Below are positions 1 through 64,000 of a stretch of 64,000 nucleotides of DNA, in pieces. Under the pieces are notes generated by a model, which ran no database searches, was not told the DNA's origin, and saw nothing but the letters and a program-made list of their open reading frames with translations. The translations under genes were made by a program, and so were the position numbers. This DNA is from a virus. Numbering within the stretch: position 1 is the stretch's first letter; each line of letters opens with the position of its first letter. The stretch spans positions 64,001-128,000 of the IMG/VR virus record IMGVR_UViG_3300027850_000002, one strand, 5' to 3'.

Positions 1-155
1 CTTCTCTTTTTCTTCTTCTTGGTGAATTCGATAACGCACCATAGGCACGTCACGATTTGATGTGATTTACGGGTCTTGCCGATGCGTGGATGTTCTGGGG
101 ACCGATACATGGAGATTCCGCAGTGAATGATCCCTCTGTCATCCATCCAGTTCAT
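1..155 (-). CDS. Partial small hypothetical protein (runs off window start), with a TCLWC motif
   Basis: ATG at 155 just after the VWA gene stop; reads MNWMDDRGIIHCG...IVTCLWCVIEFTKKKKK with no stop before position 1. Confidence 0.35.
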   Translation of the reverse strand, partial: MNWMDDRGIIHCGISMYRSPEHPRIGKTRKSHQIVTCLWCVIEFTKKKKKR

Positions 156-158
156 GTC

Positions 159-1592
159 TCAGCTCTTATAGCGCTCGTTGTGTTCCGGGTCGCAGACGAT
201 GATCTCGCCGTACCCCTCGTGGAAATGCTCGCTGTGTTGAGGTGTCACGAGCCACAACACCGGAATTTCGTGAGGTAGATGGTTCTGAGGGTCGACGGCA
301 GGCGCATAACCGTCCGTGTAGACCACGACGATGTCGGGCATCTTATCGTCGTCCTTGGTGTACTGTTTCATGTGGATGAAGTACGCGTCGAAATCCGTAC
401 CACCACGACCCACCATGTTCTTGGGAATCTCATCGCCAGAATGCAGCAAGACGTCCATATGTGTCGCAGCATCGCCCTGCATGTAACGAATCTCCATGTT
501 GTCATCAACCGCGAGCATGTGCTGTAACTCGCTCTTGACGATTTCAAGTGACTCCGTAGACATTGAGCCAGACGTATCGACATAGAGAAACACGCGCCAC
601 GCTTTGTCCCGTACGCGGCCAGGCGTTGGGATGATGCAGACGTCTTCCTCCGCCAAGGCCAGCAGCATGCGGTTGGGTTGCGCAACGCTCCGGCGATACT
701 TCGACGTACGCGACATCCGTGCTCGCGTCGCAAAGATTTCCCACCACGGAACAATCGGCTCAGCCAGGTAGGCCTCGAGCCACTCCTGCATACCGCTCGG
801 CAACGTCCCGCGCCCGACGCCGCCCATGGAACGAACGACCGAACGCATTGTTTGCTTGAGTTGCTCGCGGATGCGGTGTGCTTGAGAAAGCAGCTCGTCG
901 GACGTCAGGTCCTTGAATGTGGAACCGCCGAACCCTTGCCCTTTCCCGTCACCGGGTTCCTCACCCGGTTTGCCGTCGCCGCTACCTGCGCCCTGGTCCT
1001 GCCCGTCGTTTTCGTCTTCGCCCTTGATCCACATCGAGTGGTCGGTGCCCCCGAGCAAACTCTCGATGTCGATGACCTTGACCTTGCGCATCAAGGACCA
1101 CTGGTAGAACTCGAACGATCCTTCGAGCGGTAGATCGAACTTCTCCGGCAGACACATCCCGTTGCGCGGATTGTCGGGGGCCTCCGGGTTCTTCTCCTTG
1201 ATCATCTTGATCACGAGAGCTTCGGTTTCGTCGAACCCTTCATGTTTTCGCAGCATCGTGTTGATGGCGCAGTCCATGCTGACGTTGGCCACTGCACCTG
1301 CTTTGGTACGCTCCAGCTCACTACGACAAAGCGCCAGCAGTTCGAGGTAGCGCGGGATGTGGTCGAGCATCAGATGCAACATCTCGTGCTCGAGGACGAA
1401 CAACGCCGACTTCAAGGTCAGGGCGGCGATGAACTCCGGGTCGTAGAACAACACCGCACGACCCTCGCGGATACCCACAGCAATGGTGCCCATCCCCGGA
1501 CGTGCAACGCGTTCCAGGCTCGAAGCCAGACGTCCGTAGAAACTTTTCTTCTGGATTAGATAGATGAAGAATTCTGAAAGTTTCAGTTTCAT
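159..1592 (-). CDS. VWA-domain protein with N-terminal HExxH metallopeptidase-like domain (DUF2201-like), partner of MoxR-type AAA+ ATPase
   Basis: HEMLH motif, acidic Gly-rich linker, MIDAS DTSGS, GRGGTDF, VVYTDG; probable start MKLKLSEFF at 1592 rather than 1724. Confidence 0.85.
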   Translation of the reverse strand: MKLKLSEFFIYLIQKKSFYGRLASSLERVARPGMGTIAVGIREGRAVLFYDPEFIAALTLKSALFVLEHEMLHLMLDHIPRYLELLALCRSELERTKAGAVANVSMDCAINTMLRKHEGFDETEALVIKMIKEKNPEAPDNPRNGMCLPEKFDLPLEGSFEFYQWSLMRKVKVIDIESLLGGTDHSMWIKGEDENDGQDQGAGSGDGKPGEEPGDGKGQGFGGSTFKDLTSDELLSQAHRIREQLKQTMRSVVRSMGGVGRGTLPSGMQEWLEAYLAEPIVPWWEIFATRARMSRTSKYRRSVAQPNRMLLALAEEDVCIIPTPGRVRDKAWRVFLYVDTSGSMSTESLEIVKSELQHMLAVDDNMEIRYMQGDAATHMDVLLHSGDEIPKNMVGRGGTDFDAYFIHMKQYTKDDDKMPDIVVVYTDGYAPAVDPQNHLPHEIPVLWLVTPQHSEHFHEGYGEIIVCDPEHNERYKS

Positions 1593-2079
1593 GTTATCCA
1601 CTGAGTTGATGGGCGGCGGTGGTAATCCCGAACGCAACCGTGCACGGGAGTGGTATCTCGTAAATCGAGAACGAGGCATTGCTCGTTCCAAGCAATGGGT
1701 TCTAGATAACAAAGAGACGCGCAAAGAGAATATGCGCGCATGGCGAGAAGCAAATAGATCGCGCCTACGGCAGTATTTACGAAATTGGTTTCTCGTACAT
1801 CCTGAGAAAAACCGAGAATACAGCCTTCGATATAGTTACCGCGCGTGTACAGCCCCGGGGTTCGCAACCGCCGAACAAATTGAAGCGAGGGTCGCCTTCT
1901 TTGGAGGGGTCTGCGCGTATTGCGGTGGTACGTACGATCATCTTGAGCACGCGATTTCATTGTCGCGTGGTGGGACGAACTGGCCCGCGAATCTCCATCC
2001 AGCCTGCCAACGTTGCAACCTGGCGAAGGGTGGCCGCACCATCTTTGAATTTCTTGATTGTTCACCTAAACGCCTATAA
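1591..2079 (+). CDS. HNH endonuclease (putative homing endonuclease)
   Basis: CAYCG...EHAISLSRGGTNWPANLHPACQRCNLAK; Arg/Trp-rich helical N-terminus; AT-richer than flanks; start uncertain. Confidence 0.85.
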   Translation: MLSTELMGGGGNPERNRAREWYLVNRERGIARSKQWVLDNKETRKENMRAWREANRSRLRQYLRNWFLVHPEKNREYSLRYSYRACTAPGFATAEQIEARVAFFGGVCAYCGGTYDHLEHAISLSRGGTNWPANLHPACQRCNLAKGGRTIFEFLDCSPKRL

Positions 2080-2081
2080 TT
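2073..2081 (+). promoter_or_regulatory. CCTATAAT late-promoter-like -10 element, leaderless configuration
   Basis: TATAAT 2075-2080, 6 nt before ATG 2087; overlaps the HNH stop codon. Confidence 0.65.
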
Positions 2082-2086
2082 GCAGC

Positions 2087-3076
2087 ATGGCCGTTGTGGA
2101 CCAGTTCTCTGACCCTGTGATGGCGCACCTCGTGCGTCGTGTTTCCGACCGTCCGAAGCTCGCCGCCGCGATCCAGGACTTCGACGTGGACGGTGAGGAG
2201 TACGACAAGCTCCCCAACACGGCGTTCGCATGGTCGGAAAAGCGAGCTTTCCCTGTTCACACGCGCGAGCATGCGATGCTCTCGCGGGTCTACAGCGAGG
2301 GCCTTCCGAACCTCCCATCGCACGTCACTCGAGCCATCAAAGAGGCCTGCGAGGTCTACAACGTCGACGACACTCTCTACGCGCGCCCCAAGGTCGCGGC
2401 AGCCGTCGAGTCCCCCAACGCGTTTCTCCTGCCCGACATTCGCCGGATCCGCGTGACGCAGGCCAGCCACGTCAAGCTTGCCGAGGAGAAGCTTCGTAAC
2501 GAAGGCAAGAACCTCTCCATCGAGCATCGTGCGCTCGCGAGTCGTCGCCTGGTCGAGAAGGCTGCGTTCTACGGTGTCAGCGTACGTGACGAGATCCGCA
2601 AGATGGCGGGTTTGACCGTCACCGATCGTCAGCCGTTGGTCGACTGGCTTGAGGCACGCCGCGAAGCCGCGCCCATCGAACACAAGGACGGCTACCAGAA
2701 GCTCGCCAACGCCGTGAAGCGTATGCCGCTGGAGCTTCGCAATCGCCAGGAACAGATCAAGCTCGCTGAAGCCATCGGTGAAATGGACCAGCTCTCTGGA
2801 CTCGCGCGTCACTACGATCGCAAGCTGCCCGATCCGCTGATGACGGTGTTCAACTCGAGCAAGGTCGCCGGCCAGGGTGTCACCCTCGCAGGCCGCTTCC
2901 TGCCGATCGATCGCGTCGCGTCGTACCCCTCGACGTTCTACTCCGACATCCTCGGCCCCGACATCGTTCGCGAAGCGTCCGACAAGGCGGGTCACATGGA
3001 CCACCAACGCCTCGCGCAGGTGCTCGAGACACTGCCCGTCGACATGCAGCGCATGTTGTCGGCGCAGATGCGGTAG
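2087..3076 (+). CDS. Hypothetical protein, K-x-A rich, probable head-associated protein
   Basis: Start MAVVDQFSD; about 10 K-x-A motifs (PKLAA, EKRAF, PKVAA, VKLAE, EKAAF, QKLAN, IKLAE, SKVAG). Confidence 0.7.
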   Translation: MAVVDQFSDPVMAHLVRRVSDRPKLAAAIQDFDVDGEEYDKLPNTAFAWSEKRAFPVHTREHAMLSRVYSEGLPNLPSHVTRAIKEACEVYNVDDTLYARPKVAAAVESPNAFLLPDIRRIRVTQASHVKLAEEKLRNEGKNLSIEHRALASRRLVEKAAFYGVSVRDEIRKMAGLTVTDRQPLVDWLEARREAAPIEHKDGYQKLANAVKRMPLELRNRQEQIKLAEAIGEMDQLSGLARHYDRKLPDPLMTVFNSSKVAGQGVTLAGRFLPIDRVASYPSTFYSDILGPDIVREASDKAGHMDHQRLAQVLETLPVDMQRMLSAQMR

Positions 3077-3085
3077 AGGTCTTGC

Positions 3086-3730
3086 GTGAGCAAAGACCTT
3101 CTCCGTGATCCGGACACTGCCGCCATTGTTCTGATGAAAGCCGCGTATGGATTGCTCGGAGACTTCCTTGCGTGGGAGCCCGAGTCGATTTGGCTCGAAC
3201 TGCAACATCAGGGTGTTGAGCTGCCCGACGGAAATCGGGCCAAGATCATGGCGGCGTTGACGTTGCGCCTCGTCCCCTCGTTCTACTGGGACGCCATCAC
3301 GTTCGAGAAAACGGCCATCGCCTTCGACGGTTCTCAGCCCAATCCCGACACGCTCGAAGAAGCATCTCCTGCCCGTCTTGCCTGGGCCGTCACCGAGGCG
3401 GCCTGGATCCTTCGTGCATCGAAAGACGCGTCGTGGGAGTTCAATAACGAGCCGCGTGGCTACGCCGGCGTGATCTTGAACCGTGCAGGGTTTGTACTCG
3501 CGCCTGAGCAGCTCGCGTTCGCACAGCCTGCGTTGAATCGAGAACGTCACCACACGCACCTCATCGACGAGGTCAAGGAACGCTGGTCTCACGTCAGCAA
3601 AGACAACCTCACGGCGCTGAGCCTTCAGGAAACACCTGTCGATGTTCAGATCGCCCGTCTCGCGGCGGTCGAACTTCACGTCCGTGAACGTCGAGTTCAA
3701 GCTGAACGGGATCTGGCTCGGGTTACATGA
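3086..3730 (+). CDS. Hypothetical protein
   Basis: 214-aa ORF with typical codon usage, directly downstream of 2087-3076. Confidence 0.7.
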   Translation: MSKDLLRDPDTAAIVLMKAAYGLLGDFLAWEPESIWLELQHQGVELPDGNRAKIMAALTLRLVPSFYWDAITFEKTAIAFDGSQPNPDTLEEASPARLAWAVTEAAWILRASKDASWEFNNEPRGYAGVILNRAGFVLAPEQLAFAQPALNRERHHTHLIDEVKERWSHVSKDNLTALSLQETPVDVQIARLAAVELHVRERRVQAERDLARVT

Positions 3731-3732
3731 CG

Positions 3733-5019
3733 TCACGACGGGCTGGCGTCCAACGCTGCCTTCTGCGCCGCGATCTTGGCGTGGTGCAGTCTCTTGAGAC
3801 CGTCCATGAAGTTGGGCTCCTGCCCCAGCTTTTGGTTCAACGTCTGGAGGAAGCTCTTCGCTTCGTTGCCCATCCGGTTGGCTTCGTCCGTCATCTTTTG
3901 GATGAACGAGACCAGGATCTCCTCGGGCAGATCACCGATGAAGATCGACAGCTGCTTGACCAATGCCTCCGGCTTCTTAGAGAGGTCCGAGAAGAGGCGA
4001 GTGGCCAGACCCATGGCCAGCTCGGTAACCTTGTCGAGCCGACCTTCACCGTCCTTTGGGATGTAGGCTTTGAAGCGCCGACGCGTCTCCGAGTCGATGC
4101 CGTAGTTGTTCAGCACATCGTCGGGCGTGACGACGAGTGTGTTGTCTCGAACGAAATCGAGGAACGCGGTCGCCGATGCAGAACCCACCGCACCTGCGAT
4201 CGCAGCTCGACCGATCGAACTGTTCAGCGGAATCTTTGCTTCGTCGAACTGAACACACAGACGCGAGACCGTCTCCCAGGTTGCAGGGCACGCGAACGCC
4301 TTGCCGGCCAGCGCAGCTTGGTCGTCGTACCCATGGCTTGGCTGAGCGCCGAGATGCCCGATGACGTGCTCGTGGAACTCTGCGTCGATGGCGTACTTCA
4401 TGAAGTCGCCGTAGTTGTACGCAACACCGATCGGCAAGAGCCGGCGTCGCATCGCGGGGTCACGCTCGAACTCGTTGACGTTCATCCCGCCGCCCGACGG
4501 GTTCATCGTCACCACGATCTGGATGCAGTCGAGCAGCTTGATGTCGCCGATCATGCGGTCGCCGATCAGAACGAAAGCAGCGCGCGTGACCGACTTGTCG
4601 ACGGCGCGATTCAGTTCTTCGATCGAGAGAATCGGGCACTGGTCCTTGGGAACCTTGCCCTTGTACTTCTTGGTCACCTCCGCGGCCCACTCGATGAGCG
4701 GCTGAAACAGGCGCGGCACGCGTTGGTCGAAATACAGCTTCGTGTCGGCGGCCGTGGTCGGAATGAAGAAACCTTCCTGCGTTGCGGTCGGCATGTGGAG
4801 GGCGACGTAGGGAACGCCCTTGCCGCCGTTCCTGCGTTTCGCCACCTGCGTCGGGATCGCGGTCTTACCGATGCCCGACGGACCGATCGCGCACACCACG
4901 TTGCGCGTCCCCGCATTCAGTTCAATCAGCTCTTCGAAGACGCGGGGCGTAACCATCTCGACGCCGAGCTTGGATGCGAAGGTTTCTTCCATCGACGTCT
5001 TGGTGTCAGCTTTGCTCAT
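3733..5019 (-). CDS. MoxR-like AAA+ ATPase
   Basis: Walker A GPSGIGKT, Walker B LSIEELNR, sensor TMNP, Arg finger DPAMRRRL; AGGAG SD. Confidence 0.85.
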   Translation of the reverse strand: MSKADTKTSMEETFASKLGVEMVTPRVFEELIELNAGTRNVVCAIGPSGIGKTAIPTQVAKRRNGGKGVPYVALHMPTATQEGFFIPTTAADTKLYFDQRVPRLFQPLIEWAAEVTKKYKGKVPKDQCPILSIEELNRAVDKSVTRAAFVLIGDRMIGDIKLLDCIQIVVTMNPSGGGMNVNEFERDPAMRRRLLPIGVAYNYGDFMKYAIDAEFHEHVIGHLGAQPSHGYDDQAALAGKAFACPATWETVSRLCVQFDEAKIPLNSSIGRAAIAGAVGSASATAFLDFVRDNTLVVTPDDVLNNYGIDSETRRRFKAYIPKDGEGRLDKVTELAMGLATRLFSDLSKKPEALVKQLSIFIGDLPEEILVSFIQKMTDEANRMGNEAKSFLQTLNQKLGQEPNFMDGLKRLHHAKIAAQKAALDASPS

Positions 5020-5044
5020 TTCATTCTCCTAGGTTCCCGTTGAT

Positions 5045-7723
5045 ATGTCGGAAGAGGTTTATCGTTCAACCATCGCGCAGGGGATGTTCTACGTCGACGG
5101 CAAGCCGTTGTCGCTACAGGACTACCCAATGTTCGGCGCGGTCTACGACGGTAAGTACCCTCGGCTTCTGTTGAAGACGGGGCGGCAGGTCACCAAGTCG
5201 ACCACCCTGGCCGCGTTCATGATCGCCGAGGCGGTCGCGACGCCAAACTTCAAGTCCTACTACGTTTCACCGACGCAAGAACAGACTCGAAAGTTCTCGC
5301 ATACACGCGTTGCCAAGATCCTCGCGTACAGCCCCGACCTTCGGAGGGGGTTCGTCAACGCGAATTCGATCGACAACGTGCTTCTGCGTATGTTCACAAA
5401 CGGTTCCGAGATGGCGTTCACATACGCTCTCGATGATCCGGACCGTGCACGTGGTTACTCGGCAGACCGATGCAACTTCGACGAAGTGCAGGACATCCTT
5501 TACGAGTCCGTCATTCCCGTCATCGAAGAATGTTTCGATTCACGTACAGAAGTTCTATGTAAACGAGGTTGGATTTCTGTAGCGGAAGTAAATCTCGCGG
5601 ACGAAATTGCGGATGTCGACGAAGACGGTCGAATCGAGTGGCATCATCCGACGCAACTGATTCAGAAACGCCATACAGGTCAGATGGTTTCGTTCAATCA
5701 CGACCAAATGTCTATCCGTGTGACCGGCGACCATATGATGTGGGTGCACCCGAAGGGCGAGACACGGTCCATGTCGCGAGCATCGTGGCGGTTCTCGAGT
5801 GCTCGCAGTATCGCAACAGATAAAGGCGAAGCATTTCGACTAACGGGTCCCGCAGGCCTTCGGACATCAACAACACCACTTCGTCGAACGTTTCCCGGCA
5901 TTTTAGGTGCGCACGGTCAGAACGCTCACGGAATCGATTTACCCTACGATGCCTTCGCGCGTCTTGTTGGTTGGTATCTTTCGGAAGGCTCTATACGTTG
6001 GGCTAAACGTAGAGGTGTTAAGACCTGTCCACGCCCCTGTATTACACAAAGCGAGGGGCGCTACCTGTCGGATATTATCGAAACGATCGAGCGTTGCGGG
6101 CTAACGTATTCCATCGCTTCGAACTCGAAAAAACCGTACATCAAACACGTTACGATCAACTCGCGAATTCTCGGTGAGTATTTTCATCGTCTCGGAAACA
6201 CCTTTGAAAAGTACATTCCCGACGAGTTCTTCATGTCGGAGGACCTACTTCGCCAAGTGCTCGCAGGCATTTACCTCGGAAATGCAACTGCCCGAGAAGG
6301 TATGTCTTGGGACCGTTGGACGTTGTTTACCGTTTCCAAGTCTTTGGCCGACAGTGTCCATCGCGCTTGGACCTTGTGTGGACGGTCACCTAATCAACGT
6401 GTACGTGAATACGTGCCTGACAAGATCGCTTACGAAATATGCGCTTACGTCGACAATTTCTTTGTCTTTTATCGGCGCAAGAACAGTACAACTACTGAAC
6501 ACGTAACAGATGAGCCCGTGTATTGTTTTACGGTTCCTCATCATCGGCCTGTCGTCCGCGGCGGTCCAGGACTGCGTCCGCTCATTACAGGTCAGTGTAT
6601 GGCTAACTCGCCATATCAGTATTCGGCCTACGCAGGCACACCCAAGACGATGGAGAACACCATTGAGTTCTTGTGGTCTCAGTCGTCGCAGACCGAATGG
6701 TGCATGCGGTGCAAGGGGTGTGGTAAGTGGACGTTTATCGACAGCACCAAGGGCTTGGGTAAGCTGGGTCCTATCTGTATTGGTTGTGGTACCTATCTCG
6801 ACCCTCGTAAGGGTCAGTGGGTCGACATGTCCAAGGACAAGGCTGTTGGCATCAAAGGCTTCCACATCTCCCAGGCGATCATGCCTGTCAACGTGCCCGC
6901 GTCATGGCAGCCGGGGTCCGTGGGATACGAAGGGGCCCTCGAGCGTTGGGGAAAGCTCCTCTACAAGATGGAATCGCCTCTCTATGGCGAGTCCCGTTTT
7001 CTAAACGAGTGCATCGGCGTCAGTACGTCGACAGGTGTTCGTCTTCTCACCAAGGAGATCCTCGAAGCCCTGTGCGACGAGAATCACGAGATGACGCGGT
7101 TGCCGCTGCCCCTTTCCAAGGAGGGCATCGTTCGCGTGACTGCCGGCGTCGACTGGTCTGGCGGAGGCGCCGAGATCAAGGGCAGCGAAGGTATGTTCAA
7201 GTCGCGCACGGTGCTCCATATCTGGGGCCAGCTCGCCGACGGTCGTCTCAAGACGCTCTTCTACAAGATCTTCCCCAACGGTCACGCGGTCGGCTGGGTC
7301 GACGAGATCGTCGAACTGTGCAACGCATGGGGCGTCCAGATGTTGGTCGGTGACGCCGGTGAAGGCGCCATCGGCAACTCGTACCTGCGTGCGAAGCTCG
7401 GAGACCATCGCGTCACGTCCATTCGTTACATGTCGCTGTCGAAGCCGTACGAGTGGAACCCGAACGCGATGGTCTACAGCGCCGACCGCACCACAATGAT
7501 CGACAACTTTGCGCGACAACTGCTGCACAAGCAGATGCTCTATCCGAACCTGAAGCAGGCAAGTCCGGCTATCAACGACATCCTCAACGTCTACGAGGAG
7601 GTCACGATGCAAGGCCGTAAGGTGTGGCGTCACGCGCCCACGCAGCCGGACGACTGCCTGCACGCCCAGCTGTTTGGCTGGTTCGCACACATCATCCTGA
7701 CGCAGAACTATCGGTTCCTGTAG
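5045..7723 (+). CDS. terL: Terminase large subunit (Zn-ribbon-containing, gpA-like), interrupted by an intein
   Basis: Walker A-like KTGRQVTKST, RARGYSAD, Walker B CNFDEVQD, motif III AGTPKT, CKGC/CIGC ribbon, nuclease AGVDW and PDDCLHA. Confidence 0.88.
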   Translation: MSEEVYRSTIAQGMFYVDGKPLSLQDYPMFGAVYDGKYPRLLLKTGRQVTKSTTLAAFMIAEAVATPNFKSYYVSPTQEQTRKFSHTRVAKILAYSPDLRRGFVNANSIDNVLLRMFTNGSEMAFTYALDDPDRARGYSADRCNFDEVQDILYESVIPVIEECFDSRTEVLCKRGWISVAEVNLADEIADVDEDGRIEWHHPTQLIQKRHTGQMVSFNHDQMSIRVTGDHMMWVHPKGETRSMSRASWRFSSARSIATDKGEAFRLTGPAGLRTSTTPLRRTFPGILGAHGQNAHGIDLPYDAFARLVGWYLSEGSIRWAKRRGVKTCPRPCITQSEGRYLSDIIETIERCGLTYSIASNSKKPYIKHVTINSRILGEYFHRLGNTFEKYIPDEFFMSEDLLRQVLAGIYLGNATAREGMSWDRWTLFTVSKSLADSVHRAWTLCGRSPNQRVREYVPDKIAYEICAYVDNFFVFYRRKNSTTTEHVTDEPVYCFTVPHHRPVVRGGPGLRPLITGQCMANSPYQYSAYAGTPKTMENTIEFLWSQSSQTEWCMRCKGCGKWTFIDSTKGLGKLGPICIGCGTYLDPRKGQWVDMSKDKAVGIKGFHISQAIMPVNVPASWQPGSVGYEGALERWGKLLYKMESPLYGESRFLNECIGVSTSTGVRLLTKEILEALCDENHEMTRLPLPLSKEGIVRVTAGVDWSGGGAEIKGSEGMFKSRTVLHIWGQLADGRLKTLFYKIFPNGHAVGWVDEIVELCNAWGVQMLVGDAGEGAIGNSYLRAKLGDHRVTSIRYMSLSKPYEWNPNAMVYSADRTTMIDNFARQLLHKQMLYPNLKQASPAINDILNVYEEVTMQGRKVWRHAPTQPDDCLHAQLFGWFAHIILTQNYRFL
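5531..6595 (+). mobile_element. Intein (355 aa) with LAGLIDADG-type endonuclease domain; ends in Gln with +1 Cys
   Basis: Block A CFDSRTEVLCKRGW, block B VTGDHMMWV, block C LVGWYLSEGS, block F PVYCFTVP, end LITGQ/C; shifted base composition. Confidence 0.9.
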
Positions 7724-7726
7724 TCG

Positions 7727-8293
7727 TCAGTGCACAGTTGGGAACACCGTGTTGTACATCTCCATCAACTTCAGATAGACGCCGCGACACGCCTTTGCGT
7801 CACCCATCGCACGGTGAGCTTCATGTTCAATACCGAAGTGTGCGGCCAGCGTGACCAACTTGAGGTTGGGGACGTGTCCTGCCTTCAGGAGGGGTGTGGC
7901 CAGTGCGACGGTATCGATCTTGTGGTAGTCGCCGTTCCAGCGCTGGCCACGCGCAGCCATCGCCATCTCGAAGAATCCCCAGTCAAAGGGAGTGTTGTGT
8001 GCGACGAAGACAGAGTCACGTCCCATCCCCAACATCGTTACCATTGCAACATCGAGATTGATGGCCTCGGATGCCCACTTCTCCGTGTTGTAACCATTGA
8101 CCCGCGCTGCCCCGGGATCGACCGGCTTCTTCGGGTGGACCTTCGTGTGGTACTCGTTGAGGACTTTTTGTCCTGACGGGTCCGTCACGATACAGGCCAC
8201 CTCGACCATGTCTGCGGCAGCAGGATTCAATCCTCCTGTCTCACAGTCGAAGAAGAAGAGGTTGCAGTCCTTCATGGCAGGGCGTTGTGGCAT
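7727..8293 (-). CDS. DEDDh 3'-5' exonuclease (DnaQ-like)
   Basis: ExoI FDCETGG, ExoII AHNTPFD, ExoIII HRAMGDA. Confidence 0.9.
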   Translation of the reverse strand: MPQRPAMKDCNLFFFDCETGGLNPAAADMVEVACIVTDPSGQKVLNEYHTKVHPKKPVDPGAARVNGYNTEKWASEAINLDVAMVTMLGMGRDSVFVAHNTPFDWGFFEMAMAARGQRWNGDYHKIDTVALATPLLKAGHVPNLKLVTLAAHFGIEHEAHRAMGDAKACRGVYLKLMEMYNTVFPTVH

Positions 8294-8339
8294 AGGTCCT
8301 CAGCTAAAGCTTATACCGTAAACGTGGCGTTTCTAACAA

Positions 8340-11294
8340 TCACGCTTTAGCACTAACGACGGACGCCAGCGCAGCTTCTTCTTCATCTTCCCGCAGCTCC
8401 TCCAGGGACTCTTCATCGAGAACCTGGAGGAACTCCTGGTCAAGCGTCATCGGCTTGGGCGGGTTTCGAGCGATGTAGTCCGCCAAGGCGATCGTCTCGC
8501 CGTAGTTGGACCCCACGCTCACGTCGTGTGCGAACGCGACCGGCAGCCATGGGAACTTCTGGCTGACACGTTCCACGCAGTAGTAGTCGAAGAACGCTTG
8601 AGCCTGCCCGATGTACTTCTTCTTGATGGTTCCGACGATCGAGTCGTGAACCGTAATGCAGCAACGACCGCCGAGCTGTCCAATGTTCTCGAAGATTTCA
8701 ATGAGCTGCGCCACAACGATGTCTGACGACGTCGACTGAATCTTCATGTTCTTGCCACGCCGTTCAGCTTGGCCACGGAAAAAGCCGTTGACCGTCTGGA
8801 GCGGGAACCGACGGCGGCGCCCGAACAAGGTCTCGACGAAGCCCTTCGTGTGGATCTGAGCCACGACCTCGTCCATGTAGTTCTTCAGGGACGGGAAGCG
8901 GTTGAACAGCTTGTCGATGACGTTTTGTGCAGCCTCTTCCGAGATGCCGGCGGTCTCGGCAATCTTCTTCGCCATAGCGCCGTAGAGAATGCCGAACACG
9001 ACGCGCTTGACCGTGGTGCGCGTCTTGGACATCTCGTCACTGATGTCCTTCTGGGCCTCGACCTCTTCGTAGGGAATCCCGAAGATCTCCTGCGTGAACC
9101 AGCTGTGAACGTCGAGTCCCGCGTTCAACGCCGTGATGAGTTGTTCGTCGGGCGCATACGCCGTGAACACGCGAATCTCGGCGCCCTTCCAGTCAACGTT
9201 GAAGATCAGCTCCTCCTCGGGGTCGTCCGGGATGAAGATCTTCTTGATGTTCACACCTGCCAGCTTCTTGGGCTGGTTCTGCATGTTGACGTTCGACGAA
9301 GACAGACGTCCCGTCGACGTGCCGTGCAAGTGGAAGCTGGTGTGCAGGTAGCCGTCGTACTCAGACAGTGCCTTAATGTCGTGAACGAAGCCCGTCAGTG
9401 CCTTGTGCGCAGCACGGTACTCGAGCAGCGTCTTCGAGAACGGACACTTCATGCGTTCGACGAACGCCTTGAGCATCTTCTTGTCGGTCTTGTACTTGTT
9501 CGATTTCTTGTTCCGCTCGATCCAATCCTCTGCGTAAGCACGCCGTCCGCCCTCGGGCTGCGGTACGCCGATGCCGTAAAGGATCGTCGCGATGTCTGCC
9601 GTGGAGTTTGGGTTGAATTCGATCCCCTTGGCCTTCTTGTCGGGGTCCCACATGCTCGCAAGCATGGCCTTCTTCTCGTCAACAATCTTGGCGAGGTCGA
9701 TTTCGAGCTTCTCGATGTAAGGCCGATCGACACGAAAGCCGTCGAACTCCATCTTTCCAAGCACACGCGAGGCCGGCACGCAGTGGGAGGACATCAGGGC
9801 GCGCGCGTTCTGCTGGAAGCCCTCTTGCTGCATTCGCACAAACTGGTGACGCAGGAGACGTCGCGTCAGGTCGGTGTCGACGGCGGCATAGATGAGCAAG
9901 GTGTCGAGGGCAACGCGTTCGTAGCCTTCGTCCATCGATCGCTTCTTGCGGTCGCGCTTGGTACCAAACAAGTAGGACTCTAGTTCCTTTTTGCTCAGCT
10001 CCATCGTCAGGCCGTCTTCGATACCCGGGATGCCTTTCTTCGGTTTGCCCTTGCGTGTCTTGATGAGCACGGTGCGGACACCTTCTTCTTCGGGCGTCAG
10101 CTGCTCCGCCAGCTCCTGCACCTTGTCGGCGTAGTTGCTGAACATCGGGAAGTAGCTGCGACCCAAGACCTTGAGGCCGTAGGAGCCCGTCATGTCCTCG
10201 CGCAGGAGGTGCTCGCCGAGCAGCGAATCCCACGCGACGTTATTGACGCGCCAACCATGTCTCAGCTCGATCATCTTGAGATCGAACTTGGCGTTGTGGA
10301 AGACCTTGGGCTTCGCACACTCGAGCACTCGCTGAACGTGCCCGATGACTTCTTCCAACTCCTCGTCCGTCCACGTCGCTTCCCGATGGAACAACGGAAT
10401 TGCGGTCGCCCGTCCTGTGTCCCATGAGAACGAGATGCACAGGATCTTGGCGTCCTTGCGATGAGGATTGACGGTGTTGGTCTCGGTGTCCACCGCGAGC
10501 GCGCATTGCGATGCGGTCTTGGCGCCCTCGACCACGTAGTCGATCATCGTGTCGCAGATCTCTTTGACCTCCGCCACCGTTTGCGGAATCCGGTAGTCCT
10601 TGGTGACCTCTTCGATAGTCGCGTGCGTTCCCGCTTCGTCGACGCCGCCGGCGATACGCACCGCACGGACAACGTCGGCATAGAACAGGTTGTAGAGGCC
10701 GGTCTTGGCCACAAGGTGTTTCGTCGAAAACGTCGGCAAGACCTTGTAGGTCCTGCCTGCAACGTCGATGTCGAGAAGCCGCCCGCGCGACTCCATGAAC
10801 CTGTCGCCTTTATAGCCCAGTGACTTGAGTGCGGTTGCACCAAACGCCACGACGATCGTGGGTGATCGATCGAGCAGCTCACGTTGCAGGTAACTCGAGC
10901 ACTGGCGAATCGTGCCAGCCGACGCAGTCGCGTTCTGATCGCGACCCTCTTCGACCTGGCACTTGACTGCGTAGGTGTCCCACTTCGACAGGTGGTTCAT
11001 CTTCAGATTGCCGCCCGAGCGTCTGTCCAGCTCCTTCAGTTCCTTCCATACATTGCGGATGATGCGACCACCGCGTCCGTAGAACACCTCCTGATTGTTG
11101 GTCGACCAGGACGACGGCGACTCGGACACGAACATGATGTCGACTTTGCCGCGTGTGCCCTGCCCGAGAACCCGCTGCTTGGGCAGCAGTTCGCAGTTCT
11201 GGCAGCCGAAGCCTTTGGTCTTGTTCTGACTGTCCGGGTCCAACGACGGATTGTCGATTGGAATGACCGGAAGCTTGATCTTCTTCTCGGCCAC
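8340..11294 (-). CDS. polA: Family A DNA polymerase with N-terminal uracil-DNA-glycosylase-like domain and 3'-5' exonuclease
   Basis: DTET, FHNAKFD, YAAVD; TGRLSSSNVNMQN; motif A DWKGAEIR; motif B RTTVKRVVFGILYG; motif C TVHDS; N-terminal CQNC...MFVSESP...YAVKC...QC. Confidence 0.93.
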   Translation of the reverse strand: MAEKKIKLPVIPIDNPSLDPDSQNKTKGFGCQNCELLPKQRVLGQGTRGKVDIMFVSESPSSWSTNNQEVFYGRGGRIIRNVWKELKELDRRSGGNLKMNHLSKWDTYAVKCQVEEGRDQNATASAGTIRQCSSYLQRELLDRSPTIVVAFGATALKSLGYKGDRFMESRGRLLDIDVAGRTYKVLPTFSTKHLVAKTGLYNLFYADVVRAVRIAGGVDEAGTHATIEEVTKDYRIPQTVAEVKEICDTMIDYVVEGAKTASQCALAVDTETNTVNPHRKDAKILCISFSWDTGRATAIPLFHREATWTDEELEEVIGHVQRVLECAKPKVFHNAKFDLKMIELRHGWRVNNVAWDSLLGEHLLREDMTGSYGLKVLGRSYFPMFSNYADKVQELAEQLTPEEEGVRTVLIKTRKGKPKKGIPGIEDGLTMELSKKELESYLFGTKRDRKKRSMDEGYERVALDTLLIYAAVDTDLTRRLLRHQFVRMQQEGFQQNARALMSSHCVPASRVLGKMEFDGFRVDRPYIEKLEIDLAKIVDEKKAMLASMWDPDKKAKGIEFNPNSTADIATILYGIGVPQPEGGRRAYAEDWIERNKKSNKYKTDKKMLKAFVERMKCPFSKTLLEYRAAHKALTGFVHDIKALSEYDGYLHTSFHLHGTSTGRLSSSNVNMQNQPKKLAGVNIKKIFIPDDPEEELIFNVDWKGAEIRVFTAYAPDEQLITALNAGLDVHSWFTQEIFGIPYEEVEAQKDISDEMSKTRTTVKRVVFGILYGAMAKKIAETAGISEEAAQNVIDKLFNRFPSLKNYMDEVVAQIHTKGFVETLFGRRRRFPLQTVNGFFRGQAERRGKNMKIQSTSSDIVVAQLIEIFENIGQLGGRCCITVHDSIVGTIKKKYIGQAQAFFDYYCVERVSQKFPWLPVAFAHDVSVGSNYGETIALADYIARNPPKPMTLDQEFLQVLDEESLEELREDEEEAALASVVSAKA

Positions 11295-11329
11295 TACGTT
11301 TCCTCCGGTGTTGGCGGCATAAACATACT

Positions 11330-14300
11330 CTACGCGACGATTTCTCCGTCGTCTGTTCCTTGTGCTTTGTTCGGGTCGATCTCGGCCACCGTATCAACAG
11401 GCGTTGCAACCTTCGCCATCGCTTCGTCACGACGTGCGCGGGTTGCATCGAGCAGGTGCTTGATCGAGAACACCGAAATCAGATCGATGGGCTGACACGG
11501 TCCCATCACATCGACCAGACGTTCCAGCACACGGGCACGCTTCACTTCATCGTTGCCGATGTGATGAGGCGAGCGCTCGGACACTTGCTTGAGGAACGTT
11601 GGGGTCTCGGTGCGGTACCGCGTCTGCGCCAAGAGGCCCTGCGAAGCCTCGACCCAGTTCACGACGAGCCACTCCATCTTGGTATCGAGATAGACGCCCT
11701 TCTTGGTCTTGTTGATGTCGTCGAGCTTGTTCAAGTCGCCGAGCATCACGCGAATGGTCGTCATGCCGGACATCTGGTCCTGCGTGCCGACCGATGCTGT
11801 CTGGATGGCTGAGCCCAGGATGGTCTCGAAGATCTGCTCGTTCTCGGACGTCGTCTTGAGCCGTGCAAGCTGCTCGCGACGTGACTCCGCGAAGTCGTAG
11901 GCGAACTGCTGGTAGTTCGGAATCGGGTTCTCGCCTCCACGCTCCTTGGCCAAGCCGTTGAGCAAACGAAGCATCGCCAGGATCGGGAACATCGCTTCAC
12001 GGAACCGGGACGACGCGTGCGCGGGCAACCGACCGCCCGACACGTATTCCTGCTCGATCGCCGTCTGATGCTCGCGCAACGTCATCATGTGCGGCAAAAG
12101 CCCAACCACCATGTCGTGGCGCGTCTTGTTGATCAGGTCGTCGCCGAACTTGCCCGCGAGCGCCAGGACAGGGTCCTTGTGGGTCGCGTCCTTGACCAGC
12201 TCGAACTGCACGAAGCGCGACAGGGACGCAGCATCACGAAGCGGACGAATCGCGCACGCCACTAACGGGAACCGTAGGTGGTAGGTCCGGCTCTCGCCCG
12301 TCGTCGTTCCGATCGACCAGTTGACGGCGGTCTCGGAGATCAAGTCACGGCATAATTCGAGAACCTTGCGGACTGCGATCGACTTCGCATCGTTGCCGCC
12401 GTAGTCCTCGAACTCCTCCAAGCACAGTGTCAAGCTCGAGTTGTTGCGTTGCTGACGAATGGATGCAGCGGTGTAGCCCTGCATTGTGATCGCGTGCGCC
12501 ACAACATTGATGCGCGAGGCGCTGCCGCCGCCCACGAACCCTGCCGTGAACTTGCTCTTGCCCGACTCGTGCTCAGCGTTGAGGATGACCGCAGTCTGGC
12601 GCGTGAACACTGTCATCACCGAGAGGCACATGACGTAGGCCGCCAAGAACGTGCAGTCGAGCTGCTGATAGCGGAAGGCCCAGCCCGTTTCGACCATGTC
12701 CCGTACGCGCACGAATAAGTCCACCAGGTCGACGTTCGAGGACAGGTCCTTTGCGTCCTTGATGGTGTCGAGCCAAGGCGCGCCTGCGTTGTCGAAGATT
12801 GTGCCTTCGTGGCGCGGACCGTCGAGCGGCGTCGCCGTGTAGTTCGCGCCGTCGTGTAGCAGGCAGTACACGTCGCGGCCATTCACGAGGTAGGAGCGCA
12901 TGCGCCCCTCCGTCGTTTCCATCATGTGAATGCCTTGGCTCTTGATCGGGGCGTGATCCATCGACGGCAGGTCCTTTGCCATCATGAGCAGCGCGTAGTT
13001 CAAATACTCGCGGTACTTCTTCGCCTTCATCGTTACATTGAACTGAGACGCGTCCGGGTCATCACCCACAATGAAGGGCGGGTCGCCAACCGTCGCAGTG
13101 ATGAAGTCGTAGATGGGTCCGTAGTGTCGCGAGATGAGCGTCTCGGCGCTGCGCTCGTCGTTCAAGATGACCGTGTCAGTCGTTCGGCTTGCCTTGTTCC
13201 AGAGCGACAAGATGCGCTTGCGTCCTTCACCGTTCTGAATGCCGACGGGGTGGTACTTCTCGAGCAACGTCGTGTGCAGACGTTTGATGAACTCCTCTTC
13301 GTTGTCGTTCTTGACCAGGATGTCACGACGGAGAATCACGGCGTCGAGGTTGTGATCCTTGGCGACAGCTACGCAGTACGCGTTGCACACCTGCTCGTCC
13401 TTGAGCAGCGCGCCCCAGCGTTTCGCGGCGTGGCTGATCGCCGAGACGTCCGTCGTCCCGCTCTGGGCGATCTCCGCCGACATCTGGTCGTAGCACCACT
13501 CGTCTGTAGACGCGTACATCTTCTCGTTGTTGACGTACCGAACCCAGCGCGGGTACCCGATCTCCTTGATGGCGTTGTCGGGGTCCTTGATCCAAACGTT
13601 GGGTCGAGTGGGGTCATGCCAATCCACGTATTCATCCGGCCATCGAAAGACGCGGAACGAGAGGTTCTTGGCCTTGGATGCATCGAGGATCTGTTTGACG
13701 AAATTGTCACCGCCGCGATCTCGGTCAGGGACGATCCACACACGGTTGATGCCGAACGTTGCGAGACGGTCTACCGACTGGGACCCGCCGCCGCTGAGGG
13801 CGAGCGAGATGTAGTCATCGGACTGGCGTCGGATCTGTTGTGCGATTGCCGCGAGCGCGTCGAACTCGCCTTCCTTGCAGTGGCCGATGAAGCCCTTGTC
13901 GGGCCCGTCGGCTCCATGCTCTTCGGACGTCAGGTACGTGCGGTAGTAGCGTAGGCCGTAGAAGCCACGGAACCCGTCCATCTCAGGCTCGTAGGTATCC
14001 TCGACCCACGCCTGACTGACCGCGGGTGACACCGGCTCACGGAGCTTGAATCGACAGATCGTCGTGGGCGTATCGTCATAAGGGAACACGAGATGCCCGA
14101 TGTACGTTTGCCCGTCGGTGTACTTGCCGAAGTAGCTGCGGAAGAATTTGTACTCCTCAGAGGTATCCCCGAAGTGGTTCGCGATGTCGACGATGCGCGG
14201 AAAGATGCCGAGCAGTTCACGACCGAACAACGTGACCCACACGCCGTGTTGATCGAACGAGCCGTTGGGTTGATCCTTTTCAGCAACCAGCTCGTTGGGT

Positions 14301-14836
14301 GCCGTCTGTCCCAGCCGTCGCGTAAGCAGATAGTCGAGCGTTGGTTTGGTCCAGTTCAGGTCGTCCGTGACGAGCGTACCCGCAGCGTACGACTGCAGCG
14401 CCTTGTAGAGCAGGGCGCTGAAGTACGACATCAGGGCGTCCTTGTTCTTCTGGTAGACCTCATGGTCTCGGACCTTTTCGAACAGCTCCTTGGGAATCGC
14501 GGCGGAAAGACCCCAACGCTTCTTCGCGTAGATAAGAGCGTCGGAAACGCTCGTCTCATTGATCGCGGCGATGAAATGGATGGGGTTCCAGAACGAACGG
14601 TGGCAGCCAAAGCAACTCGCGCGATTCTTGTAAGGCGTGACCACGAATGACGCAGTACCGTCCGCATGGAACGGACAGCGCCCCTTGATGTGCGGACCTG
14701 AGATGTGGAAAGCCGCCTCCGGCTTCACCTCCGCAAGCCACGACATCCAGTCCATGTTCTGGACGTCGGTCCACACCCGATTGAGTCGGGTGAAGGCCAC
14801 CTTCGAATCCGTGTTCTTGGCCTTACGCGCCACCAA
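11330..14836 (-). CDS. DNA primase (CHC2 Zn finger + TOPRIM) fused to a C-terminal P-loop ATPase/helicase-like domain
   Basis: CPFH...CFGC; EGEFDALA and PDRDRGG; NAEHESGKSK and LCLEEFE. Confidence 0.8.
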   Translation of the reverse strand: MVARKAKNTDSKVAFTRLNRVWTDVQNMDWMSWLAEVKPEAAFHISGPHIKGRCPFHADGTASFVVTPYKNRASCFGCHRSFWNPIHFIAAINETSVSDALIYAKKRWGLSAAIPKELFEKVRDHEVYQKNKDALMSYFSALLYKALQSYAAGTLVTDDLNWTKPTLDYLLTRRLGQTAPNELVAEKDQPNGSFDQHGVWVTLFGRELLGIFPRIVDIANHFGDTSEEYKFFRSYFGKYTDGQTYIGHLVFPYDDTPTTICRFKLREPVSPAVSQAWVEDTYEPEMDGFRGFYGLRYYRTYLTSEEHGADGPDKGFIGHCKEGEFDALAAIAQQIRRQSDDYISLALSGGGSQSVDRLATFGINRVWIVPDRDRGGDNFVKQILDASKAKNLSFRVFRWPDEYVDWHDPTRPNVWIKDPDNAIKEIGYPRWVRYVNNEKMYASTDEWCYDQMSAEIAQSGTTDVSAISHAAKRWGALLKDEQVCNAYCVAVAKDHNLDAVILRRDILVKNDNEEEFIKRLHTTLLEKYHPVGIQNGEGRKRILSLWNKASRTTDTVILNDERSAETLISRHYGPIYDFITATVGDPPFIVGDDPDASQFNVTMKAKKYREYLNYALLMMAKDLPSMDHAPIKSQGIHMMETTEGRMRSYLVNGRDVYCLLHDGANYTATPLDGPRHEGTIFDNAGAPWLDTIKDAKDLSSNVDLVDLFVRVRDMVETGWAFRYQQLDCTFLAAYVMCLSVMTVFTRQTAVILNAEHESGKSKFTAGFVGGGSASRINVVAHAITMQGYTAASIRQQRNNSSLTLCLEEFEDYGGNDAKSIAVRKVLELCRDLISETAVNWSIGTTTGESRTYHLRFPLVACAIRPLRDAASLSRFVQFELVKDATHKDPVLALAGKFGDDLINKTRHDMVVGLLPHMMTLREHQTAIEQEYVSGGRLPAHASSRFREAMFPILAMLRLLNGLAKERGGENPIPNYQQFAYDFAESRREQLARLKTTSENEQIFETILGSAIQTASVGTQDQMSGMTTIRVMLGDLNKLDDINKTKKGVYLDTKMEWLVVNWVEASQGLLAQTRYRTETPTFLKQVSERSPHHIGNDEVKRARVLERLVDVMGPCQPIDLISVFSIKHLLDATRARRDEAMAKVATPVDTVAEIDPNKAQGTDDGEIVA

Positions 14837-15665
14837 ACTTCTCCTTGAACGCTGAACACTGGTCTTGGTACTGACACCAGCCGCACGGCCACCCTGGTTG
14901 ATTATTCTTCTTCATGCGTGATTCTGCTGGTCGCATCTCGAACGGAAGGGTCAGGTTGTCAGCAGCCGCATTGATGCGTCCGAACAACCACGGCGTGTAC
15001 AACTCACGTAACCGCTCCGCTGGGATGAACGTTGTCCACTGCAACAGGCGTTCGGGCGGGCCCTGTAAGAAGTTGATACCGCCACGAACACCTGCGATGT
15101 CAGGCATGTTGGGCAGTGCGAGAACGCCGTACGCCTGTAGTTGCTGGCGCTTCTTCTGGTCGCGCTCGAGAGGCTTGGCGACGCCCGACTTGTGGTCGAT
15201 CAGATAGAGATCGTTGTCGCGCGTGAGCGCACCCAGATCGAGCTTGCCCCGGAAGAACACATCTTCGGCAAAGAAGCCCGCAGGCTTGTACGTGTCGGAG
15301 AAGCCCCAATCGGCTTCGACGAACACCTTCGATACACCCTGCGCTTTGCAGAAGGCATCGAAGCGCCGGAGGAACGCGTCCATGTTCTCCTTGAGCATGA
15401 GCAACATCTCTTGCTCGTTGGATGTCAGCGGGGTCTTCTCCGTGGCCAGTTTTTCTGCGGCGCCGGCAGCGGTTCCTTGCACGCGATGTTCGAGCACTGC
15501 ATGCGCTACGATTCCGACTTTGGTATCGGACGGAGCCGAGCCCGCAGCCGTCTTGGAAATGTGCTTGTGCCCGAACTGCGCAGGACAAGACTCTGCGGTC
15601 TCCATTTTGGAGAAGGACCAAGGGGCGAACTTTCGCGCGAGTTCCGTAATCTCAAACGCGGGCAT
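14823..15665 (-). CDS. PD-(D/E)xK nuclease, Cas4/RecB/AddB-like
   Basis: WSFSK...CP, GKLDL, LIDHKSG, QLQAY, CGWCQYQDQC (1+3 Cys cluster). Confidence 0.85.
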   Translation of the reverse strand: MPAFEITELARKFAPWSFSKMETAESCPAQFGHKHISKTAAGSAPSDTKVGIVAHAVLEHRVQGTAAGAAEKLATEKTPLTSNEQEMLLMLKENMDAFLRRFDAFCKAQGVSKVFVEADWGFSDTYKPAGFFAEDVFFRGKLDLGALTRDNDLYLIDHKSGVAKPLERDQKKRQQLQAYGVLALPNMPDIAGVRGGINFLQGPPERLLQWTTFIPAERLRELYTPWLFGRINAAADNLTLPFEMRPAESRMKKNNQPGWPCGWCQYQDQCSAFKEKFGGA

Positions 15666-15681
15666 CGCACTCCTCGTTGGT

Positions 15682-15732
15682 GAAAAAGAAAAGTGCCGTC
15701 TTTCCGGCTGTCAGTTGTCTCTCCAACCGTCA
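15682..15732 (-). terminator. Tandem TGAC-hairpin element ending in an intrinsic terminator-like hairpin and U-tract
   Basis: Minus strand reads TGAC-G-GTTG-GAGAGA-CAAC-TGAC-A-GCCG-GAAAGA-CGGC-ACTTTTCTTTTT. Confidence 0.6.
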
Positions 15733-15838
15733 CGACTATTCCGGGCGCCGACCAATTGGCTTGTTCCGTACCGGGCGCTACCCGGCATCAACTATCCCGA
15801 GGCTCAATCGTTTCCTTGGTCTCGTCGACCTTCTCAGG

Positions 15839-16888
15839 TCACATGGGCTTCGACGAAGAACGTGCCGCACCGCCCTTGGTGGGCTTGGCGCCTGCGGGCG
15901 TCGTTGCATCAACGGGGCTCAGGTCCGGCTCGATGCCGTTGTTGGCGAGGCCCGCTTCGAGCGCACCTGCCGCGAACTGGCCCTCGGCCTCGGCTGCAGC
16001 CCGCGGGGCACGTGCCGGACGTGCGTAACAGTCCGCGAGGAACAGCTTGCGCCCCGCGACGTACATGCCGTAGAGCGCCTCGGCAAGACGCATCACATGT
16101 TCCGGGTTGTCCTTGCCCGTGGGCTCGACCTTGTAGACGAAGTACAGGCCGAGATCGCCCGTCTTCTTCTCGGTGTTGAGGAGGTAACTCTGGCGCCACA
16201 CGGCGGTCTGCTGCCCTGCGAGCGAGAGTAGCGCCGAGCCCGCCTTGCGTGACGTCTTGCCGAACTGCAGCATGTAGACCTGCGGGTTCACGAGATCCGT
16301 CGACATCACGATCGCGACGATGTTGTTCTGGCAGTCCGTCTTGTGTTGTTCACCGCGGCCGGCGTTCTGCTTGCCGAACGGCAGGTGGGGGCACTTCAGA
16401 CACTCACCAAACGGCGAACCAAGCTTGGCATCAGGCGCCTGGCACACCGGGTTCTTTCCCTGCTGCGGGAAGTTGATGTTCTCTTCGAAGAAGTAGAGCG
16501 GGATGACGGGCGTTGGCCGTTCGAGGAGCTGACCCGACGAGGTGTAGAGATCGCCGTTCTTGGCGGCCTCCGGCTTGGTCTCGGACTGTGACGTCGGCTG
16601 CACGATGCTCACGCGGGGAACTCGCCACGCAGCGACCATCTCTTCCATGCCGGGCTTGTTCGGTGAGGCGAGAGCGGCGAGAGTCTTCACGGCCTGACGC
16701 GCCACGTCGGGCATCGTCGTGTCGTCGGCAAGGTTTGCCAGTTCCTCGCGCTTACGGATGACTGTTGCTTCGAGAACGGCGGGGTCGAGGGCGGCAGCCG
16801 CAGCGCCCATGGAAGACTTGACGACCAGGGCCTTGGCGGGGACGACGGATGCGTTGGAGTCATTGGAACCGTTGGGGGAATCAGTCAT
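15839..16888 (-). CDS. Putative ssDNA-binding/recombination protein
   Basis: 349 aa in the replication block next to a nuclease; PRVSIVQPTS...KNGD; four Cys; flexible tails. Function inferred from context. Confidence 0.45.
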   Translation of the reverse strand: MTDSPNGSNDSNASVVPAKALVVKSSMGAAAAALDPAVLEATVIRKREELANLADDTTMPDVARQAVKTLAALASPNKPGMEEMVAAWRVPRVSIVQPTSQSETKPEAAKNGDLYTSSGQLLERPTPVIPLYFFEENINFPQQGKNPVCQAPDAKLGSPFGECLKCPHLPFGKQNAGRGEQHKTDCQNNIVAIVMSTDLVNPQVYMLQFGKTSRKAGSALLSLAGQQTAVWRQSYLLNTEKKTGDLGLYFVYKVEPTGKDNPEHVMRLAEALYGMYVAGRKLFLADCYARPARAPRAAAEAEGQFAAGALEAGLANNGIEPDLSPVDATTPAGAKPTKGGAARSSSKPM

Positions 16889-17109
16889 GTCATGTCCTTT
16901 TGAAATGCTAGAAGGGAAGTCACTCTAGTGATTTCGATGTTTGTTTGGCAAGCACTCACAGAAAGAAAATCTGGCGCTATTCCTGGGGTGCGTAACGAAA
17001 TGCTACGCAAGGGTGGTGGTGTACCCGCCGAGATTGGCACCCAACGGGTAGTGCCTGATCGTGGAACTATTTGATCACTCGTAAGACGCTTGGTAGTGTG
17101 TTCTTGAAT

Positions 17110-17898
17110 ATGGTGATCCCCCAGGCGCGTACCGCCTCGATGTACTACGCCGAAGTCGCACGGGTGCCGTTGGTGGATGACCCCACCGAAGAGAGGCGCC
17201 TGTTGCAACGATGGCAGCAACATCAAGACGTCAAGGCACGCAACGCCATCGTGCAAACCCATCTCCGCTTCGTCGTGAAGATGGCGCACAAGCGCAGCAA
17301 GGATCCCGAAGCCGTCAAGGACTTCATCGCGGCAGGAAACCTGGGTCTCCTTAAGGCGACCGACAAGTTTGACTGGGTACGCAAACCGTACATTCGCTTT
17401 CTGACGTACGCGGGTTGGTGGGTCTACGAAGAGATGTCGAATCAGGACTACACGACGGCCACGCTCGTTCACGTCCCCGCCCATCGCCAGAAAGCACAAC
17501 GCAGAAACGCACGGGAGTTCCGCGCGGCGGTCCAAGAGCACGGACCCGATGCTGCCTCGGTGCAGAAGATGAACCCCGGACTGTCCGAGAGCGTCGTCAT
17601 GCCGCTCGAGGCGGCGCGTTACACCACCAATGCGACCGAGAGTGAGCCGACGTCTACCTATGGGTCGGATCGGCTTCGTTCGATCGTTCGTGAGGTCATT
17701 GGTCGACTGCCTTCCCGAGAGCAGACCGTCCTCAACCTCTTCTACGGCATCAAAGACGATGCACGGAACTTGGTCCAGATCGCGGCCATCATGGGCATGT
17801 GCTCTGAGCGAGTTCGGCAAATCAAGACCAACGGGATGCGCTTACTTCAGGCTGAGTTCGAAGAAGAGCTGCTGACCGCCGAAGACGCGTATCTCTAG
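17110..17898 (+). CDS. RNA polymerase sigma factor, sigma70 family (regions 1.2, 2, 4)
   Basis: YYAEVARVPL...EERRL; HLRFVVKMA; DFIAAGNLGLLKATDKFD; RFLTYAGWWV; LPSREQTVL...SERVRQI. Confidence 0.92.
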   Translation: MVIPQARTASMYYAEVARVPLVDDPTEERRLLQRWQQHQDVKARNAIVQTHLRFVVKMAHKRSKDPEAVKDFIAAGNLGLLKATDKFDWVRKPYIRFLTYAGWWVYEEMSNQDYTTATLVHVPAHRQKAQRRNAREFRAAVQEHGPDAASVQKMNPGLSESVVMPLEAARYTTNATESEPTSTYGSDRLRSIVREVIGRLPSREQTVLNLFYGIKDDARNLVQIAAIMGMCSERVRQIKTNGMRLLQAEFEEELLTAEDAYL

Positions 17899-18368
17899 AA
17901 CCCGAGGTACTTCAGCTCTTCATAGCCGAGCTTTGGCTTGACCACGATGGGCGTCCCGTTCGCGGTGTAGCCCGTCACGTCACGCAAGTTACGGATGATC
18001 GTCTCGAGCCATTCGACCTGAGACTTCTCGCCGTCCATGTGGTCCTGCTCGGTGAGCAGGAAGTTGATGACGCCGGTGCCGATGGTGACTTCCTCCTGTA
18101 CGCCGCCAGTGCTCGTTTGAGCGTTCGACGTGTATGACATCCGGTTACGCTGCCTTGCTTTTTCCTGTGTGCGCATCTGGTTCTGGATGTCGATGAGTAC
18201 GGCATCAGTGACCTTGTGTTTCGTGCGCATCTTCTGAATGCGTACGCCGCGCTCTTCGATCTTGTTGCGGATGTCGACGCTCTTCTTCTTCTTGGCGGCC
18301 GTGACAATCTCGTCTGCGGTCTTCTCGAACGTGAAATTGAACATGTTGTCGATCCTCTGAACCTGCAT
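17895..18368 (-). CDS. Hypothetical protein
   Basis: 157-aa ORF with typical codon usage. Confidence 0.65.
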   Translation of the reverse strand: MQVQRIDNMFNFTFEKTADEIVTAAKKKKSVDIRNKIEERGVRIQKMRTKHKVTDAVLIDIQNQMRTQEKARQRNRMSYTSNAQTSTGGVQEEVTIGTGVINFLLTEQDHMDGEKSQVEWLETIIRNLRDVTGYTANGTPIVVKPKLGYEELKYLGF

Positions 18369-18376
18369 GGCGTCTC

Positions 18377-18865
18377 TTAGGGTTTGGATTCACGCGCCGA
18401 TGCAGCGATAGTCTCGTCGCACAGCGCTTGAATGTTGTTGAGGGTGTCCGGGCCTGGTTCGATCTCGAGTGTCTTGAAGATCGTCAGCTGACCTGCTTTG
18501 TTGAGGGCGAGTCCTGAGATCGATGTACCCATGAGATCGACGCGCAGTGCTGCCGATACGGTCTTCTTGGGATTGCGTGAAAGGACACGCACCATCGAAA
18601 AGTCGATTGCTGAAAACGCCCATCCATCTGGCTGCATTTGCATGAGGGTACCCATCAGGTTGATGGGATCGATGGGCGCCTGCCCGACCAGGGACATGAC
18701 GGCTTCGCCCGTCAAGATGCCGAGCTTCTGCAGCTTCGCGAGATTCTTGACCACGGACGGTGTTGGATATTCGGACAACGTTAGTTCAACGGACAGCGGC
18801 AGCTTGAGATTGAACACCTCGTCCGTCTCGGTGCCTGCCAGGTCTTCAAGCGATACGATGCTCAC
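18377..18865 (-). CDS. Hypothetical protein
   Basis: 162-aa ORF in the minus-strand operon. Confidence 0.6.
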   Translation of the reverse strand: MSIVSLEDLAGTETDEVFNLKLPLSVELTLSEYPTPSVVKNLAKLQKLGILTGEAVMSLVGQAPIDPINLMGTLMQMQPDGWAFSAIDFSMVRVLSRNPKKTVSAALRVDLMGTSISGLALNKAGQLTIFKTLEIEPGPDTLNNIQALCDETIAASARESKP

Positions 18866-19014
18866 AGCGATCGTGCTTTCTTGACCAGGCTTTTCGCAGA
18901 CAGTCGAAGAGGACGATCGTCCCCGATACGTTGAGCGACTAAGGCCGCGAATGCGGCCACTTCAAGCAATAGGGTCCCGACGGCGCGAAGTCGCGCCGAC
19001 GTCATGATGCGCAT
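18862..19014 (-). CDS. Small hypothetical protein with hydrophobic segment
   Basis: Fills the gap between neighbours and overlaps the next start (GTGA). Confidence 0.35.
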   Translation of the reverse strand: MRIMTSARLRAVGTLLLEVAAFAALVAQRIGDDRPLRLSAKSLVKKARSL

Positions 19015-19018
19015 GGAA

Positions 19019-19261
19019 CTACTCCTCAGCGTGCGCGATGACGCGCTCGCGATCGATGTTGCGCAGCGAAAGTGAGCGGAGAGTCCGCCCCTCCAAGATC
19101 TCACCCACGGCGTAGTAGAACTCCGCGGCGACGTCCGTCACGGTTTTGCTGGGGTCGTTCTGGACGGCACACCACACAGCACGGATGTCACGCAGGCGTC
19201 CGACCACGTCATTGGCGACGCGTGCGCTTACTCCGTTGCGACCTCCGCGACGCCTACTCAC
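19019..19261 (-). CDS. Hypothetical protein
   Basis: GTG start overlapping the TGA of 19258-19416; MSRRRGGRNG... Confidence 0.55.
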   Translation of the reverse strand: MSRRRGGRNGVSARVANDVVGRLRDIRAVWCAVQNDPSKTVTDVAAEFYYAVGEILEGRTLRSLSLRNIDRERVIAHAEE

Positions 19262-19416
19262 GCCTTTGGCTCGAACGGCTTGGTTCCGCATGACGGGCAT
19301 GTTGGGACGTTGACGTTTGTCAGCAATGGCCTGGCGCAGGACGGGCATGTAGGGTGTGCCTTTTCGGACGCAGTCTTGGCGGCATCAGTCTCGACATCAA
19401 CACCGAGTTTCTCCAT
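19258..19416 (-). CDS. 52-aa double-CxxC zinc-ribbon protein (not in ORF track)
   Basis: MEKLGVDVETDAAKTASEKAHPTCPSCARPLLTNVNVPTCPSCGTKPFEPKA; TAGAGT 6 nt upstream of ATG. Confidence 0.75.
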   Translation of the reverse strand: MEKLGVDVETDAAKTASEKAHPTCPSCARPLLTNVNVPTCPSCGTKPFEPKA

Positions 19417-19425
19417 AGCGCTACT

Positions 19426-19764
19426 CTAGCGCAGGGAAACCTTCTTGCTGGTGCCGATTCGGTTGCCGCGGAGGACCGTATAGTCCGACGGAGACCCCTC
19501 GGCGTTGAGGAACTTCTCGGCCTTGTTGACCGAGTCGAACTCGTGAACCACGCCGACGACGACAAAGACCTTGCGAGCCATGCGGAACTTCTTATCATCC
19601 ACGGCCTCGTCCTTCTTATCGTCCGTTTTGACATCGGTTACGACCGTTACCAGCTTGGCATCAGCCGCCGTCTTCTTGTCATCCGGCTTCGCAGTTCCAG
19701 GGGTGGTGGCGGCCGTAGCAGCCTGCACACCCAGAGGCTTCTGATTCGTTTGTGCTTGCGTCAT
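19426..19764 (-). CDS. Hypothetical protein
   Basis: 112-aa ORF, low-complexity N-terminus, compact C-terminal domain. Confidence 0.65.
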   Translation of the reverse strand: MTQAQTNQKPLGVQAATAATTPGTAKPDDKKTAADAKLVTVVTDVKTDDKKDEAVDDKKFRMARKVFVVVGVVHEFDSVNKAEKFLNAEGSPSDYTVLRGNRIGTSKKVSLR

Positions 19765-19797
19765 AAACCTGTCGTATCACGCGGTCGAATCAAACGT

Positions 19798-20715
19798 CTA
19801 CTGCTTGCCGCGACAATGCCTCCACATCGAGCACCACTTTTCACCGCACCACCAGTTGGAGGGATCGGTCATGGGAAAGTGTCCCAACGCCACGGACTTT
19901 GCGACACCGATGACGACCGCTTCTGCGTGCTTGACCATCCTGTCTGAGATGACGCCCGGCAGCTTCTCGTACCGTGGACGCGGTGTCTTCGCGCGCCCTT
20001 TCACGACCATGTCGACCTGGACATCAGGCACATGCTCAACGCCCGCATAGATAGCGAACTGGAGATCGTTGGCCAGATCAGTCTCGGACCACTTGTCCGT
20101 AACCACCTTGAGGTCGTGAACACGTTTGGGCTTGTTCGGCTGCTTGGACCCCAACGCTTCGCGGATGTCTTGGTACTCCTGTTCAGTGTGTGACTGCACC
20201 TGGATGCTGTCGATGCGACCGAGCACAGGTAGACGAACTTTCCCGTCCTCGCTTCTGAACACCGCGTGGAACGTCTTTTCGACTTCGATGGGGGTCGCGT
20301 CGATTGCGGCCTCATCGTAGTAGGCCTTCGTGCACTTCACGCCGGTGTCCTTGACCGAACCTTCGTCCTCGCCTTCCCAGTCTTCGATCAACTTCTTCGT
20401 TTCGTTGAACGAATCCGAGTAGGCGTCCGTCGCCATCTCCTGGGACATAAGAAGGCCCGTGGCGAGACGTTCCTTGAGGACCTTTTCGACCGCGTTGTGG
20501 ACTTGAATCCCCTGGAACATGCGCGCAACGGTGCGACGCGGTTTGTGCTGAAGGTACGCCAGCTCCCACGACCGGGGGCACTTGAGGAACATGCCAACCT
20601 GTGACGGCGACAGGTACCCGCGCGGCAGGATGTCGACCAGCTCGGGCTCGACGTCGGCCGGAACCTCGACCGCGGGGTCAAGGAACGCTTCTACTTCTTC
20701 CATTCCTACAGTCAT
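19798..20715 (-). CDS. Second PD-(D/E)xK nuclease, Cas4/RecB-like
   Basis: YLSPSQ...KCP, GRIDS, VHDLKV, QFAIY, WWCGEKWCSMWRHC. Confidence 0.85.
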   Translation of the reverse strand: MTVGMEEVEAFLDPAVEVPADVEPELVDILPRGYLSPSQVGMFLKCPRSWELAYLQHKPRRTVARMFQGIQVHNAVEKVLKERLATGLLMSQEMATDAYSDSFNETKKLIEDWEGEDEGSVKDTGVKCTKAYYDEAAIDATPIEVEKTFHAVFRSEDGKVRLPVLGRIDSIQVQSHTEQEYQDIREALGSKQPNKPKRVHDLKVVTDKWSETDLANDLQFAIYAGVEHVPDVQVDMVVKGRAKTPRPRYEKLPGVISDRMVKHAEAVVIGVAKSVALGHFPMTDPSNWWCGEKWCSMWRHCRGKQ

Positions 20716-21098
20716 CGTTTATCCCCTCCGGGGTAATCAAAGGACTCCCCATCCATGAGCTGACGTTCGGGCACAGGGAACTTGCCGGGATTGGCAGCGT
20801 TCTTTTGGGATGCACGAAGAATCGCGTCCATGTCGACAGGCGCATTGCCTCCATCGACGACGGTGAGCGGAGGCGTCGGCGTCGCAGTAACTTCAGGTGC
20901 AGACGCTACGGGCGCGACAGGTGTTGCCTCAAGGTCATCGTCATCCGCGTCACCTTCGTCGACGTTATCGACGGAGACGACTACCGAATTCTTTTTGAAC
21001 ACGATGTTCTCGGCGGTTGCTTCAATGCCCCGCTTCGCGAGGCGCAAGCGCACCATCTTGATGATGTCTTTCTCCTCGTACGTAACCACAATCTTCAT
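20712..21098 (-). CDS. Hypothetical protein
   Basis: ATGA overlaps on both sides; AAGGA SD. Confidence 0.7.
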   Translation of the reverse strand: MKIVVTYEEKDIIKMVRLRLAKRGIEATAENIVFKKNSVVVSVDNVDEGDADDDDLEATPVAPVASAPEVTATPTPPLTVVDGGNAPVDMDAILRASQKNAANPGKFPVPERQLMDGESFDYPGGDKR

Positions 21099-23080
21099 TT
21101 GGTCCTTTCACGGAGCATGGGCAAGGCATACGCCTTGATGACGGGACGGTCCACTTTCTTCGGGTGAACACACCCCTCTTGAAAGGGTTCGACACCTTTA
21201 GCAAGGCACTTCACCGTATGTGGACACAAGGCGCACTCGATCTTGTTCGTGAGCATCGAGTCAACATCGACCTTGTGATCGAGTAGATGTGCCACGGCGA
21301 GTTCAAGCGTGCCGTGACCGATCATCCGGTTAACGGTAACCTTGTTGTTTTGCCCGATTCGATAGTTACGGTCCAAGCACTGAGAGTACGAATTTAACGA
21401 GTACGGCAAGGAGCTATAGACCGTGTATGTAGCGGAGTTCAACGTGATGCCTAGGCCTGTCGTAACTTGCCCAATGTAAACACGTACGGCGGGATCGTCA
21501 TTGAACGCATCGACAGCGACCATCGGGTCACGCGTATTGCCGTCAACACGAACGTGGCCAATCTCTTCTTTGGTAAAACGCTCTTCAATCAGATCCATCT
21601 CGATGTGAAAGTTGCACCAGATGATCACCTTATGAGTCGACGAATCGAGGATGCTGGTAAGCAATTCCATGATCGCATCGAGTTTGGGATTCTCATCGAA
21701 TACGATGGTCGTTGAAGGCCAAGGTGTCGGGTCTACCAGACAACGCGGGGTTCGAGGGTTGATCTGACGCGCCGTACAATCGTCACGGTGTTCACACGGA
21801 GTACCATCACGAATCGTATCGCAATAGAACGGGTCCTTCTCGCTCTTGATGAGAAAGCCCGACGTGATCTGGAGAAGTTTCATCAACGCAGCCGCACGGT
21901 GTGGCATCTCGACCGCTGAGAGTTGGTGCGGCAATAGAGGTATCACCCCAGGTTCACCAGAACGAATCTGGATACCGAGCTGCGCAAGACCTGCAGGGTC
22001 GATACCCATATCAATGACGATCTTGTCGTAGGCGACCGATTGGGCGCGAGATAGTGAATAATCTACGTCTACGAACGTGCGTTCCGGCAGGTCCAGACAC
22101 TGCTCTTTAGTACGACGTATCGCCAAGAACGTGGTACGTGCATTGATAACGTCGAGATTCTTGTAACCAACCACGATGGGTGAGTTGGGACCGCGAGTGA
22201 CGACAAACGTTTTTTTGTATTTCCAGTACGTCTCGGGCATGAAGCAATCGCCCAGGATCTTGTAAGGGCCATACAGGTCCAGCGGATTGCCCTCGGTAGG
22301 CGAGCCCGTCATGAGGATTCGGCGCATCGCCTTCTGTGCGATCTCCCATGTTGTCTTCGTCCGCTCGGACTGCCAGGTCTTCACGCCGTGGCTTTCATCG
22401 CAGACCAGAATGCTGTAAGGCAGCCGTTCTACGAGCAAATCCACTAAACTTCTCGCAGTGTCGTACGTCGAAAGAACCATGTCGGTGCCCTCGGCCGCCG
22501 CGCGATCGAGGATCGCGCGCTTCTGTTTGGGCGTTCCGACCAGCGCTGCCCACGTCACCTGGCGGCCCGAGTGAAGGTCGATCTGACGACCCCAGTTCCG
22601 GACCGTGACACGCGGGCCGAGTACGAGTGCAGTTGCTGTATTGCCGGTATGGCGCAGAAGCCGGATGAGGTCGATCGCGATCTTCGACTTGCCGAGCCCT
22701 GGATCGTAGAACAACGCTGCCCGCATGTTGTAGAAGACGTGACAGAGTCCTTCGACCTGATGCTGATACGGCGACGTGACGTACTCGAATCCGACGGGCA
22801 GAGCTTGGGCCTCGAGCCGTTGGCGAACCTGTTCGAGGTCTTCGATGTGCCGTTGCGCAACGTCGGAGATCACAACGTTGACGTCGGAGGACACGGCCTG
22901 GAAGTCAGCAAGCACCTTGCTGGATGCCGGATAGAACGCGGGGTACATCCACAGCGCGCGATCGCTGTCCCACGTTGCACCAAACACGCGTCCGAACGTT
23001 TGGTTCTGGCCGTGTACCAGGAAGACGGGCGTTCCGTTGCCCGCACGACCGACACGGATTTCCATTTGGGCTCGACCCAT
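21095..23080 (-). CDS. SNF2-family (SF2) helicase
   Basis: DPGLGKSK, VCDESH, TGSP, GLGITL, QCLDRNYRIGQ; Cys-rich insert and C-terminus. Confidence 0.9.
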   Translation of the reverse strand: MGRAQMEIRVGRAGNGTPVFLVHGQNQTFGRVFGATWDSDRALWMYPAFYPASSKVLADFQAVSSDVNVVISDVAQRHIEDLEQVRQRLEAQALPVGFEYVTSPYQHQVEGLCHVFYNMRAALFYDPGLGKSKIAIDLIRLLRHTGNTATALVLGPRVTVRNWGRQIDLHSGRQVTWAALVGTPKQKRAILDRAAAEGTDMVLSTYDTARSLVDLLVERLPYSILVCDESHGVKTWQSERTKTTWEIAQKAMRRILMTGSPTEGNPLDLYGPYKILGDCFMPETYWKYKKTFVVTRGPNSPIVVGYKNLDVINARTTFLAIRRTKEQCLDLPERTFVDVDYSLSRAQSVAYDKIVIDMGIDPAGLAQLGIQIRSGEPGVIPLLPHQLSAVEMPHRAAALMKLLQITSGFLIKSEKDPFYCDTIRDGTPCEHRDDCTARQINPRTPRCLVDPTPWPSTTIVFDENPKLDAIMELLTSILDSSTHKVIIWCNFHIEMDLIEERFTKEEIGHVRVDGNTRDPMVAVDAFNDDPAVRVYIGQVTTGLGITLNSATYTVYSSLPYSLNSYSQCLDRNYRIGQNNKVTVNRMIGHGTLELAVAHLLDHKVDVDSMLTNKIECALCPHTVKCLAKGVEPFQEGCVHPKKVDRPVIKAYALPMLRERTK

Positions 23081-23123
23081 GAGGCGTCCGCCTTTCTATC
23101 ATGCGATGATTGCGGGGTAAACC

Positions 23124-24914
23124 ATGGCCATTGATGGAATGTTCGACTCGGGCGTTTCCGATCTGTCGACGCACAACACGTCGTCACACGGTAGTCCACT
23201 GTTCGACTTCCTCACGGCGTTCGCGCCTAGGAAGCTCAAGGACCTCTTTCGTCTTTGCGAGTACCTCTACTTCAACAGCGCCCAGATCTACGCGGCATTG
23301 CAGAAGTTCTGTACGTATCCCGTCACGGACATCGTCTACGAGACGCAGAACGAAGCGCTCAAGGATTACTACGAAGACCTACACAACAAGACGCTCAAGA
23401 CCAAACGCATCTTGATCCGTGCGGCCGTCGACAAGTTCGTCTACGGAAACGCGTTCTTCTCGATGTACGCGCCGTTCGTTCGCTTCCTCAAGTGTCCGAA
23501 GTGCGCGACGCTGACCAACATCCAGCAGGTCACCTACAAGTTCAAGTTGAAGAAGCTGGCGTTCAACTACACGTGCAAGGGCTGCAGCGTTCGCGTCGAC
23601 GTCACTGACAAGGACGTCATCGATCGCAAGATCACACGCAAGGATCGTATCTCAGTGATCCGCTGGGATCCGAAGCTGATGGACATCGACTACAACCCCA
23701 TCACCGGACACAGCGAGTACTACTACACGATCCCCAAGGAAATTAAGGAGCGTTGCGCCAAGGGGAACAAGCACCTCATCGACACCATGCCGATGGAGTT
23801 CTTGAAGGCGATCCGCGAGGACAAGATCTTCAAGTTCGACGAGGGTCAAGTCTTCCACATGCGCATGGATGCGCCTGCGGGTATCGAAGCGCAGTGGGGC
23901 TTCCCGCCACTCGCGTCGACGATCAAGCTGTTCTTCTACGCGGCCGTGCTGCGTAAGGCGAACGAGGCCATCGCGCTCGAGTACATCGTTCCCCTGCGCA
24001 TCATCTCGCCGAAGCAGTCGACGGCAAACGCTGATCCGATGACCACCATCTCCTTGGCCAAGTGGTCCGAGGAGATGAAGACGTCGGTCAAGAAGTGGCG
24101 CCGCGATCCACTGCACATCATGTGGTCGCCAATCCCCGCCGAAGTCACACACCTCGGTGGACAGGCGCGCGCACTCATGACGCTCGGCGAAGTCCAGGCG
24201 GCTGAAGACAACATCATTGCAGCGATGGGGTTGCCCAAGGAGTTCATCTACGGAGGTTTCTCCGCGATGGGCTCGGGCATTCAGTTGCGCGTCCTCGAGA
24301 ATCAGCTCGTCCACCAAACCGGCGACCTCAATGACCTTCTTCAATGGGTCACTGACAAATCCGCGAAGCAGCTCGGACGTGGCACCGTGGTGGTCTCGCT
24401 CGCTCCGTTCCGTTTCATCGACGACGTCCAACAGAAATCCCTTCTGCTGCAGCTCAACGGCGCAGACCCATCGACGGGTCCTTGGATTTCCAAGCGCACG
24501 ATCGGCGTGGCGTTCGACATCGATCCAAGCGACGAGCGCAAGTGGCGCAAGCAAGAGGCGCTCGACGATGCGCGTGTCGCGCAAGAGCTGCAGGTCGAGA
24601 TGCAGAAGCGGCAGAACAACCTTGGAGCCCAGGCACGTGCGCAGGCTCAGCAAGGTCAGCAAGGGCTGTCCTACGACCAGCAGGCCGTGATCGCAGAGGC
24701 AGATCAGCTCGTGCAACAACTGATGGGGTTGGACCCGGGAACGCGGCAATCGCAAATGCACGCGCTTCAGACCGAAGACATGGTGATGTACGCCGTGGTC
24801 AAGGAACGTCTGCACGACCAGACCACGCAGCAAAACCAGCAAGCGATCGCAGCGGCCCGCCAAGGCGGCGATCCCGCAGCCAACGGAGTGCCCCCTCCAG
24901 GCGCCGTGGGTTGA
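23124..24914 (+). CDS. Portal protein
   Basis: First gene of the structural block; DKFVYGNAF clip-like motif, WGFPPL, 'IIAAMGLPKEFIYGG' portal-like helix; Q-rich tail. Confidence 0.75.
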   Translation: MAIDGMFDSGVSDLSTHNTSSHGSPLFDFLTAFAPRKLKDLFRLCEYLYFNSAQIYAALQKFCTYPVTDIVYETQNEALKDYYEDLHNKTLKTKRILIRAAVDKFVYGNAFFSMYAPFVRFLKCPKCATLTNIQQVTYKFKLKKLAFNYTCKGCSVRVDVTDKDVIDRKITRKDRISVIRWDPKLMDIDYNPITGHSEYYYTIPKEIKERCAKGNKHLIDTMPMEFLKAIREDKIFKFDEGQVFHMRMDAPAGIEAQWGFPPLASTIKLFFYAAVLRKANEAIALEYIVPLRIISPKQSTANADPMTTISLAKWSEEMKTSVKKWRRDPLHIMWSPIPAEVTHLGGQARALMTLGEVQAAEDNIIAAMGLPKEFIYGGFSAMGSGIQLRVLENQLVHQTGDLNDLLQWVTDKSAKQLGRGTVVVSLAPFRFIDDVQQKSLLLQLNGADPSTGPWISKRTIGVAFDIDPSDERKWRKQEALDDARVAQELQVEMQKRQNNLGAQARAQAQQGQQGLSYDQQAVIAEADQLVQQLMGLDPGTRQSQMHALQTEDMVMYAVVKERLHDQTTQQNQQAIAAARQGGDPAANGVPPPGAVG

Positions 24915-24929
24915 TAGGATAAACACACC

Positions 24930-25307
24930 ATGCCTCAAGAGTCTGAAGACTTCGCCGACGTCATCGAGAAAGCCCAGCGCATCGGTGGCGACATGGGCAG
25001 CCTGTTCAACGGGCCCGGCCGTGTTGCGTTCGAAGCGCAACAGCCGAATCGTGCAGGACCTGTCCAAGACTACGAGGCGCATTCCGAAGTCTTTGCGCTC
25101 CCGGCTGATCGAGAAGCCTACGAAGACGTCATGAACCAAGTCCTGCGCGGTGAAGCGATCATGCGCTACGAGGTCCGTACATTCTCCAAGGAGGGGGACT
25201 TCATGGTTGCGCTGGTCTACCTGACGCCGCTTGCGCGTCCAGCACCAGCACACGATCGAGACGCAGGCGATGCCGAGCCTGTCGAACGACCGCGACGGCT
25301 GCCCTAG
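24930..25307 (+). CDS. Hypothetical protein
   Basis: 125-aa ORF between portal and RNAP. Confidence 0.7.
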   Translation: MPQESEDFADVIEKAQRIGGDMGSLFNGPGRVAFEAQQPNRAGPVQDYEAHSEVFALPADREAYEDVMNQVLRGEAIMRYEVRTFSKEGDFMVALVYLTPLARPAPAHDRDAGDAEPVERPRRLP

Positions 25308-25339
25308 TGGAGTCTTGTACCAAAAAGGACGCGTAACTC

Positions 25340-28300
25340 ATGGTGCCGCTACGCCCAATGCTCGAAGACGCGGCCACGCGTCGCGAGATGATCCGCAAGA
25401 AGGTCATCGAGGGTCTCGAACAATCGTTCCCGCTGAAGGCGGGCAAACACATGGTCGAGCTGTCCAACGTTCGGGTGGACCCGCAGGAGTTTTCCTCCCG
25501 CGAACAGAAGCGTGCGGTGCTCGAAGGCAAGACGTTATCGGAACGTGTACGCGGTGACATCACGGTCAAGAACGCAGCGGGCGGTGTCGTCGACCACTCG
25601 AAGGACTTCACACTGCTTCAGCTGCCGTACTTTACGCCGCGACACACGTTCATCCTCGACGGCACAGAGTACTCCGTATCGAATCAGCTGCGCACCAAAC
25701 CAGGCGCGTACGTCCGTCGCCGCGGCAACGAAGAGCTGGAGGCGACGTTCAACCTTTCAAAGGGCGCCAACTTCCGTGTGTCGATGGAGCCCGAGAAGGG
25801 CCTCCTCTACATGCAGCCGTCACACACGACGACCAAGATCCCGTTGCATCCCATCCTACGCGCGCTGGGGATGCCGCATCAGGACATCGCGGCCGGATGG
25901 GGCTCCGAAATCGCGGGCATGAATCGTGACGCTTGGAAGAATCCAGACAAGCACGTCAGCAAGCTTTACGAGACGCTCATCCATCCCGCGAAACAGGTCG
26001 CAGCGACCACAGAAGATCGAGCACACGCGTTGCGTGAATACTTCAGTGCAACGGCGATGGACCCTGAGGTCACTGCACACACGCTCGGTTATCCGTACGA
26101 CAAAGCTTCGTCATCGTCGATCCTGGCGGCATCCAAGAAACTGCTCGACGTGCACAGGGCCGCCGCCGATGTCGACGACCGTGACTCGTTGGCGTTCAAA
26201 ACGTTTCACTCCGTAGACGACTTCGTCAAAGAACGGGTTCAGCTGGAAGCGCGTGCGATGCGCGCAAAGCTTGGCTGGAAACTGGACGCGAGCCACGGCA
26301 ACCTGAAGAAGGCGCTGCCCGCAGGACCGTTCACGCGTTCGATGCACGGTCTCTTGGTGGGCTCGTCGCTTTCGGCGGTCCCCATGCAGATCAATCCGAT
26401 GGAGCTGCTCGACGAGGCGTCACGCGTCACGATGCTTGGTGAAGGTGCGATTGCGTCCGAGCGCGCGATCCCCCTCGAGGCTCGTGATGTTCATCCAACC
26501 CACTTCGGAATTCTGGACCCTGCACGCACGCCTGAAAGCTTCAAGGTGGGCGTGGACCTGCGCGCAACAATCGGCGCACGGCGTGATGACAAGGGAAACC
26601 TCTACGCGCCCGTGCGCGATATCAAGAGCGGCGCAGCGACGTATCTCAAGGCGGGCGACATGGCGAAGTCCGTCATCGCATTCCCTGGCGAACATGTCGG
26701 GCCAGGAAAAATGGTCGATGCGATGGCGCACGGAGTGGTGTCGCGTGTGTCGTCCGACAAGGTCACGCACCAGCTCGAACACGTCGCTGATCAGTACGGG
26801 CCGACCTCAAACCTGTTGCCGTTGGTCTACGGTATCCAGGCAAACCGCGTGCTCATGGCCAGCAAACACCAAGGCCAGGCATTGCCGCTCACGTACCGTG
26901 AAGCGCCGCTCGTACAGGTCGCGTCGTGGAAGCCAGGGACGTCTGTCGAACGAGAGATGGTCAAACTGATTGTTCCAACCGCGCGCTTCGCCGGCATGGT
27001 CACAAAGATCGACGACGATCACATCCACATCACGCCGCACACAGACAAACACGCATCTGAGGCCGCATCTGAAGTCGAGACGCGGTTGGAACGTGTGAAG
27101 GTGGCAGCGACGGAGCCTCACAAACTCCATTACGACGTGCACTTTCCGCTCGCTGCCAAGACGATGCTCCACAATGAGCTAACCGTGAAGGTGGGCGACC
27201 GTGTCGAAAAGGACCAGCTCCTCGCGCACTCGAACTTCACCAAGGACGGAACGCTCGCCCTCGGGACCAACCTGCGCGTGGCGTACATGCCCTACCGCGG
27301 CCTCAACACCAACGATGGCATCGTCGTATCGCAAGGCGCTGCGGACAAGCTCACCAGCGAACACATGTACCAACACGCGCTCTCACGTGACGGTGATGTT
27401 CAGCTAGGTCGAGAAAAACATCGTACGTACTTCGGCAGTCGCTACACCGCAGAGCAGTACAACAAGCTAGACGACGACGGTGTCGTCAAACCCGGTACGA
27501 CATTGCACAAGGGTGACTTGATTGTCGCGGGTATTCGAGAGAACAAAGTCACGGGGGACGCGCTCCTCCTTGGCAAGCTGTCCAAGTCCTTGGTCAAGCC
27601 GTATCAAGAAGTCACGCAAGTCTGGACGCACGACCATCCCGGTACGGTGATCGACGTTGCCAAGACCGCCAAGCAAGCCGCTGCATCTGTTCGTACGCAA
27701 GAAACGCTTCAAATCGGCGACAAGCTGTCCAACCGATTCGGCAACAAGGGCGTCATCGCGAAGATCATCCCAGATCATCAGATGATCCAGGACGAACACG
27801 GGCGCCCTGTCGACCTGCTGTTCACCTCCGCGGGCATCGTCTCGCGCATTAACCCCGCGCAGGTCATCGAGACAGCGCTCGGCAAAGTTGCTGAGAAGAT
27901 CGGCAAACCGATCGTCGTACCGCAATACACGCCGGGCCGAGACAACATCCAGTTCGCCAAGAACCTGCTCAAGGAGCACGGGCTCACCGACAAGGAAACG
28001 GTCCTCGACCCGATGACGGGAAAGAAAATCCCGAACATCGTCGTGGGCAAGAGCTACATCCTCAAGCTGTTCAAGACGACGGACTCGAACTGGGCAGCAC
28101 ACGGCGCCGAGAAGTACGACTACAACCAGCAGCCCGCACGTGGTGGTGACGAAGGCGCCAAGGGCATCGGCAAGATGGAGTTCGACGGGCTCGTGGCACA
28201 CAACGCCCGGAATGTGTTGCGTGAAGCTGCGTCCATCAAGAGCCAACGTAACGACGAGTTCTGGCGTGCAATTCAACTCGGGCTTCCAACACCCTCGCCC

Positions 28301-29755
28301 AAGACGCCGTTCGCCTACGACAAGCTGCAGAGCATGCTTACGGGCGCCGGCGTCAAGGTCACAAAGACAGGCTCGAGGCTCGCGTTGGGACCTTTGACCG
28401 ACGCCGACGTCAAGTCGATGTCCTCAGGTGCGCTCAAGGATCCGAGCAAGCTCATTCGCGCCAAGGACCTTCGTCCCGAGACACACGGTCTGTTCGACCC
28501 CGGCATGACCGGCGGTATGGCAGGAACGAAATGGTCACACGTCGATTTGCACGAACCGATCGTCAACCCAGTGTTCGAAGAGCCGGTCCGTCGACTGCTT
28601 GGGCTCACGCAGAAGGAGTTCACGGAGCGCGTCGGCAAAGGCGGGCAGTGGTTCAAAACCGCACTCAATGAGATTCACGTCGACAACAAACTGAAGGACC
28701 TGACAGCACAGTCAAAGAAGGCGCGCGGACCAGCGCTCGATGGTGTGGTGAAGCAGATCAAGTATCTCGGGGCGCTAAAGGAACGTGGCCTCAAGCCTGC
28801 GGACGCCTACGTCATCTCAATGGTGCCCGTGACACCGCCCGTGATTCGTCCAATCCTTCCGCTTCAAGATGGGCGACTGCAGGTCAGCGATGCGAACCTC
28901 CTCTACAAGGATGCATTCCTCGCGAACCACCAACTCCGAGAATCAGCGAAGACGTTGCCGTCGTCGGAACTTCCGATGCCTCGTCAACATCTCTACGACG
29001 CGGTGAGCGCGCTTTACGGCGTGGGTGACCCCGTCAGCCCAGGTGCAGAGAAGCGCGGAGCCAAAGGCTACCTCGCGGCCATCACAGGTACGCGCCCTGG
29101 AAGTGGGTTCTTCCAGTCCAAGATCATGAAGCGTCAACAAGACGTCAGTGGTCGCGCGACCATCGCGCCTGACCCTACCTTGTCAATGGACGAGATTGGC
29201 GTGCCTGAAGGCATGCTCTGGGGCATGTATGGAAAGTTCGTCATCGGGCGCTTGGTCCGACGCGGCTATACAGCAACGGATGCGCAGAAGATGGTGGATG
29301 ATCGTGTCCCGACTGCACGGGATGAATTGATCAATGAATCACATGAACGTCCGGTCATGGTCAACCGAGCACCGTCATTGCATCGTTTCAACATCGTGGG
29401 GGCGTATCCCAAGATTGTTGAGGGAAAGACGCTCAAGCTAAACCCGTTCGCTGAAAAAGGGATGAACGCGGACTACGATGGGGATGCGCTACAGATCCAC
29501 GCTCCGGTAACACCTGGAGGCATCGAAGACGTCAAAAAGATGACGCTCTCGCACCTGATCTTCGCGGACAAACGTCCCGGCGTCTTGAACATCGCGCCTG
29601 ACATGGAGGCCGTGCTCGGGCTGCACCGTGCCACGCAGGTGGCCACCAATAAGAAGCTCAAGCACTTCGAGTCGCAAGAAGAAGCGATGGCGGCGTACCA
29701 CCGCGGGGACATCACCCTCAACGACCCCATCGAAATCAAAGGCAAGCACCTATAA
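25340..29755 (+). CDS. Phage DNA-directed RNA polymerase: complete beta-like subunit fused to the N-terminal (catalytic) half of beta'
   Basis: beta motifs FILDGTEY..SNQLR, RDVHPTHFG..TPE, NRVLMASKHQGQA, LALGTN..AYMPY, GDKLSNRFGNKGV, SRIN, QQP..G..IGKME; beta' motifs GLFD, VPVTPPVIRP, DVSGRATI, NRAPSLHR, NADYDGD (29465-29485). Confidence 0.95.
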   Translation: MVPLRPMLEDAATRREMIRKKVIEGLEQSFPLKAGKHMVELSNVRVDPQEFSSREQKRAVLEGKTLSERVRGDITVKNAAGGVVDHSKDFTLLQLPYFTPRHTFILDGTEYSVSNQLRTKPGAYVRRRGNEELEATFNLSKGANFRVSMEPEKGLLYMQPSHTTTKIPLHPILRALGMPHQDIAAGWGSEIAGMNRDAWKNPDKHVSKLYETLIHPAKQVAATTEDRAHALREYFSATAMDPEVTAHTLGYPYDKASSSSILAASKKLLDVHRAAADVDDRDSLAFKTFHSVDDFVKERVQLEARAMRAKLGWKLDASHGNLKKALPAGPFTRSMHGLLVGSSLSAVPMQINPMELLDEASRVTMLGEGAIASERAIPLEARDVHPTHFGILDPARTPESFKVGVDLRATIGARRDDKGNLYAPVRDIKSGAATYLKAGDMAKSVIAFPGEHVGPGKMVDAMAHGVVSRVSSDKVTHQLEHVADQYGPTSNLLPLVYGIQANRVLMASKHQGQALPLTYREAPLVQVASWKPGTSVEREMVKLIVPTARFAGMVTKIDDDHIHITPHTDKHASEAASEVETRLERVKVAATEPHKLHYDVHFPLAAKTMLHNELTVKVGDRVEKDQLLAHSNFTKDGTLALGTNLRVAYMPYRGLNTNDGIVVSQGAADKLTSEHMYQHALSRDGDVQLGREKHRTYFGSRYTAEQYNKLDDDGVVKPGTTLHKGDLIVAGIRENKVTGDALLLGKLSKSLVKPYQEVTQVWTHDHPGTVIDVAKTAKQAAASVRTQETLQIGDKLSNRFGNKGVIAKIIPDHQMIQDEHGRPVDLLFTSAGIVSRINPAQVIETALGKVAEKIGKPIVVPQYTPGRDNIQFAKNLLKEHGLTDKETVLDPMTGKKIPNIVVGKSYILKLFKTTDSNWAAHGAEKYDYNQQPARGGDEGAKGIGKMEFDGLVAHNARNVLREAASIKSQRNDEFWRAIQLGLPTPSPKTPFAYDKLQSMLTGAGVKVTKTGSRLALGPLTDADVKSMSSGALKDPSKLIRAKDLRPETHGLFDPGMTGGMAGTKWSHVDLHEPIVNPVFEEPVRRLLGLTQKEFTERVGKGGQWFKTALNEIHVDNKLKDLTAQSKKARGPALDGVVKQIKYLGALKERGLKPADAYVISMVPVTPPVIRPILPLQDGRLQVSDANLLYKDAFLANHQLRESAKTLPSSELPMPRQHLYDAVSALYGVGDPVSPGAEKRGAKGYLAAITGTRPGSGFFQSKIMKRQQDVSGRATIAPDPTLSMDEIGVPEGMLWGMYGKFVIGRLVRRGYTATDAQKMVDDRVPTARDELINESHERPVMVNRAPSLHRFNIVGAYPKIVEGKTLKLNPFAEKGMNADYDGDALQIHAPVTPGGIEDVKKMTLSHLIFADKRPGVLNIAPDMEAVLGLHRATQVATNKKLKHFESQEEAMAAYHRGDITLNDPIEIKGKHL

Positions 29756-29756
29756 T
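29749..29756 (+). promoter_or_regulatory. CCTATAAT late-promoter-like element, leaderless configuration
   Basis: TATAAT 29751-29756 overlaps the RNAP stop, 5 nt before GTG 29762. Confidence 0.6.
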
Positions 29757-29761
29757 AAAGC

Positions 29762-30130
29762 GTGTCCTTCGTCAGCAACGCGCACGGTCGAGGCGTGGTC
29801 GCCGCTCTCGTGCGGTTCGGTCTCAAGAACGCAGCCGAGGAGCTGCGGCTGAAAATCCCGAGCCGTACGTTTCACGGATTCGACGCGGCCCACAAAACAG
29901 AAGCGGACCGCGGCGCGAAGAAAGCAGCTGACGAGATCGAGGGCAACGCGAACAACCTCGCGGACATGTTCAAGCAGCTCGAAGAGGGTGTTTCACCCGC
30001 CGTTCAGCTTGCCTCGCGTGACCCGCTCGATCGACAAGTGTCGTGGGGCGCACCGTCGAACCTTGCGGCCGGCGATGCGGGGAACCGCGTTAGTGATATG
30101 GGACAACCAACCGGCTTTGGAGGCGTCTGA
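29762..30130 (+). CDS. Small protein with shared N-terminal signal motif
   Basis: SNAHGRGVVAALVRFGLKNAA. Confidence 0.7.
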   Translation: MSFVSNAHGRGVVAALVRFGLKNAAEELRLKIPSRTFHGFDAAHKTEADRGAKKAADEIEGNANNLADMFKQLEEGVSPAVQLASRDPLDRQVSWGAPSNLAAGDAGNRVSDMGQPTGFGGV

Positions 30131-30537
30131 TGCTCGATCGTTTTGTTAACCAGGGTCGCATTGACGCGATGGTGCGTTTCAAGGTCAGCATGTCGCTGGG
30201 TAAACCAGGTGGCGGGAGTCGCTTCAGCGCTCCGCCAATGGCAGCAGCACCGGCTGCGGCTGCCGCCAGTGCGGGCGGCGGCGGTTTCATGGACAAGGCC
30301 AAAGCGTTCGGCAGTGGCCAGCTCGGGGCCGCGAAGGACCTTCTGGGCAATATGCGCCAAGGCCTCGGCGGAGCAGCGTCCCCCGAGCTAGGTGCGGCAG
30401 CTCGCGGTGCTGCGCTCGGCAATCTCAAGACTCTCGCGCCGTCGCTCCTCGCAGGCGGCGGTCTCTACTTGATGCACAAGCACAAGCAGGAGCAGGCGCA
30501 GGCGCGGCAGCAGCAGATGATGCCGGGCAGTTTCTGA
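30130..30537 (+). CDS. Gly/Ala-rich protein with shared N-terminal signal motif and C-terminal hydrophobic segment
   Basis: FVNQGRIDAMVRFKVS; LAPSLLAGGGLYLM. Confidence 0.7.
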   Translation: MLDRFVNQGRIDAMVRFKVSMSLGKPGGGSRFSAPPMAAAPAAAAASAGGGGFMDKAKAFGSGQLGAAKDLLGNMRQGLGGAASPELGAAARGAALGNLKTLAPSLLAGGGLYLMHKHKQEQAQARQQQMMPGSF

Positions 30538-30548
30538 AACGTTGAACC

Positions 30549-32330
30549 ATGCCGACGACCCTTGGCCAACATCTCGTCGATTCGATCCTTCCACAGAAGT
30601 GGAAGGGTGGCGGCGTTCTGACCAAGGGCGCGTTGAACACCATGCTTCTGGGTGTGGCCAAGGACGACGTGCACAAGTACCCCGACGTCGTGACACGGCT
30701 CAAAAGGCTGGGTGACGAGGTCGCTACGCTCGACGGAATTTCCGTCGGTCTCGACGACATTGCACCGCACGCAACCGACCGTGACGCCGCGTTGAAGCCG
30801 CACGCTGACGCGTTCCACCAGGCGACGAACAACCCCGACAAGATCAAGGCCCTCATCGGCGGGCAGAACGCGATGCTCAACCTCGCGCGCAATCACCCCG
30901 GCACGATGGGTGAGATGGTACGTGCTGGCGGACGCGGCAACGCCGCGCAGCTCATGCGTACGGTTGGAGCGCCGGTGTTTGCCGAAGATTCCAAAGGGAA
31001 AGTCATCCCGTGGTTCGTCAACAAGAGCTTCTCCGAAGGACTCAAGCCGGCAGACGCATGGGTGATGGGCGGGCAGGCGCGCGTCAATGCGGTGGTCTCG
31101 AACATTTCGGTCGTTGAACCAGGAGACCTTGCCAAAATTCTCGTCAACAACATGGGCGACCAGCTCGTGTCGTCCGTCGACTGCGGAACGCACAATGGTC
31201 TCGCGATGCTTCCGACCGATGCCCACATCATCGATCGGTACCTGGCAGGCACGAATCAACTGATCACGCCGCAGCTTGCGTCGCACCTCGCCAAAGAAGG
31301 CAAGGACGTCATCGTGCGTTCACCGATGACTTGTCAGGCCGCACACGGTGTCTGTCAACACTGCCAGGGCTTGTCGACGTCAGGACACGCCCACCCCATC
31401 GGGACGAACATCGGCGTACGCGCGGCACAGGCCCTCGCGGAACCTCTCACCCAGTTCGCGCTCAACGCCAAGCACGGCGGACGTGTGGTTGGTGTCGACG
31501 ACGAGAAGCGGCTCGAGGGCATCAAAGGCGTGCGAGCACTGCTCGAGATTCCATCGTCGTTCGCGCACAAGGCCGTGCTCTCGGATCGTGACGGGTCGGT
31601 GTCAAAGATCGACAAGGCACCACAAGGCGGTCACTTCGTCTTCGTCGGCGCCGGCAGTCACTACGTACCGCCCGCGCACAAGGTGACGGTCAACGTCGGC
31701 CAGTCAATGTACGCGGGCGACCTGCTCTCAGACGGCGTTCCCAAGCCAGACGAAATCGTTCAACACAAGGGACTCGGCGAAGGACGGCGTTACCTCGTCG
31801 ACGCGCTCTCGGACGTCTACAAACGTGCCGGCTCCGAGATCGACAAACGGCACCTGGAAATCTTGGCCAAGAGCGTGCTCAACCACGTTCAGATCACAGA
31901 CCCAGGTCCGCACGATGCCTTTCTCAAAGGTGACATCGTCAACTACAACCAGTTCCAGTCGGCGGTCGCTGCGTCGAAACAACGGCGTCCGACGGCAGAC
32001 GCGATCGGCGAAACGCTTGCCGAAGGCGTCCTACATCACACTGCGGGCACGTCCATGACACAGCCGATGGTCGATCAACTCGTTCGCCACGGAATCACAA
32101 CCGTCGCGACCGCGAATCCCGGTCCGCGCGCACTGCCTTTCATGCGGCCCGCGTCACGTACGCCGCTGCTCAACCCTGATTGGATGGCACGTCTCGCACA
32201 CCGTTACTTGAAAGAGTCACTGTTGACGGGCATCCACCGTGGTGATGTTTCGAACTTGCATGGAGCGTCACCCGTACCTGCGTACGTTGCAGGCACTGAG
32301 TTTGGCTTAGGCGAAGAGGGCCATTACTGA
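30549..32330 (+). CDS. Phage RNA polymerase beta' C-terminal half (bridge helix, trigger loop)
   Basis: TTLGQ..ILP, SVGLDD, AGGRGN, SFSEGL, DCGT, RSPMTC..GVCQHC, AAQALAEPLTQFALNAKHGG, IDKRHLEI. Confidence 0.93.
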   Translation: MPTTLGQHLVDSILPQKWKGGGVLTKGALNTMLLGVAKDDVHKYPDVVTRLKRLGDEVATLDGISVGLDDIAPHATDRDAALKPHADAFHQATNNPDKIKALIGGQNAMLNLARNHPGTMGEMVRAGGRGNAAQLMRTVGAPVFAEDSKGKVIPWFVNKSFSEGLKPADAWVMGGQARVNAVVSNISVVEPGDLAKILVNNMGDQLVSSVDCGTHNGLAMLPTDAHIIDRYLAGTNQLITPQLASHLAKEGKDVIVRSPMTCQAAHGVCQHCQGLSTSGHAHPIGTNIGVRAAQALAEPLTQFALNAKHGGRVVGVDDEKRLEGIKGVRALLEIPSSFAHKAVLSDRDGSVSKIDKAPQGGHFVFVGAGSHYVPPAHKVTVNVGQSMYAGDLLSDGVPKPDEIVQHKGLGEGRRYLVDALSDVYKRAGSEIDKRHLEILAKSVLNHVQITDPGPHDAFLKGDIVNYNQFQSAVAASKQRRPTADAIGETLAEGVLHHTAGTSMTQPMVDQLVRHGITTVATANPGPRALPFMRPASRTPLLNPDWMARLAHRYLKESLLTGIHRGDVSNLHGASPVPAYVAGTEFGLGEEGHY

Positions 32331-32776
32331 TGCTTGAGCGTGCACATACGAAGGGCATCGACGATGCCCTCACGTGTTTCCAGATCAAAGAGTCACGCTT
32401 TATTGATTCGGTCAAACGTATGGCGATCGGTCAACCTGGACGTGTCTTCGTCGAAGGGCCCAAGGCGTTCGCTCCCGGCGGTCTACTCGGACACAAGAAC
32501 GTCTGGTGGCCCGATGTCAAAGGCGCGCCTCTGAACTGGCTCGGTCGTGCGGGTACAGTCGCCGCACCCCTCATGGCATTGTCTGCTATGCGCTCAAATC
32601 CACACGAAGGCACTTTGTCAAACGCGCTTGGTGCGCTTGGTGGTATCGCAGGAAGCGCGTACGGTTTCCCTGCGCTCGGTATGATCGGTGGTCCTATGCT
32701 CGGAGCTGCGGGTGCGCATCTCGGGCGTGGTGTTGGCCACTTGCTCAGCAGTGAACCAAAGAATCCAAACCAATGA
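32330..32776 (+). CDS. Glycine-zipper protein with shared N-terminal signal motif
   Basis: RAHTKGIDDALTCFQIKES; GALGGIAGSAYG...GAAGAHLGRGVG. Confidence 0.7.
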   Translation: MLERAHTKGIDDALTCFQIKESRFIDSVKRMAIGQPGRVFVEGPKAFAPGGLLGHKNVWWPDVKGAPLNWLGRAGTVAAPLMALSAMRSNPHEGTLSNALGALGGIAGSAYGFPALGMIGGPMLGAAGAHLGRGVGHLLSSEPKNPNQ

Positions 32777-32985
32777 TCAACAACGCGTACAACAAAGGCC
32801 GAGCTGACGCACTCACACGCTTCAAGCTCAGCAATATACAAACGGGTGCAGCTGGCGCAAATCCGATGCTCGGCGGTCAAGCCGCGACAGGTTCGCGACC
32901 ACAGCCAGGCACTTCTTTGGCGCCGCCAACTTCTTCTGCTCCTCCAATGGCGGCAGCCGCTCCGAAGGCTCACGCCCTCGGTTAG
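32773..32985 (+). CDS. Small protein with shared N-terminal signal motif
   Basis: NAYNKGRADALTRFKLS. Confidence 0.7.
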   Translation: MINNAYNKGRADALTRFKLSNIQTGAAGANPMLGGQAATGSRPQPGTSLAPPTSSAPPMAAAAPKAHALG

Positions 32986-32993
32986 TGCAACTG

Positions 32994-33022
32994 TTGGATA
33001 TTTGAGAGTCCCGCCCTATCAT
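32994..33022 (+). promoter_or_regulatory. Promoter TTGGAT-N17-TATCAT (CCCTATCATT)
   Basis: Intergenic, upstream of GAGG SD and ATG 33058. Confidence 0.6.
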
Positions 33023-33057
33023 TTCGTCAATCTCTGTACGACTTCCCCGAGGCAAAA

Positions 33058-34362
33058 ATGTTCAAGCATGCGTACGTCCGAGGCATCCAGACCGCGTTGG
33101 TCAACAACGGCGCAGCCGTGTTCCCCGACGAGACCACCGCGGCCAAGGTCGCGGACTACATCGCAGAGCGTGTCGAGATCGACCCGCTGACGGCGGTGCC
33201 ACGTGAGCTGACCCACAAGGTCGCCACTGACATCGTCGCTGCTTCGGATTGGATCAAGAAGCAGCCGAACTTCAAGGCGGCATCGTTCAACAAGCTCGCG
33301 ACGTGGGAAGACGTTGCGCAGGTCGCGGACCGCAACGCGACCCAGTTGATGACGAAGGCCGCCGAGGGTTCCACCATCGAAGGTGGCGACAAGGGAAACA
33401 CCGAGGGCCAGTCGCCTGTTGGTGAGACCAAGATGGACGCGACCCAGCGTCCTCCGGGCTACGCCGAGAACAGCCTCGGCAAGACCGACGTCGACACCCG
33501 TCCGGGCGCAGTTGGCAAGGAAGAGCCGCAGCCGGTTCAGCCCAAGGAGACTGACCACAAGGACAACTCGGTCGTGGAGCACTCGCGCACCGCGTCGCTC
33601 GCGGACATGTTCCGCAAGTCGGCTGAGGGTTCGACGATCCTCGGCGGAGACAAGGGCAACAAGGAGCCGACGACTGGCGAAGGCAAGATGGACGCGACGC
33701 AGCGTCCTCCGGGCTATGCCGTCCTTCCCCACCAGGGCGCCCTCGGTGCCATGATGGAGCAGGTCACGGGCCCCGCAGTGATCGGTCGCGAGACCCCGCA
33801 GCCGCACATGCCGAAGGAGTCGCCGAGCGGTTCGAACTCGCTCACCGAGCACTCGGCCAAGGCCGCTGCTGAAGACCCGTACATCACGCTCTTCAAGAAG
33901 GTCGCGTCCGAGATCCACGAGTACCTTCCGGGCGGTCTTCACGAGGACAGCAAGATCGCCGCGGTTCGCGCCTGCATGGGCATGACGACCGAAGAGAAGG
34001 CGTACTACCTCCGTGGCTTGCAGAAGGAAGCGGCCGACGCGTCGGTTGGTTCGGAAACGCGCACGGGTATGGGTCGCTCGCGTCCCGGTGCCTACGACGG
34101 TCGCTCTGCCAACCAGAGCACCAAGCAGACCGATGACCTTCCGCCGTTCATGAAGAAGGACGACGACGAGAAGAAGGACGAGAAGAAGGACGACGACAAG
34201 GGTGAGAGCAAGGGCGGAATGCCGGCATTCATCCAAGACAAGATCGACGCCCGCAACGCCGACAAGAAGGACGGCAACAAGGACGAGAAGAAGGATGACG
34301 ACAAGAAGGAAGCTTCGTTGCGCGACTTCTTCCGTCGCATCGACGCGGCCCAGCGCGCGTGA
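33058..34362 (+). CDS. Probable internal head/core protein with signal motif, about 12 K-x-A-type sites and an 87-aa internal duplication
   Basis: KHAYVRGIQTAL; two KxAEGSTIxGGDKGN...KMDATQRPPGYA units; K/D-rich tail. Confidence 0.7.
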   Translation: MFKHAYVRGIQTALVNNGAAVFPDETTAAKVADYIAERVEIDPLTAVPRELTHKVATDIVAASDWIKKQPNFKAASFNKLATWEDVAQVADRNATQLMTKAAEGSTIEGGDKGNTEGQSPVGETKMDATQRPPGYAENSLGKTDVDTRPGAVGKEEPQPVQPKETDHKDNSVVEHSRTASLADMFRKSAEGSTILGGDKGNKEPTTGEGKMDATQRPPGYAVLPHQGALGAMMEQVTGPAVIGRETPQPHMPKESPSGSNSLTEHSAKAAAEDPYITLFKKVASEIHEYLPGGLHEDSKIAAVRACMGMTTEEKAYYLRGLQKEAADASVGSETRTGMGRSRPGAYDGRSANQSTKQTDDLPPFMKKDDDEKKDEKKDDDKGESKGGMPAFIQDKIDARNADKKDGNKDEKKDDDKKEASLRDFFRRIDAAQRA

Positions 34363-34526
34363 GCCTTCTGCGTCACATCCGAGAAGCAGGTCGTCTCGCC
34401 GTCGAGAGCAAGCTCGCCGAGATCCTGAACCCTAGCCTCGGCACGCTCAAAGCGAAGAAGACGAAGGAGCTAGGCGGCCTCCCTGACGCAAATCTTCCCA
34501 AGGTCGTCTCTTTTCCCGCAGCGTAG
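34359..34526 (+). CDS. 55-aa protein with variant signal motif (not in ORF track)
   Basis: GTGA overlap; MSLLRHIREAGRLAVESKLAEILNP...; ends 12 nt before the next ATG. Confidence 0.6.
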   Translation: MSLLRHIREAGRLAVESKLAEILNPSLGTLKAKKTKELGGLPDANLPKVVSFPAA

Positions 34527-34538
34527 ACGAGGTCCCAT

Positions 34539-37526
34539 ATGCCGGCGATGAGCCCACGCACACAGCAATTTCAAGCGGGCATGAATACCGGTCCGGACCA
34601 AGAGTCCGCTCTGTTCGAGCAGGGCATGTCCGAGATGGCATACAACCTGTTGTCATCGCGCATGCCCGACTTGATGCAGGACGTGGTCACCTTCAAGGTG
34701 CTCAACGTCGACATCGACAAGGGATCTGGTGTTGGTGCGTTCGTGGTCTTGCGCCAAGACTCGCCGATCTACGTCCCGGTCGTGATGGTCGACAATGCCA
34801 TCAAGCCGCTGGAAATTTTCTACCACAAGGCGCTGAGCGTCTTTCTGCCCCTCTCCAAGGGGTGGCTGGATGAGATCGAAAAGACGGCGCTCGCGTCACT
34901 CGGCTCTGGTGTCAAAACGCCCGAGACGCTCTACACGGACGTCGACATCCGCAACGTGGTCGTTCCCCCGATCACGGGTCGGTTCTCGTACGCCGCGTGG
35001 GTTCCCGCGGCTCTCGTTGACGTCGCACGTGTGATGTCCTCTGAGACCCTCGAGAAGGTCGCAAGCGAAGGAAGCCTCATGCTTCCGTCGCTCCTCACAG
35101 CTGCGCCGAACCGTCTGAAAACGGCGTACACCAAGCTGCTCGAACGCAACCCTCAGCTGTTCAAGCAGGCAGCTGCAACGTACGGCGTGTCCGTACTTGC
35201 TGCAGCGTTGCAGCACCGGCTCGAGAAGGTCGCTGCCAAGCAGCAGCACGGTGGCGCGCTTTGGATCGCGGACTCCGACAACACACCGACTGATTTCAGA
35301 CGCATCTTCGGCGACAAGGCCGGAGAAGCGTACGCAGGCGTGCGCGTGAAGGGCTACGCGTCGAAGGACGAGCGGCTGAACCGCAACCTGGCAGTGCAAG
35401 AGCAACCCTACGCGCAGTGGGTCGAGCCCAAGCAGCCGGGCGTCTACACGCTCTTCGCTTCTGATGCGAAGGAGCGCACTGCGTTTGTGATGCCTTTCCC
35501 GATTGACCTGTTCGACAAGGGCACGCGCTACGGCCGACGTCCGGCAGTGCCGGGACACAACCCGCTCATCAACAACTCGTACACAGACCCTGGTACCGAG
35601 AACCAGATCAAGACGTACCCCCACAGTCGGCCAAACGAGGGGGACTTTGCAACCCGTCGGCGTTTTGGCGCTGAACCGTTCCTCGCGGTGTTCGACAACG
35701 GAGACTACATCGAGCCGTCGATGCTCGTGGGACGTCCTTCCGTTGCAGATGATCTCAGCGGGTCACTGCACAAGCGGATGTTCACAGATGTGAGCGGAGC
35801 GCCGAAGGTCGGCAAGGGCTTCTTCGTTCGTCAGATGGGTACGACGTACCAAGCCACGGTGCCCATCGAGATCAAGTCGATGTCGACGGGCTCGGACGGT
35901 GTTCGTCGCATCAAGGCGACCAGCATGGGTGGCTACGAAGAGAAGACGATCGCAACAGACCCCGAGCATCCGTACAACACGATCTGGATGCCCAAGGGCG
36001 CGGACATCGCGTACCTCCCTGCGGACTTCATCTGGGTGCCGCTCAAGGAGCGCCTCAACGAGAAGTCCTGGTTCAGGTCTGCACTTGACCTACAGGCACA
36101 CGTTTCGTCGATGTTGGCTTCAGCAGGCGCGAAGAAGGTCGCGATCAAAGACGCGGGTGCCAAGCAGTTCTCCATCAACGGGATGGCACCACTCAGCTAC
36201 GTCCCTGCGCTCAAGAAACTTGCGCACGGTTGCAACATCTCGGTCGATGACGCTGAAGCACTGCTCGAAAAGACTGCGGCCGATCGATCAACGACCGCAT
36301 GGATCGCCACGAAGATGCAGCTCGCACAGGTGCAGATGCACCTCGACAAGCTTGCCGAGGACGGAGACAAGAAGAAGTCCGACGACAAGCCGAAGAAGAA
36401 GGCGCCTCCGAGCGATTCCGGAGCGCCTCCGGATGGCGGTGATCCAGGCATGGACCCGGGCATGGATCCAAACCTCGGCCAGGACGCGGCGATGGCTGCA
36501 ATGGGCCCTCCGCCGGCACCGCCGCAGCCAGCGCCGCTCGACCTCGCCGCAATGGAAATGGACCAGCACATCCAGCAGGAGATGCAGAAGCTGGTCGACA
36601 AACAGCAGACCATCCAGATGCTGCTGCAGCGTTCGAGTGAGATTGCAGGCGGCGCACCGCCCGCACCTACCGTTCAGACTCAAGCGATGGGCGCACCTCC
36701 GTCGTCGATGAACCTCGCGACGGGCGCTCCAGGCATGCAGCCCGGCATGACCGCCAGCATGGGTCAGCCGCAGCAGCCCGGCATGGATCCGTCGATGCAG
36801 GGTGGAGCGTTTCCACCTGCAGCGAACGACCCGTCGATGATGGGTGGACAGCCGCCCGGCGGTGGTCAGCCCGGCATGGACCCATCGATGGGCATGGACC
36901 CGACGATGGGTGGTCAGCCCGGCATGGACCCATCGATGGGCATGGACCCATCGATGGGCATGGACCCGACGATGGGTGGTCAGCCCGGCATGGATCCGTC
37001 GATGGGCATGGACCCGACGATGGGTGGTCAGCCCGGCATGGATCCGTCGATGGGTGCAGGCGGACCGCCTGCTATGGGTCAGGATCCGTCAATGATGGGC
37101 GGCATGGGCGGACAGCCCAGCATGGAACAGCCGCCACAACAGCCCAGCGCAATGATGCCGCCGGATGGTCCGAACGCGCAGACGCTTCCTCAGGAAGTCA
37201 ATCCGCACTTCCTCGACCAGGCGGCGCAGTTGCATTCGGCCGACATGTTCGACGCCGCAGCCGTTGCGACGCTCGCCCAGTCGCCGGCGCTTCACGGGAT
37301 CGTCGGGCAGTACCTGCCGAACCTCGAGAAGGCTGTCGACAACCTTGCACGTGTTCTCTTGACCTTGTGGATGCAGGAGTCGGACCTCAAGCCGCAGATC
37401 GGCGAACAGACCTTCTCGGGCCTCGAGGACAACCTGCAGACGACGTTCAAGGGTCTCGGAGACCTCGTGCTCCGTTTGAGCCGTGGTGTTCAGGCGGTCA
37501 AGGAGCCGGACAACCATGCGTCATGA
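34539..37526 (+). CDS. Large head-associated protein with K-x-A sites and Gly/Met/Pro repeat region
   Basis: 995 aa; EKVAS, EKVAA, EKTAA, DKLAE; GMDPSM repeats. Confidence 0.75.
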   Translation: MPAMSPRTQQFQAGMNTGPDQESALFEQGMSEMAYNLLSSRMPDLMQDVVTFKVLNVDIDKGSGVGAFVVLRQDSPIYVPVVMVDNAIKPLEIFYHKALSVFLPLSKGWLDEIEKTALASLGSGVKTPETLYTDVDIRNVVVPPITGRFSYAAWVPAALVDVARVMSSETLEKVASEGSLMLPSLLTAAPNRLKTAYTKLLERNPQLFKQAAATYGVSVLAAALQHRLEKVAAKQQHGGALWIADSDNTPTDFRRIFGDKAGEAYAGVRVKGYASKDERLNRNLAVQEQPYAQWVEPKQPGVYTLFASDAKERTAFVMPFPIDLFDKGTRYGRRPAVPGHNPLINNSYTDPGTENQIKTYPHSRPNEGDFATRRRFGAEPFLAVFDNGDYIEPSMLVGRPSVADDLSGSLHKRMFTDVSGAPKVGKGFFVRQMGTTYQATVPIEIKSMSTGSDGVRRIKATSMGGYEEKTIATDPEHPYNTIWMPKGADIAYLPADFIWVPLKERLNEKSWFRSALDLQAHVSSMLASAGAKKVAIKDAGAKQFSINGMAPLSYVPALKKLAHGCNISVDDAEALLEKTAADRSTTAWIATKMQLAQVQMHLDKLAEDGDKKKSDDKPKKKAPPSDSGAPPDGGDPGMDPGMDPNLGQDAAMAAMGPPPAPPQPAPLDLAAMEMDQHIQQEMQKLVDKQQTIQMLLQRSSEIAGGAPPAPTVQTQAMGAPPSSMNLATGAPGMQPGMTASMGQPQQPGMDPSMQGGAFPPAANDPSMMGGQPPGGGQPGMDPSMGMDPTMGGQPGMDPSMGMDPSMGMDPTMGGQPGMDPSMGMDPTMGGQPGMDPSMGAGGPPAMGQDPSMMGGMGGQPSMEQPPQQPSAMMPPDGPNAQTLPQEVNPHFLDQAAQLHSADMFDAAAVATLAQSPALHGIVGQYLPNLEKAVDNLARVLLTLWMQESDLKPQIGEQTFSGLEDNLQTTFKGLGDLVLRLSRGVQAVKEPDNHAS
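36861..37055 (+). repeat. Coding tandem repeat (48/66/48-nt units built from 18-nt GMDP[ST]M modules)
   Basis: ggtggtcagcccggcatgga[ct]cc[ag]tcgatg at 36861, 36909, 36975, 37023. Confidence 0.9.
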
Positions 37527-38187
37527 ACGCAGTCCCGACGACCGATTTCACGCCACTCTCCGGTCTCCGCATGCACCGGCGCATCCGTACGAAAACGCAC
37601 TCTGGCAGCACAAGACCGCGGGTGTGGCTGATGCCGTCGTTGAGCGTGTAGTCGACGCATACGAAGACCACTTCGAGCGCGAACTGCTTCAGGCATGGAT
37701 CATTGCGGGTGCAACCGACGAAGACATCAACAGGCGCATCGGCATGTCGCTTGATATGTTGATTCAGTACCGCCATCTCTGCTGCAACGTTTTCGCGTTT
37801 CGCGACAAACTAGAGATGATGCGATGGGTCAATAACTACAAGGGTTCTCGCTCGGGCAAGATTCTGCTCGAGAAGGCGCTCCACTTCGACGGCATCGAAG
37901 CAATCGCACACTTGAGCGGTCTTCCGACCAATCTCAGCGCAGACCATGTCAACGAGCAAGTACTGCGTGAATCATACTTCCGAGGCATCAGCACACTACG
38001 CGCCTCGAGCATCTCGGGACCTGACGCATTGGCCGCACATCAACTGATGAAGACTGCGACTGCTACGGCTGCGGCTGTGGCAAATCGAGGTGGACCGAAC
38101 ATGTCGGAGACGTTGCTCAAACTCAAGCACCGCGAGGTGACGTGGCATGTCGAGGACATCGCGCCTCACGGGGAGATTCTTCACTGA
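37516..38187 (+). CDS. Hypothetical protein
   Basis: Probable start MRHERSPDD at 37516, overlapping the upstream stop region. Confidence 0.7.
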   Translation: MRHERSPDDRFHATLRSPHAPAHPYENALWQHKTAGVADAVVERVVDAYEDHFERELLQAWIIAGATDEDINRRIGMSLDMLIQYRHLCCNVFAFRDKLEMMRWVNNYKGSRSGKILLEKALHFDGIEAIAHLSGLPTNLSADHVNEQVLRESYFRGISTLRASSISGPDALAAHQLMKTATATAAAVANRGGPNMSETLLKLKHREVTWHVEDIAPHGEILH

Positions 38188-39203
38188 TGCGTGCATTCCG
38201 AGAACAAGACTTCGATCAGATGGCTGAGCGTGTCGTCGATCGTTTCATGAATGGCGCAAAGCTTGCGGATGCAGCGACTGCTGAAGCCGCGGGCGGTGCG
38301 TTGAACCCCGACCAGATCGCGCGCATGGTCCAGGCGGCGAACACACAGGCGTTCTTGCGTCTCATGGACCAACAGAAGGCCCAGGGCGTTCCGGACATGA
38401 CGAACGAGTTCGACCCCATCGACGCTCGCCAGATCGTCCAGCAGCTGATCAACCAGGTCCACGTTCCACACATGGACGGTCCCGGCGGCGAAATGCCTTC
38501 GATGCCAGGCGCAGGCGGAATGCCTCCACACGGTCCCGAAGACGACGCGATGTTGCCGCCGCACGCAGAACCTGACGGTGACGAAGGCGGGATGCCTCCG
38601 ATGCCACCCGGCGGCGACGACGGTCCGTTGCCGAACGAGATGGGTCTGCACGACCTCAGCGGCGATGAACCGGACGAGCCTGCGCACGGCGCCGGTGATG
38701 ACGACGACGGTCCGTTCCCCAAGGGCAAGAAGCAGAAGGCCAAGGACGACGGCGACAAGAAAGACAAGAAGAAGTCGCCGTTCCCGCCCAAGAAGGACGA
38801 AGCGAAGGAAGCGGCGTTCCGCGGTCGTCGCATCGACAAACTCGCGAGCGTACTCGAGGACCAGTACAAGCAGGCAGAGTGGGCGTTCGAAGACGTGTTC
38901 GCCAATCTCGGTCAGCAACTACGCCGTGCACACGGTGCACCTTCGGCAGCGGCATTCGAAAAGGACGCTCTCGCACTTCACAATCATGAGATCGGCCTCG
39001 TCGTGCTGAACATGGTCAAGGAGAGCCAAGGGCTGCCCCCAATCTCTGCGGATGACGCGGCCACGAAGACCGCGGCACTCGCAGACCGACATCTCGTCGA
39101 CGACACCGAGACCAATCGGACGTTCGCAACCCTGGTCAAGATCGCGGTCGACGCGAATCGTCTATGCCTCGGCGCCGCCCATGCGAGGTCCCAGTGCAGC
39201 TGA
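38187..39203 (+). CDS. Head-associated K-x-A-rich protein with Pro/Gly/Asp-rich linker
   Basis: TGATG overlap; LNPDQIARMVQAANTQAF; AKEAA, DKLAS, TKTAA. Confidence 0.7.
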   Translation: MRAFREQDFDQMAERVVDRFMNGAKLADAATAEAAGGALNPDQIARMVQAANTQAFLRLMDQQKAQGVPDMTNEFDPIDARQIVQQLINQVHVPHMDGPGGEMPSMPGAGGMPPHGPEDDAMLPPHAEPDGDEGGMPPMPPGGDDGPLPNEMGLHDLSGDEPDEPAHGAGDDDDGPFPKGKKQKAKDDGDKKDKKKSPFPPKKDEAKEAAFRGRRIDKLASVLEDQYKQAEWAFEDVFANLGQQLRRAHGAPSAAAFEKDALALHNHEIGLVVLNMVKESQGLPPISADDAATKTAALADRHLVDDTETNRTFATLVKIAVDANRLCLGAAHARSQCS

Positions 39204-39988
39204 CCGATGTGCTTCTACTGGCCGTGCGTGAAGGCGTACGTCGTCATGTCGAGAAACGTGCGGGTATCATGTTGCCACTCGCGGTCGGAGCGATGCTTCC
39301 CGGCATCGTGAACAAGGTGGTCAACCGCGCACACTCGACCGAGAAGCAGATCGAAAAGACGCACTACGACCCGATGAAGGTGGCAGCCATGTCGTCGTTG
39401 GCCGGGCTTTTTGGAGGCCTGGGTCGAGGTGCGTCGTCCGCAGGACACGGGATGTTTGGACAAGAAAACAAAAGCAACAAACCCAGCGGCTTTCGTGGTG
39501 GCCTCAGTGACCTGGGCGCGTCTCCAGTCGCGGGTGTTGCGAAGGGCATCTCTGGCGGCATCGGTCGTCGCATTGACCAAATGTTCGGCGGCCACGAGTT
39601 CGGTGAAAAAAAGGACCCGTACCACATGGGTGCGGGCGCCGCTGTACAGTCGTTCGGCAAAGAGATGGGTACGTCAGGGGCAAACCTGCTACGCGATATC
39701 GCGAACAAGGCGATGGAGGCAGCGGGTCACACAGGCGACGCTTCGGCACGCGAAGCCATCATCGGCGACCTCAAGCGTTCCGATTCCGTCCTCGCGAACG
39801 CGGACGACAAGACGCTCATGGAGGCCTACCACACGATGGCGCGCTTCGCGCCCGTGCTCTCGACGGACAAGAACGCCGTACGATCGTTCCTCCGCCAGGC
39901 CGTGATGGCTGGCTCAGGTCCTGACTTCATGTCCATCAAGCTGCTCGCAGACTCCGAACGCGCCGTCACGGGCGACAAGGATCGATAA
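39194..39988 (+). CDS. Head-associated protein, Gly-rich, K-x-A sites
   Basis: EKRA/GIMLPLAVG; MKVAA; C-terminal helical domain. Confidence 0.7.
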   Translation: MQLTDVLLLAVREGVRRHVEKRAGIMLPLAVGAMLPGIVNKVVNRAHSTEKQIEKTHYDPMKVAAMSSLAGLFGGLGRGASSAGHGMFGQENKSNKPSGFRGGLSDLGASPVAGVAKGISGGIGRRIDQMFGGHEFGEKKDPYHMGAGAAVQSFGKEMGTSGANLLRDIANKAMEAAGHTGDASAREAIIGDLKRSDSVLANADDKTLMEAYHTMARFAPVLSTDKNAVRSFLRQAVMAGSGPDFMSIKLLADSERAVTGDKDR

Positions 39989-40446
39989 TGACCCTCGACG
40001 ACCTCATCCCGCCGAACGTCACTGCTGCTGTTCGCGATCTTGGACTTCACAAGATCGCAGGCGCGATGCTCGGCGTCCCTGAGCTGACCATCAAAGAGGC
40101 TGTGGCCACGGTTGGCGCGAAGGCCTACCTCCGTCGCAAGGAAGCGCGCAGCATCGTCGATGGCATCGTAGCCTTCGCCGCACTGACGAACGAGAAGGTC
40201 GCGGACAACGCTGCGCTCATGGCGATGCTTCGCCGTGCTGCAATGCCGGCGCTCGCGGGCGCGGGTATCGCGGCGATTCCCCAGCTCATGTCGAACGACC
40301 CGAACCAATATGGTCACGAAAGTCTCTTGCCCGCGATGGGTATGGGCGCCCTACTCGGCGGCGGCATGGGTGCGATGAACTCCATGCGGCAGCTCCCACC
40401 TGATGTCAGCCAAGGCGCGGCACACGCTTTCCGCCAGATGCCATGA
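39988..40446 (+). CDS. Glycine-zipper protein with K-x-A sites
   Basis: HKIAG, EKVAD; GMGALLGGGMG. Confidence 0.7.
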   Translation: MTLDDLIPPNVTAAVRDLGLHKIAGAMLGVPELTIKEAVATVGAKAYLRRKEARSIVDGIVAFAALTNEKVADNAALMAMLRRAAMPALAGAGIAAIPQLMSNDPNQYGHESLLPAMGMGALLGGGMGAMNSMRQLPPDVSQGAAHAFRQMP

Positions 40447-41012
40447 CGTCCTTTGCTCGCGCTCTCGAAACGTCGGTCCTTCTCGCGGAGAAGATCGCGT
40501 CGTCGCGCTCGGAAAACCCGACGTTACGAGAGAAGCTCGCGCTCGCTGACTTCGCTGCGTTCGGCCTCTTCAAGCGGGCAGCGCTCGACCCAGCGGCCTT
40601 GTCTTCGCTGCAGCGTGGACTCGGTTGGGGTGTTGGGCTCGGAATCCCCGCGCTCGCTGCGGGACACATGTTCTTGAACGATGCGCGCGACCACAGCGGC
40701 GAAGTCCTGCGTGATGCACGCAACCAAGCGCTCATCACGGCAGCGGGCGTTGGCGGCATGCAAGCGCTCGGGGAGGCTTTCAAACGGAAGCCACAACCGT
40801 CGCAACACAACGTCAACGTTTCAATGCCGCAACAGCCAGAGCAGCCACAGCTCGACGATCAGCAAAGGCTCGCCGCCGCCATCATGGTCGATGATGTGCT
40901 CGAGGCAGCGTGCAGTCAGCTTAGCGATCCTGTCGCAAAGCACGCAGCGCTCGTGGAACTCATCAAACACCGCAGTGAAGCGACGAACCTTCTACGGAGT
41001 CTTTTGTCGTGA
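40443..41012 (+). CDS. K-x-A-rich protein with hydrophobic Gly-rich segment
   Basis: EKIAS, EKLAL, FKRAA; GLGWGVGLGIPALAAG. Confidence 0.7.
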   Translation: MTSFARALETSVLLAEKIASSRSENPTLREKLALADFAAFGLFKRAALDPAALSSLQRGLGWGVGLGIPALAAGHMFLNDARDHSGEVLRDARNQALITAAGVGGMQALGEAFKRKPQPSQHNVNVSMPQQPEQPQLDDQQRLAAAIMVDDVLEAACSQLSDPVAKHAALVELIKHRSEATNLLRSLLS

Positions 41013-42751
41013 AGAAGATCATCGAGCTGGATGACTACTTTCCGACGGGTGAACCGACCGTTCAAATCATCCTGCCGTGGAACAACGGACGTAGCGTCGA
41101 CACGAGTCGTGTTACCAAGTACGCGTCCGAAGCGCTCGATTACATCAAGCACGTCGCACCTGAGCCTGGCAAAACCGCGCTCCTGCTCAACGCGATGGGC
41201 GCCGAGGAGACCTACGGACCGAACCGCAACGGCGATGGGTTCCCTGAGTTTCCCGTCCCAGCTCGCGGCAAGATTGCATCGGCAGATCGTCGTTGGTTCG
41301 TACCACCGGGCGAAGAGCTGACGCACCATTACGCGTCGTTCGAAAAGAATCCTGCCCACGCGTTCATGCACCACGCAAACCGAGATCCGTCGAAGGCCTC
41401 TGGCGTGGTGAAGAAGGCGTTCTGGAATCCGCGCATGCATCGCGTGGAGCTGCTTACCCTTGTCGACAACGACAAGGACCCCGAGTGGATCAAGCGTGCG
41501 AGCGACGGTGAGTTCGTGCCCGTCAGCATGGGCTGTCGAATCAAGCGTGATGTCTGCGCACGATGCGGCAACGAAGCGCCCACGCGCGCGGACTACTGCG
41601 ACCACGTGAAGTTCGCGATGAATCAGGTCGACTCGAACGGGTTCAAGGACTATGTCCACAACCCATCGCCCGACTTTTTCGACATCTCGCGCGTGTTCCG
41701 CCCTGCGGATCGTACGGGCTACACACTCAAGAAAGTCGCAGAGACCTACGAGGTCCGACTCTCGGCAGACCTCGGCGAGATCGCCGATCGTCTCGCGCTC
41801 AAGAGCGGTGCTTCGCAAAAGCTATCCGACATCGACAAAGTGATTCGCGCTGAACCGCTCGCGTCCAGTACGCTCACACCAGACGAGAAATCGTTCATCG
41901 TAAAATTCCGGGACCACGCGGGTCCCAAGCTCGCGGCTGCACCGCGCATCAACACGGCAGGTCTGCATGTGTGGTCTCTCGGAGAGACGCTCACCGCTGC
42001 CGCAAAACACGGTGTCGTATTCAACGACCGTGAATTCATCGGACTCGCAACAAGCAAGCTCGCAGGACATCCAGTCACATTGCTTGAAGCACAGACGGAC
42101 AAGATCGCAGCCGCCGGTCGTTGGTCGCTCGCGCTGTTTGCTGAACGCCCTGAGCTACTCGCCGAAGTGATTGATAGCGGCGTGCTCGAGTCTTCAAAGA
42201 CCGCGAAGGAGTTAGATGTATTCTTCGCGAGTGTGAGCGAGAAGCGTGCGTACGCCGGAGAGATGCTCTATCGACGTCTCGTACCTGAAGATATCGGACT
42301 TGGCCCTGACGCTGCGCCCACCACGGACGTGCTGCACACGCAATACGGTGACACCACACGCGGTGCAGCGATCGATGCACAAGACGCAGTCACGCGAGCA
42401 CACATGGGCAAGGTGGTTGGCGGTGCAGGTCTGCTCCTCGGCGGATACAAAGCGCTCACTGCATTTCCATGGATGCGTAAATTCAAGGTGCCGCTTGCGA
42501 TCGGAGCAGGGGCTCTCGGCGCATCCACGTTGGGCAAACGTCCTGGTGGAACAATGCGTACCGATGAAGGCTACGACATTCCAGACATCACAGAACTGAC
42601 GTCGAAGACTGCATCGCAGGCGGCGTTTGTTCACCTTATCGAATGCGCACAAACAATGACGCGCAGATTCGATTTCTCGAGTATCAAGGTTGCGAACCTG
42701 GCGTCGTTAGATCAGGTGGCCATGGCGCTCGGTTCCATCGTCTTGACTTGA
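41009..42751 (+). CDS. Prohead (capsid maturation) protease with Zn-binding insert and K-x-A-rich C-terminal extension
   Basis: NRNGDGFP, FMHH (candidate His), VSMGC (candidate Ser), CARCG...CDH, FFDISRVFRPAD; upstream of the capsid genes. Confidence 0.75.
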   Translation: MKKIIELDDYFPTGEPTVQIILPWNNGRSVDTSRVTKYASEALDYIKHVAPEPGKTALLLNAMGAEETYGPNRNGDGFPEFPVPARGKIASADRRWFVPPGEELTHHYASFEKNPAHAFMHHANRDPSKASGVVKKAFWNPRMHRVELLTLVDNDKDPEWIKRASDGEFVPVSMGCRIKRDVCARCGNEAPTRADYCDHVKFAMNQVDSNGFKDYVHNPSPDFFDISRVFRPADRTGYTLKKVAETYEVRLSADLGEIADRLALKSGASQKLSDIDKVIRAEPLASSTLTPDEKSFIVKFRDHAGPKLAAAPRINTAGLHVWSLGETLTAAAKHGVVFNDREFIGLATSKLAGHPVTLLEAQTDKIAAAGRWSLALFAERPELLAEVIDSGVLESSKTAKELDVFFASVSEKRAYAGEMLYRRLVPEDIGLGPDAAPTTDVLHTQYGDTTRGAAIDAQDAVTRAHMGKVVGGAGLLLGGYKALTAFPWMRKFKVPLAIGAGALGASTLGKRPGGTMRTDEGYDIPDITELTSKTASQAAFVHLIECAQTMTRRFDFSSIKVANLASLDQVAMALGSIVLT

Positions 42752-42753
42752 AT

Positions 42754-42782
42754 TTGTTTTTCACCGCACGGCCCCCTATCAT
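42754..42782 (+). promoter_or_regulatory. Promoter TTGTTT-N17-TATCAT (CCCCCTATCATT)
   Basis: Intergenic, upstream of GGAG SD and ATG 42810. Confidence 0.65.
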
Positions 42783-42809
42783 TTTCACCGTAACGGAGAC
42801 GGCAATTCC

Positions 42810-43388
42810 ATGAAGCTCTCAAACGCACTCGGGATGATCAAAGGCGGCGAAAAGACCGCGAGCGCACCTGCGCCCACGGGAACTGCCTCTTCGTCGAGCG
42901 ACGCCGGCGAGCGCCTCAAGCAGGCACTCAAAGAAGCGACCGCTCCGGCACTACAGGCCAAGACGGCGGGTCAAGCCTCGCCCATCGAGGACCTGACCAA
43001 GATCGCCAATGACCTGAGCAAGGCCGAACATGACGCGCTGACCAAGGAGGCGCAGATGTATGGCGCCGCGGTCTGCGATGGTTTCATGGCGCGCGCAGCT
43101 CAGTACCAGGAAGCGGCCACGAAGGTCGCGGCCACGATGCCCACGAAGACCGCCGCGGTTGCAGGGGGCACATCGGACTTCGAGAAGTTCGCGTTCGAGA
43201 ACCCCGACCTGGTGAAGGAAGCCGCGGAACTCGGCTACGCCACCACGAAGAACCAGCTCGAGAAGCTCGGCGAAGCAGCCTACGCCAAGGGCTGGAACGA
43301 CACGGTCGAGACAATCCACAAGACGGCGAGCGATGCATTCATCGCCGGCTTCAAGGACACCCTCGCTCTGTTCGAGGGCGCACGCTGA
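42810..43388 (+). CDS. Scaffold-like helical protein with about 10 K-x-A sites
   Basis: EKTAS, AKTAG, TKIAN, TKEAQ, TKVAA, TKTAA, VKEAA, HKTAS; internal AAYAKGWNDT. Confidence 0.7.
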   Translation: MKLSNALGMIKGGEKTASAPAPTGTASSSSDAGERLKQALKEATAPALQAKTAGQASPIEDLTKIANDLSKAEHDALTKEAQMYGAAVCDGFMARAAQYQEAATKVAATMPTKTAAVAGGTSDFEKFAFENPDLVKEAAELGYATTKNQLEKLGEAAYAKGWNDTVETIHKTASDAFIAGFKDTLALFEGAR

Positions 43389-43391
43389 TCC

Positions 43392-43667
43392 ATGTCCGAT
43401 GTGAGCTACATCGACGCGGTCTCTCGCCTCAAGCATGCAGCTGAGGTGAAGGCCGCCGCAGATCCGGCGCTCGTCAAGGCGCTGCTCGGCGGAGGTGCAC
43501 TACTCGGTGGTGGTGCACTGCTCGGAAGCCATGTCGCGCACAAGCGCGATGAGGCAGCGCGCGAGCGCGCGAAGAACACTGGCTTCGGAGCTGGTGTTGC
43601 AACAGGTATGGTGGGTCCCCAGATCATTGATGCATTGCACGCCGTGATGCACCGAGGTGGTCAGTGA
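43392..43667 (+). CDS. Small glycine-zipper protein
   Basis: LKHAA, VKAAA; LLGGGALLGGGALLG. Confidence 0.7.
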   Translation: MSDVSYIDAVSRLKHAAEVKAAADPALVKALLGGGALLGGGALLGSHVAHKRDEAARERAKNTGFGAGVATGMVGPQIIDALHAVMHRGGQ

Positions 43668-43873
43668 GCCGCGTCCATCTTTCTCTTGTCGTTGACGAGG
43701 TGCTCGCCGAGGCGAACACCGTGTCCATGCGCAAGAACGCCGAAACGACTGCGATCAAGGTCGCAGCAGCGCAACCCAAGACCGAGACAGCGCGCAGCCT
43801 GCGTGCCCTCGCTGACGAAGTTCGTACTGCATCTGACGATGTGACGTACGATGACTTCACGGGTGCACTGTGA
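43664..43873 (+). CDS. Small helical K-x-A protein
   Basis: GTGA overlaps; RKNAE, IKVAA. Confidence 0.65.
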   Translation: MSRVHLSLVVDEVLAEANTVSMRKNAETTAIKVAAAQPKTETARSLRALADEVRTASDDVTYDDFTGAL

Positions 43874-44025
43874 AGGAATCTGAAATGCTTCGTTCGATTG
43901 CGAATGACCTGCGCGAGCAGGGCACAAAGCAAGCCGAGACCCGCAAGGTCAAGGCAGCAAGCATCCTCGTTGCAGCGACCGGATTCGGTATGCTGCGCGC
44001 CAAGCTCGGAGGCACTCGTGGTTAA
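43870..44025 (+). CDS. 51-aa protein (not in ORF track)
   Basis: MKESEMLRSIANDLREQGTKQAETRKVKAASILVAATGFGMLRAKLGGTRG; overlaps both neighbours. Confidence 0.6.
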   Translation: MKESEMLRSIANDLREQGTKQAETRKVKAASILVAATGFGMLRAKLGGTRG

Positions 44026-44371
44026 TCACGCCAAGCTCGCGGCGGTCTTCGACGCGATGGCCGACTACATCGACGAAGTCGAGACCGAGAAGACCTCATC
44101 TGTCGAAAGCGCGCGTCAAGCTCGCATCGACAAGGTTGCAACCCTACACGCCGCCGCGCACGGTGAAGAGTTGTCCGAGACCACACGCAAGAAGCTCGCT
44201 TCTAGCGATGCGGCCCTCGATTATGTCGAGGACTTGCTGTCCAAGCAGGCCGGCGTCGTTACTCCCCTCGGTGCAGGAGCGTCATCGGACGATGACACTC
44301 AGCCCAAGACAATCAAACAAGCAGCTGATGCGGCGGACGAACGATTCGTCAGCTGGATCGTTTCCTCGTAG
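44018..44371 (+). CDS. Probable scaffolding protein
   Basis: GTG start after GGAGG; helical; AKLAA, DKVAT, KKLAS, SKQAG, IKQAA; immediately upstream of the capsid genes. Confidence 0.55.
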   Translation: MVNHAKLAAVFDAMADYIDEVETEKTSSVESARQARIDKVATLHAAAHGEELSETTRKKLASSDAALDYVEDLLSKQAGVVTPLGAGASSDDDTQPKTIKQAADAADERFVSWIVSS

Positions 44372-44397
44372 CGCATTCTTTCCGGAGGCAGACTAAG

Positions 44398-44862
44398 ATG
44401 ATCCTGAACAGCAAGTTCGACGTTCTGCGCGGTTGGCCCCGTGAAGGCGCAATCGACGAGTCCTTCACCATCAAACAGACCGTGCCCGGAACGGATGACC
44501 TGCTGCCACTCGGCACGGTCATCTCCGTTACCGCGACCGGCGTCGTTGCAGTGACTTCCACGCCAAATCGTGCAACGACCAACCCCGTTGCAACATGGGT
44601 CGTGGTCGCCGGCAACGACGACTTCTCGAGCCAGTTCGTCCACAAGGTTGTGGCGCTCCGCAGCAATGCAGAGTTCAAGCTGGACCCAGCGAACTTCAAC
44701 GCAGGTGTCTACACCCCGGGCACCAAGCTGACGTTCAGCGCCGGCAAGTGGCAGCCCGCCGTCGCGGGCAACCAGATCATCGGTGAGGTCCTCCAGGACA
44801 ACACCGCGACCGACGGCACGATCGTCGTGTTCTACACCGGCGGCGACGCCGCGGCCCTCTGA
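44398..44862 (+). CDS. Probable capsid decoration/cement protein
   Basis: Beta-rich 154 aa directly upstream of MCP; GGAGG SD; YTPGTKLT...G. Confidence 0.55.
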   Translation: MILNSKFDVLRGWPREGAIDESFTIKQTVPGTDDLLPLGTVISVTATGVVAVTSTPNRATTNPVATWVVVAGNDDFSSQFVHKVVALRSNAEFKLDPANFNAGVYTPGTKLTFSAGKWQPAVAGNQIIGEVLQDNTATDGTIVVFYTGGDAAAL

Positions 44863-44889
44863 GCCCTGGACTAAGGAGAACCACACAAC

Positions 44890-45828
44890 ATGTCGGCAGC
44901 GTACAAAACTCAGACCCAGCAGGTCTCGGCTCAGTTCATCAACTCCAACTTCGTCCGTAAGGTCGAGGACGGTCGCACCAAGGAGGCGGAGGCCGAGGGC
45001 ACCGCCTTCATCCGCCAGAAGCTCCGTCAGGAATCCTTCGCGCGCGAGATCATCGAGCCAGTCATGCTGGCGGACGATGAGATCGACCGCGACGAGAACA
45101 CGGATCAGCCCAAGAAGATCGTCGAGAAGGAGCCCGACTCCGTCGCCACGTTCGTGCCGTTCAACGGTACGGCGCAGCGCACGTGGTTCCGTGGCAAGCG
45201 CTTCTCGGTCTTCTTCGGCAAGACCGAGTCGCAGCGGTTCACCAAGAACAAGTTCGAGCTGATGACGTATCAGAACGACATCCGCAAGATCCTCTCCGAC
45301 AACTCGGTGAAGGACATGTCGGACCAGGAAGACCAGAAGTTCCTGGACACCATCAACGCGATCATCGCGTTGAACCTCGCGACGCAGCGCACCCTCGCGG
45401 GCGCGTTCAACTCGAGCGCGTTCAAGCAAGGCTTCCAGGCGCTCGTCAATCGGAAGCAGCCAATCGGCAAGCTCCTGATGTCGAAGTCGACGTACTACGA
45501 GGCCCTCGACCTGCCGGCGACCGCCGTCGGTAACGACGTGGCGTCGCGGCACTACGACGTGGGCATCGAGGCCGAGGAGAAGCTGTGGGGCATCCCCGTG
45601 GTTTCGACCATCAAGCGTGAGATCGTCGACGACGTCGCCGGTGCCACCCGCCGCTCGGTCTACGTGTTCGCGCCGCAGAACTACCTCGGCGTGTTCTTCC
45701 TGCTGCAGGACGCAACCCTGTACATCAAGCAGGAAGCCGACATCATCGAGTTCTGGAGCTACGCAGCCCCGGGCATCGGGATCGGCAACACGCTCGCGTC
45801 GCAGCGTATCGACCTGCCGTTCGCCTGA
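44890..45828 (+). CDS. Major capsid protein
   Basis: 312 aa, TAAGGAG SD, strongly biased codons, follows protease/scaffold/decoration; LWGIPVV and VYVFAP resemble HK97-fold C-terminal strands. Confidence 0.75.
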   Translation: MSAAYKTQTQQVSAQFINSNFVRKVEDGRTKEAEAEGTAFIRQKLRQESFAREIIEPVMLADDEIDRDENTDQPKKIVEKEPDSVATFVPFNGTAQRTWFRGKRFSVFFGKTESQRFTKNKFELMTYQNDIRKILSDNSVKDMSDQEDQKFLDTINAIIALNLATQRTLAGAFNSSAFKQGFQALVNRKQPIGKLLMSKSTYYEALDLPATAVGNDVASRHYDVGIEAEEKLWGIPVVSTIKREIVDDVAGATRRSVYVFAPQNYLGVFFLLQDATLYIKQEADIIEFWSYAAPGIGIGNTLASQRIDLPFA

Positions 45829-45855
45829 ACAGCGTCCCTAACCCAGGGTAGGCTG

Positions 45856-45898
45856 AGGCCTTCTTCCTCCCTTGTTTGGGGATTCAGGAAGAGGGCCT
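45856..45898 (+). other. Long GC-rich RNA hairpin after MCP (no U-tract)
   Basis: AGGCCTTCTTCCT (45856-68) pairs with AGGAAGAGGGCCT (45886-98), one G-U. Confidence 0.6.
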
Positions 45899-45923
45899 TC
45901 GTCGTTTCACCATTGGAGACTTC

Positions 45924-46361
45924 ATGTCGAACAAGATCATCAAGAACACACAAGAGAGCACCCTTGACCTTACGCCGATGCGAGACGTCTTCGATGTCGT
46001 CCTCGTCCTGCGTCCGAAAGGAACGCCCGGCGACTCGCGCGAGATCTCCGAGGAGACTGCGAACGATGAAGTGGTCGCACGTGTTCTGGGAGCCCGCTGG
46101 GTGACCCTCAGCGACGCGACCTCGACCGCTGTCGCTGAGATCACCGTCGCCCCGCCCGTTGCGGAAGTCGTGACACCCGTCGACACCGCACCGATGTTCG
46201 AGGAGCCCAAGGCCGAAGAGTCCAAGGCGGAGCCGGAGCCGGTCGCCGAGGAGCCCAAGACCGAAGTGCCGACGGAAGCTGCGACGGTGTCTGAGACGCC
46301 GGTCGAGCCCAGCAGCCGTACGTTTCCCGCCGAGCCGCCACACAAGTCCAAGCGCCGCTAA
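45924..46361 (+). CDS. Hypothetical protein with Glu/Pro-rich tail
   Basis: GGAG SD then MSNKIIK. Confidence 0.7.
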   Translation: MSNKIIKNTQESTLDLTPMRDVFDVVLVLRPKGTPGDSREISEETANDEVVARVLGARWVTLSDATSTAVAEITVAPPVAEVVTPVDTAPMFEEPKAEESKAEPEPVAEEPKTEVPTEAATVSETPVEPSSRTFPAEPPHKSKRR

Positions 46362-46419
46362 GTCTTCGGCTACAATAGAGGCACGTCATGTTTAGCCTCG
46401 AGAGGACGTTCACACGCTA

Positions 46420-46899
46420 ATGCCGGTCATTGGAACACCGACGACGCCGACGGTGGTCTCAAAGGACCAAGTCCGCATGTTCATGCGTGACTATGCGAAC
46501 AACAACATCCTCCTCGACGATGTACAGTTCACCGATAAAGAACTGAACCTGGCGCTAGCCATGGCGACGAGTGCGTTCAATACCGTCACTCCCCAGACGA
46601 ACTTCACACCGTCGACATTTCCTCCGCAGCTGATGTACCTCCTGCTCATTGGTACGGTTCGATTCCTGCTCATGAGCGAGTCGTTCATGCAGGCAAGAAA
46701 CCAGGCGACCGTGCAGGACGGTGACATCTCACCAATCGGCATTTCAGATAAGGCCCAGCTGTATTCGTCGCTGGCGCAACAACTCAAGGCCGAGTGGGAT
46801 GAACTAACACGCGGTGTGAAGACGCAGAACAACATGGAAGCGGCCTACGCTTCATTGGGTTCTGGGTACCGAAACACGTCGCGGTTCAATCACTCGTGA
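46420..46899 (+). CDS. Probable head-tail adaptor/neck protein
   Basis: VRMFMRD...QFTDKEL helical pattern; position after MCP. Confidence 0.6.
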   Translation: MPVIGTPTTPTVVSKDQVRMFMRDYANNNILLDDVQFTDKELNLALAMATSAFNTVTPQTNFTPSTFPPQLMYLLLIGTVRFLLMSESFMQARNQATVQDGDISPIGISDKAQLYSSLAQQLKAEWDELTRGVKTQNNMEAAYASLGSGYRNTSRFNHS

Positions 46900-47165
46900 C
46901 CGTTCGCGCGTCATACGTGTGCGGACGGAATGCAGCGCTCGCACGGTTCAAGCTCGCAGGTACGATGGGTGCGAGCATCGGCGTCCAGCCAAAAGGTCCC
47001 GAGGTCAGCCACGGCACGGATCGCACGCAGTACCCGCCACAATCCGGCGGCACCAGTGCAGCACGTTCGAACATGCCTGATTGGTTGTGGGACCACTTCA
47101 CATCCTACGACAAGGTCGCGCCAGGGCGCGCGGATGGTACGTACGGACAAGAAGTCATCGGGTAA
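46896..47165 (+). CDS. Small protein with shared N-terminal signal motif
   Basis: ASYVCGRNAALARFKLAG. Confidence 0.7.
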   Translation: MTVRASYVCGRNAALARFKLAGTMGASIGVQPKGPEVSHGTDRTQYPPQSGGTSAARSNMPDWLWDHFTSYDKVAPGRADGTYGQEVIG

Positions 47166-47171
47166 AATTCG

Positions 47172-47181
47172 CCCTATAATT
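47172..47181 (+). promoter_or_regulatory. CCCTATAATT element, leaderless configuration
   Basis: TATAAT 47175-47180, 6 nt before ATG 47187. Confidence 0.65.
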
Positions 47182-47186
47182 CAACC

Positions 47187-47363
47187 ATGTCGAACCACCT
47201 GAAGACCGCACACGAGTACGGCGTCCAGAAGGCGCTCGAGAACGTCGGATACAAGAGCGCGGAGGAAGTCCGCCGCGATGCCGAGGCGCTCGGCATTCTC
47301 GAGCAGCCGACGAAGACGGCATCGACCTCGCTCGACGACCTGTTCCGCGCGCTCCAGAAGTAA
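47187..47363 (+). CDS. 58-aa protein with shared signal motif (not in ORF track)
   Basis: MSNHLKTAHEYGVQKALENVGYKSAEEVRRDAEALGILEQPTKTASTSLDDLFRALQK. Confidence 0.75.
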   Translation: MSNHLKTAHEYGVQKALENVGYKSAEEVRRDAEALGILEQPTKTASTSLDDLFRALQK

Positions 47364-47371
47364 ACACACCC

Positions 47372-47767
47372 ATGTCGCTGTTGCGCCAAAGGTCGGCTGA
47401 GGGCGGGCGCGCAGCGCTCGCGGCCTTTGGCGTGGTTAAGACTGCGACGGGGTTCAAGCAACCGGGGTTCAAGTCCGTCGGAATCCTACTTCCGAAGGCT
47501 GCGGATCTTCCGCCGATCCCACCGCCAAGCGTGCCTTCGCCGCTCGGTATTGGTAGGATCGAGAGCAACTACGACTTCGTACCCAAGGTCGCCTTCAACG
47601 TCGGAATGGGGGCTTCGACTTCCACTGACGGAGCGGGCGCTCAGCGGGGAGTTCCAGCGGATACGGGACGTCGTCAACGCAGCGTCATCGACCGGGCGTT
47701 CCAACGCAACGAAGACGATTACGCAACAAGCAGCATGCCGTTGCCAGGGGACGTTGTCGCGCCATGA
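47372..47767 (+). CDS. Protein with shared N-terminal signal motif
   Basis: RSAEGGRAALAAFGVVKTA; PKAAD, PKVAF. Confidence 0.7.
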   Translation: MSLLRQRSAEGGRAALAAFGVVKTATGFKQPGFKSVGILLPKAADLPPIPPPSVPSPLGIGRIESNYDFVPKVAFNVGMGASTSTDGAGAQRGVPADTGRRQRSVIDRAFQRNEDDYATSSMPLPGDVVAP

Positions 47768-48561
47768 CGCTCGAACTCATCTACGCAAATGGGCAGCTCG
47801 CGGCACTCGAACGCTACAAGCTCGGATTCCCCGCGCACCCAACGGTCGCGAACAGCGCCGTGCTGACGACGAAGAAAACTTCACCGACACTGCCCGCTGC
47901 AGCACAGCAGGGGATGGCGCCACCATCAACGCCCATGGGCCTCTCTCAGATCTTCGATGCGCACGAACAAGGTGAAACGCGCTCGGAACCTCGGCGCAAG
48001 CTGTCGGCCGATAATCTATGCACGTCGTGCCGAAGGATGAAGCACTACGGCAAATGCAGTCGTCCGCGTGCGATTCCCGAGAAGGCCGCTGATTTAAACA
48101 TCGGGATGCAGGGCTACAGCCCTGAACAGGGCAACAACCCATCCACGAGCCCTAACTACCGCTCAGCGGTCAGCTCGATCAGCTCGCTCACGCGCGCGTT
48201 AGAGGGTCGCCCCGCCGATGAGCAGGCAGCATCTGGGTTCGCGGACCTGTACCGCGGGGGCGGGATTTCGAACATGGCGGATGAGCCGGGCCAGATGTCG
48301 GGCAGCCTCGCCAAAGTCGCGAACAAGCTCAGCGCCTTCATGTTGCCCGACGCAGGGCTCCATTCGATGCACGAGCAGCGGGGACCGACCGTGAACCCGT
48401 ACGAAGAGCAGCGAACACGGATGGGAGCGCCTGTCGGCTTCGGCGACGAGGGGCTGCAACGCATCAATCGGGCCTTCAATCAGATCGACCACGCGGCCGA
48501 CACCACGAACATCGGGGGCGGCGCCGGCGATCCAGAGCCAGGGCCGGCGGTCCTTGGCTGA
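47764..48561 (+). CDS. Protein with shared N-terminal signal motif and small CxxC-H-C cluster
   Basis: LIYANGQLAALERYKLG; RKLS/..CTSC..KHYGKC..EKAA; AKVAN. Confidence 0.7.
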   Translation: MTLELIYANGQLAALERYKLGFPAHPTVANSAVLTTKKTSPTLPAAAQQGMAPPSTPMGLSQIFDAHEQGETRSEPRRKLSADNLCTSCRRMKHYGKCSRPRAIPEKAADLNIGMQGYSPEQGNNPSTSPNYRSAVSSISSLTRALEGRPADEQAASGFADLYRGGGISNMADEPGQMSGSLAKVANKLSAFMLPDAGLHSMHEQRGPTVNPYEEQRTRMGAPVGFGDEGLQRINRAFNQIDHAADTTNIGGGAGDPEPGPAVLG

Positions 48562-49396
48562 AGTTCACATCACGCGAACTACCGCACTGTTTCCGAGCGC
48601 CGTGTTCGTGCAATGGAACGTGGAATCGGAGGAGAGTGGAGCGTTCTTCGTCGATGTTGCGCGATCCGAGAGTCCCGACGGCCCATGGGAATACATCGCG
48701 ACAGGTCTTCGTGAAGCGTACAACTTCGTCGACGATCAGTTCAACCTGCCTCCAGCAGACCCGCGGAACGCAGGTCGCGAGGGCTTGAACCTGTTCTCGC
48801 TCGCGCGTGCGGTCTACTACCAAATTACAGTGACGCCGCCGTCGGGCTCCGCGAACGCGTTTCACAGCCACGCGGAACCTGTCGAACCTGGACTTGACCG
48901 ACGCACACGTTTGTTCAAACGCAAAATCCTCCACGATCAAGCGGTCGGATACCGACGTCTAAACGGGATCCCACTCATCGTGTTGAAACGTCGTCGCTGG
49001 GGTGACCGTTGTCCGAAATGCTACGACCCCGTGACACGGGAATCGACACTCGAGCACTGCTTGACGTGCTTTGGAACGACGTTCGTCGGAGGCTACTGGA
49101 CTCCGACGCCGATCCGCGGACGTCGTGAAGCAGCGACGGTCGAAACGAACATCACGGCACATGGCGATAGCGACGTGAAGTTCAACGACTTCAATATCCT
49201 TGACTACCCTCTTGTCGAATACAAAGACATCATTGTTGATGTCGTACGGAATGAACGCTACCAAGTTCAACGCGTTCACCCTACAGAACTGAAAAGCGTC
49301 ACGGTACACCAGAAACTAACGACGTCTCTACTCGGTCACAACTCGATTGAATACAAGCTGCTCGTGGACCTGACGGCAACGCCGTCTCTGTACTAA
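48554..49396 (+). CDS. Probable neck/head-closure protein (Ig-like N-terminus, Zn ribbon)
   Basis: RCPKCYD...CLTCFGTTFVGGY; position before sheath. Confidence 0.55.
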   Translation: MAEVHITRTTALFPSAVFVQWNVESEESGAFFVDVARSESPDGPWEYIATGLREAYNFVDDQFNLPPADPRNAGREGLNLFSLARAVYYQITVTPPSGSANAFHSHAEPVEPGLDRRTRLFKRKILHDQAVGYRRLNGIPLIVLKRRRWGDRCPKCYDPVTRESTLEHCLTCFGTTFVGGYWTPTPIRGRREAATVETNITAHGDSDVKFNDFNILDYPLVEYKDIIVDVVRNERYQVQRVHPTELKSVTVHQKLTTSLLGHNSIEYKLLVDLTATPSLY

Positions 49397-49399
49397 CCC

Positions 49400-50107
49400 A
49401 TGGCCGACAACTATCCCAAGTACGTACCGGACCCGAAGGTAGTACCTTCACCGGAAGAAACGCAGCAAGTCAGCATCCGTCCTGGGTCAAAACTTGCGGT
49501 GTTGGGAGTATTTGTCGAAATCATCCGAAGGCGTTTCGGGCGAGACATCGTGGGGGATGAATTCCAGTGGCGCTGGGACTCAGATATCAAGGTCACAAAG
49601 CTAGCCGTCGAGAGCGCGTTCAACGAAGACAAAACGCACCGGAACTTCCGTCCTGCCGTCTACGTGGATTGTGACGACCAGACGATGGGCCGTGTCGTAC
49701 TCGGAGACCGGGCGGGTCTCAACCTCAAGACCGGGCTTGAAGGCTTCTGGAATCTGCAAACGGTTCCAATCCTGATCGAGTGCGTCACGGGAAAGCGCGC
49801 AGAGAGTGCTGCACTCGGCGACATCATCGGAATTTTCTTGCAGGCCTCGAGTGACCTCATCCAAGGCAAGTTCGGTTTCCACGACATGACGCCTGTTACG
49901 GTTGGACGAACACAGCCAGCGCAGCGCGACAAAGACCAATGGGTGACGTCCGTGACTTTCGTGGTGCAGTACCCGCAGCGTTGGACGAATGCTCCAACGG
50001 CACCGCTGCTGCGAGAGCTGGAGATGGATATCTCCCGTTCCGGTGCAGAATCAGCGACCGAGTTCTTCGAGTCTATCGCCCTGTCTTGGCAGGACGTGCC
50101 CGAGTAG
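49400..50107 (+). CDS. Probable tail terminator/neck protein
   Basis: RPAVYV motif; immediately upstream of sheath. Confidence 0.5.
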   Translation: MADNYPKYVPDPKVVPSPEETQQVSIRPGSKLAVLGVFVEIIRRRFGRDIVGDEFQWRWDSDIKVTKLAVESAFNEDKTHRNFRPAVYVDCDDQTMGRVVLGDRAGLNLKTGLEGFWNLQTVPILIECVTGKRAESAALGDIIGIFLQASSDLIQGKFGFHDMTPVTVGRTQPAQRDKDQWVTSVTFVVQYPQRWTNAPTAPLLRELEMDISRSGAESATEFFESIALSWQDVPE

Positions 50108-50136
50108 GGCCCTTCGTCGTGTTTCGTTGCCCAACA

Positions 50137-50146
50137 CCCTATAATT
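50137..50146 (+). promoter_or_regulatory. CCCTATAATT element upstream of sheath
   Basis: TATAAT 50140-50145, then GGAG SD and ATG 50178. Confidence 0.65.
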
Positions 50147-50177
50147 TCCGCAACCCTATGGACTCGGAGAACTGATC

Positions 50178-52571
50178 ATGGCCATCCGACCTGTCGTACT
50201 TGTTTACCAGGACCTGGCCACGCCGACGATTACGCCGACGTCGCCAGACCTGAACTGTTTGGTCGTTGGTCCGGCGTTTTGGATCCAGGACTACTTCCAA
50301 CCCGGCACCACCGACTACGCAGACAAGGCCGATATTCAGGTCACGTCTGCGTACGGTGCGCTGGAAACCAGCCCCGCTGCAGCGTTGCCGACGGGGGCCG
50401 CCGTGATCACGGTGGCATCGCCGCCAAACAACGCGGTGGGAGCGCTACTCGACGGAGACAGCGTCCAGATCTACTTCGACCAGGCCCGTGTTCGCATCGC
50501 GGGCAAAGGCGTCGACGTTGGTGGCGGCGTTCAAGGAACGACCACGGTCCTGACGCCGAACGTGTTCGACACGGCCGAGGGAACTCCGACCACGTTCGCG
50601 ACGCCTGGTCCCGGTCGTGCTCTTCCCGGTGACCGTTTGGTCATCGTGGATGCAGGCGCAGTCGTCATCGCGCGCACCGTGCTCACGGTTGTTACGGACA
50701 CGCAGCTGCTGCTCACGTCGGATGTGACCGGCGGTACGTTCGTGCCCGCGGCGAACCAGAGCTGGTACATCGAGCGCCAGGTCAACGACATCCAGATCAA
50801 CTCGTCGTTCGTTTCCAGCACCGGAAACATCGTGAAGATCGCTGGTGGCGTCACGCTCCCCGTCACCGGCCAGGGCAGCAAGCCCGTGTCGTACGCGGTC
50901 GTGTACGAGGCGTATCGCAGCCTCCAGCAGTCGCTGGTCGATCTCGACACCGTCGAGTCGCTGGTGGACATCGAGTCGAAGATCGGTCGTGTCGACGCGC
51001 GCAACCCACTCGCGACGGGTGCCTTCGTGGCGCTTCAAAACACGACGTCCGTCGTTCAGTTCATCGGTGTCGTGTCGGACGATCTCCAGGGACATGTGTC
51101 CGTGCGAGACCATCTCTCGGCGCGACCCGACGTCTACGCCATCGTTCCGATGACGACGGACATTTCCATCTTCGTGATGTGGAATGTCGACTGTGTCGGT
51201 CTCGCACTGCCCGACAACGTTCGCGGCCGTCCGCAGCGTTTCCGTGTCGTGATCGGTAGCGGCACGCTGCCCGTCACTAAGACGATCATCGAGCCTTCGG
51301 CCACCGGCCAGTCCGTGCAGCTCGCGGCCAGCGCGCCCACGGCAATCACCCGCCTCACGCTGACCGGCACGCTGAGCTTGGTCACGAACGGCGTGATTCC
51401 GGGCGACGTCCTGAGCGTCACCGTCACCAGCGCTGCGGGTGTTGTTGCGCTCGGTCTGTACCCGATCGGTGCCGTCGAAAATGCGACGATCGTCGAGGTC
51501 GACACAACGTCGCCCTTCGCGAGCGCCGGTGTCGCCAACATCAGCGTCACGATCTTCGAAGCGGACGGTGTGACGGTTCGTCTCGCGTCACAGGCACTGG
51601 TCGGCACAGTCACCGCGACGAGCGACGACCTCTATCTGATCCTCAAGGATCCGAGCGGGACGTTCGTCGTGAGCGGTGTTGTAGCCGGTGATCTCATCAA
51701 GATCCCCGTCGACCCGAACGCGGCCATCGACGACAACAGCGTGTTCGTCACCCTTGTGGTGAACAACATCATCAGCGACCAACGCTTGCAGCTCGTAAAT
51801 AACGGGCAGGACTTGTCGACGGCTCAAAATGAGCTGCCGCACGGCGTGAAGCGAACCGGCAGCGCTCTTGTCGGCCTGACGACGATCAACTACCAAGTCG
51901 TGCGTACGCTGTCGAAAAGCCAGCAGGTGACCGAGCTGGTTGCGGTTGCGCAGTCGTTCAACTCCAAGCGCACGATTCTCGTGTGGCCGGATCGTTGTGA
52001 TGTCGCAGGCGTGACCGGCGGCAACAACCAGCCGGGCTACTACCTCGCAGCGGCAGTTGGCGGCATGACTGCAGGTCTGCCGTCGCAGCAGGGGTTCACG
52101 AACCTCGGCATCGCCGGCGTCAGTCAGATCTTCAACTCAAACACGTACTTCACGGACACCCAGCTCACTGACATCTCGAACGGCGGTTGGTACGTGTTCG
52201 CGCAGCAGACGACGACGTCGTTGCCGTACACCATCCACCAGCTCACGACGGATCCTTCGACGCTCGAGTCGGGCGAATTCTCGGTCGTCAAGAACTTCGA
52301 CTTCGTGTCGCTGTTCTTCGTCGACATCGTCGAGGACTTCCTCGGTCAGTACAACGTCACGGTCGACACGCTGACGTTGCTCGGCGCCGCGCTCAACACG
52401 GGAGCGCAGCTTCTCTTGCTGCGTACCGTTGCGAAGATCGGCGCACCGCTGACCTCGTTCACGCTCACCGGCATCAACGTCTCGCCGGCGTCGGCAGACC
52501 GTGTGCTCGTGTACTGCGCAATCGGTCTACCGAAGCCGCTCAACGTCATCGAACTCCACCTGGTGGCATAA
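50178..52571 (+). CDS. Contractile tail sheath protein
   Basis: N-terminal RPVVLVYQD; GYYLAAAVGG..AG; HQLTTD..EFSVVKNFDFV; C-terminal PKPLNVIEL. Confidence 0.85.
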   Translation: MAIRPVVLVYQDLATPTITPTSPDLNCLVVGPAFWIQDYFQPGTTDYADKADIQVTSAYGALETSPAAALPTGAAVITVASPPNNAVGALLDGDSVQIYFDQARVRIAGKGVDVGGGVQGTTTVLTPNVFDTAEGTPTTFATPGPGRALPGDRLVIVDAGAVVIARTVLTVVTDTQLLLTSDVTGGTFVPAANQSWYIERQVNDIQINSSFVSSTGNIVKIAGGVTLPVTGQGSKPVSYAVVYEAYRSLQQSLVDLDTVESLVDIESKIGRVDARNPLATGAFVALQNTTSVVQFIGVVSDDLQGHVSVRDHLSARPDVYAIVPMTTDISIFVMWNVDCVGLALPDNVRGRPQRFRVVIGSGTLPVTKTIIEPSATGQSVQLAASAPTAITRLTLTGTLSLVTNGVIPGDVLSVTVTSAAGVVALGLYPIGAVENATIVEVDTTSPFASAGVANISVTIFEADGVTVRLASQALVGTVTATSDDLYLILKDPSGTFVVSGVVAGDLIKIPVDPNAAIDDNSVFVTLVVNNIISDQRLQLVNNGQDLSTAQNELPHGVKRTGSALVGLTTINYQVVRTLSKSQQVTELVAVAQSFNSKRTILVWPDRCDVAGVTGGNNQPGYYLAAAVGGMTAGLPSQQGFTNLGIAGVSQIFNSNTYFTDTQLTDISNGGWYVFAQQTTTSLPYTIHQLTTDPSTLESGEFSVVKNFDFVSLFFVDIVEDFLGQYNVTVDTLTLLGAALNTGAQLLLLRTVAKIGAPLTSFTLTGINVSPASADRVLVYCAIGLPKPLNVIELHLVA

Positions 52572-52573
52572 CC

Positions 52574-53026
52574 GTGTCGGACTCCTTTTTCGACAAGTTC
52601 ATCGCTGACCTCGTGAAAGGTGCCAACACCAACTCGAGGGAGAATGGCGGGCCCGGCGTGAACATCATCGTGGCGCGCGAAAACCACGGATGTGAAGAGA
52701 AACTCGCGAGCGAGAAGCTTGGAACGATCGCAGACGCCTATGCCAACGGTGCAACGGCAGCTGCTGCGGCGTTCGGAGTCAAGGAAGCGTTTCTCCCGGC
52801 GCTCCTTCCGCTCGCTGGTTCTCTGCTTGGAGGCACTGCGCTCCGTGCCGGTGCGGGCGCCGTCGCCAAAGGGGCGATGGGTCGCGGTGCAGCCGGTCTT
52901 GCTTCCAAGGTGGTGCCGAAGATGACGGGCGGCATCGGTGGCGCAGCCACGGACATGGCAGGTTCGATGGTAGGCGGTGCCATCGGCAACAAGCTCGCGC
53001 CGCAGCCGCAGCAGCAGCCGCAATAG
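52574..53026 (+). CDS. Signal-motif protein with amphipathic/glycine-zipper C-terminal part
   Basis: EKLAS, EKLG, DAYANGATAAAAAFGVKEA/FLPALLPLAGSLLGG. Confidence 0.7.
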   Translation: MSDSFFDKFIADLVKGANTNSRENGGPGVNIIVARENHGCEEKLASEKLGTIADAYANGATAAAAAFGVKEAFLPALLPLAGSLLGGTALRAGAGAVAKGAMGRGAAGLASKVVPKMTGGIGGAATDMAGSMVGGAIGNKLAPQPQQQPQ

Positions 53027-53034
53027 ATGAACTG

Positions 53035-53634
53035 ATGAGCGTCGAACGTTTCAAGATCAAGACCGCAAGCTTCGCTTCCGTGTTCCCGTCAGTGGCGGGA
53101 CCTGCGGTAGGCGGCTTTGTGGGCTATGGCCTGGGACGTCGATACGGCAACCCAGAACTGGGTGCGTTGCTCGGCACGCTCACCATGGGCACTGCAGGCA
53201 AGCTTCTCGGCGAGAAGGTCCAGCAGGCAGAGGCGCAGGCACAGGCGGTTCCGCCAGGTGCGCCCTTCGATCTCGACGCTACGTCCCAAGACATTCCGGC
53301 GTGGGCGCTGCAGGGTGCGCACCTACTACAGCCACAGATAAAGCAGTCTGGGCACTTCGACGACATCGTAGGCAGCGACATGATGGGCGCCGCATGGCCG
53401 GTCGTCGAAGGTGTTCGCGAACACCAGCCGGCAGGGCAAATCGCGAAAAATGTTGCTGGTCAGGGTCTCGGAACTTTGGGCGGCGGACTGGTCGGACACG
53501 GACTCGGTGCACTCATCAACAATGCCGCGGGACACCAGGTCCCCGGTATTCTCGGCGTTCCTCTTTCAACCCTGTTAACTGGTCTTGGCGCTACAATCGG
53601 TAACGTCAAGGGCCTCGATTTCGCACGCAAGTAA
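53035..53634 (+). CDS. Glycine-zipper protein
   Basis: ERFKIKTAS then GPAVGGFVGYGLG; second unit after IKQS with GLGTLGGGLVGHGLG. Confidence 0.7.
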   Translation: MSVERFKIKTASFASVFPSVAGPAVGGFVGYGLGRRYGNPELGALLGTLTMGTAGKLLGEKVQQAEAQAQAVPPGAPFDLDATSQDIPAWALQGAHLLQPQIKQSGHFDDIVGSDMMGAAWPVVEGVREHQPAGQIAKNVAGQGLGTLGGGLVGHGLGALINNAAGHQVPGILGVPLSTLLTGLGATIGNVKGLDFARK

Positions 53635-53643
53635 GGAGCAACC

Positions 53644-54414
53644 ATGGCGCTCGGTGTAGTCAAAGGTTTCGATACCTGGTCCTTCCAGGAAAGCTACGTC
53701 GAGCGCGTGATGGACAACGCTGCGTACACCGCAGCGCATCCTGACGACACGCTCGTTCTCGCAGGGCCTGCGCGAAAGCAGAACCTGTCGCAGGGTTTTG
53801 CCAACCTCCTCGCAATCGGCATGCTGCAGGCGGTCAACTTCACCCAGACCAAGCCGACACAGCCGATGATGGCGATCGGTTCAGGCCGCTCGTTCTACGT
53901 CAGCGGTAAGGCGCAGACACAGTGGACGATGGGTCGCCTGTTCGTGAACGGACGCAACCTACTTCGCGTGCTCTCGCACAACGCGGTCGCCAGCGGCATC
54001 GACGTGTCACAGTTTGACGACATTGCGGCCGAGTCAGATCCGCAGAGCAAGAAGTACTTCATCAACCTCGACTCCGAGCTGTTCCTCATTCCGTTCGGGA
54101 TGGGAGCGGTGTTCCGGGACAAGACGCACGGCTTCTGCGGCGGGTTCTACGCTGAGCTGTCGATGATCACGTCGTACGCGATCGGCTGGAACGCGGGTCA
54201 GAACCTGGTGCTCGAGAACGTCTCGGGTATGTCGGATCGGTTGCTTCCGTTCGGACACAACGCGACGCCGCCGGGTCTTCGACCGCACGCACAGGGCGGT
54301 ATCGGTGTTCGTGCATCCAGCATCGATGCGGTGCTTGGATTCATTGATGACAACAACACCGGTGACAATCAGTCGAATGCGCCAGGGGACACGATCCCCA
54401 ACGAAAACGTCTAA
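53644..54414 (+). CDS. Tail tube protein
   Basis: TAAGGAG SD; IGMLQAVNFTQ..PMMAIGSGR..TMGRL tube-like beta pattern; near sheath. Confidence 0.7.
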   Translation: MALGVVKGFDTWSFQESYVERVMDNAAYTAAHPDDTLVLAGPARKQNLSQGFANLLAIGMLQAVNFTQTKPTQPMMAIGSGRSFYVSGKAQTQWTMGRLFVNGRNLLRVLSHNAVASGIDVSQFDDIAAESDPQSKKYFINLDSELFLIPFGMGAVFRDKTHGFCGGFYAELSMITSYAIGWNAGQNLVLENVSGMSDRLLPFGHNATPPGLRPHAQGGIGVRASSIDAVLGFIDDNNTGDNQSNAPGDTIPNENV

Positions 54415-54680
54415 TGCGCTACTCCCGTGAATGGTTTTTCCTCGTCATCGCTGTGCTCTGTATGGGTGCGGACAGTGCGAGCACAAACACGGACATCGCG
54501 GGGTTGCTCAGGGAGTTCGGATTTCCAATCTTCGTTAGCCTCTGGTTCATGTGGCGTGTCGAGAAACGTATGGACCGTTTCACCGATACGATCCAAAACC
54601 TGCTCACGGCAGTCACCGTCATGGCGAAAACCATTGACGGCCTGCCGCCCCGAGCATCAACACACCAGCCGCATCCGTAA
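54414..54680 (+). CDS. Small membrane protein, YvrJ/BhlA holin-like
   Basis: FGFPIFVSLWFMWRVEKRMDRFTDTIQNL. Confidence 0.55.
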   Translation: MRYSREWFFLVIAVLCMGADSASTNTDIAGLLREFGFPIFVSLWFMWRVEKRMDRFTDTIQNLLTAVTVMAKTIDGLPPRASTHQPHP

Positions 54681-54689
54681 GGGAACTCC

Positions 54690-54923
54690 ATGTCTTGGAT
54701 CATGACAGGCGTTCTGGCGTTCGTGGTGGGGGTGATTGTGTGGGCGGAGATTCGTTGCGGTCGTCGCAACAAGATCTTCCAAGCAATGATCGACCCCGAG
54801 ATCGACACGCTCAAGACCAACGCCATTTCCAAGTATCGTGAACGGTTTGGCAAGGACCCCACGGGCCCGTACCTGATCGTCAGCGAACCTCGCGCACGCG
54901 ACGGGCTCGAAAAACGGTCATGA
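54690..54923 (+). CDS. Small single-TM membrane protein
   Basis: N-terminal hydrophobic helix followed by a basic patch. Confidence 0.6.
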   Translation: MSWIMTGVLAFVVGVIVWAEIRCGRRNKIFQAMIDPEIDTLKTNAISKYRERFGKDPTGPYLIVSEPRARDGLEKRS

Positions 54924-55270
54924 CCATCGCGCTCGTCGTCGCTTCAATCGTGCTCGCGATTGCGTGGCTCCCGCTCGCCGTTCGCTTCCTGCGCGGTTGG
55001 CGAAACCGTAAGAACCCCGTCAGCCTCGCCATCTGCGCAGCGCTCTGTTTGTTCGCGTACTCGAACATCATGTTCGCGCTTGTGCTCATCGACGGTGCGT
55101 CACTGCGATTTCTCGCTGTTGCGACCCACACGTTTGAACTCGTCGTCTTGGCCAACTTCTACGTCGCGTTCAAATGGTCTGCGAAAAAGTTTCCAGACGC
55201 GCGCACTAGCAAGCCGCCCGAGTACACCGTGCCGCCAATGAACACGTCGAACACCTCGCGCGAGGCGTGA
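54920..55270 (+). CDS. Multi-TM membrane protein
   Basis: Three hydrophobic helices. Confidence 0.6.
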   Translation: MTIALVVASIVLAIAWLPLAVRFLRGWRNRKNPVSLAICAALCLFAYSNIMFALVLIDGASLRFLAVATHTFELVVLANFYVAFKWSAKKFPDARTSKPPEYTVPPMNTSNTSREA

Positions 55271-55282
55271 TACGGTCGGGTC

Positions 55283-56689
55283 GTGAAGGACCCTCTAAGC
55301 GCACAACGTGGCGCCGCCAACCGCGGCGCTGCAGGTCTAGGACGTGTCGGTAAGGGGAACTGGGAGTTGGGGGTAGTTGTCGCCTACAACTCAGCGACTC
55401 ATACGTCCATCGTGCGTACGCACAGTGGACGCCCTCTCCATGACGTGCCGCAGATCAAAGCGAGCGCGAGTGGCTTCGACCACATTCCCACAGGAACAAC
55501 CGTTGTGATCTCGTGGGACCTCGGCATTCCAGCAATCGTTGGATGTATGGACATGCCGCGCTCTCCCCAGCCGGCGACGCAATCTCCCACGCTCACGGGC
55601 GTCGAGGGAGTTGGAAACGCAGACCCAACCCAGCTGACGCAGGGTTCGAACAACTACAAACCGACGAACGCACCCACCGACATGGGACAGGGTGACTGGG
55701 CCCAAGTAGGCACGATGGGCAACCACGTTGCCGTGCTCGAGGGCGGCGTCTCGCTCTTGGGCAGCCCCTCCGCACACCTGCAGTCGCTGGGGACGTCTGG
55801 AACGATGCGAACCATCGCGCGACGCATCCAACAGTTCTCGGACTTCGGTCAAATGCGAATCGAGAACGACCAAGGCAAGACGTCGTTCATCCTTCGCGCG
55901 GGGTCCAACCAGACAACACAAACGGGGCAAGACGAACAGCACTGGACCATTCGATTGGACCTAGGCGCCACCGGCGACATGTTCGACTTCCGAATCCTTG
56001 AGCCCGAAGGTGCTGTGCTGTTCCGCCTCCACGCGGGCGCGGATGGACGTGTTCAGATCTTCGGCGAAGGCGGTGTCGATCTATCGTCGGGAGCGAGTGG
56101 GACCGGTCAAATGCGTCACGACATCGCAGGAGCCCGCGCGACTACCGTAGCCGGCGATGACACCCACGTCGTGGATGGGGCTTCTGACACCGTCGTTGCT
56201 GCGTCCGCAACCTACGCCATCGGACGGGACATAACACGTTCGGTAGGACGCAACGCAACGGAGTTCATCGGAGGGGGCCGAGATGTTGGCGTGAGCGGCG
56301 ATGAAACGCTCGCAACCGCCGGTGATCGATCTACCAAAGTAGGTGGTAACGATAAGACCGATGTCACAGGAAACTCGACCATCAAGGCGATACGGGTAAA
56401 CACGATCGACGGTGTTCAGGTCAAGCTCGGTTCGAACGCGGTGCAACCCGTCACCCGGAGCCTGGATTTTGGATCGAAGGTGCTAGCGCCTATCAGCGCA
56501 GCAGCGACCACGCTACTCGCGGGGGCAGCCGCCGCCACGGTCATCGGTTCGGCGCTCCCCGGCCCGCCCGTGACCACTCCGTTGGCGCTCGCCGCACTGA
56601 ATGCAGCAGTATCGAGCTTTGCATCCGCGGTGATCTCAGCCATCGCTGCATTCCCAGGAACCCTCTCCACGAAAGTGAAGACGGAGTAA
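55283..56689 (+). CDS. Baseplate central spike (gp5/gpV/VgrG-like)
   Basis: N-terminal OB-fold-like GVVVAYN...PTGTTVVI; 8-residue VxGxxxxx beta-helix repeats; C-terminal LSTKVKTE. Confidence 0.7.
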   Translation: MKDPLSAQRGAANRGAAGLGRVGKGNWELGVVVAYNSATHTSIVRTHSGRPLHDVPQIKASASGFDHIPTGTTVVISWDLGIPAIVGCMDMPRSPQPATQSPTLTGVEGVGNADPTQLTQGSNNYKPTNAPTDMGQGDWAQVGTMGNHVAVLEGGVSLLGSPSAHLQSLGTSGTMRTIARRIQQFSDFGQMRIENDQGKTSFILRAGSNQTTQTGQDEQHWTIRLDLGATGDMFDFRILEPEGAVLFRLHAGADGRVQIFGEGGVDLSSGASGTGQMRHDIAGARATTVAGDDTHVVDGASDTVVAASATYAIGRDITRSVGRNATEFIGGGRDVGVSGDETLATAGDRSTKVGGNDKTDVTGNSTIKAIRVNTIDGVQVKLGSNAVQPVTRSLDFGSKVLAPISAAATTLLAGAAAATVIGSALPGPPVTTPLALAALNAAVSSFASAVISAIAAFPGTLSTKVKTE

Positions 56690-56691
56690 GC

Positions 56692-56850
56692 ATGGCTGAA
56701 GACCCCAAATGGGACGGTACACCTGCGTTAGGCGTCATCCTTGCGCGGATGGCTGAACTCTACGCACGCGTGGTTCAAGTAGAACTCGCGCAGCAAAAAA
56801 AGAACGCGGACCGCGTCGCTGCAATGTTCACAGAGAGCCCGTCCAAATGA
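56692..56850 (+). CDS. 52-aa hypothetical protein (not in ORF track)
   Basis: MAEDPKWDGTPALGVIL...; GGAG SD; ATGA overlap with the next gene. Confidence 0.55.
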   Translation: MAEDPKWDGTPALGVILARMAELYARVVQVELAQQKKNADRVAAMFTESPSK

Positions 56851-58592
56851 GTACGTGGAACTCCATCAACCCGAATCAGTTGATCCCCAGTAGTGTCGTT
56901 GCAGCCGTAACCGCGATAGGCGACACCCTCACAAGTGCAATCAGTGCAGCGTCAAATCCGCTCAGTAAATTTCCTTCCTTATCGGCACCGAACGTTCCCG
57001 ACCCCATCACAGCAGTCGTTAATGCGATTTTGGATACATTGTCAGGTCTCCTCAAGGCCGGTCGTATTCACACACTTGCCGTACCCATTGTAAAAACGGT
57101 TCCTAACAAACCGTCGCCTCGGTTGCCGTCCACTCTAAACGACCTACAAGCCATGCTTGCAGTGCGATTAGGTCCCGCGTCTACCGCGGAACATGACGCA
57201 TATACGAACATGGTCATGCGTACAGGTGGTAATGCGGGCTTCTACCAAACATTCGCCGCGTCGATCATGGATCCGCAAGACTCCAACAGACCGAAATATG
57301 ACAACGGTAAAGATGCCGTTGCGATGACGGTCTTAATGATCGGTGCGCCAAGGTTCTCAAGCATCGCATCAGCAGCATCGACGCTAGACCTTCTAACGCG
57401 TCCGACGAGTGACAACAGCTTCGTCTCTCGCATCATCCCTGTCCCACAAAATCTAGGTACGAAAGTTGTAGGGTCTACGAAACCTCCGGGAATTGGTGTA
57501 CGTCTCGATTGGGATCCTCCAAAACCAGAGAACACACGTCAATTCTTCCCAGGTCTATCTGTCGAAGTAAAACGTTATGCCGTCATTCGAACAACGGACC
57601 CACGCGGAGCACGTGCACGCATGGTCATGGACTTGTTCAAGACGCAAAAGCTGACTGAAGGTCTAACAACAGGAAAGGCCAAGGTCGTCAAAATCGGGTC
57701 GGGCAGAAATACAGCGTATCTAGATACCGACGCGAGCCTCAAGCCCGCGACCCCCGTCTACTACTTCATCGCGTGGGAATGCACCGTGAAAGAGAACGGG
57801 GAGACTGTCACACTACCGTTCGATAAACTTTCGAACGTGTCCAAGGTTGCGGTAACGAGTCCTGCTGCACCGCAAACGGGAAGCGCACCCAACTGGGTTG
57901 CTACGGACTCGGCGATCTCTGCATTTCCAAGTCTCGATAACGCGGCCCGTCGCCTCATCGCAGAGACCCAAGTTCTGCTCAAGCCTTCCGCGAGTCCGCT
58001 GTCGCGCATTGATGCGGCGCTCAAAATATCTAAGGATGCAACTGCACGCTTGTCTGCGCGTTCAACGGAATTGATTGACGACGTCAAGCGGTTGACTGCA
58101 GCGCTGTCGGCGCCCATTCCCGCGGTCTACGTCACCCAGATGTCGAGCGCTACAGGCGGAACAGCGTTTCTTCTAGCTGAGCTAGCTAAACGTCTCGGCG
58201 ATACAAGTGACCCTTCACGCCCCCCGTTTGATAACGGTGAGTATGTGATTGGTGTTTGCTTTGTTGCAGGTGCGCCCCGTCTCGCGGACCTAGCGAAGGT
58301 CATCGCATTCTTCAAGGCGCTATTCGGTCCTGCCAACGCTGCGAATCCGCTACTCGGTCTTCTTGCTTCAATCGACACATTGGTGGCTCAAGCAGAAACG
58401 GTAGTTTTCCAGCCAGACATGACGCCGTTCCCTCCAGGAACGGACCTGACGGCCATCGACCCCGCGACGGGACGGCCTCCAACACTTGGTACGGCGGTGA
58501 TCGCTGCAGATGGAACGCCTGTCGCAGCTGACAGCCCGGACAATCCGAACGCAGGTAACACGAACGTCCCGCCGTCTGCCGAGCGCTGCTAG
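56847..58592 (+). CDS. Probable baseplate-associated structural protein with FN3/Ig-like domain
   Basis: VRLDWDPP...YAVIR...YLDTD...VYYFI; follows spike. Confidence 0.5.
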   Translation: MSTWNSINPNQLIPSSVVAAVTAIGDTLTSAISAASNPLSKFPSLSAPNVPDPITAVVNAILDTLSGLLKAGRIHTLAVPIVKTVPNKPSPRLPSTLNDLQAMLAVRLGPASTAEHDAYTNMVMRTGGNAGFYQTFAASIMDPQDSNRPKYDNGKDAVAMTVLMIGAPRFSSIASAASTLDLLTRPTSDNSFVSRIIPVPQNLGTKVVGSTKPPGIGVRLDWDPPKPENTRQFFPGLSVEVKRYAVIRTTDPRGARARMVMDLFKTQKLTEGLTTGKAKVVKIGSGRNTAYLDTDASLKPATPVYYFIAWECTVKENGETVTLPFDKLSNVSKVAVTSPAAPQTGSAPNWVATDSAISAFPSLDNAARRLIAETQVLLKPSASPLSRIDAALKISKDATARLSARSTELIDDVKRLTAALSAPIPAVYVTQMSSATGGTAFLLAELAKRLGDTSDPSRPPFDNGEYVIGVCFVAGAPRLADLAKVIAFFKALFGPANAANPLLGLLASIDTLVAQAETVVFQPDMTPFPPGTDLTAIDPATGRPPTLGTAVIAADGTPVAADSPDNPNAGNTNVPPSAERC

Positions 58593-58601
58593 CTGCCTGA
58601 T

Positions 58602-58630
58602 TTGTTTATTAGGTAAGCGGCGCCTATCAT
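58602..58630 (+). promoter_or_regulatory. Promoter TTGTTT-N17-TATCAT, leaderless configuration, ahead of the lysis cassette
   Basis: CCTATCAT 5 nt before GTG 58636. Confidence 0.65.
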
Positions 58631-58635
58631 TCCGC

Positions 58636-58899
58636 GTGCCCAAGATTCGTGAATACACGTGCGATTGTGGTGCCCGTTTCGAACACATGCACATGACCGA
58701 AGATGAGGTCGCGCTGTGTCCGACGTGCGCGCAATCAGTCGGTCCAAAGGACGAAATGTTGGGCGGGCATTCGTGTACAACAATCGTTCCGATGTCCCGG
58801 ACCTCGTTGAAAAACAAGGCGGGCTACGTCCACTCGCACGGCGACAAGCCGGCTGAAAAGGGCTCGGTTAGCGTGCCGAGCAACAAGGGGAGCTTCTGA
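58636..58899 (+). CDS. FmdB-like zinc-ribbon protein
   Basis: MPKIREYTCDCGARFE...CPTC. Confidence 0.7.
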   Translation: MPKIREYTCDCGARFEHMHMTEDEVALCPTCAQSVGPKDEMLGGHSCTTIVPMSRTSLKNKAGYVHSHGDKPAEKGSVSVPSNKGSF

Positions 58900-59405
58900 T
58901 GCAGGACCAGATCGAAACCGTCAGCATGTTGATCGTCAAGGGTGTTGTACTGCCGCTCGTAGGACTCTTTGTCGCGTGGGCATCCATGATGCTGCCGGCG
59001 TGGATCAAGGCAAAGGTGAAGAACGAGAGTGTCGCGGGCGTCCTCGAGCGCCTCTCGACGCTTGCGTTCTCCGTCGTAACGGAGATCCAGCAGACGATCG
59101 TCTCAGGTCTCGGCGACCAAGCGACCACAGAAGAGCTGCAAAAGGCGCGCGACCAAGCGATCGCAACCCTAAAATCACACCTCGGTGCGAAGGGTATGAA
59201 GGAACTGATGACAGTGTTGGGTCTTGCGGACGCCGCCGTCAACAAGCTGCTCGTCACATTCATCGAATCGGCGGTGCACAACCTTCCAAAGACGTTGATG
59301 GCAGGAACGTTGATCGAGACAAAGTCGACCACGACACCAGAAACGGCGAGCGAACCAGCTACCACCACTGTCACTACCACCGCAGCAACTTCGACCCCGA
59401 CCTGA
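58899..59405 (+). CDS. Holin-like membrane protein
   Basis: One N-terminal TM then SVVTEIQQT...IESAVH helical domain (LL-H-holin-like); upstream of endolysin. Confidence 0.6.
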   Translation: MQDQIETVSMLIVKGVVLPLVGLFVAWASMMLPAWIKAKVKNESVAGVLERLSTLAFSVVTEIQQTIVSGLGDQATTEELQKARDQAIATLKSHLGAKGMKELMTVLGLADAAVNKLLVTFIESAVHNLPKTLMAGTLIETKSTTTPETASEPATTTVTTTAATSTPT

Positions 59406-59416
59406 AAGGCCTTCCT

Positions 59417-59824
59417 ATGCGCTTCATTCTCGTCCTCGTTCTCGTCATCGGTCTGGCCAGCACGACCGCGTGTCCTCCAGGTCCAGGTCCTGTCGGTCCG
59501 GTGATCAACGCCGTTGTCGATTGTCTCGGTGCGAACCGCCCGCAAATCGACACCCTTATCAACGAGTTCAAGGGACCGATTCTCGGTGGTGGTTCGGTCT
59601 CGTGGCCGGACGTCAAGCTTCGGGCAACACAGGCCGGCAAGGACATCGGCGGCTGTTTCATCATGGAACTGACGCAGTGGTTCCTCAGTGGAACGCGCGC
59701 AGCGCCGGATGCAAAGGCGGCGCACGACGCTGCAGAGGAATTCCGTAGGACCGTCGGAGGAAACGCGACGTACTCCACGATCTGCGTGCGGGAAGACGGT
59801 ACCAAGTCGGCGTGTAAGCTGTGA
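59417..59824 (+). CDS. Lipoprotein (spanin-like candidate)
   Basis: MRFILVLVLVIGLASTTA/C lipobox-like signal; within the lysis cassette. Confidence 0.55.
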   Translation: MRFILVLVLVIGLASTTACPPGPGPVGPVINAVVDCLGANRPQIDTLINEFKGPILGGGSVSWPDVKLRATQAGKDIGGCFIMELTQWFLSGTRAAPDAKAAHDAAEEFRRTVGGNATYSTICVREDGTKSACKL

Positions 59825-60567
59825 CGCTGAAGATCGGCAAAACGGGCGCAGTACCGTCGCGACATGATCCAAAGACGGTCACGTACAAGGCGATCCACAA
59901 AGCGCTCGCAATTGCCGATCCGAGACGTACACCGCCATTTCACGTCGACACTCGGCCACGCAACGCACGCTGGGACATCAACGGCAACGACCGCTACGGC
60001 TGCTGCACGTTCGCTGGCATCGTCCGTATCATGCAGAACAACGCGGCCCGCAAGGGCCGTACGCTTGACATCACGGACGAGGACGTCATCAAGGCGTACC
60101 TGGACAGCACAGGTGGCGTCGACGCAGGGCAGATGCCGATCAACGCGCTGAACTACATGCGCAGCATCGGCATCAAGGGCCACAAGGTGTTGGCGTATGC
60201 ACGGGTCGGTGACCGAGACGTGTACGAACGACAAAGCGCGCTCGCGACGTTCGGTTCGCTGTACGTCGCCGCAGGGCTGCCTGCCAAACTCAATGATGAT
60301 CGGGACCTACGGTGGGAGTTGACGCCGCGTGAGAAACGCACGGCTAGCGACGAGCCGCGCTCGATGGGCGGACACGCCTACCCGATTTTTGGTTTTCAAC
60401 GCGGTGAAGAGTTCTCCGTACCGTGGGACCAGGAGGTCATCGAAGAGGCCAACTGGACGGACTATTACCGCGAGGAGACCTGGGTGTTCGCTGACAACCA
60501 GGAAACGGACCAACTTCTGCTCGGTGTCATGTTCGCGCAACTCGCAGCGATCAAGGAGACCGCATGA
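59821..60567 (+). CDS. Papain-like cysteine peptidase
   Basis: NDRYGCCTFAG, GGHAY, downstream W. Confidence 0.65.
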   Translation: MTLKIGKTGAVPSRHDPKTVTYKAIHKALAIADPRRTPPFHVDTRPRNARWDINGNDRYGCCTFAGIVRIMQNNAARKGRTLDITDEDVIKAYLDSTGGVDAGQMPINALNYMRSIGIKGHKVLAYARVGDRDVYERQSALATFGSLYVAAGLPAKLNDDRDLRWELTPREKRTASDEPRSMGGHAYPIFGFQRGEEFSVPWDQEVIEEANWTDYYREETWVFADNQETDQLLLGVMFAQLAAIKETA

Positions 60568-61562
60568 CCCTCAAGCTAGGCAGTCAAGGACCCGAGGTCG
60601 AACAGCTGCAGCTCAAGTTGAAGGCCGCCGGGTACGACCCTGGCAACGTCGATGGAGACTACGGCAAGCGTACTGTGGACGCCGTGCTCGCGTTCCAAAC
60701 AGACCGTCCAGATCTCGACGATGACGGTGCTGCAGGTCCAATGACCCTCGGCGCTCTGGATGCTGCGATTGCAAAGACGAAGCCCGCGTCTGCAACGCCC
60801 GTGGCGCCGACATCCACCGTGCCTTGCGACGCGACAACGTGGGCCGCTTTCATGTCACTTGTCGACAAGGTCACAAAGCTTCCCGTCAAGTACGGACCTG
60901 GGCGAGGTCTTTGGTCCAAAGACAAATTCGTCATCACGTACAATCCCGGATCGCTCGTGAAAGACGTCAGGTGGACCGGCTGGCCGAACGTTCTCGGAAA
61001 GCCGTACCCAAGCTTTCACTGTACGTCGTGGTGCAACTTCTTCATGAGCTGGTTGTGTCGCCGCAACCAGGACTACACGCACGCGGGCAACATCCCCTCG
61101 CTGTTCGACCTTCTTTCGAAAGGTCCAGAGGTCCATCAGAACCCGGGCGCTGGTCCGTACCGAGGCTTTGGGGACGTGTGCTATCCGATTGTCCCCGATG
61201 GGTCAGCTGTGAAGCGCAGCGGCGTGCCCAAGGTCATGGATGTACGTGAGCTGTACGCACGTCGGGCGGACTTGCCGACCTTCGTCGTGTTCGGCCAATC
61301 GACGAAGAAAACCGGCGGCTGGAATTGGTGGCATCACACAGGGCTGTACGTCGCGCGCGACGGCAAGCTGTTCCGGATCGCCGCCGATGGCTTCAAGGGG
61401 TCGAACGGCTACTCTGCGAGCCCGATGAAGTACGTGGAAATCACGCCCCAGAACCTCAGTGCGTTCGACGGCTGTGTGTACCGCTGCTACGGCGTCCGCA
61501 CGACGGACGGTACCTACGGCGACAAGAGCAGGCCGTACGCGACCGTGGACTTCGAAGCGTAA
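60564..61562 (+). CDS. Endolysin: peptidoglycan-binding domain + Cys/His (CHAP/NlpC-like) catalytic domain
   Basis: LKLGSQGPEVEQLQ..GYDPG.VDGDYG..T..AV..FQ..DGAAGPMT; HCTSW...HHTGL. Confidence 0.75.
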   Translation: MTLKLGSQGPEVEQLQLKLKAAGYDPGNVDGDYGKRTVDAVLAFQTDRPDLDDDGAAGPMTLGALDAAIAKTKPASATPVAPTSTVPCDATTWAAFMSLVDKVTKLPVKYGPGRGLWSKDKFVITYNPGSLVKDVRWTGWPNVLGKPYPSFHCTSWCNFFMSWLCRRNQDYTHAGNIPSLFDLLSKGPEVHQNPGAGPYRGFGDVCYPIVPDGSAVKRSGVPKVMDVRELYARRADLPTFVVFGQSTKKTGGWNWWHHTGLYVARDGKLFRIAADGFKGSNGYSASPMKYVEITPQNLSAFDGCVYRCYGVRTTDGTYGDKSRPYATVDFEA

Positions 61563-61576
61563 TCCCGCGTCGGTCC

Positions 61577-61585
61577 ACTATAATT
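61577..61585 (+). promoter_or_regulatory. CTATAATT element, leaderless configuration
   Basis: TATAAT 61579-61584, 6 nt before ATG 61591. Confidence 0.6.
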
Positions 61586-61590
61586 AGGGC

Positions 61591-61956
61591 ATGGCGCAGA
61601 CCCTGACCGTCGCTGGCGCGGCCTCCTGTCCTTTCGTGGACGGTGGCGCCGTTGCTCCCATTCCCCTTGCGACTGCTCTCGGCTTCACGTCACGAGCAGA
61701 CTTCCAGCGGAGCTATCTCGGCGCCATTGTCGATGATCCTGTCAACTTCGGGACGCTCGCAGTGCCGGGTGCCAAGGGCGTCATCGTCATGTGCACGGCA
61801 GGCAGTTGCACGATCAAGTTCAACGGCGGTCTCGATGCGTGGCCCCTCTCGCCCGGCGGCTACTTCATTTGGATCAACACCGCGCAGCCATTCCCGACGT
61901 CGGCTCTGATCTCGACGACAGGTGCTGCAGGCGTGTTCTTCCTCGCGGTAGGATGA
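61591..61956 (+). CDS. Hypothetical beta-rich (virion?) protein
   Basis: 121-aa ORF after the promoter motif. Confidence 0.6.
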   Translation: MAQTLTVAGAASCPFVDGGAVAPIPLATALGFTSRADFQRSYLGAIVDDPVNFGTLAVPGAKGVIVMCTAGSCTIKFNGGLDAWPLSPGGYFIWINTAQPFPTSALISTTGAAGVFFLAVG

Positions 61957-61959
61957 CCA

Positions 61960-62409
61960 ATGCTACAAAGGGCTTTCGAACAGGGCTGTAGCAACGCGTG
62001 CGCACGCTTCGGCGTGAAGATCGCAGCTGTCCCTCTCGCGCGCCCGATACCGCGAATGACGACGCCACACGTGCCAAAGCCCGGCTTCAAGCTCACACCT
62101 CAAGAAGAAGCGCAGGCGTTACGCATGAAGAGTCAGTCGCCTGCACAACGGCAACAAGAACTCGGCTTGGACCGTGACACGCAGAACACGCAGTTCGCAC
62201 AGCGGCACGACCTGCCCTCTGCATCCCCTGTGGCGGCTGCCGGGCGGGGTGCGCGTGGTGCGGGTGGTTTCATGCGTCCCATCAAGCGGGGCCTCGGTCT
62301 CGCTGCGCTCGGGGCCGCGGGTACGGCAGCCTACGGTCTCCACAAGCAGCACCATATTGACGAAGAGAAAATTCCGCTCGTCTACGCCCCTCTGCAAGGT
62401 GGTTTCTGA
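61960..62409 (+). CDS. Protein with shared N-terminal signal motif and C-terminal hydrophobic segment
   Basis: RAFEQGCSNACARFGVKIAA; GLGLAALGAAGTAAYGL. Confidence 0.7.
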   Translation: MLQRAFEQGCSNACARFGVKIAAVPLARPIPRMTTPHVPKPGFKLTPQEEAQALRMKSQSPAQRQQELGLDRDTQNTQFAQRHDLPSASPVAAAGRGARGAGGFMRPIKRGLGLAALGAAGTAAYGLHKQHHIDEEKIPLVYAPLQGGF

Positions 62410-62684
62410 TGACGCTCAAGCACGCGTACGCGAGAGGTTGTCGAGCGGCGCTCGAGAAGTTCGCGCTCGATCCTCCAACCGCTGTTGACGCGTTCATGGG
62501 CGCGGTGGAATCAGGCAAGGATGTTGCGCCTGAACCGGCATTGCCGCCGATGTCTCATGCACCCGGCGAGATGCTTCCTGCACTCGACGGCACGACGCCA
62601 CTCTCGACGTCGCCGCCCATGTCGCCGGACCTCGGTTCCACCATCGGTGCACCGCCACCACCCATGATGGGCGCGCTGGGCTGA
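62409..62684 (+). CDS. Small Pro-rich protein with shared N-terminal signal motif
   Basis: KHAYARGCRAALEKFA. Confidence 0.7.
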   Translation: MTLKHAYARGCRAALEKFALDPPTAVDAFMGAVESGKDVAPEPALPPMSHAPGEMLPALDGTTPLSTSPPMSPDLGSTIGAPPPPMMGALG

Positions 62685-62688
62685 TGTG

Positions 62689-64000
62689 ATGATCGGCAAG
62701 GGCTGGCTCAAGTTTGCGATCCTTGGAAGCACGTATGCACGGGCGCTCGAGAATGCGAACACGCGCGCAGGACGCCCTGGCGGAATGTTCTCGTCGATTG
62801 CAGAACAGCCACTGGCCAAACTCAAGCCAGGCGCATCAGCGTATGTGCGTGCGCCCGGTGCGCTGACGCCGACCGCAGACCAACGCGGCATGCAACAGAT
62901 GCTCGCGAAAACGCCGTGGGCGGGTGATGACCATGGTGGGTCGCCGCACGCCGAAGCGACGTACAACGCGCTGTTGAAACGTCGGGGTATGGACGTGAAG
63001 ACGCCGGGCGGCGATACGAACGCGCAAATCGCGAAGAGCTTCGGGGTCGGAGCCCGTGAACCGTCCGAATCCCATACCGCAGTGACGCGTAAAACGGACC
63101 TGCAGGGCCGGGCAGCGCAGACGCCGGACGGACGGAACCCACTCGAACATCAAGACCGTCGACTGCGAACGCCCAATCCAATGGGTGCGGGGGCTGTTGA
63201 GGACGTGCATCAGGCGCGTCCTATCCAACGGGAACGTCCGCGCGAGCCGCTACCCATGGAACGACACCGCCCGCTTCCTCCGATGCAGCAGGCGGCTCCA
63301 ATGGCTGCGCCCATGCCTGCTGCACACAGCAGCGCAGCCACCAACGTGCTCACGGCGCCGCGCCCACCACAGCGGAACATTGCGACGAGTGTCATGAAGG
63401 CGGGGGCTGCTCAATTCAAGATCGCCGGTCCGCTCGCGACGGCCGTGGGCATCGGTATCCCGCTGGCTGTCGGCGGAAGCATGCTCGCGGGTAAGCCGGG
63501 CATTCAGTCGAACATCAAGAACCTGTTCGCGGGCAAAGGCACGACGGAGGAACAGGACAAAACGAACGAGCTGCCCGCAGGCGCGTTGCGACAAGCAGAC
63601 GCAGTCCATCAAACACTGTTGGCTCGCGGGTTCGACCCGACGTCGATGCGCATCGGGATTGACGCGCCACCCGGTTCCGGCAAGACGACGCTAGCGCGCG
63701 CGCTCGCTCACCGCACCGGCATGAAGCACTACGGCCTCGACTGGGAGCCCGGCAATGCCTGGAAGTCGACGATTGGTCTGGGTCGTAACGTCGAGAAGAT
63801 GCCGCACGCGCCTCGAGCGGGCGAGATCATGGAGCACTACCTGCTCAACCGTACACACGATCCGGAACTGTTCGACGCTCAGATCCACTTGCGTAGAGAC
63901 CCGAACATCATCCGTCAGCAGCTCAACCATCGCGGCAACGCCGCATACATCGGGGACATGATGGACCTCGACAAGTCGCTCGCCGTTGCCGACCTTGGCT
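62689..64000 (+). CDS. Partial protein (runs off window end; not in ORF track) with a C-terminal P-loop nucleoside/nucleotide-kinase-like domain
   Basis: Open from ATG 62689 to 64000; LKFA and FKIA sites; IGIDAPPGSGKTTLARALA at about 63652-63708. Confidence 0.7.
   Translation, partial: MIGKGWLKFAILGSTYARALENANTRAGRPGGMFSSIAEQPLAKLKPGASAYVRAPGALTPTADQRGMQQMLAKTPWAGDDHGGSPHAEATYNALLKRRGMDVKTPGGDTNAQIAKSFGVGAREPSESHTAVTRKTDLQGRAAQTPDGRNPLEHQDRRLRTPNPMGAGAVEDVHQARPIQRERPREPLPMERHRPLPPMQQAAPMAAPMPAAHSSAATNVLTAPRPPQRNIATSVMKAGAAQFKIAGPLATAVGIGIPLAVGGSMLAGKPGIQSNIKNLFAGKGTTEEQDKTNELPAGALRQADAVHQTLLARGFDPTSMRIGIDAPPGSGKTTLARALAHRTGMKHYGLDWEPGNAWKSTIGLGRNVEKMPHAPRAGEIMEHYLLNRTHDPELFDAQIHLRRDPNIIRQQLNHRGNAAYIGDMMDLDKSLAVADLG

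Follow-up and report, generated by a model that had tools for sequence, protein, structure and literature searches.

Helicobacter and Wolbachia RpoBC is a single-chain enzyme that carries both catalytic barrels at full length and uses alpha and omega. All cellular cores require alpha, whereas the cores of phages phiKZ and AR9 work without it (PMC7598289). These known alpha-free phage enzymes are heavily remodelled and sigma-free, while alpha-like subunits are needed by every cellular multisubunit polymerase. Both phiKZ-type enzymes break beta' after its double-psi barrel (DPBB), at the cyanobacterial site (PMC7598289). In the rows of the mReC RNA polymerase survey covered here, beta and beta' are listed as separate proteins, each at least 887 aa long (PMC7481178). 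The closest system to the one described here is that of Salmonella phage Arash, with gp206 (1525 aa), gp216 (606 aa) and the sigma factors gp10 and gp196 (OQ632216; PMC10585845), alongside which stand the Vibrio phages D69, D148 and D181. The Arash paper treats the two chains as plain beta and beta' and leaves their fusion and split unremarked (PMC10585845). The locus in question lies in a window of 64,000 nucleotides from a viral genome (Table 1). Judged by its barrels, bridge helix, trigger loop and Zn site, its product is a two-barrel RNA polymerase of the multisubunit type, for which RNA synthesis is predicted.

Table 1. Features of the polymerase locus and its surroundings (window coordinates unless prefixed)
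Feature	Position	Strand	Remarks
Sigma-70-family protein, regions 2 and 4	17071..17898	+	Ortholog of Arash gp196
Late-promoter-like motif variant CTATCAT	23096..23102	+	28 nt before portal
Portal	23124..24914	+	Homolog of Arash gp204, E 3e-89; opens the cluster holding the polymerase
ORF A	25340..29755	+	1471 aa; whole trimmed beta joined to the front of beta'; has the flap, the clamp, the two double-psi barrels and the catalytic Asp triad
Variable loop, beta SBHM hairpin	27035..27130	+	A~566-597, E. coli beta ~738-750; two K-x-A, at K570 (nt 27047) and K587 (nt 27098)
Beta/beta' fusion junction	28337..28420	+	Beta stops at A~1011; beta' lacks its first ~27 residues
Site of deleted beta' N-terminal Zn-binding domain	28487..28549	+	11-aa linker, no Cys
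Catalytic NADYDGD	29465..29485	+	A1376-1382, in ORF A
Late-promoter-like motif CTATAAT	29750		12 nt before g1
Intervening gene g1	29762..30130	+	122 aa; shared N-terminal leader helix, then K-x-A; candidate head-internal protein
Intervening gene g2	30130..30537	+	135 aa, Gly/Ala-rich; variant of g1 leader
ORF B	30549..32330	+	593 aa; beta' from ~572
Head maturation protease	41009..42751	+	Candidate enzyme for K-x-A cleavage; PHROG 18299, E 1.9e-7; 37% to Arash gp222
Major capsid protein	44890..45828	+	40% to Arash gp226; K-E-A near N-terminus in both
Second sigma factor	G000:45970-46722, outside window		Ortholog of Arash virion protein gp10

Both ORFs are found where the original prediction had placed them. 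Mapped by profile onto Salmonella RpoB/RpoC, beta ends at nt ~28370, within the 28350-28390 proposed for the read-through from beta into beta'. HMM alignment, suggested as a check, returned the Pfam domains in the expected order, with Rpb2_3, Rpb2_6, Rpb1_1 and Rpb1_2 following one another in a single frame of ORF A and Rpb1_5 in ORF B. By the same mapping, the beta' part of ORF A covers ~28-551 and ends at ~551-555 (E. coli numbering), and ORF B opens on TTxG, at beta' 572. Neither chain contains beta' 552-571 or the C-terminal tail, and the beta N-terminus is deleted as well. The TTxG start, bridge helix, Zn site and trigger loop already recognised in the smaller ORF are all there: it comprises the rim helices, the bridge helix, a second Zn site (four Cys at 212, 262, 269 and 272), the trigger loop with its His, and the jaw, without SI3 and without the C-terminal ~60 residues of beta'. 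The N-terminal Zn-binding domain of beta' is indeed lost, an 11-residue linker standing in place of beta' ~60-100 in 232 of 238 family members scored, with Cys in none, and the entire ORF A is free of Cys. The AlphaFold2 model, with a mean pLDDT of 89.3 and values of about 90-95 over the junction, has both the clamp helices and the flap-tip helix, said to be retained. In the beta DPBB, two Lys (A795, A803) are invariant in the family; the DxDGD triad of the beta' DPBB, correctly assigned to the larger ORF, is kept in 98-100% of it, and beta K1065, K1073, R1106, D814, R678 and Q688, together with beta' D460, D462, D464 and R425, in 97-100%. Trigger-loop R933 and beta H1237 are altered, which counts against the reading favoured below. 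Changes in ORF A also affect Q513, D516, H526 and S531 of the rifampicin pocket. The proposal of a minimal enzyme in two chains, one of them translated with both barrels, stands, and its being "probably active" is supported as a prediction.

The fused-then-split layout is real and common to hundreds of phages, the cultured Arash included. The same fusion occurs in all 120 best homologs, and both genes are arranged in the same way in 22 other contigs and in the cultured phages Arash and Vibrio D69. Every locus examined has the polymerase genes between the portal and the protease/capsid genes, as do Arash and D69, and the present locus shows the full set of features of this Arash-like family: the beta-beta'N fusion, the Zn-domain deletion, a break or join located at the turn that precedes TTxG, and a position adjacent to the portal. 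At least 84 proteins of the same family are single-chain beta-beta' enzymes; P0213, P0222 and P0261, with tails of intein length and no beta'C match, were left out of this count. A GTDB scan gave one ordinary rpoB fragment as its sole match and no host clue. The combination of fusion and split is apparently undescribed: neither the layout, the Arash polymerase design, the RNAP of the D-series Vibrio phages nor K-x-A cleavage is described in the literature searched, which leaves subscription journals mostly uncovered. Far from being a one-off, the layout is the norm in a large family that has cultured members.

With the same layout in those 22 contigs and in cultured phages, and the fusion in every one of the best homologs, the layout is not an assembly error. 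Nor does an ordinary bacterial rpoB/rpoC pair fit a gene set whose neighbours are terminase, portal, capsid and sheath, or a family that, as the proposed phylogeny shows, forms its own long-stemmed clade apart from bacterial RpoB/RpoC (SH 0.999; 7 bacterial taxa sampled, on alignments from family-derived profiles, which can favour family coherence); we consider the probability of either negligible. The order of events implied by "fused and re-split" is likewise supported by single-chain relatives and rooting tests. A one-chain beta-beta' enzyme would have arisen first, by a single fusion, and would later have been broken at a turn on its surface to give the present layout. The split is probably derived, since the family contains single-chain members, its sister group is single-chain (SH 0.992), and the tests reject all roots placed within the split clade, whichever outgroup is used (AU p ≤ 0.002 and ≤ 0.004; SH-like values and AU tests under LG+F+G4). 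The opposite history, in which beta' broke first, as in cyanobacteria, phiKZ and YerA41, beta was then fused to beta'N, and single chains arose by a second fusion, draws on the frequency of beta' breaks after the DPBB, on a best root that falls between the single-chain and split groups and not within the former, and on P0165, a single-chain protein positioned in the split clade. Set against it are the rejected roots, the single-chain sister group, the whole beta' of bacteria and mReC, and a break point unlike those of IME392 (~520-535), YerA41 (~625) and cyanobacteria (~595, estimated from RpoC2 offsets). On these sequence comparisons, this history is already disfavoured, and we regard it as distinctly improbable.

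The reading that we favour, and hold to be fairly likely, is that of a virion-delivered, alpha-free, sigma-dependent early polymerase whose activity is predicted. ORF A and ORF B would together make up the core of the single RNA polymerase that the phage has, a two-barrel enzyme of bacterial type reduced to about 2060 residues, where beta and beta' of E. coli total about 2750. The beta-beta' fusion would tether the catalytic barrels and so stand in for the alpha dimer and omega as an assembly aid, and ORF B would dock onto ORF A, bringing the bridge helix and trigger loop. The polymerase genes would be expressed late, together with the head genes, and both chains packed into the capsid with the gp10-type sigma; the injected holoenzyme would then transcribe early genes without the host polymerase, while the other sigma (17071-17898) would act in transcription later on. 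The head protease would, in this subclade, probably nick ORF A at the beta K-x-A loop, thereby freeing the cargo domains inserted there in relatives and leaving a mature enzyme of three chains. A more ambitious version is possible but clearly more tentative: a self-assembling core free of alpha and omega would work with ordinary sigma-70-family factors and be injected from the capsid, and in this subclade it would start as a polyprotein, cut in beta at K-x-A by the head protease, with the polymerase gene serving also to carry swappable injected enzymes.

The two sigma factors, the evidence for packaging in the virion and the K-x-A loop, at which ORF A may be cut post-translationally, had escaped the original prediction. 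Modelled in complex with A640-1330, the gp10-type sigma scored 0.70, the best of three controls reaching 0.32; the score mark for such models was reached by 58 of 80 solved pairs and by 2 of 110 mismatched pairs. Runs share at least 93% of contacts, partner pLDDT is at least 78, the closest contacts are made by sigma 58-76 with the clamp helices, and the interface includes the flap tip. The modelled binding may reflect memory of solved holoenzymes, and several of the clamp positions that contact sigma in E. coli (R275, R281, E295) are not conserved, which counts against the reading we favour. The other sigma corresponds to gp196, a protein that the virion table of Arash does not name (PMC10585845). 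The gp10-type sigma has an N-terminal K-x-A that does not vary among 5 close homologs but does among 54, and it is not claimed as a site.

Across the genome, the late-promoter-like motif is enriched, its strict form having 14 copies versus 0-2 in shuffles, and 11 of 19 loose copies falling 8-60 nt before a gene start versus 0.5 expected. K-x-A is found after 72 of 212 Lys in head-region proteins versus 209 of 1999 elsewhere (p 1e-17, with head-region boundaries set after the data were seen); the enrichment is confined to the +2 offset and recurs in Arash head proteins. The beta loop carries K-x-A in 122 of 145 close homologs versus 6 of 143 distant ones, and long inserts in it, among them a GNAT and a pyrophosphatase, have K-x-A on both sides in 20 of 27 cases. 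The loop is likely to be both a head-protease site, at which ORF A would be cleaved, and a point of cargo insertion. Arash and D69 lack a K-x-A loop in beta, so the nick is not needed by the family. Two apparent natural genetic splits of beta at this loop were discarded, P0264 as an assembly frameshift and P0137 for its location at a contig end. The two genes between the chains, originally called cargo, are conserved neighbours with a shared leader, and for them a cargo role is plausible; g1 has no Pfam match and no Atlas match at 0.9 or more, and g2 no family match.

The absence of alpha and omega, first claimed for the window, holds for the whole 175,415-bp genome (94% complete), in which neither has a match; the same searches find both in 14 of 14 control genomes. 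The locus also departs from a bacterial core in having no separate beta and no whole beta' with its N-terminal Zn domain. The missing beta' 552-571 and C-terminal tail are presumably the segments that lie against alpha-II and omega. Two observations count against the favoured reading: a genome 94% complete has room for a small missing gene, and the beta surface that could take host alpha is kept in the fold. The two chains might fall short of self-sufficiency and borrow a host alpha dimer, perhaps with omega, as a hybrid core; in contrast to the remodelled enzymes of phiKZ, this one can be aligned to bacterial beta and beta' over most of its length, and every cellular core depends on alpha (PMC7598289). 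We think this unlikely, given that phiKZ and AR9 cores function alpha-free (PMC7598289), that beta' 552-571 and the beta N-terminus are deleted, that the fusion offers an alternative link, and that members of one family, at 34% identity, infect hosts far removed from each other (those of the Salmonella and Vibrio phages and of the present high-GC phage). As to delivery, the Arash particle preparation gave 3516 spectra for gp206 (the most, with 128 unique peptides), 1210 for gp216, 467 for sigma gp10 and 1333 for the capsid protein (PMC10585845). Virion presence is reported for the Arash orthologs only, the present phage being uncultured; its polymerase is probably carried in the virus particle. 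That preparation came from one sucrose gradient and also held replication enzymes, and its authors allow for co-purification (PMC10585845). The enzyme could accordingly be a non-virion one, made during infection, that uses the sigma at 17071-17898 on middle and late genes, with carry-over explaining why it is seen in Arash particles; with a single encoded polymerase, later transcription needs either that enzyme or the host's. This, too, is quite unlikely in view of spectra exceeding those of the capsid protein, gene positions in the head cluster behind a late-like motif, and relatives with head-type K-x-A sites and cargo built into both chains. A dual early and late role is compatible with the virion enzyme that we favour.

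This family joins a recognisable bacterial core to sigma partners, in one chain or two. Cultured Arash allows a direct test both of the fusion as a replacement for alpha and of a minimal sigma-dependent polymerase, and the single-chain members could serve as simple one-gene, sigma-programmed laboratory polymerases. The family is common in viromes, yet was missed by the mReC survey filters.

In the T4 head, a capsid-targeting sequence and gp21 processing operate, with cutting after Glu. This phage resembles T4 in its short shared leader, recurring head-protein motif and adjoining head protease; here the motif is K-x-A, a putative site that also occurs inside the polymerase. The crAss-like virion RNAP and YonO have both barrels on one polypeptide and are barely alignable with bacterial subunits (PMC7481178, PMC7824862); neither they nor RpoBC are known to be fused and then broken again, unlike this enzyme. 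Cyanobacterial and plastid RpoC1 + RpoC2 and phages YerA41 and IME392 break beta' in the same region (E. coli ~520-630), offset by 25-70 residues from the present break and with no fusion to beta. The mReC enzymes share with this one a phage origin, shortened chains alignable with bacterial beta/beta', and large tailed-phage contigs (Weinheimer and Aylward 2020, PMC7481178). They are recognised by COG0085 and COG0086 in separate proteins, each at least 800 aa long and the COG0086 protein with NADxDGD, whereas the separate beta' piece here has 593 aa and lacks the motif; seven published mReC contigs fall into two clades, and this family nests in neither on 359 columns that leave deep branches weak. 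Further mReC marks are a PF07068-type capsid and a VOG01069-type TerL; the major capsid protein of this phage has no PF07068 match. Arash and the Vibrio phages have the same two chains (34% and 31-33% identity), break point, split clade, order of portal, small gene and gene A, and two sigma orthologs; Arash differs in the genes between the chains and in a beta without the K-x-A loop. The phiKZ and AR9 enzymes also lack alpha and omega and have beta' broken after the DPBB (PMC7598289), a likeness in general position taken from the description, not residue by residue. The architecture is in this respect less unlike the phiKZ-type splits than had been claimed, and the real difference lies in the whole, fused beta. 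Those phages have two paralogous enzymes, one form virion-packed, with beta split over two or three genes and no sigma homolog, whereas this phage has one enzyme, with beta whole and fused in one gene, and two sigma-70-family factors.

The source phage genome is a single contig of 175,415 bp, scored by CheckV as 94% complete, and carries terminase, portal, head protease, capsid and sheath genes. As the original prediction had it, the RNA polymerase is encoded as a fused beta plus beta′N chain (ORF A) and a separate beta′C chain (ORF B), and here Pfam domains and profile mapping agree. In Salmonella numbering, residues A1-1011 correspond to beta 49-1342, the remainder of ORF A to beta′ ~28-551, and ORF B to beta′ 572-1346. 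Absent or replaced are beta segments 227-420, 933-1048 and 1132-1185 and, in beta′, the N-terminal Zn domain (a loss already claimed from the sequence), 552-571, 947-1133 and the last 60 residues. The catalytic residues are conserved. An AlphaFold2 model of A601-1471 (mean pLDDT 89.3) is confident through the beta/beta′ junction and matches beta as well as beta′ in solved structures of the bacterial enzyme, at E about 1e-28.

Features of the polymerase locus, its surroundings and homologous loci (window positions unless prefixed; G000, whole phage genome; L, homologous phage loci; P, homologous proteins)
Feature	Position	Strand	Remark
ORF A	25340-29755		1471 aa; beta, then beta′ N-terminal Pfam domains in a single frame
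g1	29762-30130		small gene between ORF A and ORF B
g2	30130-30537		small gene between ORF A and ORF B
ORF B	30549-32330		593 aa; match to beta′ C-terminal domain
Sigma-70-family gene	17071-17898		ortholog of Arash gp196
gp10-type sigma	G000:45970-46722		outside the window, in tail/baseplate cluster; 33% identity to Arash virion protein gp10
Large terminase	5045-7723		extra ~355 aa not present in Arash gp1; probable intein
Family A DNA polymerase	8340-11294	-	UDG-like N-terminal domain
DnaG-type primase	11330-14836	-	long C-terminal part
SNF2-family ATPase	21095-23080	-	divergent from portal; may assist the polymerase; Arash (gp198) and D69 share this neighborhood
CCTAT(A/C)ATT, late-promoter-like	2073, 33015, 42775, 47173, 50138, 58623, 61577		before structural genes
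N-terminal leader helix	29783, 32345, 32788, 46914, 47782, 62427		shared by small unrelated late proteins; K-x-A frequently at its end
ORF A/B homologs with intein-length inserts	L007:8001-13409, L018:7995-13409		also P0130, P0289
beta′C with C-terminal cargo	L020:13077-16400		400-1100 aa; also L025, L026, L028, P0270-P0282, P0299-P0314; joined via K-x-A in L020 and L028; GNAT in P0272
Acb2/Tad1-like gene	L056:3717-4037		immediately downstream of a family polymerase gene

Assembly error, named at the outset as what could undo the reading, is contradicted by the recurrence of the layout. All 120 of the 120 best homologs of ORF A stop at its end point, and among 28 IMG/VR loci a separate B lies downstream in all 22 that reach far enough, with both g1 and g2 present in 16 of these. 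Two cultured phages, Arash of Salmonella and D69 of Vibrio, likewise encode both chains beside the portal, with identities of about 34% and 31-33%. Judged by these sequences, the layout is not an artefact, and it is common in nature. The fused-then-split arrangement is undescribed in the papers searched; the Arash counterparts, gp206 and gp216, are annotated simply as beta and beta′ (PMC10585845).

Not all members of this family of Arash-like fused polymerases are broken. Among 149 cluster representatives, 87 end where ORF A ends, and in 55 beta′C is part of the same polypeptide, which measures about 2000-2090 aa when inteins are discounted; a search with ORF B as query added 29 single-chain proteins. 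In the single-chain forms the end of the A part joins the TTxG motif directly, with zero linker, and the break thus lies within a bare turn. The split forms group as a single clade (SH 0.998), in which P0165 is the one single-chain protein. When bacteria serve as the outgroup, each of the 11 root positions within this clade is rejected (AU p<=0.002). A motif scan of IMG/VR yielded a closer sister group (SH 0.992; L182, L196, L213, L234, L270), whose complete members, each one chain 2244-2329 aa long, also lack the Zn domain wherever scorable. Rooting with this group again rejects roots within the split clade (p<=0.004) and places the best root between the groups, with several roots among single-chain forms still allowed. 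Because beta′ is unbroken in both outgroups, the shortest history is one fusion followed by a break, under which P0165 requires a re-fusion or a second break. These trees make it highly probable that the one-chain fusion came first and the break later, the order originally claimed; we go no higher because the tree models are simple, with clades supported by SH values and rooting by AU tests. Another fused form, L208, lies outside both family and sister group, and intein-length inserts among homologs fall at recurrent, conserved sites (A~400, 797, 940, 1063 and 1382; B~190 and 305).

Late-promoter-like and head-protein motifs occur around the genes for the two chains. CTAT[AC]ATT occurs in 14 copies in the genome vs 0-2 in shuffled sequence; loose copies bunch ahead of gene starts, and variants precede the portal and g1. 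A leader, [YHF]xxGxxxA[LM]xx[FY]x[LI], opens six late proteins, g1 among them; g2 carries a variant. This leader, a candidate capsid-targeting tag, is in relatives often followed directly by K-x-A. The latter is overrepresented in head-region proteins, here and in Arash, at the +2 offset only. A beta surface hairpin in ORF A (E. coli ~738-750), which distant homologs have as a simple turn of 9 residues, bears K-x-A in 122 of 145 close homologs vs 6 of 143 distant ones. Inserts of 100-350 aa, including a GNAT and a pyrophosphatase, occupy this hairpin in 27 close homologs, flanked on both sides by K-x-A in 20, and in some relatives B is extended, after a K-x-A, by a tail of 400-500 aa. T4 has a head-protease code, and by analogy such a code would be the simplest reading of K-x-A; a nick of ORF A at this motif is predicted, with the balance tilting slightly in its favor.

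In Arash particles, purified on one sucrose gradient, gp206 gave more spectra than any other protein, and gp216 and sigma gp10 were also found; gp196, the other Arash sigma, is not named in that paper (PMC10585845). The gp10-type sigma of the present phage has 266 homologs, and one single-chain locus has a sigma gene immediately after that of the polymerase. Modeled with A640-1330, the gp10-type sigma of the present phage scores 0.70 vs 0.32 for the best control, passing a threshold that 58 of 80 solved pairs attained, as did 2 of 110 mismatched ones, with contact agreement of at least 93% and partner pLDDT of at least 78. Its closest modeled contacts are the clamp helices of ORF A. Likeness to solved holoenzymes may explain this pass. 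We favor, with reasonable confidence, a polymerase that would be made late, be packed into the capsid, work without alpha, and transcribe early genes with the gp10-type sigma. Neither alpha nor omega was detected in the 94%-complete genome, extending to its full length an absence first claimed for the window; that the enzyme borrows host alpha instead is unlikely. A purely intracellular role is about as improbable.

The original prediction also set this architecture apart from phiKZ-type splits, a distinction that holds for the fusion of whole beta to beta′N and fails for the break. The beta′ of phiKZ-type enzymes is broken after the DPBB, as in cyanobacteria (PMC7598289), and likewise in YerA41 (E. 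coli ~625) and IME392 (~520-535); cyanobacterial RpoC2 starts at ~595, as estimated by offset. The 551/572 break is thus another case in a break-tolerant region, and the unusual feature is the fusion rather than the break. Published mReC rows, in the part available, give separate beta and beta′ of at least 887 aa each, an architecture from which the fused and broken ORF A/ORF B polymerase departs; seven mReC contigs branch outside the Arash-like family, in a tree whose deep nodes are poorly supported. The polymerase would work like a virion RNA polymerase of the phiKZ kind, though it is not a member of that type, and is built as a trimmed version of the bacterial core.

Follow-up and report, generated by a model that had tools for sequence, protein, structure and literature searches.

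A Lys-x-Ala-flanked loop in the RNA polymerase of an uncultured phage: a candidate head-protease site and a possible slot for exchangeable cargo

T4-type phages load the IPs and Alt into the prohead, where the protease cuts these proteins at a short motif that scaffold proteins also carry, and inject them together with the DNA. The phiKZ-like phages package a multisubunit RNA polymerase (RNAP) in the head and eject it for early transcription (PMC5694885, PMC10052503); for 201phi2-1, cleavage of the virion RNAP (vRNAP) beta chain at TFE-275 by the prohead protease is reported (PMC5694885). Polyvalent proteins combine GNAT, ParB-like and other domains in one packaged polypeptide and are proteolytically released after delivery (PMC5512222, Iyer et al. 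2017). Finally, the Salmonella phage Arash study reports more spectra for Gp206 than for any other protein of the particle proteome (3516 spectra, 128 unique peptides), as well as 1210 spectra for Gp216 (PMC10585845). Primase, ligase, helicases and ribonucleotide reductase were likewise present in the Arash particles, and the authors caution that abundant enzymes may be carry-over (PMC10585845). We left out the ‘coverage’ column of Table 2 in that source, which reads 100% for proteins with two peptides.

The window – the whole stretch of DNA that was analysed – comprises 64,000 nucleotides (positions 64,001 to 128,000) of the IMG/VR virus record IMGVR_UViG_3300027850_000002, which spans 175,415 bp in total and is 94% complete as estimated by CheckV. 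The genes that matter for the argument, as assigned by sequence comparison, are the following:

17071..17898, + strand: sigma-70-family factor gene, open frame of 279 aa (PF04542 Sigma70_r2, E 2.6e-9)
23124..24914, + strand: portal protein, heading the tightly spaced portal-RNAP block (Arash gp204, 28% identity, E 2e-93)
25340..29755, + strand: RNA polymerase chain 1 of 1471 aa, in which the whole of beta is joined to the N-terminal half of beta' (Pfam, Arash gp206, Foldseek)
29762..30537, + strand: two small genes (products of 122 and 135 aa) separating the RNAP chains, with a shared N-terminal leader
30549..32330, + strand: RNA polymerase chain 2 of 593 aa, comprising the C-terminal half of beta' (Pfam Rpb1_5, E 1.8e-17)
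33058..43667, + strand: head module rich in K-x-A
41009..42751, + strand: head-maturation-protease-like protein, 580 aa (phrog_18299 ‘head maturation protease’, E 1.9e-7; Arash gp222, 37% identity, E 4e-44)
44890..45828, + strand: major capsid protein of 312 aa (Arash gp226, 40% identity, E 1e-76)

Chain 1 has Pfam matches above cut-off to Rpb2_6 (E 3.6e-47), Rpb1_2 (E 1.9e-20) and Rpb2_3 (E 2.6e-8), as well as an Rpb1_1 match (E 1.1e-8) that falls under the curated cut-off, and the catalytic motif NADYDGD can be read in the translation close to the C-terminus. In the GenBank phage collection it matches Arash gp206 best, with 34% identity across 99% of the length; the profile match to bacterial beta in the PDB has an E of 5.9e-46, and the top Foldseek matches are bacterial beta chains at an E of about 1e-16. 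As judged by these matches, the two chains make up a bacterial-type multisubunit (beta/beta') RNAP. It is the single RNAP set of the phage, with one PF00562 match across the record. The Sigma70_r2 match of the sigma-70-family gene is above cut-off (G000:C1:81248-81436, corresponding to 17248-17436 of the window), and its product is a likely partner of the phage RNAP.

As the earlier note had pointed out, the RNAP genes lie between the portal (23124-24914) and the head genes (capsid at 44890-45828). The order portal, small gene, RNAP is common to the window and Arash (gp204, gp205, gp206), and intergenic gaps are -1 to 32 nt throughout, from the portal gene to position 32776. The leader is found at the N-terminus of the two small proteins encoded between the RNAP chains, of the product of 32330-32776 and of small proteins of the head module (five N-termini aligned); K-x-A occurs 3 times against 0.9 expected in the protein encoded from 29762 and 0 times in that encoded from 30130. 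A scan of 22800-34700 yielded one promoter-like element as compared to a shuffle mean of 2.0, and seven terminator-like elements as compared to 12.4, i.e. fewer than in the shuffles.

In the head module, K-x-A occurs 71 times against 27.8 expected (z 9.7) and ranks first of 400 gapped pairs. All five relatives tested show the same top rank among 400 in their head modules (z 6.4-9.3), and K-x-A is the top gapped pair in Arash gp218-226, with 46 observed and 21 expected (z 6.3); the capsid protein has a conserved K-E-A at about residues 27-29. The enrichment is limited to K followed by A with a gap of exactly one residue, and does not extend to A-then-K or to other gaps; as this specificity of order and gap survives 30-residue local shuffles, we rejected a composition artefact. 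The residue that follows a head-module K-x-A is biased towards S (2.9-fold over background) and A (2.0-fold). Replication proteins are not enriched (24 observed, 27.4 expected). Across the window and the five relatives, head-module counts of K-x-S are neutral and those of K-x-G fall below expectation (z -2.3 to -3.3), and neither is enriched even in those relatives that have K-T-S or K-T-G in the RNAP loop described below. K-x-A is probably the motif cut by the phage’s head-maturation protease, and the enzyme acting on it is presumed to be the protease-like protein encoded at 41009..42751; our literature search found no paper tying a Lys-x-Ala motif to a prohead protease.

The frame of chain 1 (25340-29755, + strand) reads HITPHTDKHA/SEAASEVETRLERVKVA/ATEPHKLHYD at a loop with these features:

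27047..27055, + strand: site 1, K570-H571-A572, the loop’s resident K-x-A, candidate cut after A572 (translation)
27056..27106, + strand: 17-residue insert SEAASEVETRLERVKVA, S573-A589 (translation, homologue alignment)
27098..27106, + strand: site 2, K587-V588-A589, at the end of the insert, with its candidate cut after A589 (translation)

The earlier note had singled out this stretch (27040-27115, i.e. T568-E592) as two K-x-A sites bracketing a helical insert in a hairpin loop. The two sites and the hairpin are borne out: in an AlphaFold2 model of residues 401-767, strands 561-566 and 594-597 flank the loop, and the loop segment aligns to the place where bacterial beta has a tight hairpin (M. 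tuberculosis chain 6edt_C, within 517-806). The helix is not, as residues 571-589 are modelled as coil without secondary structure at pLDDT <50, the model (mean pLDDT 65.7) being weak at the loop. Judged by the translation, the model and the inserts of up to 218 residues that it tolerates, the loop is an exposed place that carries the motif enriched in the head module. Both sites are strict K-x-A followed by favoured residues, S and A, respectively, and a cut at site 2 would create the predicted new N-terminus ATEPHK.

The closest relatives without an insert read, for example, IEPDAKTAA-LTTKLHYD (L003) and ITPDAKHAS-VVEGTKIHYD (L006). We saw SEAASEVETRLERVKVA in this phage only: it is absent from 13 distinct near relatives and from all 118 other distinct homologues among the matches listed. 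At the start of the insert there is an 8-nt direct repeat, GCATCTGA (27053-27060 and 27065-27072), which encodes ASEA/ASEV. We rejected an intein as the identity of the insert, since it is incompatible with the junctions (KHA/SEA and KVA/ATE), the length of 17 residues and the lack of His-Asn plus nucleophile or a Hint domain, and in a Pfam search no intein family matched the loop region of chain 1. A relic of a GNAT cassette finds no support at the DNA level: when the window was aligned with L019, L006 and L003, the window and L019 had the upstream flank ITPHT(D/E)KH(A/S)S in common, but the 17-residue insert showed no likeness to the L019 GNAT insert. K-x-A is not enriched in chain 1 (13 observed, 10.6 expected), and across both RNAP genes the count is 16 against 14.0. 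Since K-x-A is at chance level in this protein, two such sites 17 residues apart are unremarkable by themselves, and the excess over chance for the loop sites comes solely from the comparison with relatives.

We found 1117 homologues at E <= 1e-20 and analysed the loop in the best 120 of them (49-100% identity). The loop was taken by anchor-based extraction instead of column-wise conservation, since a shift of one or two columns in the alignment of the loop made its site look less conserved than it is. The check proposed in the earlier note, for retention of K-x-A by homologues at this place, came out positive. Among the best 120 of 1117, K-x-[ASG] is kept in 118 of 120 otherwise variable loops, a relaxed-motif count that is inflated by structure since 22 of 37 distant-clade hairpins have K-D-G as a plain turn; strict K-x-A is found in 83 of the 120, and K-x-S or K-x-G only in the other 37. 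At the N-side junction K-x-[ASG] is present in 117 of these 120 loops – 62/64 short, 39/39 medium and 16/17 large – and 62 of the 64 short loops contain exactly one K-x-[ASG]. The middle residue of the loop site has the highest entropy (3.06 bits) among all K-x-[ASG] sites in the protein.

Sites at both the N and the C junction are found in 51 of the 56 loops longer than 19 residues (best 120 of 1117), while in the same proteins the relaxed motif occurs in 14.2% of random 10-residue windows and in 20.7% of 14-residue windows. In all 17 inserts of at least 100 residues in this set of 120 out of 1117, a relaxed site falls within the final 14 residues, and in 12 of the 17 there is a strict K-x-A there, which occurs in 6.5% of 14-residue windows of the same proteins. 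In the remaining five large inserts, as read by eye, strict K-x-A stands directly after the domain, ahead of a further FYSDF element. The aligned distant-clade polymerases all (37/37) have a tight 8-residue turn without insert or loop site. These comparisons suggest that the K-x-[ASG] loop site is conserved in the relatives beyond its surroundings.

Whole domains occupy 17 of the loops (best 120 of 1117), GNAT and at least five other kinds. GNAT cargo was detected in P0003 and P0117 (Pfam PF00583/PF13508), and other cargo matches two PHROG families without known function (phrog_30942, E 2e-16; phrog_17560, E 2.6e-12). A ‘YHGSP’ type has three free-standing homologues, and a further type has a Walker-A motif read by eye; the labels ‘ParB-like’, ‘hydrolase-like’ and ‘P-loop’ likewise denote motifs read by eye. 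Pfam searches with four typed non-GNAT inserts gave an E of 0.14 at best. For the ‘YHGSP’ type, Atlas gave a weak lead to an Arr-type ADP-ribosyltransferase (score 0.85, rank 15), the profile search against the PDB reached an E of 0.3 at best, and Foldseek returned nothing at E <= 0.001 with a poor AlphaFold2 model (pLDDT 57.8).

The cargo turns over. On a FastTree tree of 120 backbones without the loop (best 120 of 1117), cargo versus no cargo is scattered and requires 15 changes; the sister pairs P0046/P0053 and P0091/P0094 have different cargo, and the window’s closest relatives include one with a short loop (P0004) and one with a GNAT loop (P0003). In the phage studied here, a genome-wide domain search found no GNAT. 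No peptidase family was found in the 10 homologues scanned, and each cargo-bearing relative has one cargo domain. True LAGLIDADG inteins are present elsewhere in the near-clade RNAPs P0084, P0046 and P0092.

We propose that the polymerase is packaged and that the prohead protease nicks it, or excises a segment from it, at the candidate sites in the loop; we judge this to have an even chance of being correct. The phage’s only multisubunit RNAP would be made late from the portal-RNAP block and built into the prohead, where the protease (41009-42751) would cut head and scaffold proteins after Lys-x-Ala. The same protease would cut the polymerase at the exposed beta hairpin loop, after A572 and A589, freeing the 17-residue SEAASEVETRLERVKVA and leaving a nicked, still assembled enzyme of 572 aa + 882 aa + the C-terminal half of beta'. 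This enzyme would be ejected with the DNA and begin transcription using the phage sigma factor. Packaging is plausible by analogy, from the Arash particle data and the homology to Arash together with the tight portal-RNAP block; the earlier note’s interpretation, a virion-packaged and protease-matured RNAP, is partly supported.

In the near clade the loop would act as an exchangeable slot: the segment between the sites would enter the capsid on the polymerase and be released as a free protein. The pieces carried in this way would be GNAT acetyltransferases, members of the two functionally unassigned PHROG families, a P-loop domain and further types, and the window’s 17-residue insert would be a minimal or remnant filling. 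Somewhat short of even odds, in our estimate, is the broader proposal that the loop of this uncultured lineage’s virion-carried RNAP is a fast-exchange slot, with enzymes placed between Lys-x-Ala sites being packaged, freed and injected as effectors. Equally tentative is the rest of this cargo-slot reading: the passengers may be GNAT, ParB-like (by eye), P-loop and unknown families, the polymerase may be nicked yet active, and the window may represent the minimal state.

Alternatively, the tolerant hairpin could be a permanent insertion hot spot: the domains would stay in cis, for instance as a tethered acetyltransferase, and the K-x-small flanks would be an uncut linker or turn. Bacterial RNAPs tolerate permanent lineage-specific inserts, which are common in both beta and beta', so excision would be unnecessary for function. 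A loop that accommodates inserts of 0 to 218 residues and lacks strict K-x-A in 37 of 120 cases (both for the best 120 of 1117) fits such a hot spot, as do an RNAP that is not K-x-A-enriched overall and a K-x-G that distant-clade hairpins use as a plain turn and that is depleted in head modules. What permanent insertion leaves unexplained, however, is why the exact head motif stands at the C boundary of unrelated cargo (12/17 strict as compared to 6.5% in the control, with the other five large inserts, read by eye, having strict K-x-A right after the domain), and why 62 of 64 short loops in the best 120 of 1117 keep a single site amid variable surroundings. We regard this explanation as unlikely, while giving it some weight.

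Quite improbable, in our view, is that the K-x-A loop is a docking signal, i.e. a substrate-like handle for the protease or the scaffold core that draws the polymerase into the prohead, with cutting being secondary. A handle of this kind would be in line with the saturation of head-core proteins with K-x-A, with the retention of the site in short loops that have nothing to excise, with the leader-tagged small proteins interleaved among the RNAP genes and with the SPN3US vRNAP entering the prohead pre-assembled (PMC5694885). However, the loop site is missing in Arash and in 37/37 distant-clade RNAPs, yet the Arash RNAP is abundant in particles – hence the nick cannot drive packaging – and docking does not call for a second site behind each insert. 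Very improbable is that the 17 residues merely remain, as neutral sequence, from a chance event such as the loss of a cargo cassette or a local duplication, with the two sites being without present role. In favour of such a leftover are the chance-level number of sites within this protein, the occurrence of the insert in this phage alone among the best 120 of 1117 homologues, the repeat GCATCTGA with which it opens, and closest relatives that include both a short and a GNAT loop. Against it, both sites are strict K-x-A with favoured next residues, they fit the clade-wide rule (51/56, best 120 of 1117), and the lack of DNA likeness to the L019 GNAT cassette leaves a relic origin unsupported.

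If the polymerase is indeed packaged and cut by the head protease, a phage with a single RNAP would start transcription without the host enzyme, using the polymerase packaged in the last cycle, and Lys-x-Ala would be added to the specificities of prohead proteases. The cargo slot, if real, would constitute an undescribed effector-packaging route, by means of excisable passengers within a loop of an enzyme that the phage cannot do without. It would be a new way of loading injected proteins and, by its use of proteolysis, a new counterpart to inteins. Cargo exchange on a short time scale is a typical arms-race pattern, and the slot would then offer a catalogue of candidate anti-defence or host-takeover enzymes.

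How does the locus compare with the described systems? Arash (gp206/gp216, OQ632216) and the Vibrio phages D69, D148 and D181 have the same two-chain layout, with 34% identity over 98-99%. Arash has homologous protease-like and capsid proteins, and K-x-A is the top pair in its head module as it is here; it differs in that its hairpin is a tight turn, KGEDGKEH, without K-x-A or insert, and K-x-A in the Arash RNAP is at expectation (10 observed, 9.8 expected). The earlier note had likened the polymerase to those of phiKZ and N4. The phiKZ likeness holds as far as the type of enzyme is concerned: the phiKZ-like vRNAPs (SPN3US, 201phi2-1, phiKZ) are multisubunit and encoded near the prohead protease in the head-gene region, as here. 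It does not extend further, since phiKZ-like phages have two RNAP sets and no sigma (PMC7824862), with beta and beta' split into 4-5 chains, whereas the phage studied here has one set, a sigma-70-type gene and a beta fused to beta'N. The known phiKZ-like cut removes an N-terminal propeptide at x-x-E, whereas the candidate here is an internal loop cut at K-x-A; SPN3US vRNAP beta is unprocessed (PMC5694885). The C-terminal half of AR9 beta (7s00_C) starts roughly 100 residues upstream of this loop, so the AR9 gene split and the proposed nick are at different places. The likeness to N4 fails because the N4 RNAP is a single-subunit enzyme, a T7-like domain in a giant virion protein, whereas here we found only multisubunit beta/beta' domains.

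In T4, each cargo has its own gene, an N-terminal targeting peptide and a motif ending in Glu, whereas here the cargo would sit in the loop of an enzyme with a Lys-x-Ala site on each side. The polyvalent proteins of phages and conjugative elements string their domains end to end and free them by means of an embedded peptidase domain (MPTase); here there would be one loop cargo and the head protease would do the cutting, and the window’s own insert amounts to 17 residues without a cargo domain. As with inteins, a segment would be removed post-translationally from an essential enzyme; in contrast to inteins, proteolytic excision would leave a nick and not a religated chain.

The first RNA polymerase (RNAP) chain carries the Pfam domains of β and of the N-terminal half of β′ together with the catalytic motif NADYDGD; its Rpb1_1 match falls under the Pfam cut-off. 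It is the only β-type gene in the whole 175,415-bp IMG/VR record (94% complete by CheckV), of which the window covers 64001–128000; the G+C content of the window is 59.6%. Identities below refer to Arash, a distantly related cultured Salmonella phage (OQ632216; PMC10585845).

Genes in and around the polymerase region
17071–17898, + strand: sigma-70-type gene
23124–24914, upstream of RNAP chain 1: portal (28% identity, E 2e-93, to Arash gp204)
25340–29755, + strand: RNAP chain 1, 1471 residues (Pfam Rpb2_6, E 3.6e-47; Rpb2_3; Rpb1_2, E 1.9e-20)
30549–32330: RNAP chain 2, C-terminal half of β′ (Pfam Rpb1_5)
29762–30130, 30130–30537, 32330–32776, 39988–40446 and 43392–43667: leader-bearing small proteins, partly glycine-rich
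41009–42751: protease-like gene (phrog_18299, E 1.9e-7; 37% identity to Arash gp222)
44890–45828: major capsid protein (40% identity to Arash gp226)

An earlier note had placed the RNAP genes between portal and head genes, interleaved with genes bearing a signal motif, and this description holds, given the portal, protease and capsid matches, the tight spacing (one strand from the portal through 32776, with −1 to 32 nt between genes) and an N-terminal leader that alignment finds common to three of the four small RNAP-interleaved genes and the small head-module proteins. The leader (M-x-L-D/E ... G-x-x-D/A-A-L/M-V-R-F-x-L/V-K, in some proteins with K-x-A or K-x-S at its end) is probably the ‘signal motif’ of that note, and could be a capsid-targeting leader. 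Scanning 22800–34700 for promoter and terminator consensus sequences gave fewer matches than shuffled sequence. Elsewhere in the window, the sigma-factor gene is overlapped by a longer minus-strand ORF (16885–17820, 311 aa), a probably spurious frame with little G+C at third codon positions (0.57). The large terminase subunit (5045–7723) is interrupted by a LAGLIDADG-type insert (PF14528, E 0.00098), probably an intein, with GpA_ATPase on its N-terminal side and a phrog_675 terminase match on its C-terminal side; the family A DNA polymerase (8340–11294) begins with a uracil-DNA-glycosylase-superfamily domain (PF03167, E 2.1e-10), followed by exonuclease and polymerase domains.

In the head module (33058–43667) K-x-A ranks first of 400 gapped residue pairs, with 71 observed against 27.8 expected (z 9.7), while in replication proteins it stays at expectation (24 vs 27.4). 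Composition does not explain the excess, because only the K-then-A order with a one-residue gap is enriched, and it persists under local 30-residue shuffles. K-x-A also ranks first in the head modules of five out of five relatives tested (z 6.4–9.3) and in Arash gp218–226 (46 vs 21.0 expected, z 6.3). The 70 head-module sites favour L at −2 and E at −1 relative to K, T, V or I in the middle, and A or S after the motif; the two RNAP loop sites are followed by S and A. This pattern suggests that K-x-A may be the cut site of the head protease; our literature search returned no paper tying a prohead protease to a Lys-x-Ala-type motif. The second-highest pair, P-x-M (34 vs 10.8 expected), owes its rank to long low-complexity GMDPSM/GMDPTM repeats at residues ~636–860 of the 995-aa protein at 34539–37526, which holds 24 of the 34. 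In the protein at 33058–34362 an internal repeat is headed by the motif (...TKAA/EGSTIEGG at residue 100, ...RKSA/EGSTILGG at residue 187). The capsid protein and Arash gp226 both retain K-E-A ~27–32 residues from the N-terminus, a candidate maturation site.

The polymerase peptide reads as the earlier note had it, HITPHTD-K570-H-A572/S573...V-K587-V-A589/ATEPHKLHYD (DNA 27047–27106). A profile search pairs the hairpin with a tight hairpin of M. tuberculosis β, immediately ahead of the conserved stretch that opens Rpb2 domain 6, and the top Foldseek matches of the modelled region are bacterial β chains (E ~1e-16). The putative sandwich-barrel placement given in that note agrees with an N-terminal domain of this kind described as common to phage and bacterial β (PMC7824862). 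The insert had also been called helical. This finds no support in our AlphaFold2 model (residues 401–767, 50-row alignment, mean pLDDT 65.7), since between strands 561–566 and 594–597 residues 571–589 are predicted to be unstructured, with pLDDT below 50. A search for related loci gave 68, and the 13 distinct near relatives all lack the 17-residue insert (e.g. IEPDAKTAA-LTTKLHYD, ITPDAKHAS-VVEGTKIHYD). The DNA of the insert bears no likeness to the GNAT cassette of a relative, and an 8-nt repeat at its opening hints at a small duplication.

Taken alone, two K-x-A motifs 17 residues apart are unremarkable. RNAP chain 1 holds 13 (10.6 expected) and both RNAP genes together 16 (14.0 expected), and the argument therefore depends on relatives. 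Searching with residues 440–720 gave 1117 proteins at E ≤ 1e-20, of which we examined the best 120 (49–100% identity; an exact duplicate of the window’s protein was removed and the window’s own kept, the set again being 120), excising every loop between two conserved anchors. Among these best 120 of 1117, exactly one K-x-[A/S/G] occurs in 62 of the 64 short loops (≤ 19 residues), and 51 of the 56 longer ones have separate sites at the N-side and C-side junctions, the exceptions being P0010, P0019 (site 12 residues off the anchor), P0092 (N-side K-Q-N), P0116 (C-side R-V-A) and P0121. As a control, random windows in the same proteins hold the relaxed motif in 14.2% (10 residues) or 20.7% (14 residues) of cases and strict K-x-A in 6.5% (14 residues). 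In an 87-row alignment the lysine and a small residue of site 570 are conserved and all else varies; no other K-x-[ASG] site of the protein reaches the entropy of its middle residue (3.06 bits). The third residue of the first loop site is A in 63, S in 39 and G in 16 of the best 120 of 1117, with none in two. In 26 relatives (P0048–P0119 etc.) the loop is filled by an acidic-aromatic element, (D/E)(D/E)x(F/I/V)Y(S/N/C)DF(L/I/M)K(L/V)(G/A), which in six more follows a cargo domain; it ends in K-x-G oftener than K-x-A. The distant clade (31–41% identity) has an 8-residue turn without insert in 37 of 37 aligned rows, and the Arash hairpin, KGEDGKEH, likewise has none. A further K-x-A at residues 57–59 (25508–25516, SREQ-K-R-A-VLEG) resembles the loop site in behaviour: K57 and A59 are both conserved in 13/13 near relatives, the 86 other sequences of the 87-row alignment all have K and A if a shift of ±3 columns is allowed, and the middle residue is free to change (R, H, T, L, V, M, K; 2.54 bits). 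It could be an additional cut site close to the N-terminus.

Whole domains of 117–218 residues occupy 17 of the loops (best 120 of 1117). The cargo comprises GNAT acetyltransferases (Pfam; P0003, P0117), two functionally uncharacterised PHROG families, phrog_30942 (E 2e-16) and phrog_17560 (E 2.6e-12), a ‘YHGSP’ type whose homologues include three stand-alone proteins (88–130 aa), a type found in P0092 only among these 120 of 1117, and a Walker-A-like GPSGSGKST type in one loop, named by eye only. The last 14 residues hold a relaxed site in 17/17 and strict K-x-A in 12/17; in the other five, read by eye, strict K-x-A comes right after the domain, followed by the short acidic-aromatic element (...EFYSDFLKLG...) with its C-terminal K-x-G or K-x-S. 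On the N-side the site is relaxed in 16/17 and strict in 7/17. One free-standing ‘YHGSP’ homologue, P0129, has a 13-residue leader with K-L-A at its end, abutting the domain (MPSLYALYMTKLA/AVSYHGS); the leader, present in one of the three free-standing sequences, resembles a cleavable targeting peptide.

On a FastTree phylogeny of the best 120 of 1117 backbones, loop removed, cargo versus no cargo requires 15 changes and the seven GNAT rows seven. Both counts are approximate, since branch support comes as local values alone and several branches are long. Backbones that are almost identical differ in their cargo (P0046 phrog_30942 vs P0053 GNAT; P0091 vs P0094) or in having any at all (P0003 GNAT, P0008 short loop). 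Many clade RNAP genes (L003, L007, L010, L017, P0084, P0046, P0092, P0112) are 300–480 residues longer than the window’s, the extra lying outside the loop; several contain LAGLIDADG or intein-splicing domains, and the polymerase gene is therefore an intein target besides offering a cargo slot.

The most likely reading, at about even odds, is that the polymerase is packaged and nicked by the head protease at the hairpin loop, with the bracketed piece removed. The excised piece would be a turnover-prone cargo enzyme in relatives and, in the window’s phage, the 17-residue insert. Against this reading, 37 of the best 120 of 1117 loops contain no motif stricter than K-x-S or K-x-G; across all tested head modules, including those of relatives with K-T-S or K-T-G in the RNAP loop, K-x-S is neutral and K-x-G depleted, and 22 of 37 distant-clade hairpins use K-D-G as a plain turn. 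Ser and Gly are thus either tolerated weaker sites, or the relaxed signal is in part structural, and strict K-x-A counts are the safer ones. The loop might alternatively be a permanent hot spot for inserts, or its motif a docking handle; the window’s own insert might be a neutral relic.

As for packaging, no near-clade phage was found in the GenBank phage collection (best tblastn match 34% identical, megablast none). In the Arash particle proteome, Gp206, one of its RNAP chains, gave the most spectra of all particle proteins (3516; 128 unique peptides), against 1210 for the other chain, Gp216, 1333 for the capsid protein and 467 for sigma Gp10; 116 proteins are termed ‘structural’, including primase, ligase, helicases and ribonucleotide reductase, and the authors caution that abundant enzymes may be carried over (PMC10585845). 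These data show the loop site to be dispensable for RNAP presence in particles, because the Arash RNAP is there without it. In phiKZ-like phages a multisubunit RNAP is packaged pre-assembled; an N-terminal propeptide is cleaved off the 201phi2-1 vRNAP β at TFE-275, whereas SPN3US β is unprocessed (PMC5694885, PMC10052503). The domain kinds found as RNAP-loop cargo in relatives recall those of packaged polyvalent proteins (PMC5512222), but here a single passenger is housed within a loop of an essential enzyme and flanked on either side by the putative head-protease motif.

Follow-up and report, generated by a model that had tools for sequence, protein, structure and literature searches.

In phage T4, the internal proteins IPI, IPII and IPIII and the protein Alt carry an N-terminal capsid-targeting sequence (CTS) of 10 residues, which is removed by the prohead protease gp21 (Mullaney and Black 1996, reviewed in PMC9026906). 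Processing of many head proteins at one short motif is also described for the giant phages phiKZ/SPN3US (gp175/gp245), and two of the SPN3US substrates carry propeptides of 20 and 24 residues at the N-terminus (PMC10052503). In herpesviruses, assemblins cut the pUL26/pUL26.5 scaffold system (R-site, M-site) after Ala before Ser or Thr, with the M-site near the scaffold C-terminus (PMC4498786). A signal of about 30 residues at the N terminus of P1 DarB suffices to bring a reporter into the capsid (PMC9024508), but it is known on one protein and not as a family-wide tag.

We analyzed a window of 64,000 nucleotides from an uncultured phage of 175 kb. About ten small late proteins, otherwise unrelated, start with a tag of ~20 residues, a helix followed by a Lys-x-Ala end, which also occurs in many relatives. 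The consensus, M-x(2-6)-L-x-x-A-[YH]-x-x-G-x-x-[AD]-A-L-x-[RK]-[FLY]-(G-x)-K-x-[ASG], is found at the start of nine ORFs in the window and one elsewhere in the genome, with three to five weaker variants beyond these. Tags occur on the late strand only, 3-9 codons downstream of the start codon. The tag-bearing genes, named below by their first nucleotide, and the neighboring RNA polymerase (RNAP) genes are as follows.

25340..32330, + strand: multisubunit RNAP genes, a beta-beta'N fusion (25340-29755) and beta'C (30549-32330)
29762..30130, + strand: tagged gene, 122 aa, between the beta-beta'N and beta'C genes; tag residues 1-24 (nt 29762-29833), ending FGLKNA before AEE
30130..30537, + strand: tagged gene, 135 aa; tag residues 1-20 (nt 30130-30189)
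32330..32776, + strand: tagged gene, 148 aa, directly 3' of beta'C; tag residues 1-22 (nt 32330-32395)
32773..32985, + strand: tagged gene, 70 aa; the most canonical tag, residues 1-20 (nt 32773-32832)
33058..34362, + strand: 434 aa; tag degenerate (MFKHAYVRGIQTAL); internal repeats, acidic/Lys-rich tail
46896..47165, + strand: tagged gene, 89 aa; tag residues 1-21
47187..47363, + strand: tagged gene, 58 aa; tag residues 1-25, ending GYKSA before EE
47372..47767, + strand: 131 aa; weak variant of the tag (SAEGGRAALAAFGVVKTA before T), 6.1 bits only
47764..48561, + strand: tagged gene, 265 aa; tag residues 1-21
52574..53026, + strand: 150-aa ORF 3' of the sheath gene; tag-like segment internal, residues ~54-72, FGVKEA before F
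61960..62409, + strand: tagged gene, 149 aa, 3' of the endolysin genes; tag residues 1-22, ending FGVKIA before A
62409..62684, + strand: tagged gene, 91 aa; tag residues 1-19

The tag is real, far beyond chance. Nine strong instances (29762, 30130, 32330, 32773, 46896, 47187, 47764, 61960 and 62409) gave HMM E-values of 1e-8 to 1e-6, with the best score for 32773 and 21-28 bits for 29762, and a six-frame HMM scan of the whole 175-kb genome returned no match on the other strand and none in early genes. Leave-one-family-out models recovered seven of the nine window tags. 62409 scored 23.0 bits, 61960 21.2, 29762 19.3, 46896 14.7, 47764 11.7 and 32330 11.6, while 30130 was weak (2.7-9 bits). At most one non-training match scored above the recovered tags, and we infer that this is the tagged gene at genome position 138553, a further strong instance, since it lies outside the training set and reached 14.8 bits in the genome scan. 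Across 1.56 Mb of related loci, all 100 matches of at least 10 bits were on the coding strand, the opposite strand having none, and 91 of them have an in-frame start 1-9 codons 5' of the tag; a complete relative of 187,862 bp has 11 matches, every one on the late strand and within 33 kb.

The Gly and one Ala are invariant across 67 distinct tag sequences. All four codons of each are in use at these positions and the nucleotide identity of the tags is 47%, so conservation is at the protein level, as proposed in an earlier sequence-only reading of this DNA, and the tag is under protein-level selection. The tag has two elements: an amphipathic helix, one face of which is made up of small residues (A..G...A), and behind it a short extended stretch, [FLY]-(G-x)-K-x-[A/S/G]. 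In 46 of 67 tags the K-x-[ASG] keeps a constant spacing from the invariant Gly, against a background of 8%. An AF2 model of 32773, built with the tag alignment, shows a helix at residues 2-16 (pLDDT about 80) and disorder in the remainder. The name "signal peptide" given in the sequence-only reading is misleading because the tag has no hydrophobic core; the layout that it described, in which a short helix at the N-terminus leads through K-x-small into a variable body, holds and is found on late-strand genes only, and its translations agree with ours at all cited coordinates. Its list of instances is kept for the nine strong tags, while 33058 (HMM E 0.37 by itself) and 47372 are weaker and 53035, 34359 and 62689 are half-motif or doubtful. 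Distant relatives of 33058 keep LFKRAxxRGxxxELxRxG at the N-terminus, so that its weaker tag is supported by orthologues; 47372 has the G-x-x-A-L..F..K-T-A part, conserved in its orthologues, and relatives of the 52574 family carry the tag N-terminally.

Behind the tag, the proteins diverge completely: pairwise BLAST of the post-tag parts gave E > 0.05 for every pair, the best hhalign probability was 11%, and neither PHROGs nor Pfam gave the tagged proteins a name. Each body family nevertheless keeps conserved blocks of its own, as in the orthologues of 29762, which retain the tag and an invariant AAEELRLKIP block, or in 47764, with a conserved Cys cluster, and 46896 has 14 distinct orthologues. 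Some bodies resemble enzymes or zinc-binding modules. Several, being largely disordered, rich in Gly-zippers or dense in K-x-A sites, could be degraded core or scaffold components. Like the T4 CTS, the tag is a short N-terminal peptide common to divergent, non-essential-looking proteins of a contractile-tailed phage, on a set of proteins that differs between related phages. It is, however, different in sequence, about twice as long, much more conserved, with its invariant Gly and Ala, and present on ten or more proteins per genome. The tag also resembles encapsulin cargo-loading peptides, short peptides on a flexible Gly/Ala/Pro-rich linker, and could likewise bind the inside of an HK97-fold shell; encapsulin peptides, in contrast, mostly sit at the C-terminus and undergo no proteolytic removal, and binding of the present tag to the capsid protein is hypothetical.

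The gene neighborhood offers a first alternative. Two tagged genes sit between the beta-beta'N and beta'C genes, which were assigned by Pfam (Rpb2_6, Rpb1_1, Rpb1_2, Rpb1_5), and in close and distant relatives two to five lie between or directly after the RNAP genes. 29762 is preceded by CCTATAAT 5 nt upstream, and the start codon of 30130 overlaps the stop codon of the gene before it. The tag might dock small accessory factors (subunits, sigma-like proteins, adaptors) on the phage multisubunit RNAP, its spread elsewhere being secondary. We regard this as very improbable, as at least six tagged genes lie elsewhere (neck, tail or lysis regions, or alone), the bodies, disordered or membrane-like, do not look like factors, and both the K-x-A ending and the look-alike segment in a scaffold-like protein, described below, would be left unexplained.

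The K-x-A ending of the tag recurs in the head module, for which the relevant genes are the following.

41009..42751, + strand: prohead protease, 580 aa (phrog_18299)
42810..43388, + strand: scaffold-like protein, 192 aa, with K-T-A-[S/A/G] islands at residues 15, 51 and 171
44890..45828, + strand: major capsid protein, 312 aa, 40.7% identical to the protein annotated as major capsid protein in Salmonella phage Arash

In its AF2 model, the protease has a gp21/assemblin-fold domain at residues ~50-246, which VIA-align matches to T4 gp21 (5JBL) with Z 10.2 and to herpes assemblins with Z 8.8; residues 252-579 make up a helical extension. K-x-A-[S/A] is enriched in head-module proteins only, both in the present phage and in Arash: the protease has six K-x-A-[SA] sites (p=0.002), the scaffold-like protein five against 1.0 expected, and about 4,000 aa of tail proteins contain none. 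In the major capsid protein, K31-E32-A33 are invariant (alignment A2). Two tagged proteins are also enriched, 29762 and 33058, the latter with six sites against 0.9 expected (p<0.002). Newly found here are the protease fold with its extension, the head-only K-x-A-[S/A], the scaffold islands and the same motif at the end of the tag. As in herpesviruses, the protease continues into a helical, scaffold-like extension on the same chain and the putative cut follows Ala, before Ser or Ala; unlike there, P3 is Lys instead of Val/Leu/Ile and the scaffold-like protein is a separate gene with no in-frame nested product. A shared N-terminal cargo tag is not known in herpesviruses.

The scaffold-like protein itself contains a tag-like AYxxG...K-T-A-S segment at residues 156-174, 19 residues from its C-terminus, in which G161, K171 and A173 are invariant; its sites are conserved at 0.9-1.0 against 0.06-0.6 for the surroundings (alignment A3). 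The internal variant reported earlier in this gene (AAYAKGWNDTVETIHKTAS) is thus present as a look-alike, but it is below the reach of the HMM. This segment suggests a second alternative, in which the tagged proteins are building blocks of the prohead core or inner scaffold rather than cargo: the tightly packing A..G...A face of the shared helix would let them co-assemble with one another and with the scaffold-like protein, most would be cut at K-x-A and expelled, and little or nothing would reach the host. Most of the body sequence is disordered and low in complexity, other small Gly-zipper proteins of the head module bear K-x-A sites, 33058 has 6-10 sites, and 47187, with a second conserved site at residues 43-46 (TKTA before S), would yield three short peptides. 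Filler would, however, need neither the conserved C-terminal blocks kept by each family nor the bodies that are enzyme- or zinc-module-like, and the tagged genes vary like accessory genes whereas scaffolds are usually core genes. We consider this alternative unlikely, though the strongest of the three discussed here.

Gly-zipper or transmembrane-like segments occur in 30130 (C-terminal, after an Ala/Gly/Pro-rich linker), 32330, 52574 (after the tag-like segment), 61960 and the gene at genome position 138553, and 61960 and 62409 follow endolysin genes. With the amphipathic character of the helix, this would suit a tag unrelated to capsids, taking late proteins to the host membrane, envelope or a host factor for lysis control, superinfection exclusion or envelope remodeling. 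The tag nevertheless lacks a hydrophobic signal-peptide core and ends in a head-module-specific motif, in which 33058 and 29762 are enriched, and most tagged genes sit among portal, RNAP, head and neck genes; we therefore think such a role improbable.

More than 100 IMG/VR relatives retain the tag, which persists across a clade where RNAP identity drops to about 45%; a search for a cultured member of this clade found none. It is missing from the nearest cultured relative, Arash, and no tagged gene has an Arash homologue. Tagged genes are insertions in the backbone common to both phages: they lie between the RNAP genes and behind them, between the homologues of gp233 and gp234, and 3' of the sheath and endolysin genes, and the set differs among relatives. 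CCTATAAT also lies 6 nt upstream of 47187. The tagged gene at 138553 stands alone at a great distance from the late cluster, with a CCTATAAT element of its own, and is missing from five relatives, which fits a portable tag. Arash virions package the homologous RNAP, the homologues being the most detected and among the most detected proteins by mass spectrometry (PMC10585845), so the lineage packages large protein cargo. The same is true of phiKZ/SPN3US, which package a virion RNAP and ejection proteins, but these have two RNAP sets instead of the single one here, their motif is A-x-E or S/A/G-x-E, and their propeptides have no common targeting helix.

Altogether, we give a probability of roughly one half to the tag being a modular, T4-CTS-like targeting propeptide, removed by the prohead protease after K-x-A. 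Its helix-then-disorder model, the unrelated bodies with their own blocks, the insertion sites and the head-specific K-x-A argue for this, and the T4 analogy drawn in the sequence-only reading is circumstantially supported by the protease fold, the head-specific motif, the matching tag end and the Arash virion RNAP. Against it, known gp21-family proteases cut after Glu (T4 L/I-x-E, SPN3US A-x-E) and not Ala, so that the case for a K-x-A site is made by motif statistics and the herpesvirus analogy; about a third of the tags have no clean K-x-[ASG]; the most obvious cargo, the RNAP subunits, is untagged; several tagged genes have tail or lysis genes, not head genes, as neighbors; the Gly-zipper hydrophobic segments also suit membrane proteins; and the Arash virion list of 116 proteins (PMC10585845) may include contaminants. 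The description of the bodies as effectors for injection is unproven.

Under the propeptide reading, late genes scattered in the structural operons would supply the tag-carrying proteins, and the helix would dock them on a component of the assembling prohead core, candidates being the scaffold-like protein, the C-terminal helices of the protease-scaffold fusion and the inside of the shell. The gp21/assemblin-fold protease would then cut after K-x-A, as it may do in the scaffold-like and other head-module proteins at the same motif, and the mature bodies would stay in the head, to be ejected with the DNA and virion RNAP or degraded as core material.

Small and otherwise unrelated late proteins of this virus begin with a common helix of about 20 residues ending in K-x-[ASG], hereafter the tag, and every position at which the sequence-only reading had placed one translates to the sequence that it gave. 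A profile built from nine N-termini (genes starting at 29762, 30130, 32330, 32773, 46896, 47187, 47764, 61960 and 62409 of the window) was run against the whole genome in six frames and returned the same nine with E values of 1e-8 to 1e-6, with no comparable match on the opposite strand or among early genes. This comparison of an HMM of the N-termini with early genes had been proposed beforehand, and it bears the motif out. When the profile was iterated with relatives, a tenth strong copy appeared at genome position 138553, outside the window. The original count of 12 or more tagged proteins is therefore reduced to nine or ten strong instances, the remaining three to five being weak or partial. 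The tag-like sequence cited at 62689 was not convincing.

The relatives comprise 110 loci (1.56 Mb) from two IMG/VR scans, with capsid protein identities of 63-97% and RNA polymerase (RNAP) identities of 40-88%. At a threshold of at least 10 bits they gave 100 hits on the coding strand and 0 on the opposite strand, and 91 of the 100 are preceded at 1-9 codons, most commonly 3-5, by a start codon in frame. The start codons of the tagged genes in the window overlap or abut the stop codon of the gene before. One complete relative (187,862 bp, terminal repeats present) has 11 hits, all on the late strand within 33 kb. In more distant relatives (RNAP identity about 45-50%) the N-termini are still recognisable as the same, MNNYQAGCLSALTKLGF and MSNFEAGYNATLASLGITKEA being examples. 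Models from which a whole family had been left out recovered seven of the nine window tags, with at most one non-training hit scoring above; we infer that this hit, which the script leaves unnamed, is the tagged gene at 138553, a gene outside the training set. An ungapped leave-one-out model of eight sequences performed less well than the family-level model and missed three of the nine.

Across 67 distinct sequences the logo reads M-x(2-6)-L-x-x-A-[YH]-x-x-G-x-x-[AD]-A-L-x-[RK]-[FLY]-[K or G-x-K]-x-[A/S/G], in which the Gly and the Ala after it are invariant and the conserved positions cluster on a single helix face. The stripe of small residues on this face (A, G and A at i, i+4 and i+8) appears to be the pattern typical of very close helix-helix packing. 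An AF2 model of the 70-aa product of tagged gene 32773, computed with the tag alignment, is helical over residues 2-16 (pLDDT about 80) and disordered in the remainder. The invariant positions draw on all four Gly and all four Ala codons, and identity at the nucleotide level is 47%, so selection acts on the peptide, in agreement with the conservation at the protein level that had been claimed. Codon usage and strand bias rule out a DNA or RNA element, or chance, as the origin of the tag. The name of signal peptide originally given to it is misleading: polar or charged residues alternate with small or hydrophobic ones (L..AY..G..AAL.RF) without a hydrophobic run, and the hydrophobic core of 7-15 residues that follows a basic N-region in Sec/Tat signal peptides is absent from the logo. 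A tag that routes late proteins to the host membrane or envelope is, in our judgement, distinctly unlikely. Beyond the tag, many of the remaining protein parts (the bodies) are rich in Gly, Ala and Pro, and several have Gly-zipper-like hydrophobic end segments.

The virus record is a single sequence of 175,415 bp with a completeness of 94% by CheckV, and the window covers its bases 64001-128000. From about 23.1 kb of the window on, every real gene lies on the + strand, and this late module contains the following features.

Features of the late module (window coordinates, strand, description)
23124-24914, + strand, portal-like gene
25340-29755, + strand, RNA polymerase beta-beta'N fusion
30549-32330, + strand, RNA polymerase beta'C
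33-46 kb, + strand, head module, which holds the next three genes
41009-42751, + strand, prohead protease
42810-43388, + strand, scaffold-like protein
44890-45828, + strand, major capsid protein
after the head module, + strand, neck genes
50178-52571, + strand, sheath
55283-56689, + strand, gp5-like spike
60564-61562, + strand, endolysin with PG_binding_1 domain

The nearest cultured relative is Salmonella phage Arash (capsid protein identity 40.7%), in which the order of the portal, RNAP, protease and capsid genes is identical. The RNAP beta subunit is the most-detected protein of the Arash virion proteome, and beta' is in the top five (PMC10585845). The genome studied here has only one RNAP set, which is multisubunit. 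On these two grounds its virions very probably contain the polymerase, and large protein cargo is packaged in this lineage. Two small tagged genes lie between the two parts of this set (25340-32330). That the tag docks accessory factors on the polymerase is a reading to which we give very little credence. The tag is absent from the Arash late region and no homologue of any tagged protein was found in Arash, hence nothing about the tagged proteins can be read from the Arash virion proteome; no cultured phage bearing the tag was found.

The bodies are mutually unrelated, as had been supposed from their sequences: all pairs have BLAST E values above 0.05, and the best profile-profile probability is 11% (hhalign). 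These figures come from filtered BLAST and hhalign, used in place of a first clustering that had fused five families through low-complexity linkers. Searches of ten tagged proteins against Pfam and PHROGs returned nothing except one chance-level row. Each tagged family nevertheless keeps conserved blocks of its own in its orthologues, which shows that the tagged ORFs are real genes. The 29762 family has the block AAEELRLKIPSRTFHGFDAA and the more weakly tagged 47372 family a conserved C-terminal block, while orthologues of the 265-aa product of 47764-48561 conserve a Cys cluster (C-x2-C ... H-x-G-K-C) that is possibly a small zinc-binding module. Compared with the backbone shared with Arash, the tagged genes are insertions, located between and after the RNAP genes, between the homologues of Arash gp233 and gp234, after the sheath and after the endolysin, consistent with a portable tag carried by accessory late proteins.

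The tenth strong copy belongs to a gene at genome positions 138553-139947 (74553-75947 in window numbering, past the window end), which lies on the + strand, alone among opposite-strand genes. Its product consists of the tag, a Gly-zipper segment and a body, in that order. The ESM Atlas clusters nearest to the body are phage ATP-grasp proteins (RimK/TTL/D-Ala-D-Ala-ligase-like; score 0.88), a feature-based lead that hints weakly at an ATP-grasp enzyme. The Atlas entry of this protein begins at residue 30, which would leave out the tag. No relatives of the gene were found in IMG/VR by pattern search or in five related records. A CCTATAAT element is positioned 9 nt upstream of its GTG start. The fuller element CCTATAAT[TA] occurs four times in the window (2073, 29749, 47173 and 50138), where 0.09 would be expected. 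The genome as a whole has 11 copies, ten on the + strand (those outside the window at genome positions 37128, 52656, 61074, 138536, 167263 and 167900) and one on the - strand (genome position 154962). A start codon usually follows 5-11 nt downstream, and the element looks like a phage promoter -10 element yielding leaderless or nearly leaderless mRNAs. Three copies are immediately upstream of tagged genes, and a CTATAAT stands before gene 61591, which opens the run containing tagged 61960 and 62409.

We then turn to the 580-aa product of 41009, which is assigned to phrog_18299 'head maturation protease'. Residues 50-246 of its AF2 model are well modelled and align with T4 gp21 (5JBL) with a Z score of 10.2 and an rmsd of 2.9 A over 129 residues (VIA-align); the herpesvirus assemblins rank after T4 gp21, with a Z score of 8.8. 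Foldseek alone was weak (E 0.04), the gp21 match emerging with VIA-align re-ranking. A phmmer search of the protease against PDB sequences gave no match, and Pfam at E values up to 5 gave nothing useful for the protease, the scaffold-like protein and their neighbours. Judged by the modelled fold, the genome encodes a gp21-family (assemblin-fold) prohead protease. Residues 252-579 form long helices in the model, the same arrangement as in herpes pUL26, where the protease is joined to a scaffold-like arm (PMC4498786); hhalign detected no relation between this extension and the scaffold-like protein. A three-chain prediction of the capsid protein, the scaffold-like protein and tag residues 1-40 scored 0.00, below the mark, on a job unlike the tool's calibration set, and weighs neither for nor against binding.

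Of the 67 sequences, 46 close the tag with K-x-[A/S/G] at position +9 or +11 relative to the invariant Gly; the background rate is 8%. Among late proteins K-T-A is one of the most over-represented tripeptides (19 observed, 5.4 expected). With shuffling within each protein as the control, enrichment of K-x-A-[S/A] is confined to head-module proteins; tail proteins, over about 4,000 residues, contain essentially none.

K-x-A-[S/A] sites in three head-module proteins
42810, scaffold-like protein: 5 observed, 1.0 expected
41009, protease: 6 observed, 0.8 expected
33058, tagged protein: 6 observed, 0.9 expected

The proteins of 40443, 43898, 38142, 34539 and 29762 are also enriched, as are Arash gp220, gp223 and gp225 (p <= 0.002; sites such as LVKEAS, IEKTAS and MTKQAS). 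In the 192-aa scaffold-like protein, K-T-A-[S/A/G] sites at residues 15, 51 and 171 have a conservation of 0.9-1.0 across 33 orthologues, against 0.06-0.6 around them, and these K-T-A-S islands may be likened to the herpes sites VQA-S and YLQA-T (PMC4498786). Site 171 is 19 residues before the C-terminus, which is the position of the herpes M-site (VQA-S) relative to the scaffold C-terminus; a cut at the M-site releases the scaffold from the shell (PMC4498786). The segment before site 171, AAYAKGWNDTVETIHKTAS, has tag-like spacing yet is undetected by the tag profile. Altogether, the head-only enrichment, the conserved scaffold islands, the tag-end statistics and the herpes analogy suggest that proteases of this lineage likely cut at K-x-A followed by S or A, and that such a site likely forms the end of the tag. 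Of the protease end ascribed to the tag by the sequence-only reading, the closing K-x-[ASG] is seen in these 46 tags, and the cleavage is putative. Characterised gp21-family enzymes cut after Glu (PMC10052503, PMC9026906). Downstream of the tags there is no conserved L/I-x-E, the T4 motif; a Glu-type x-x-E site was also considered and occurs in some families (AAEE, SAEE, G[DP]E) without being general. In several Arash head proteins (gp220, gp221, gp223 and gp224; Arash 125001-175000), N-terminal stretches of 14-34 residues end in K-x-A (DGIVKVA↓S, MTKQA↓S and LLKAA↓G are examples), and gp223 has three repeats of G-x-x-F-x-E-A-V-E-L-V-K-E-A-S, which suggests that Arash head proteins share the protease motif but lack the standard tag helix.

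Several other features of the region were recorded. Both ends of the 995-aa head-module protein of 34539-37526 are homologous to Arash gp218. Its residues ~740-850, rich in Gly, Pro, Met and Gln, include a series of GMDPSM/GMDPTM repeats, and its residues 243-327 have a weak endolysin-like match. In and near the head module (39164-41012, 43392-44025 and 53035-53634) lie genes for many small proteins whose hydrophobic segments are of the Gly-zipper type, LLGGGALLGGGALLG being one; Arash gp221 and gp224 resemble these proteins, and a possible role is that of internal or ejection proteins entering membranes. A 534-aa protein (62686-63999, running on to genome position 128290) has a P-loop kinase-like region (Pfam AAA_18, E 3e-5, under the curated cut-off), which follows a long N-terminal stretch of disorder and a segment of Gly-zipper type. 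The stretches 54414-55270 and 59821-61562 look like a lysis region, with three small holin-like membrane proteins and a PG_binding_1 protein (E 1.5e-13), upstream of which a 248-aa protein was assigned to no family.

Our best reading, to which we give a probability of about one half, is that the tag is a targeting propeptide resembling the T4 capsid-targeting sequence (CTS). The tag helix would dock late accessory proteins on the prohead core, the prohead protease would then remove it by cutting after K-x-A, and the bodies would remain in the head alongside the RNA polymerase. The tagged proteins could also be core or scaffold material themselves, co-assembling through the helix and then being degraded, which we regard as unlikely; this differs from the CTS-like reading only in the fate of the bodies, and one or other of the two is probably correct. 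The T4 CTS is a 10-residue peptide common to IPI-III that is removed by gp21 and carries foreign proteins into heads (PMC9026906). Two of its hallmarks, a short N-terminal peptide common to unrelated proteins and a gp21-family prohead protease, are matched here by nine or ten strong instances per genome and by the assemblin-fold protease. These are the parts of the proposed T4-analogous system that stand, with targeting and cleavage as its predicted steps. In its proposed action the tag also resembles the N-terminal signal on phage P1 DarB (PMC9024508) and short SPN3US propeptides (PMC10052503). It differs from all three systems in sequence, in length, in the strength and breadth of its conservation and in its putative cut after Ala, and more proteins per genome are tagged here.

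It is tempting to speculate, as a more tentative proposal, that a large uncultured clade packaging a virion RNAP uses one portable packaging code, about 20 residues long and made up of a docking helix and a K-x-A↓S site for an assemblin-like protease, to load at least ten fast-evolving proteins for delivery to the host, including enzyme-like bodies such as the possible ATP-grasp, with new genes joining by gaining the tag and a late promoter. Should the CTS-like reading prove wrong, about ten proteins per genome still share a short motif that lacks an explanation. If it is right, this would be the clearest sequence-defined capsid-packaging tag so far, longer and better conserved than the T4 CTS and present on many proteins per genome across a wide environmental clade, and a simple profile would be enough to catalogue, from metagenomes, the injected or internal proteins of such phages. 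Given a cultured host system, the tag could then serve as a protein-packaging handle. On the same reading a gp21/assemblin-fold prohead protease would cut after Ala, as in herpesviruses, and not after Glu, as in T4 and phiKZ, which would tie the phage and herpesvirus maturation systems closer together.
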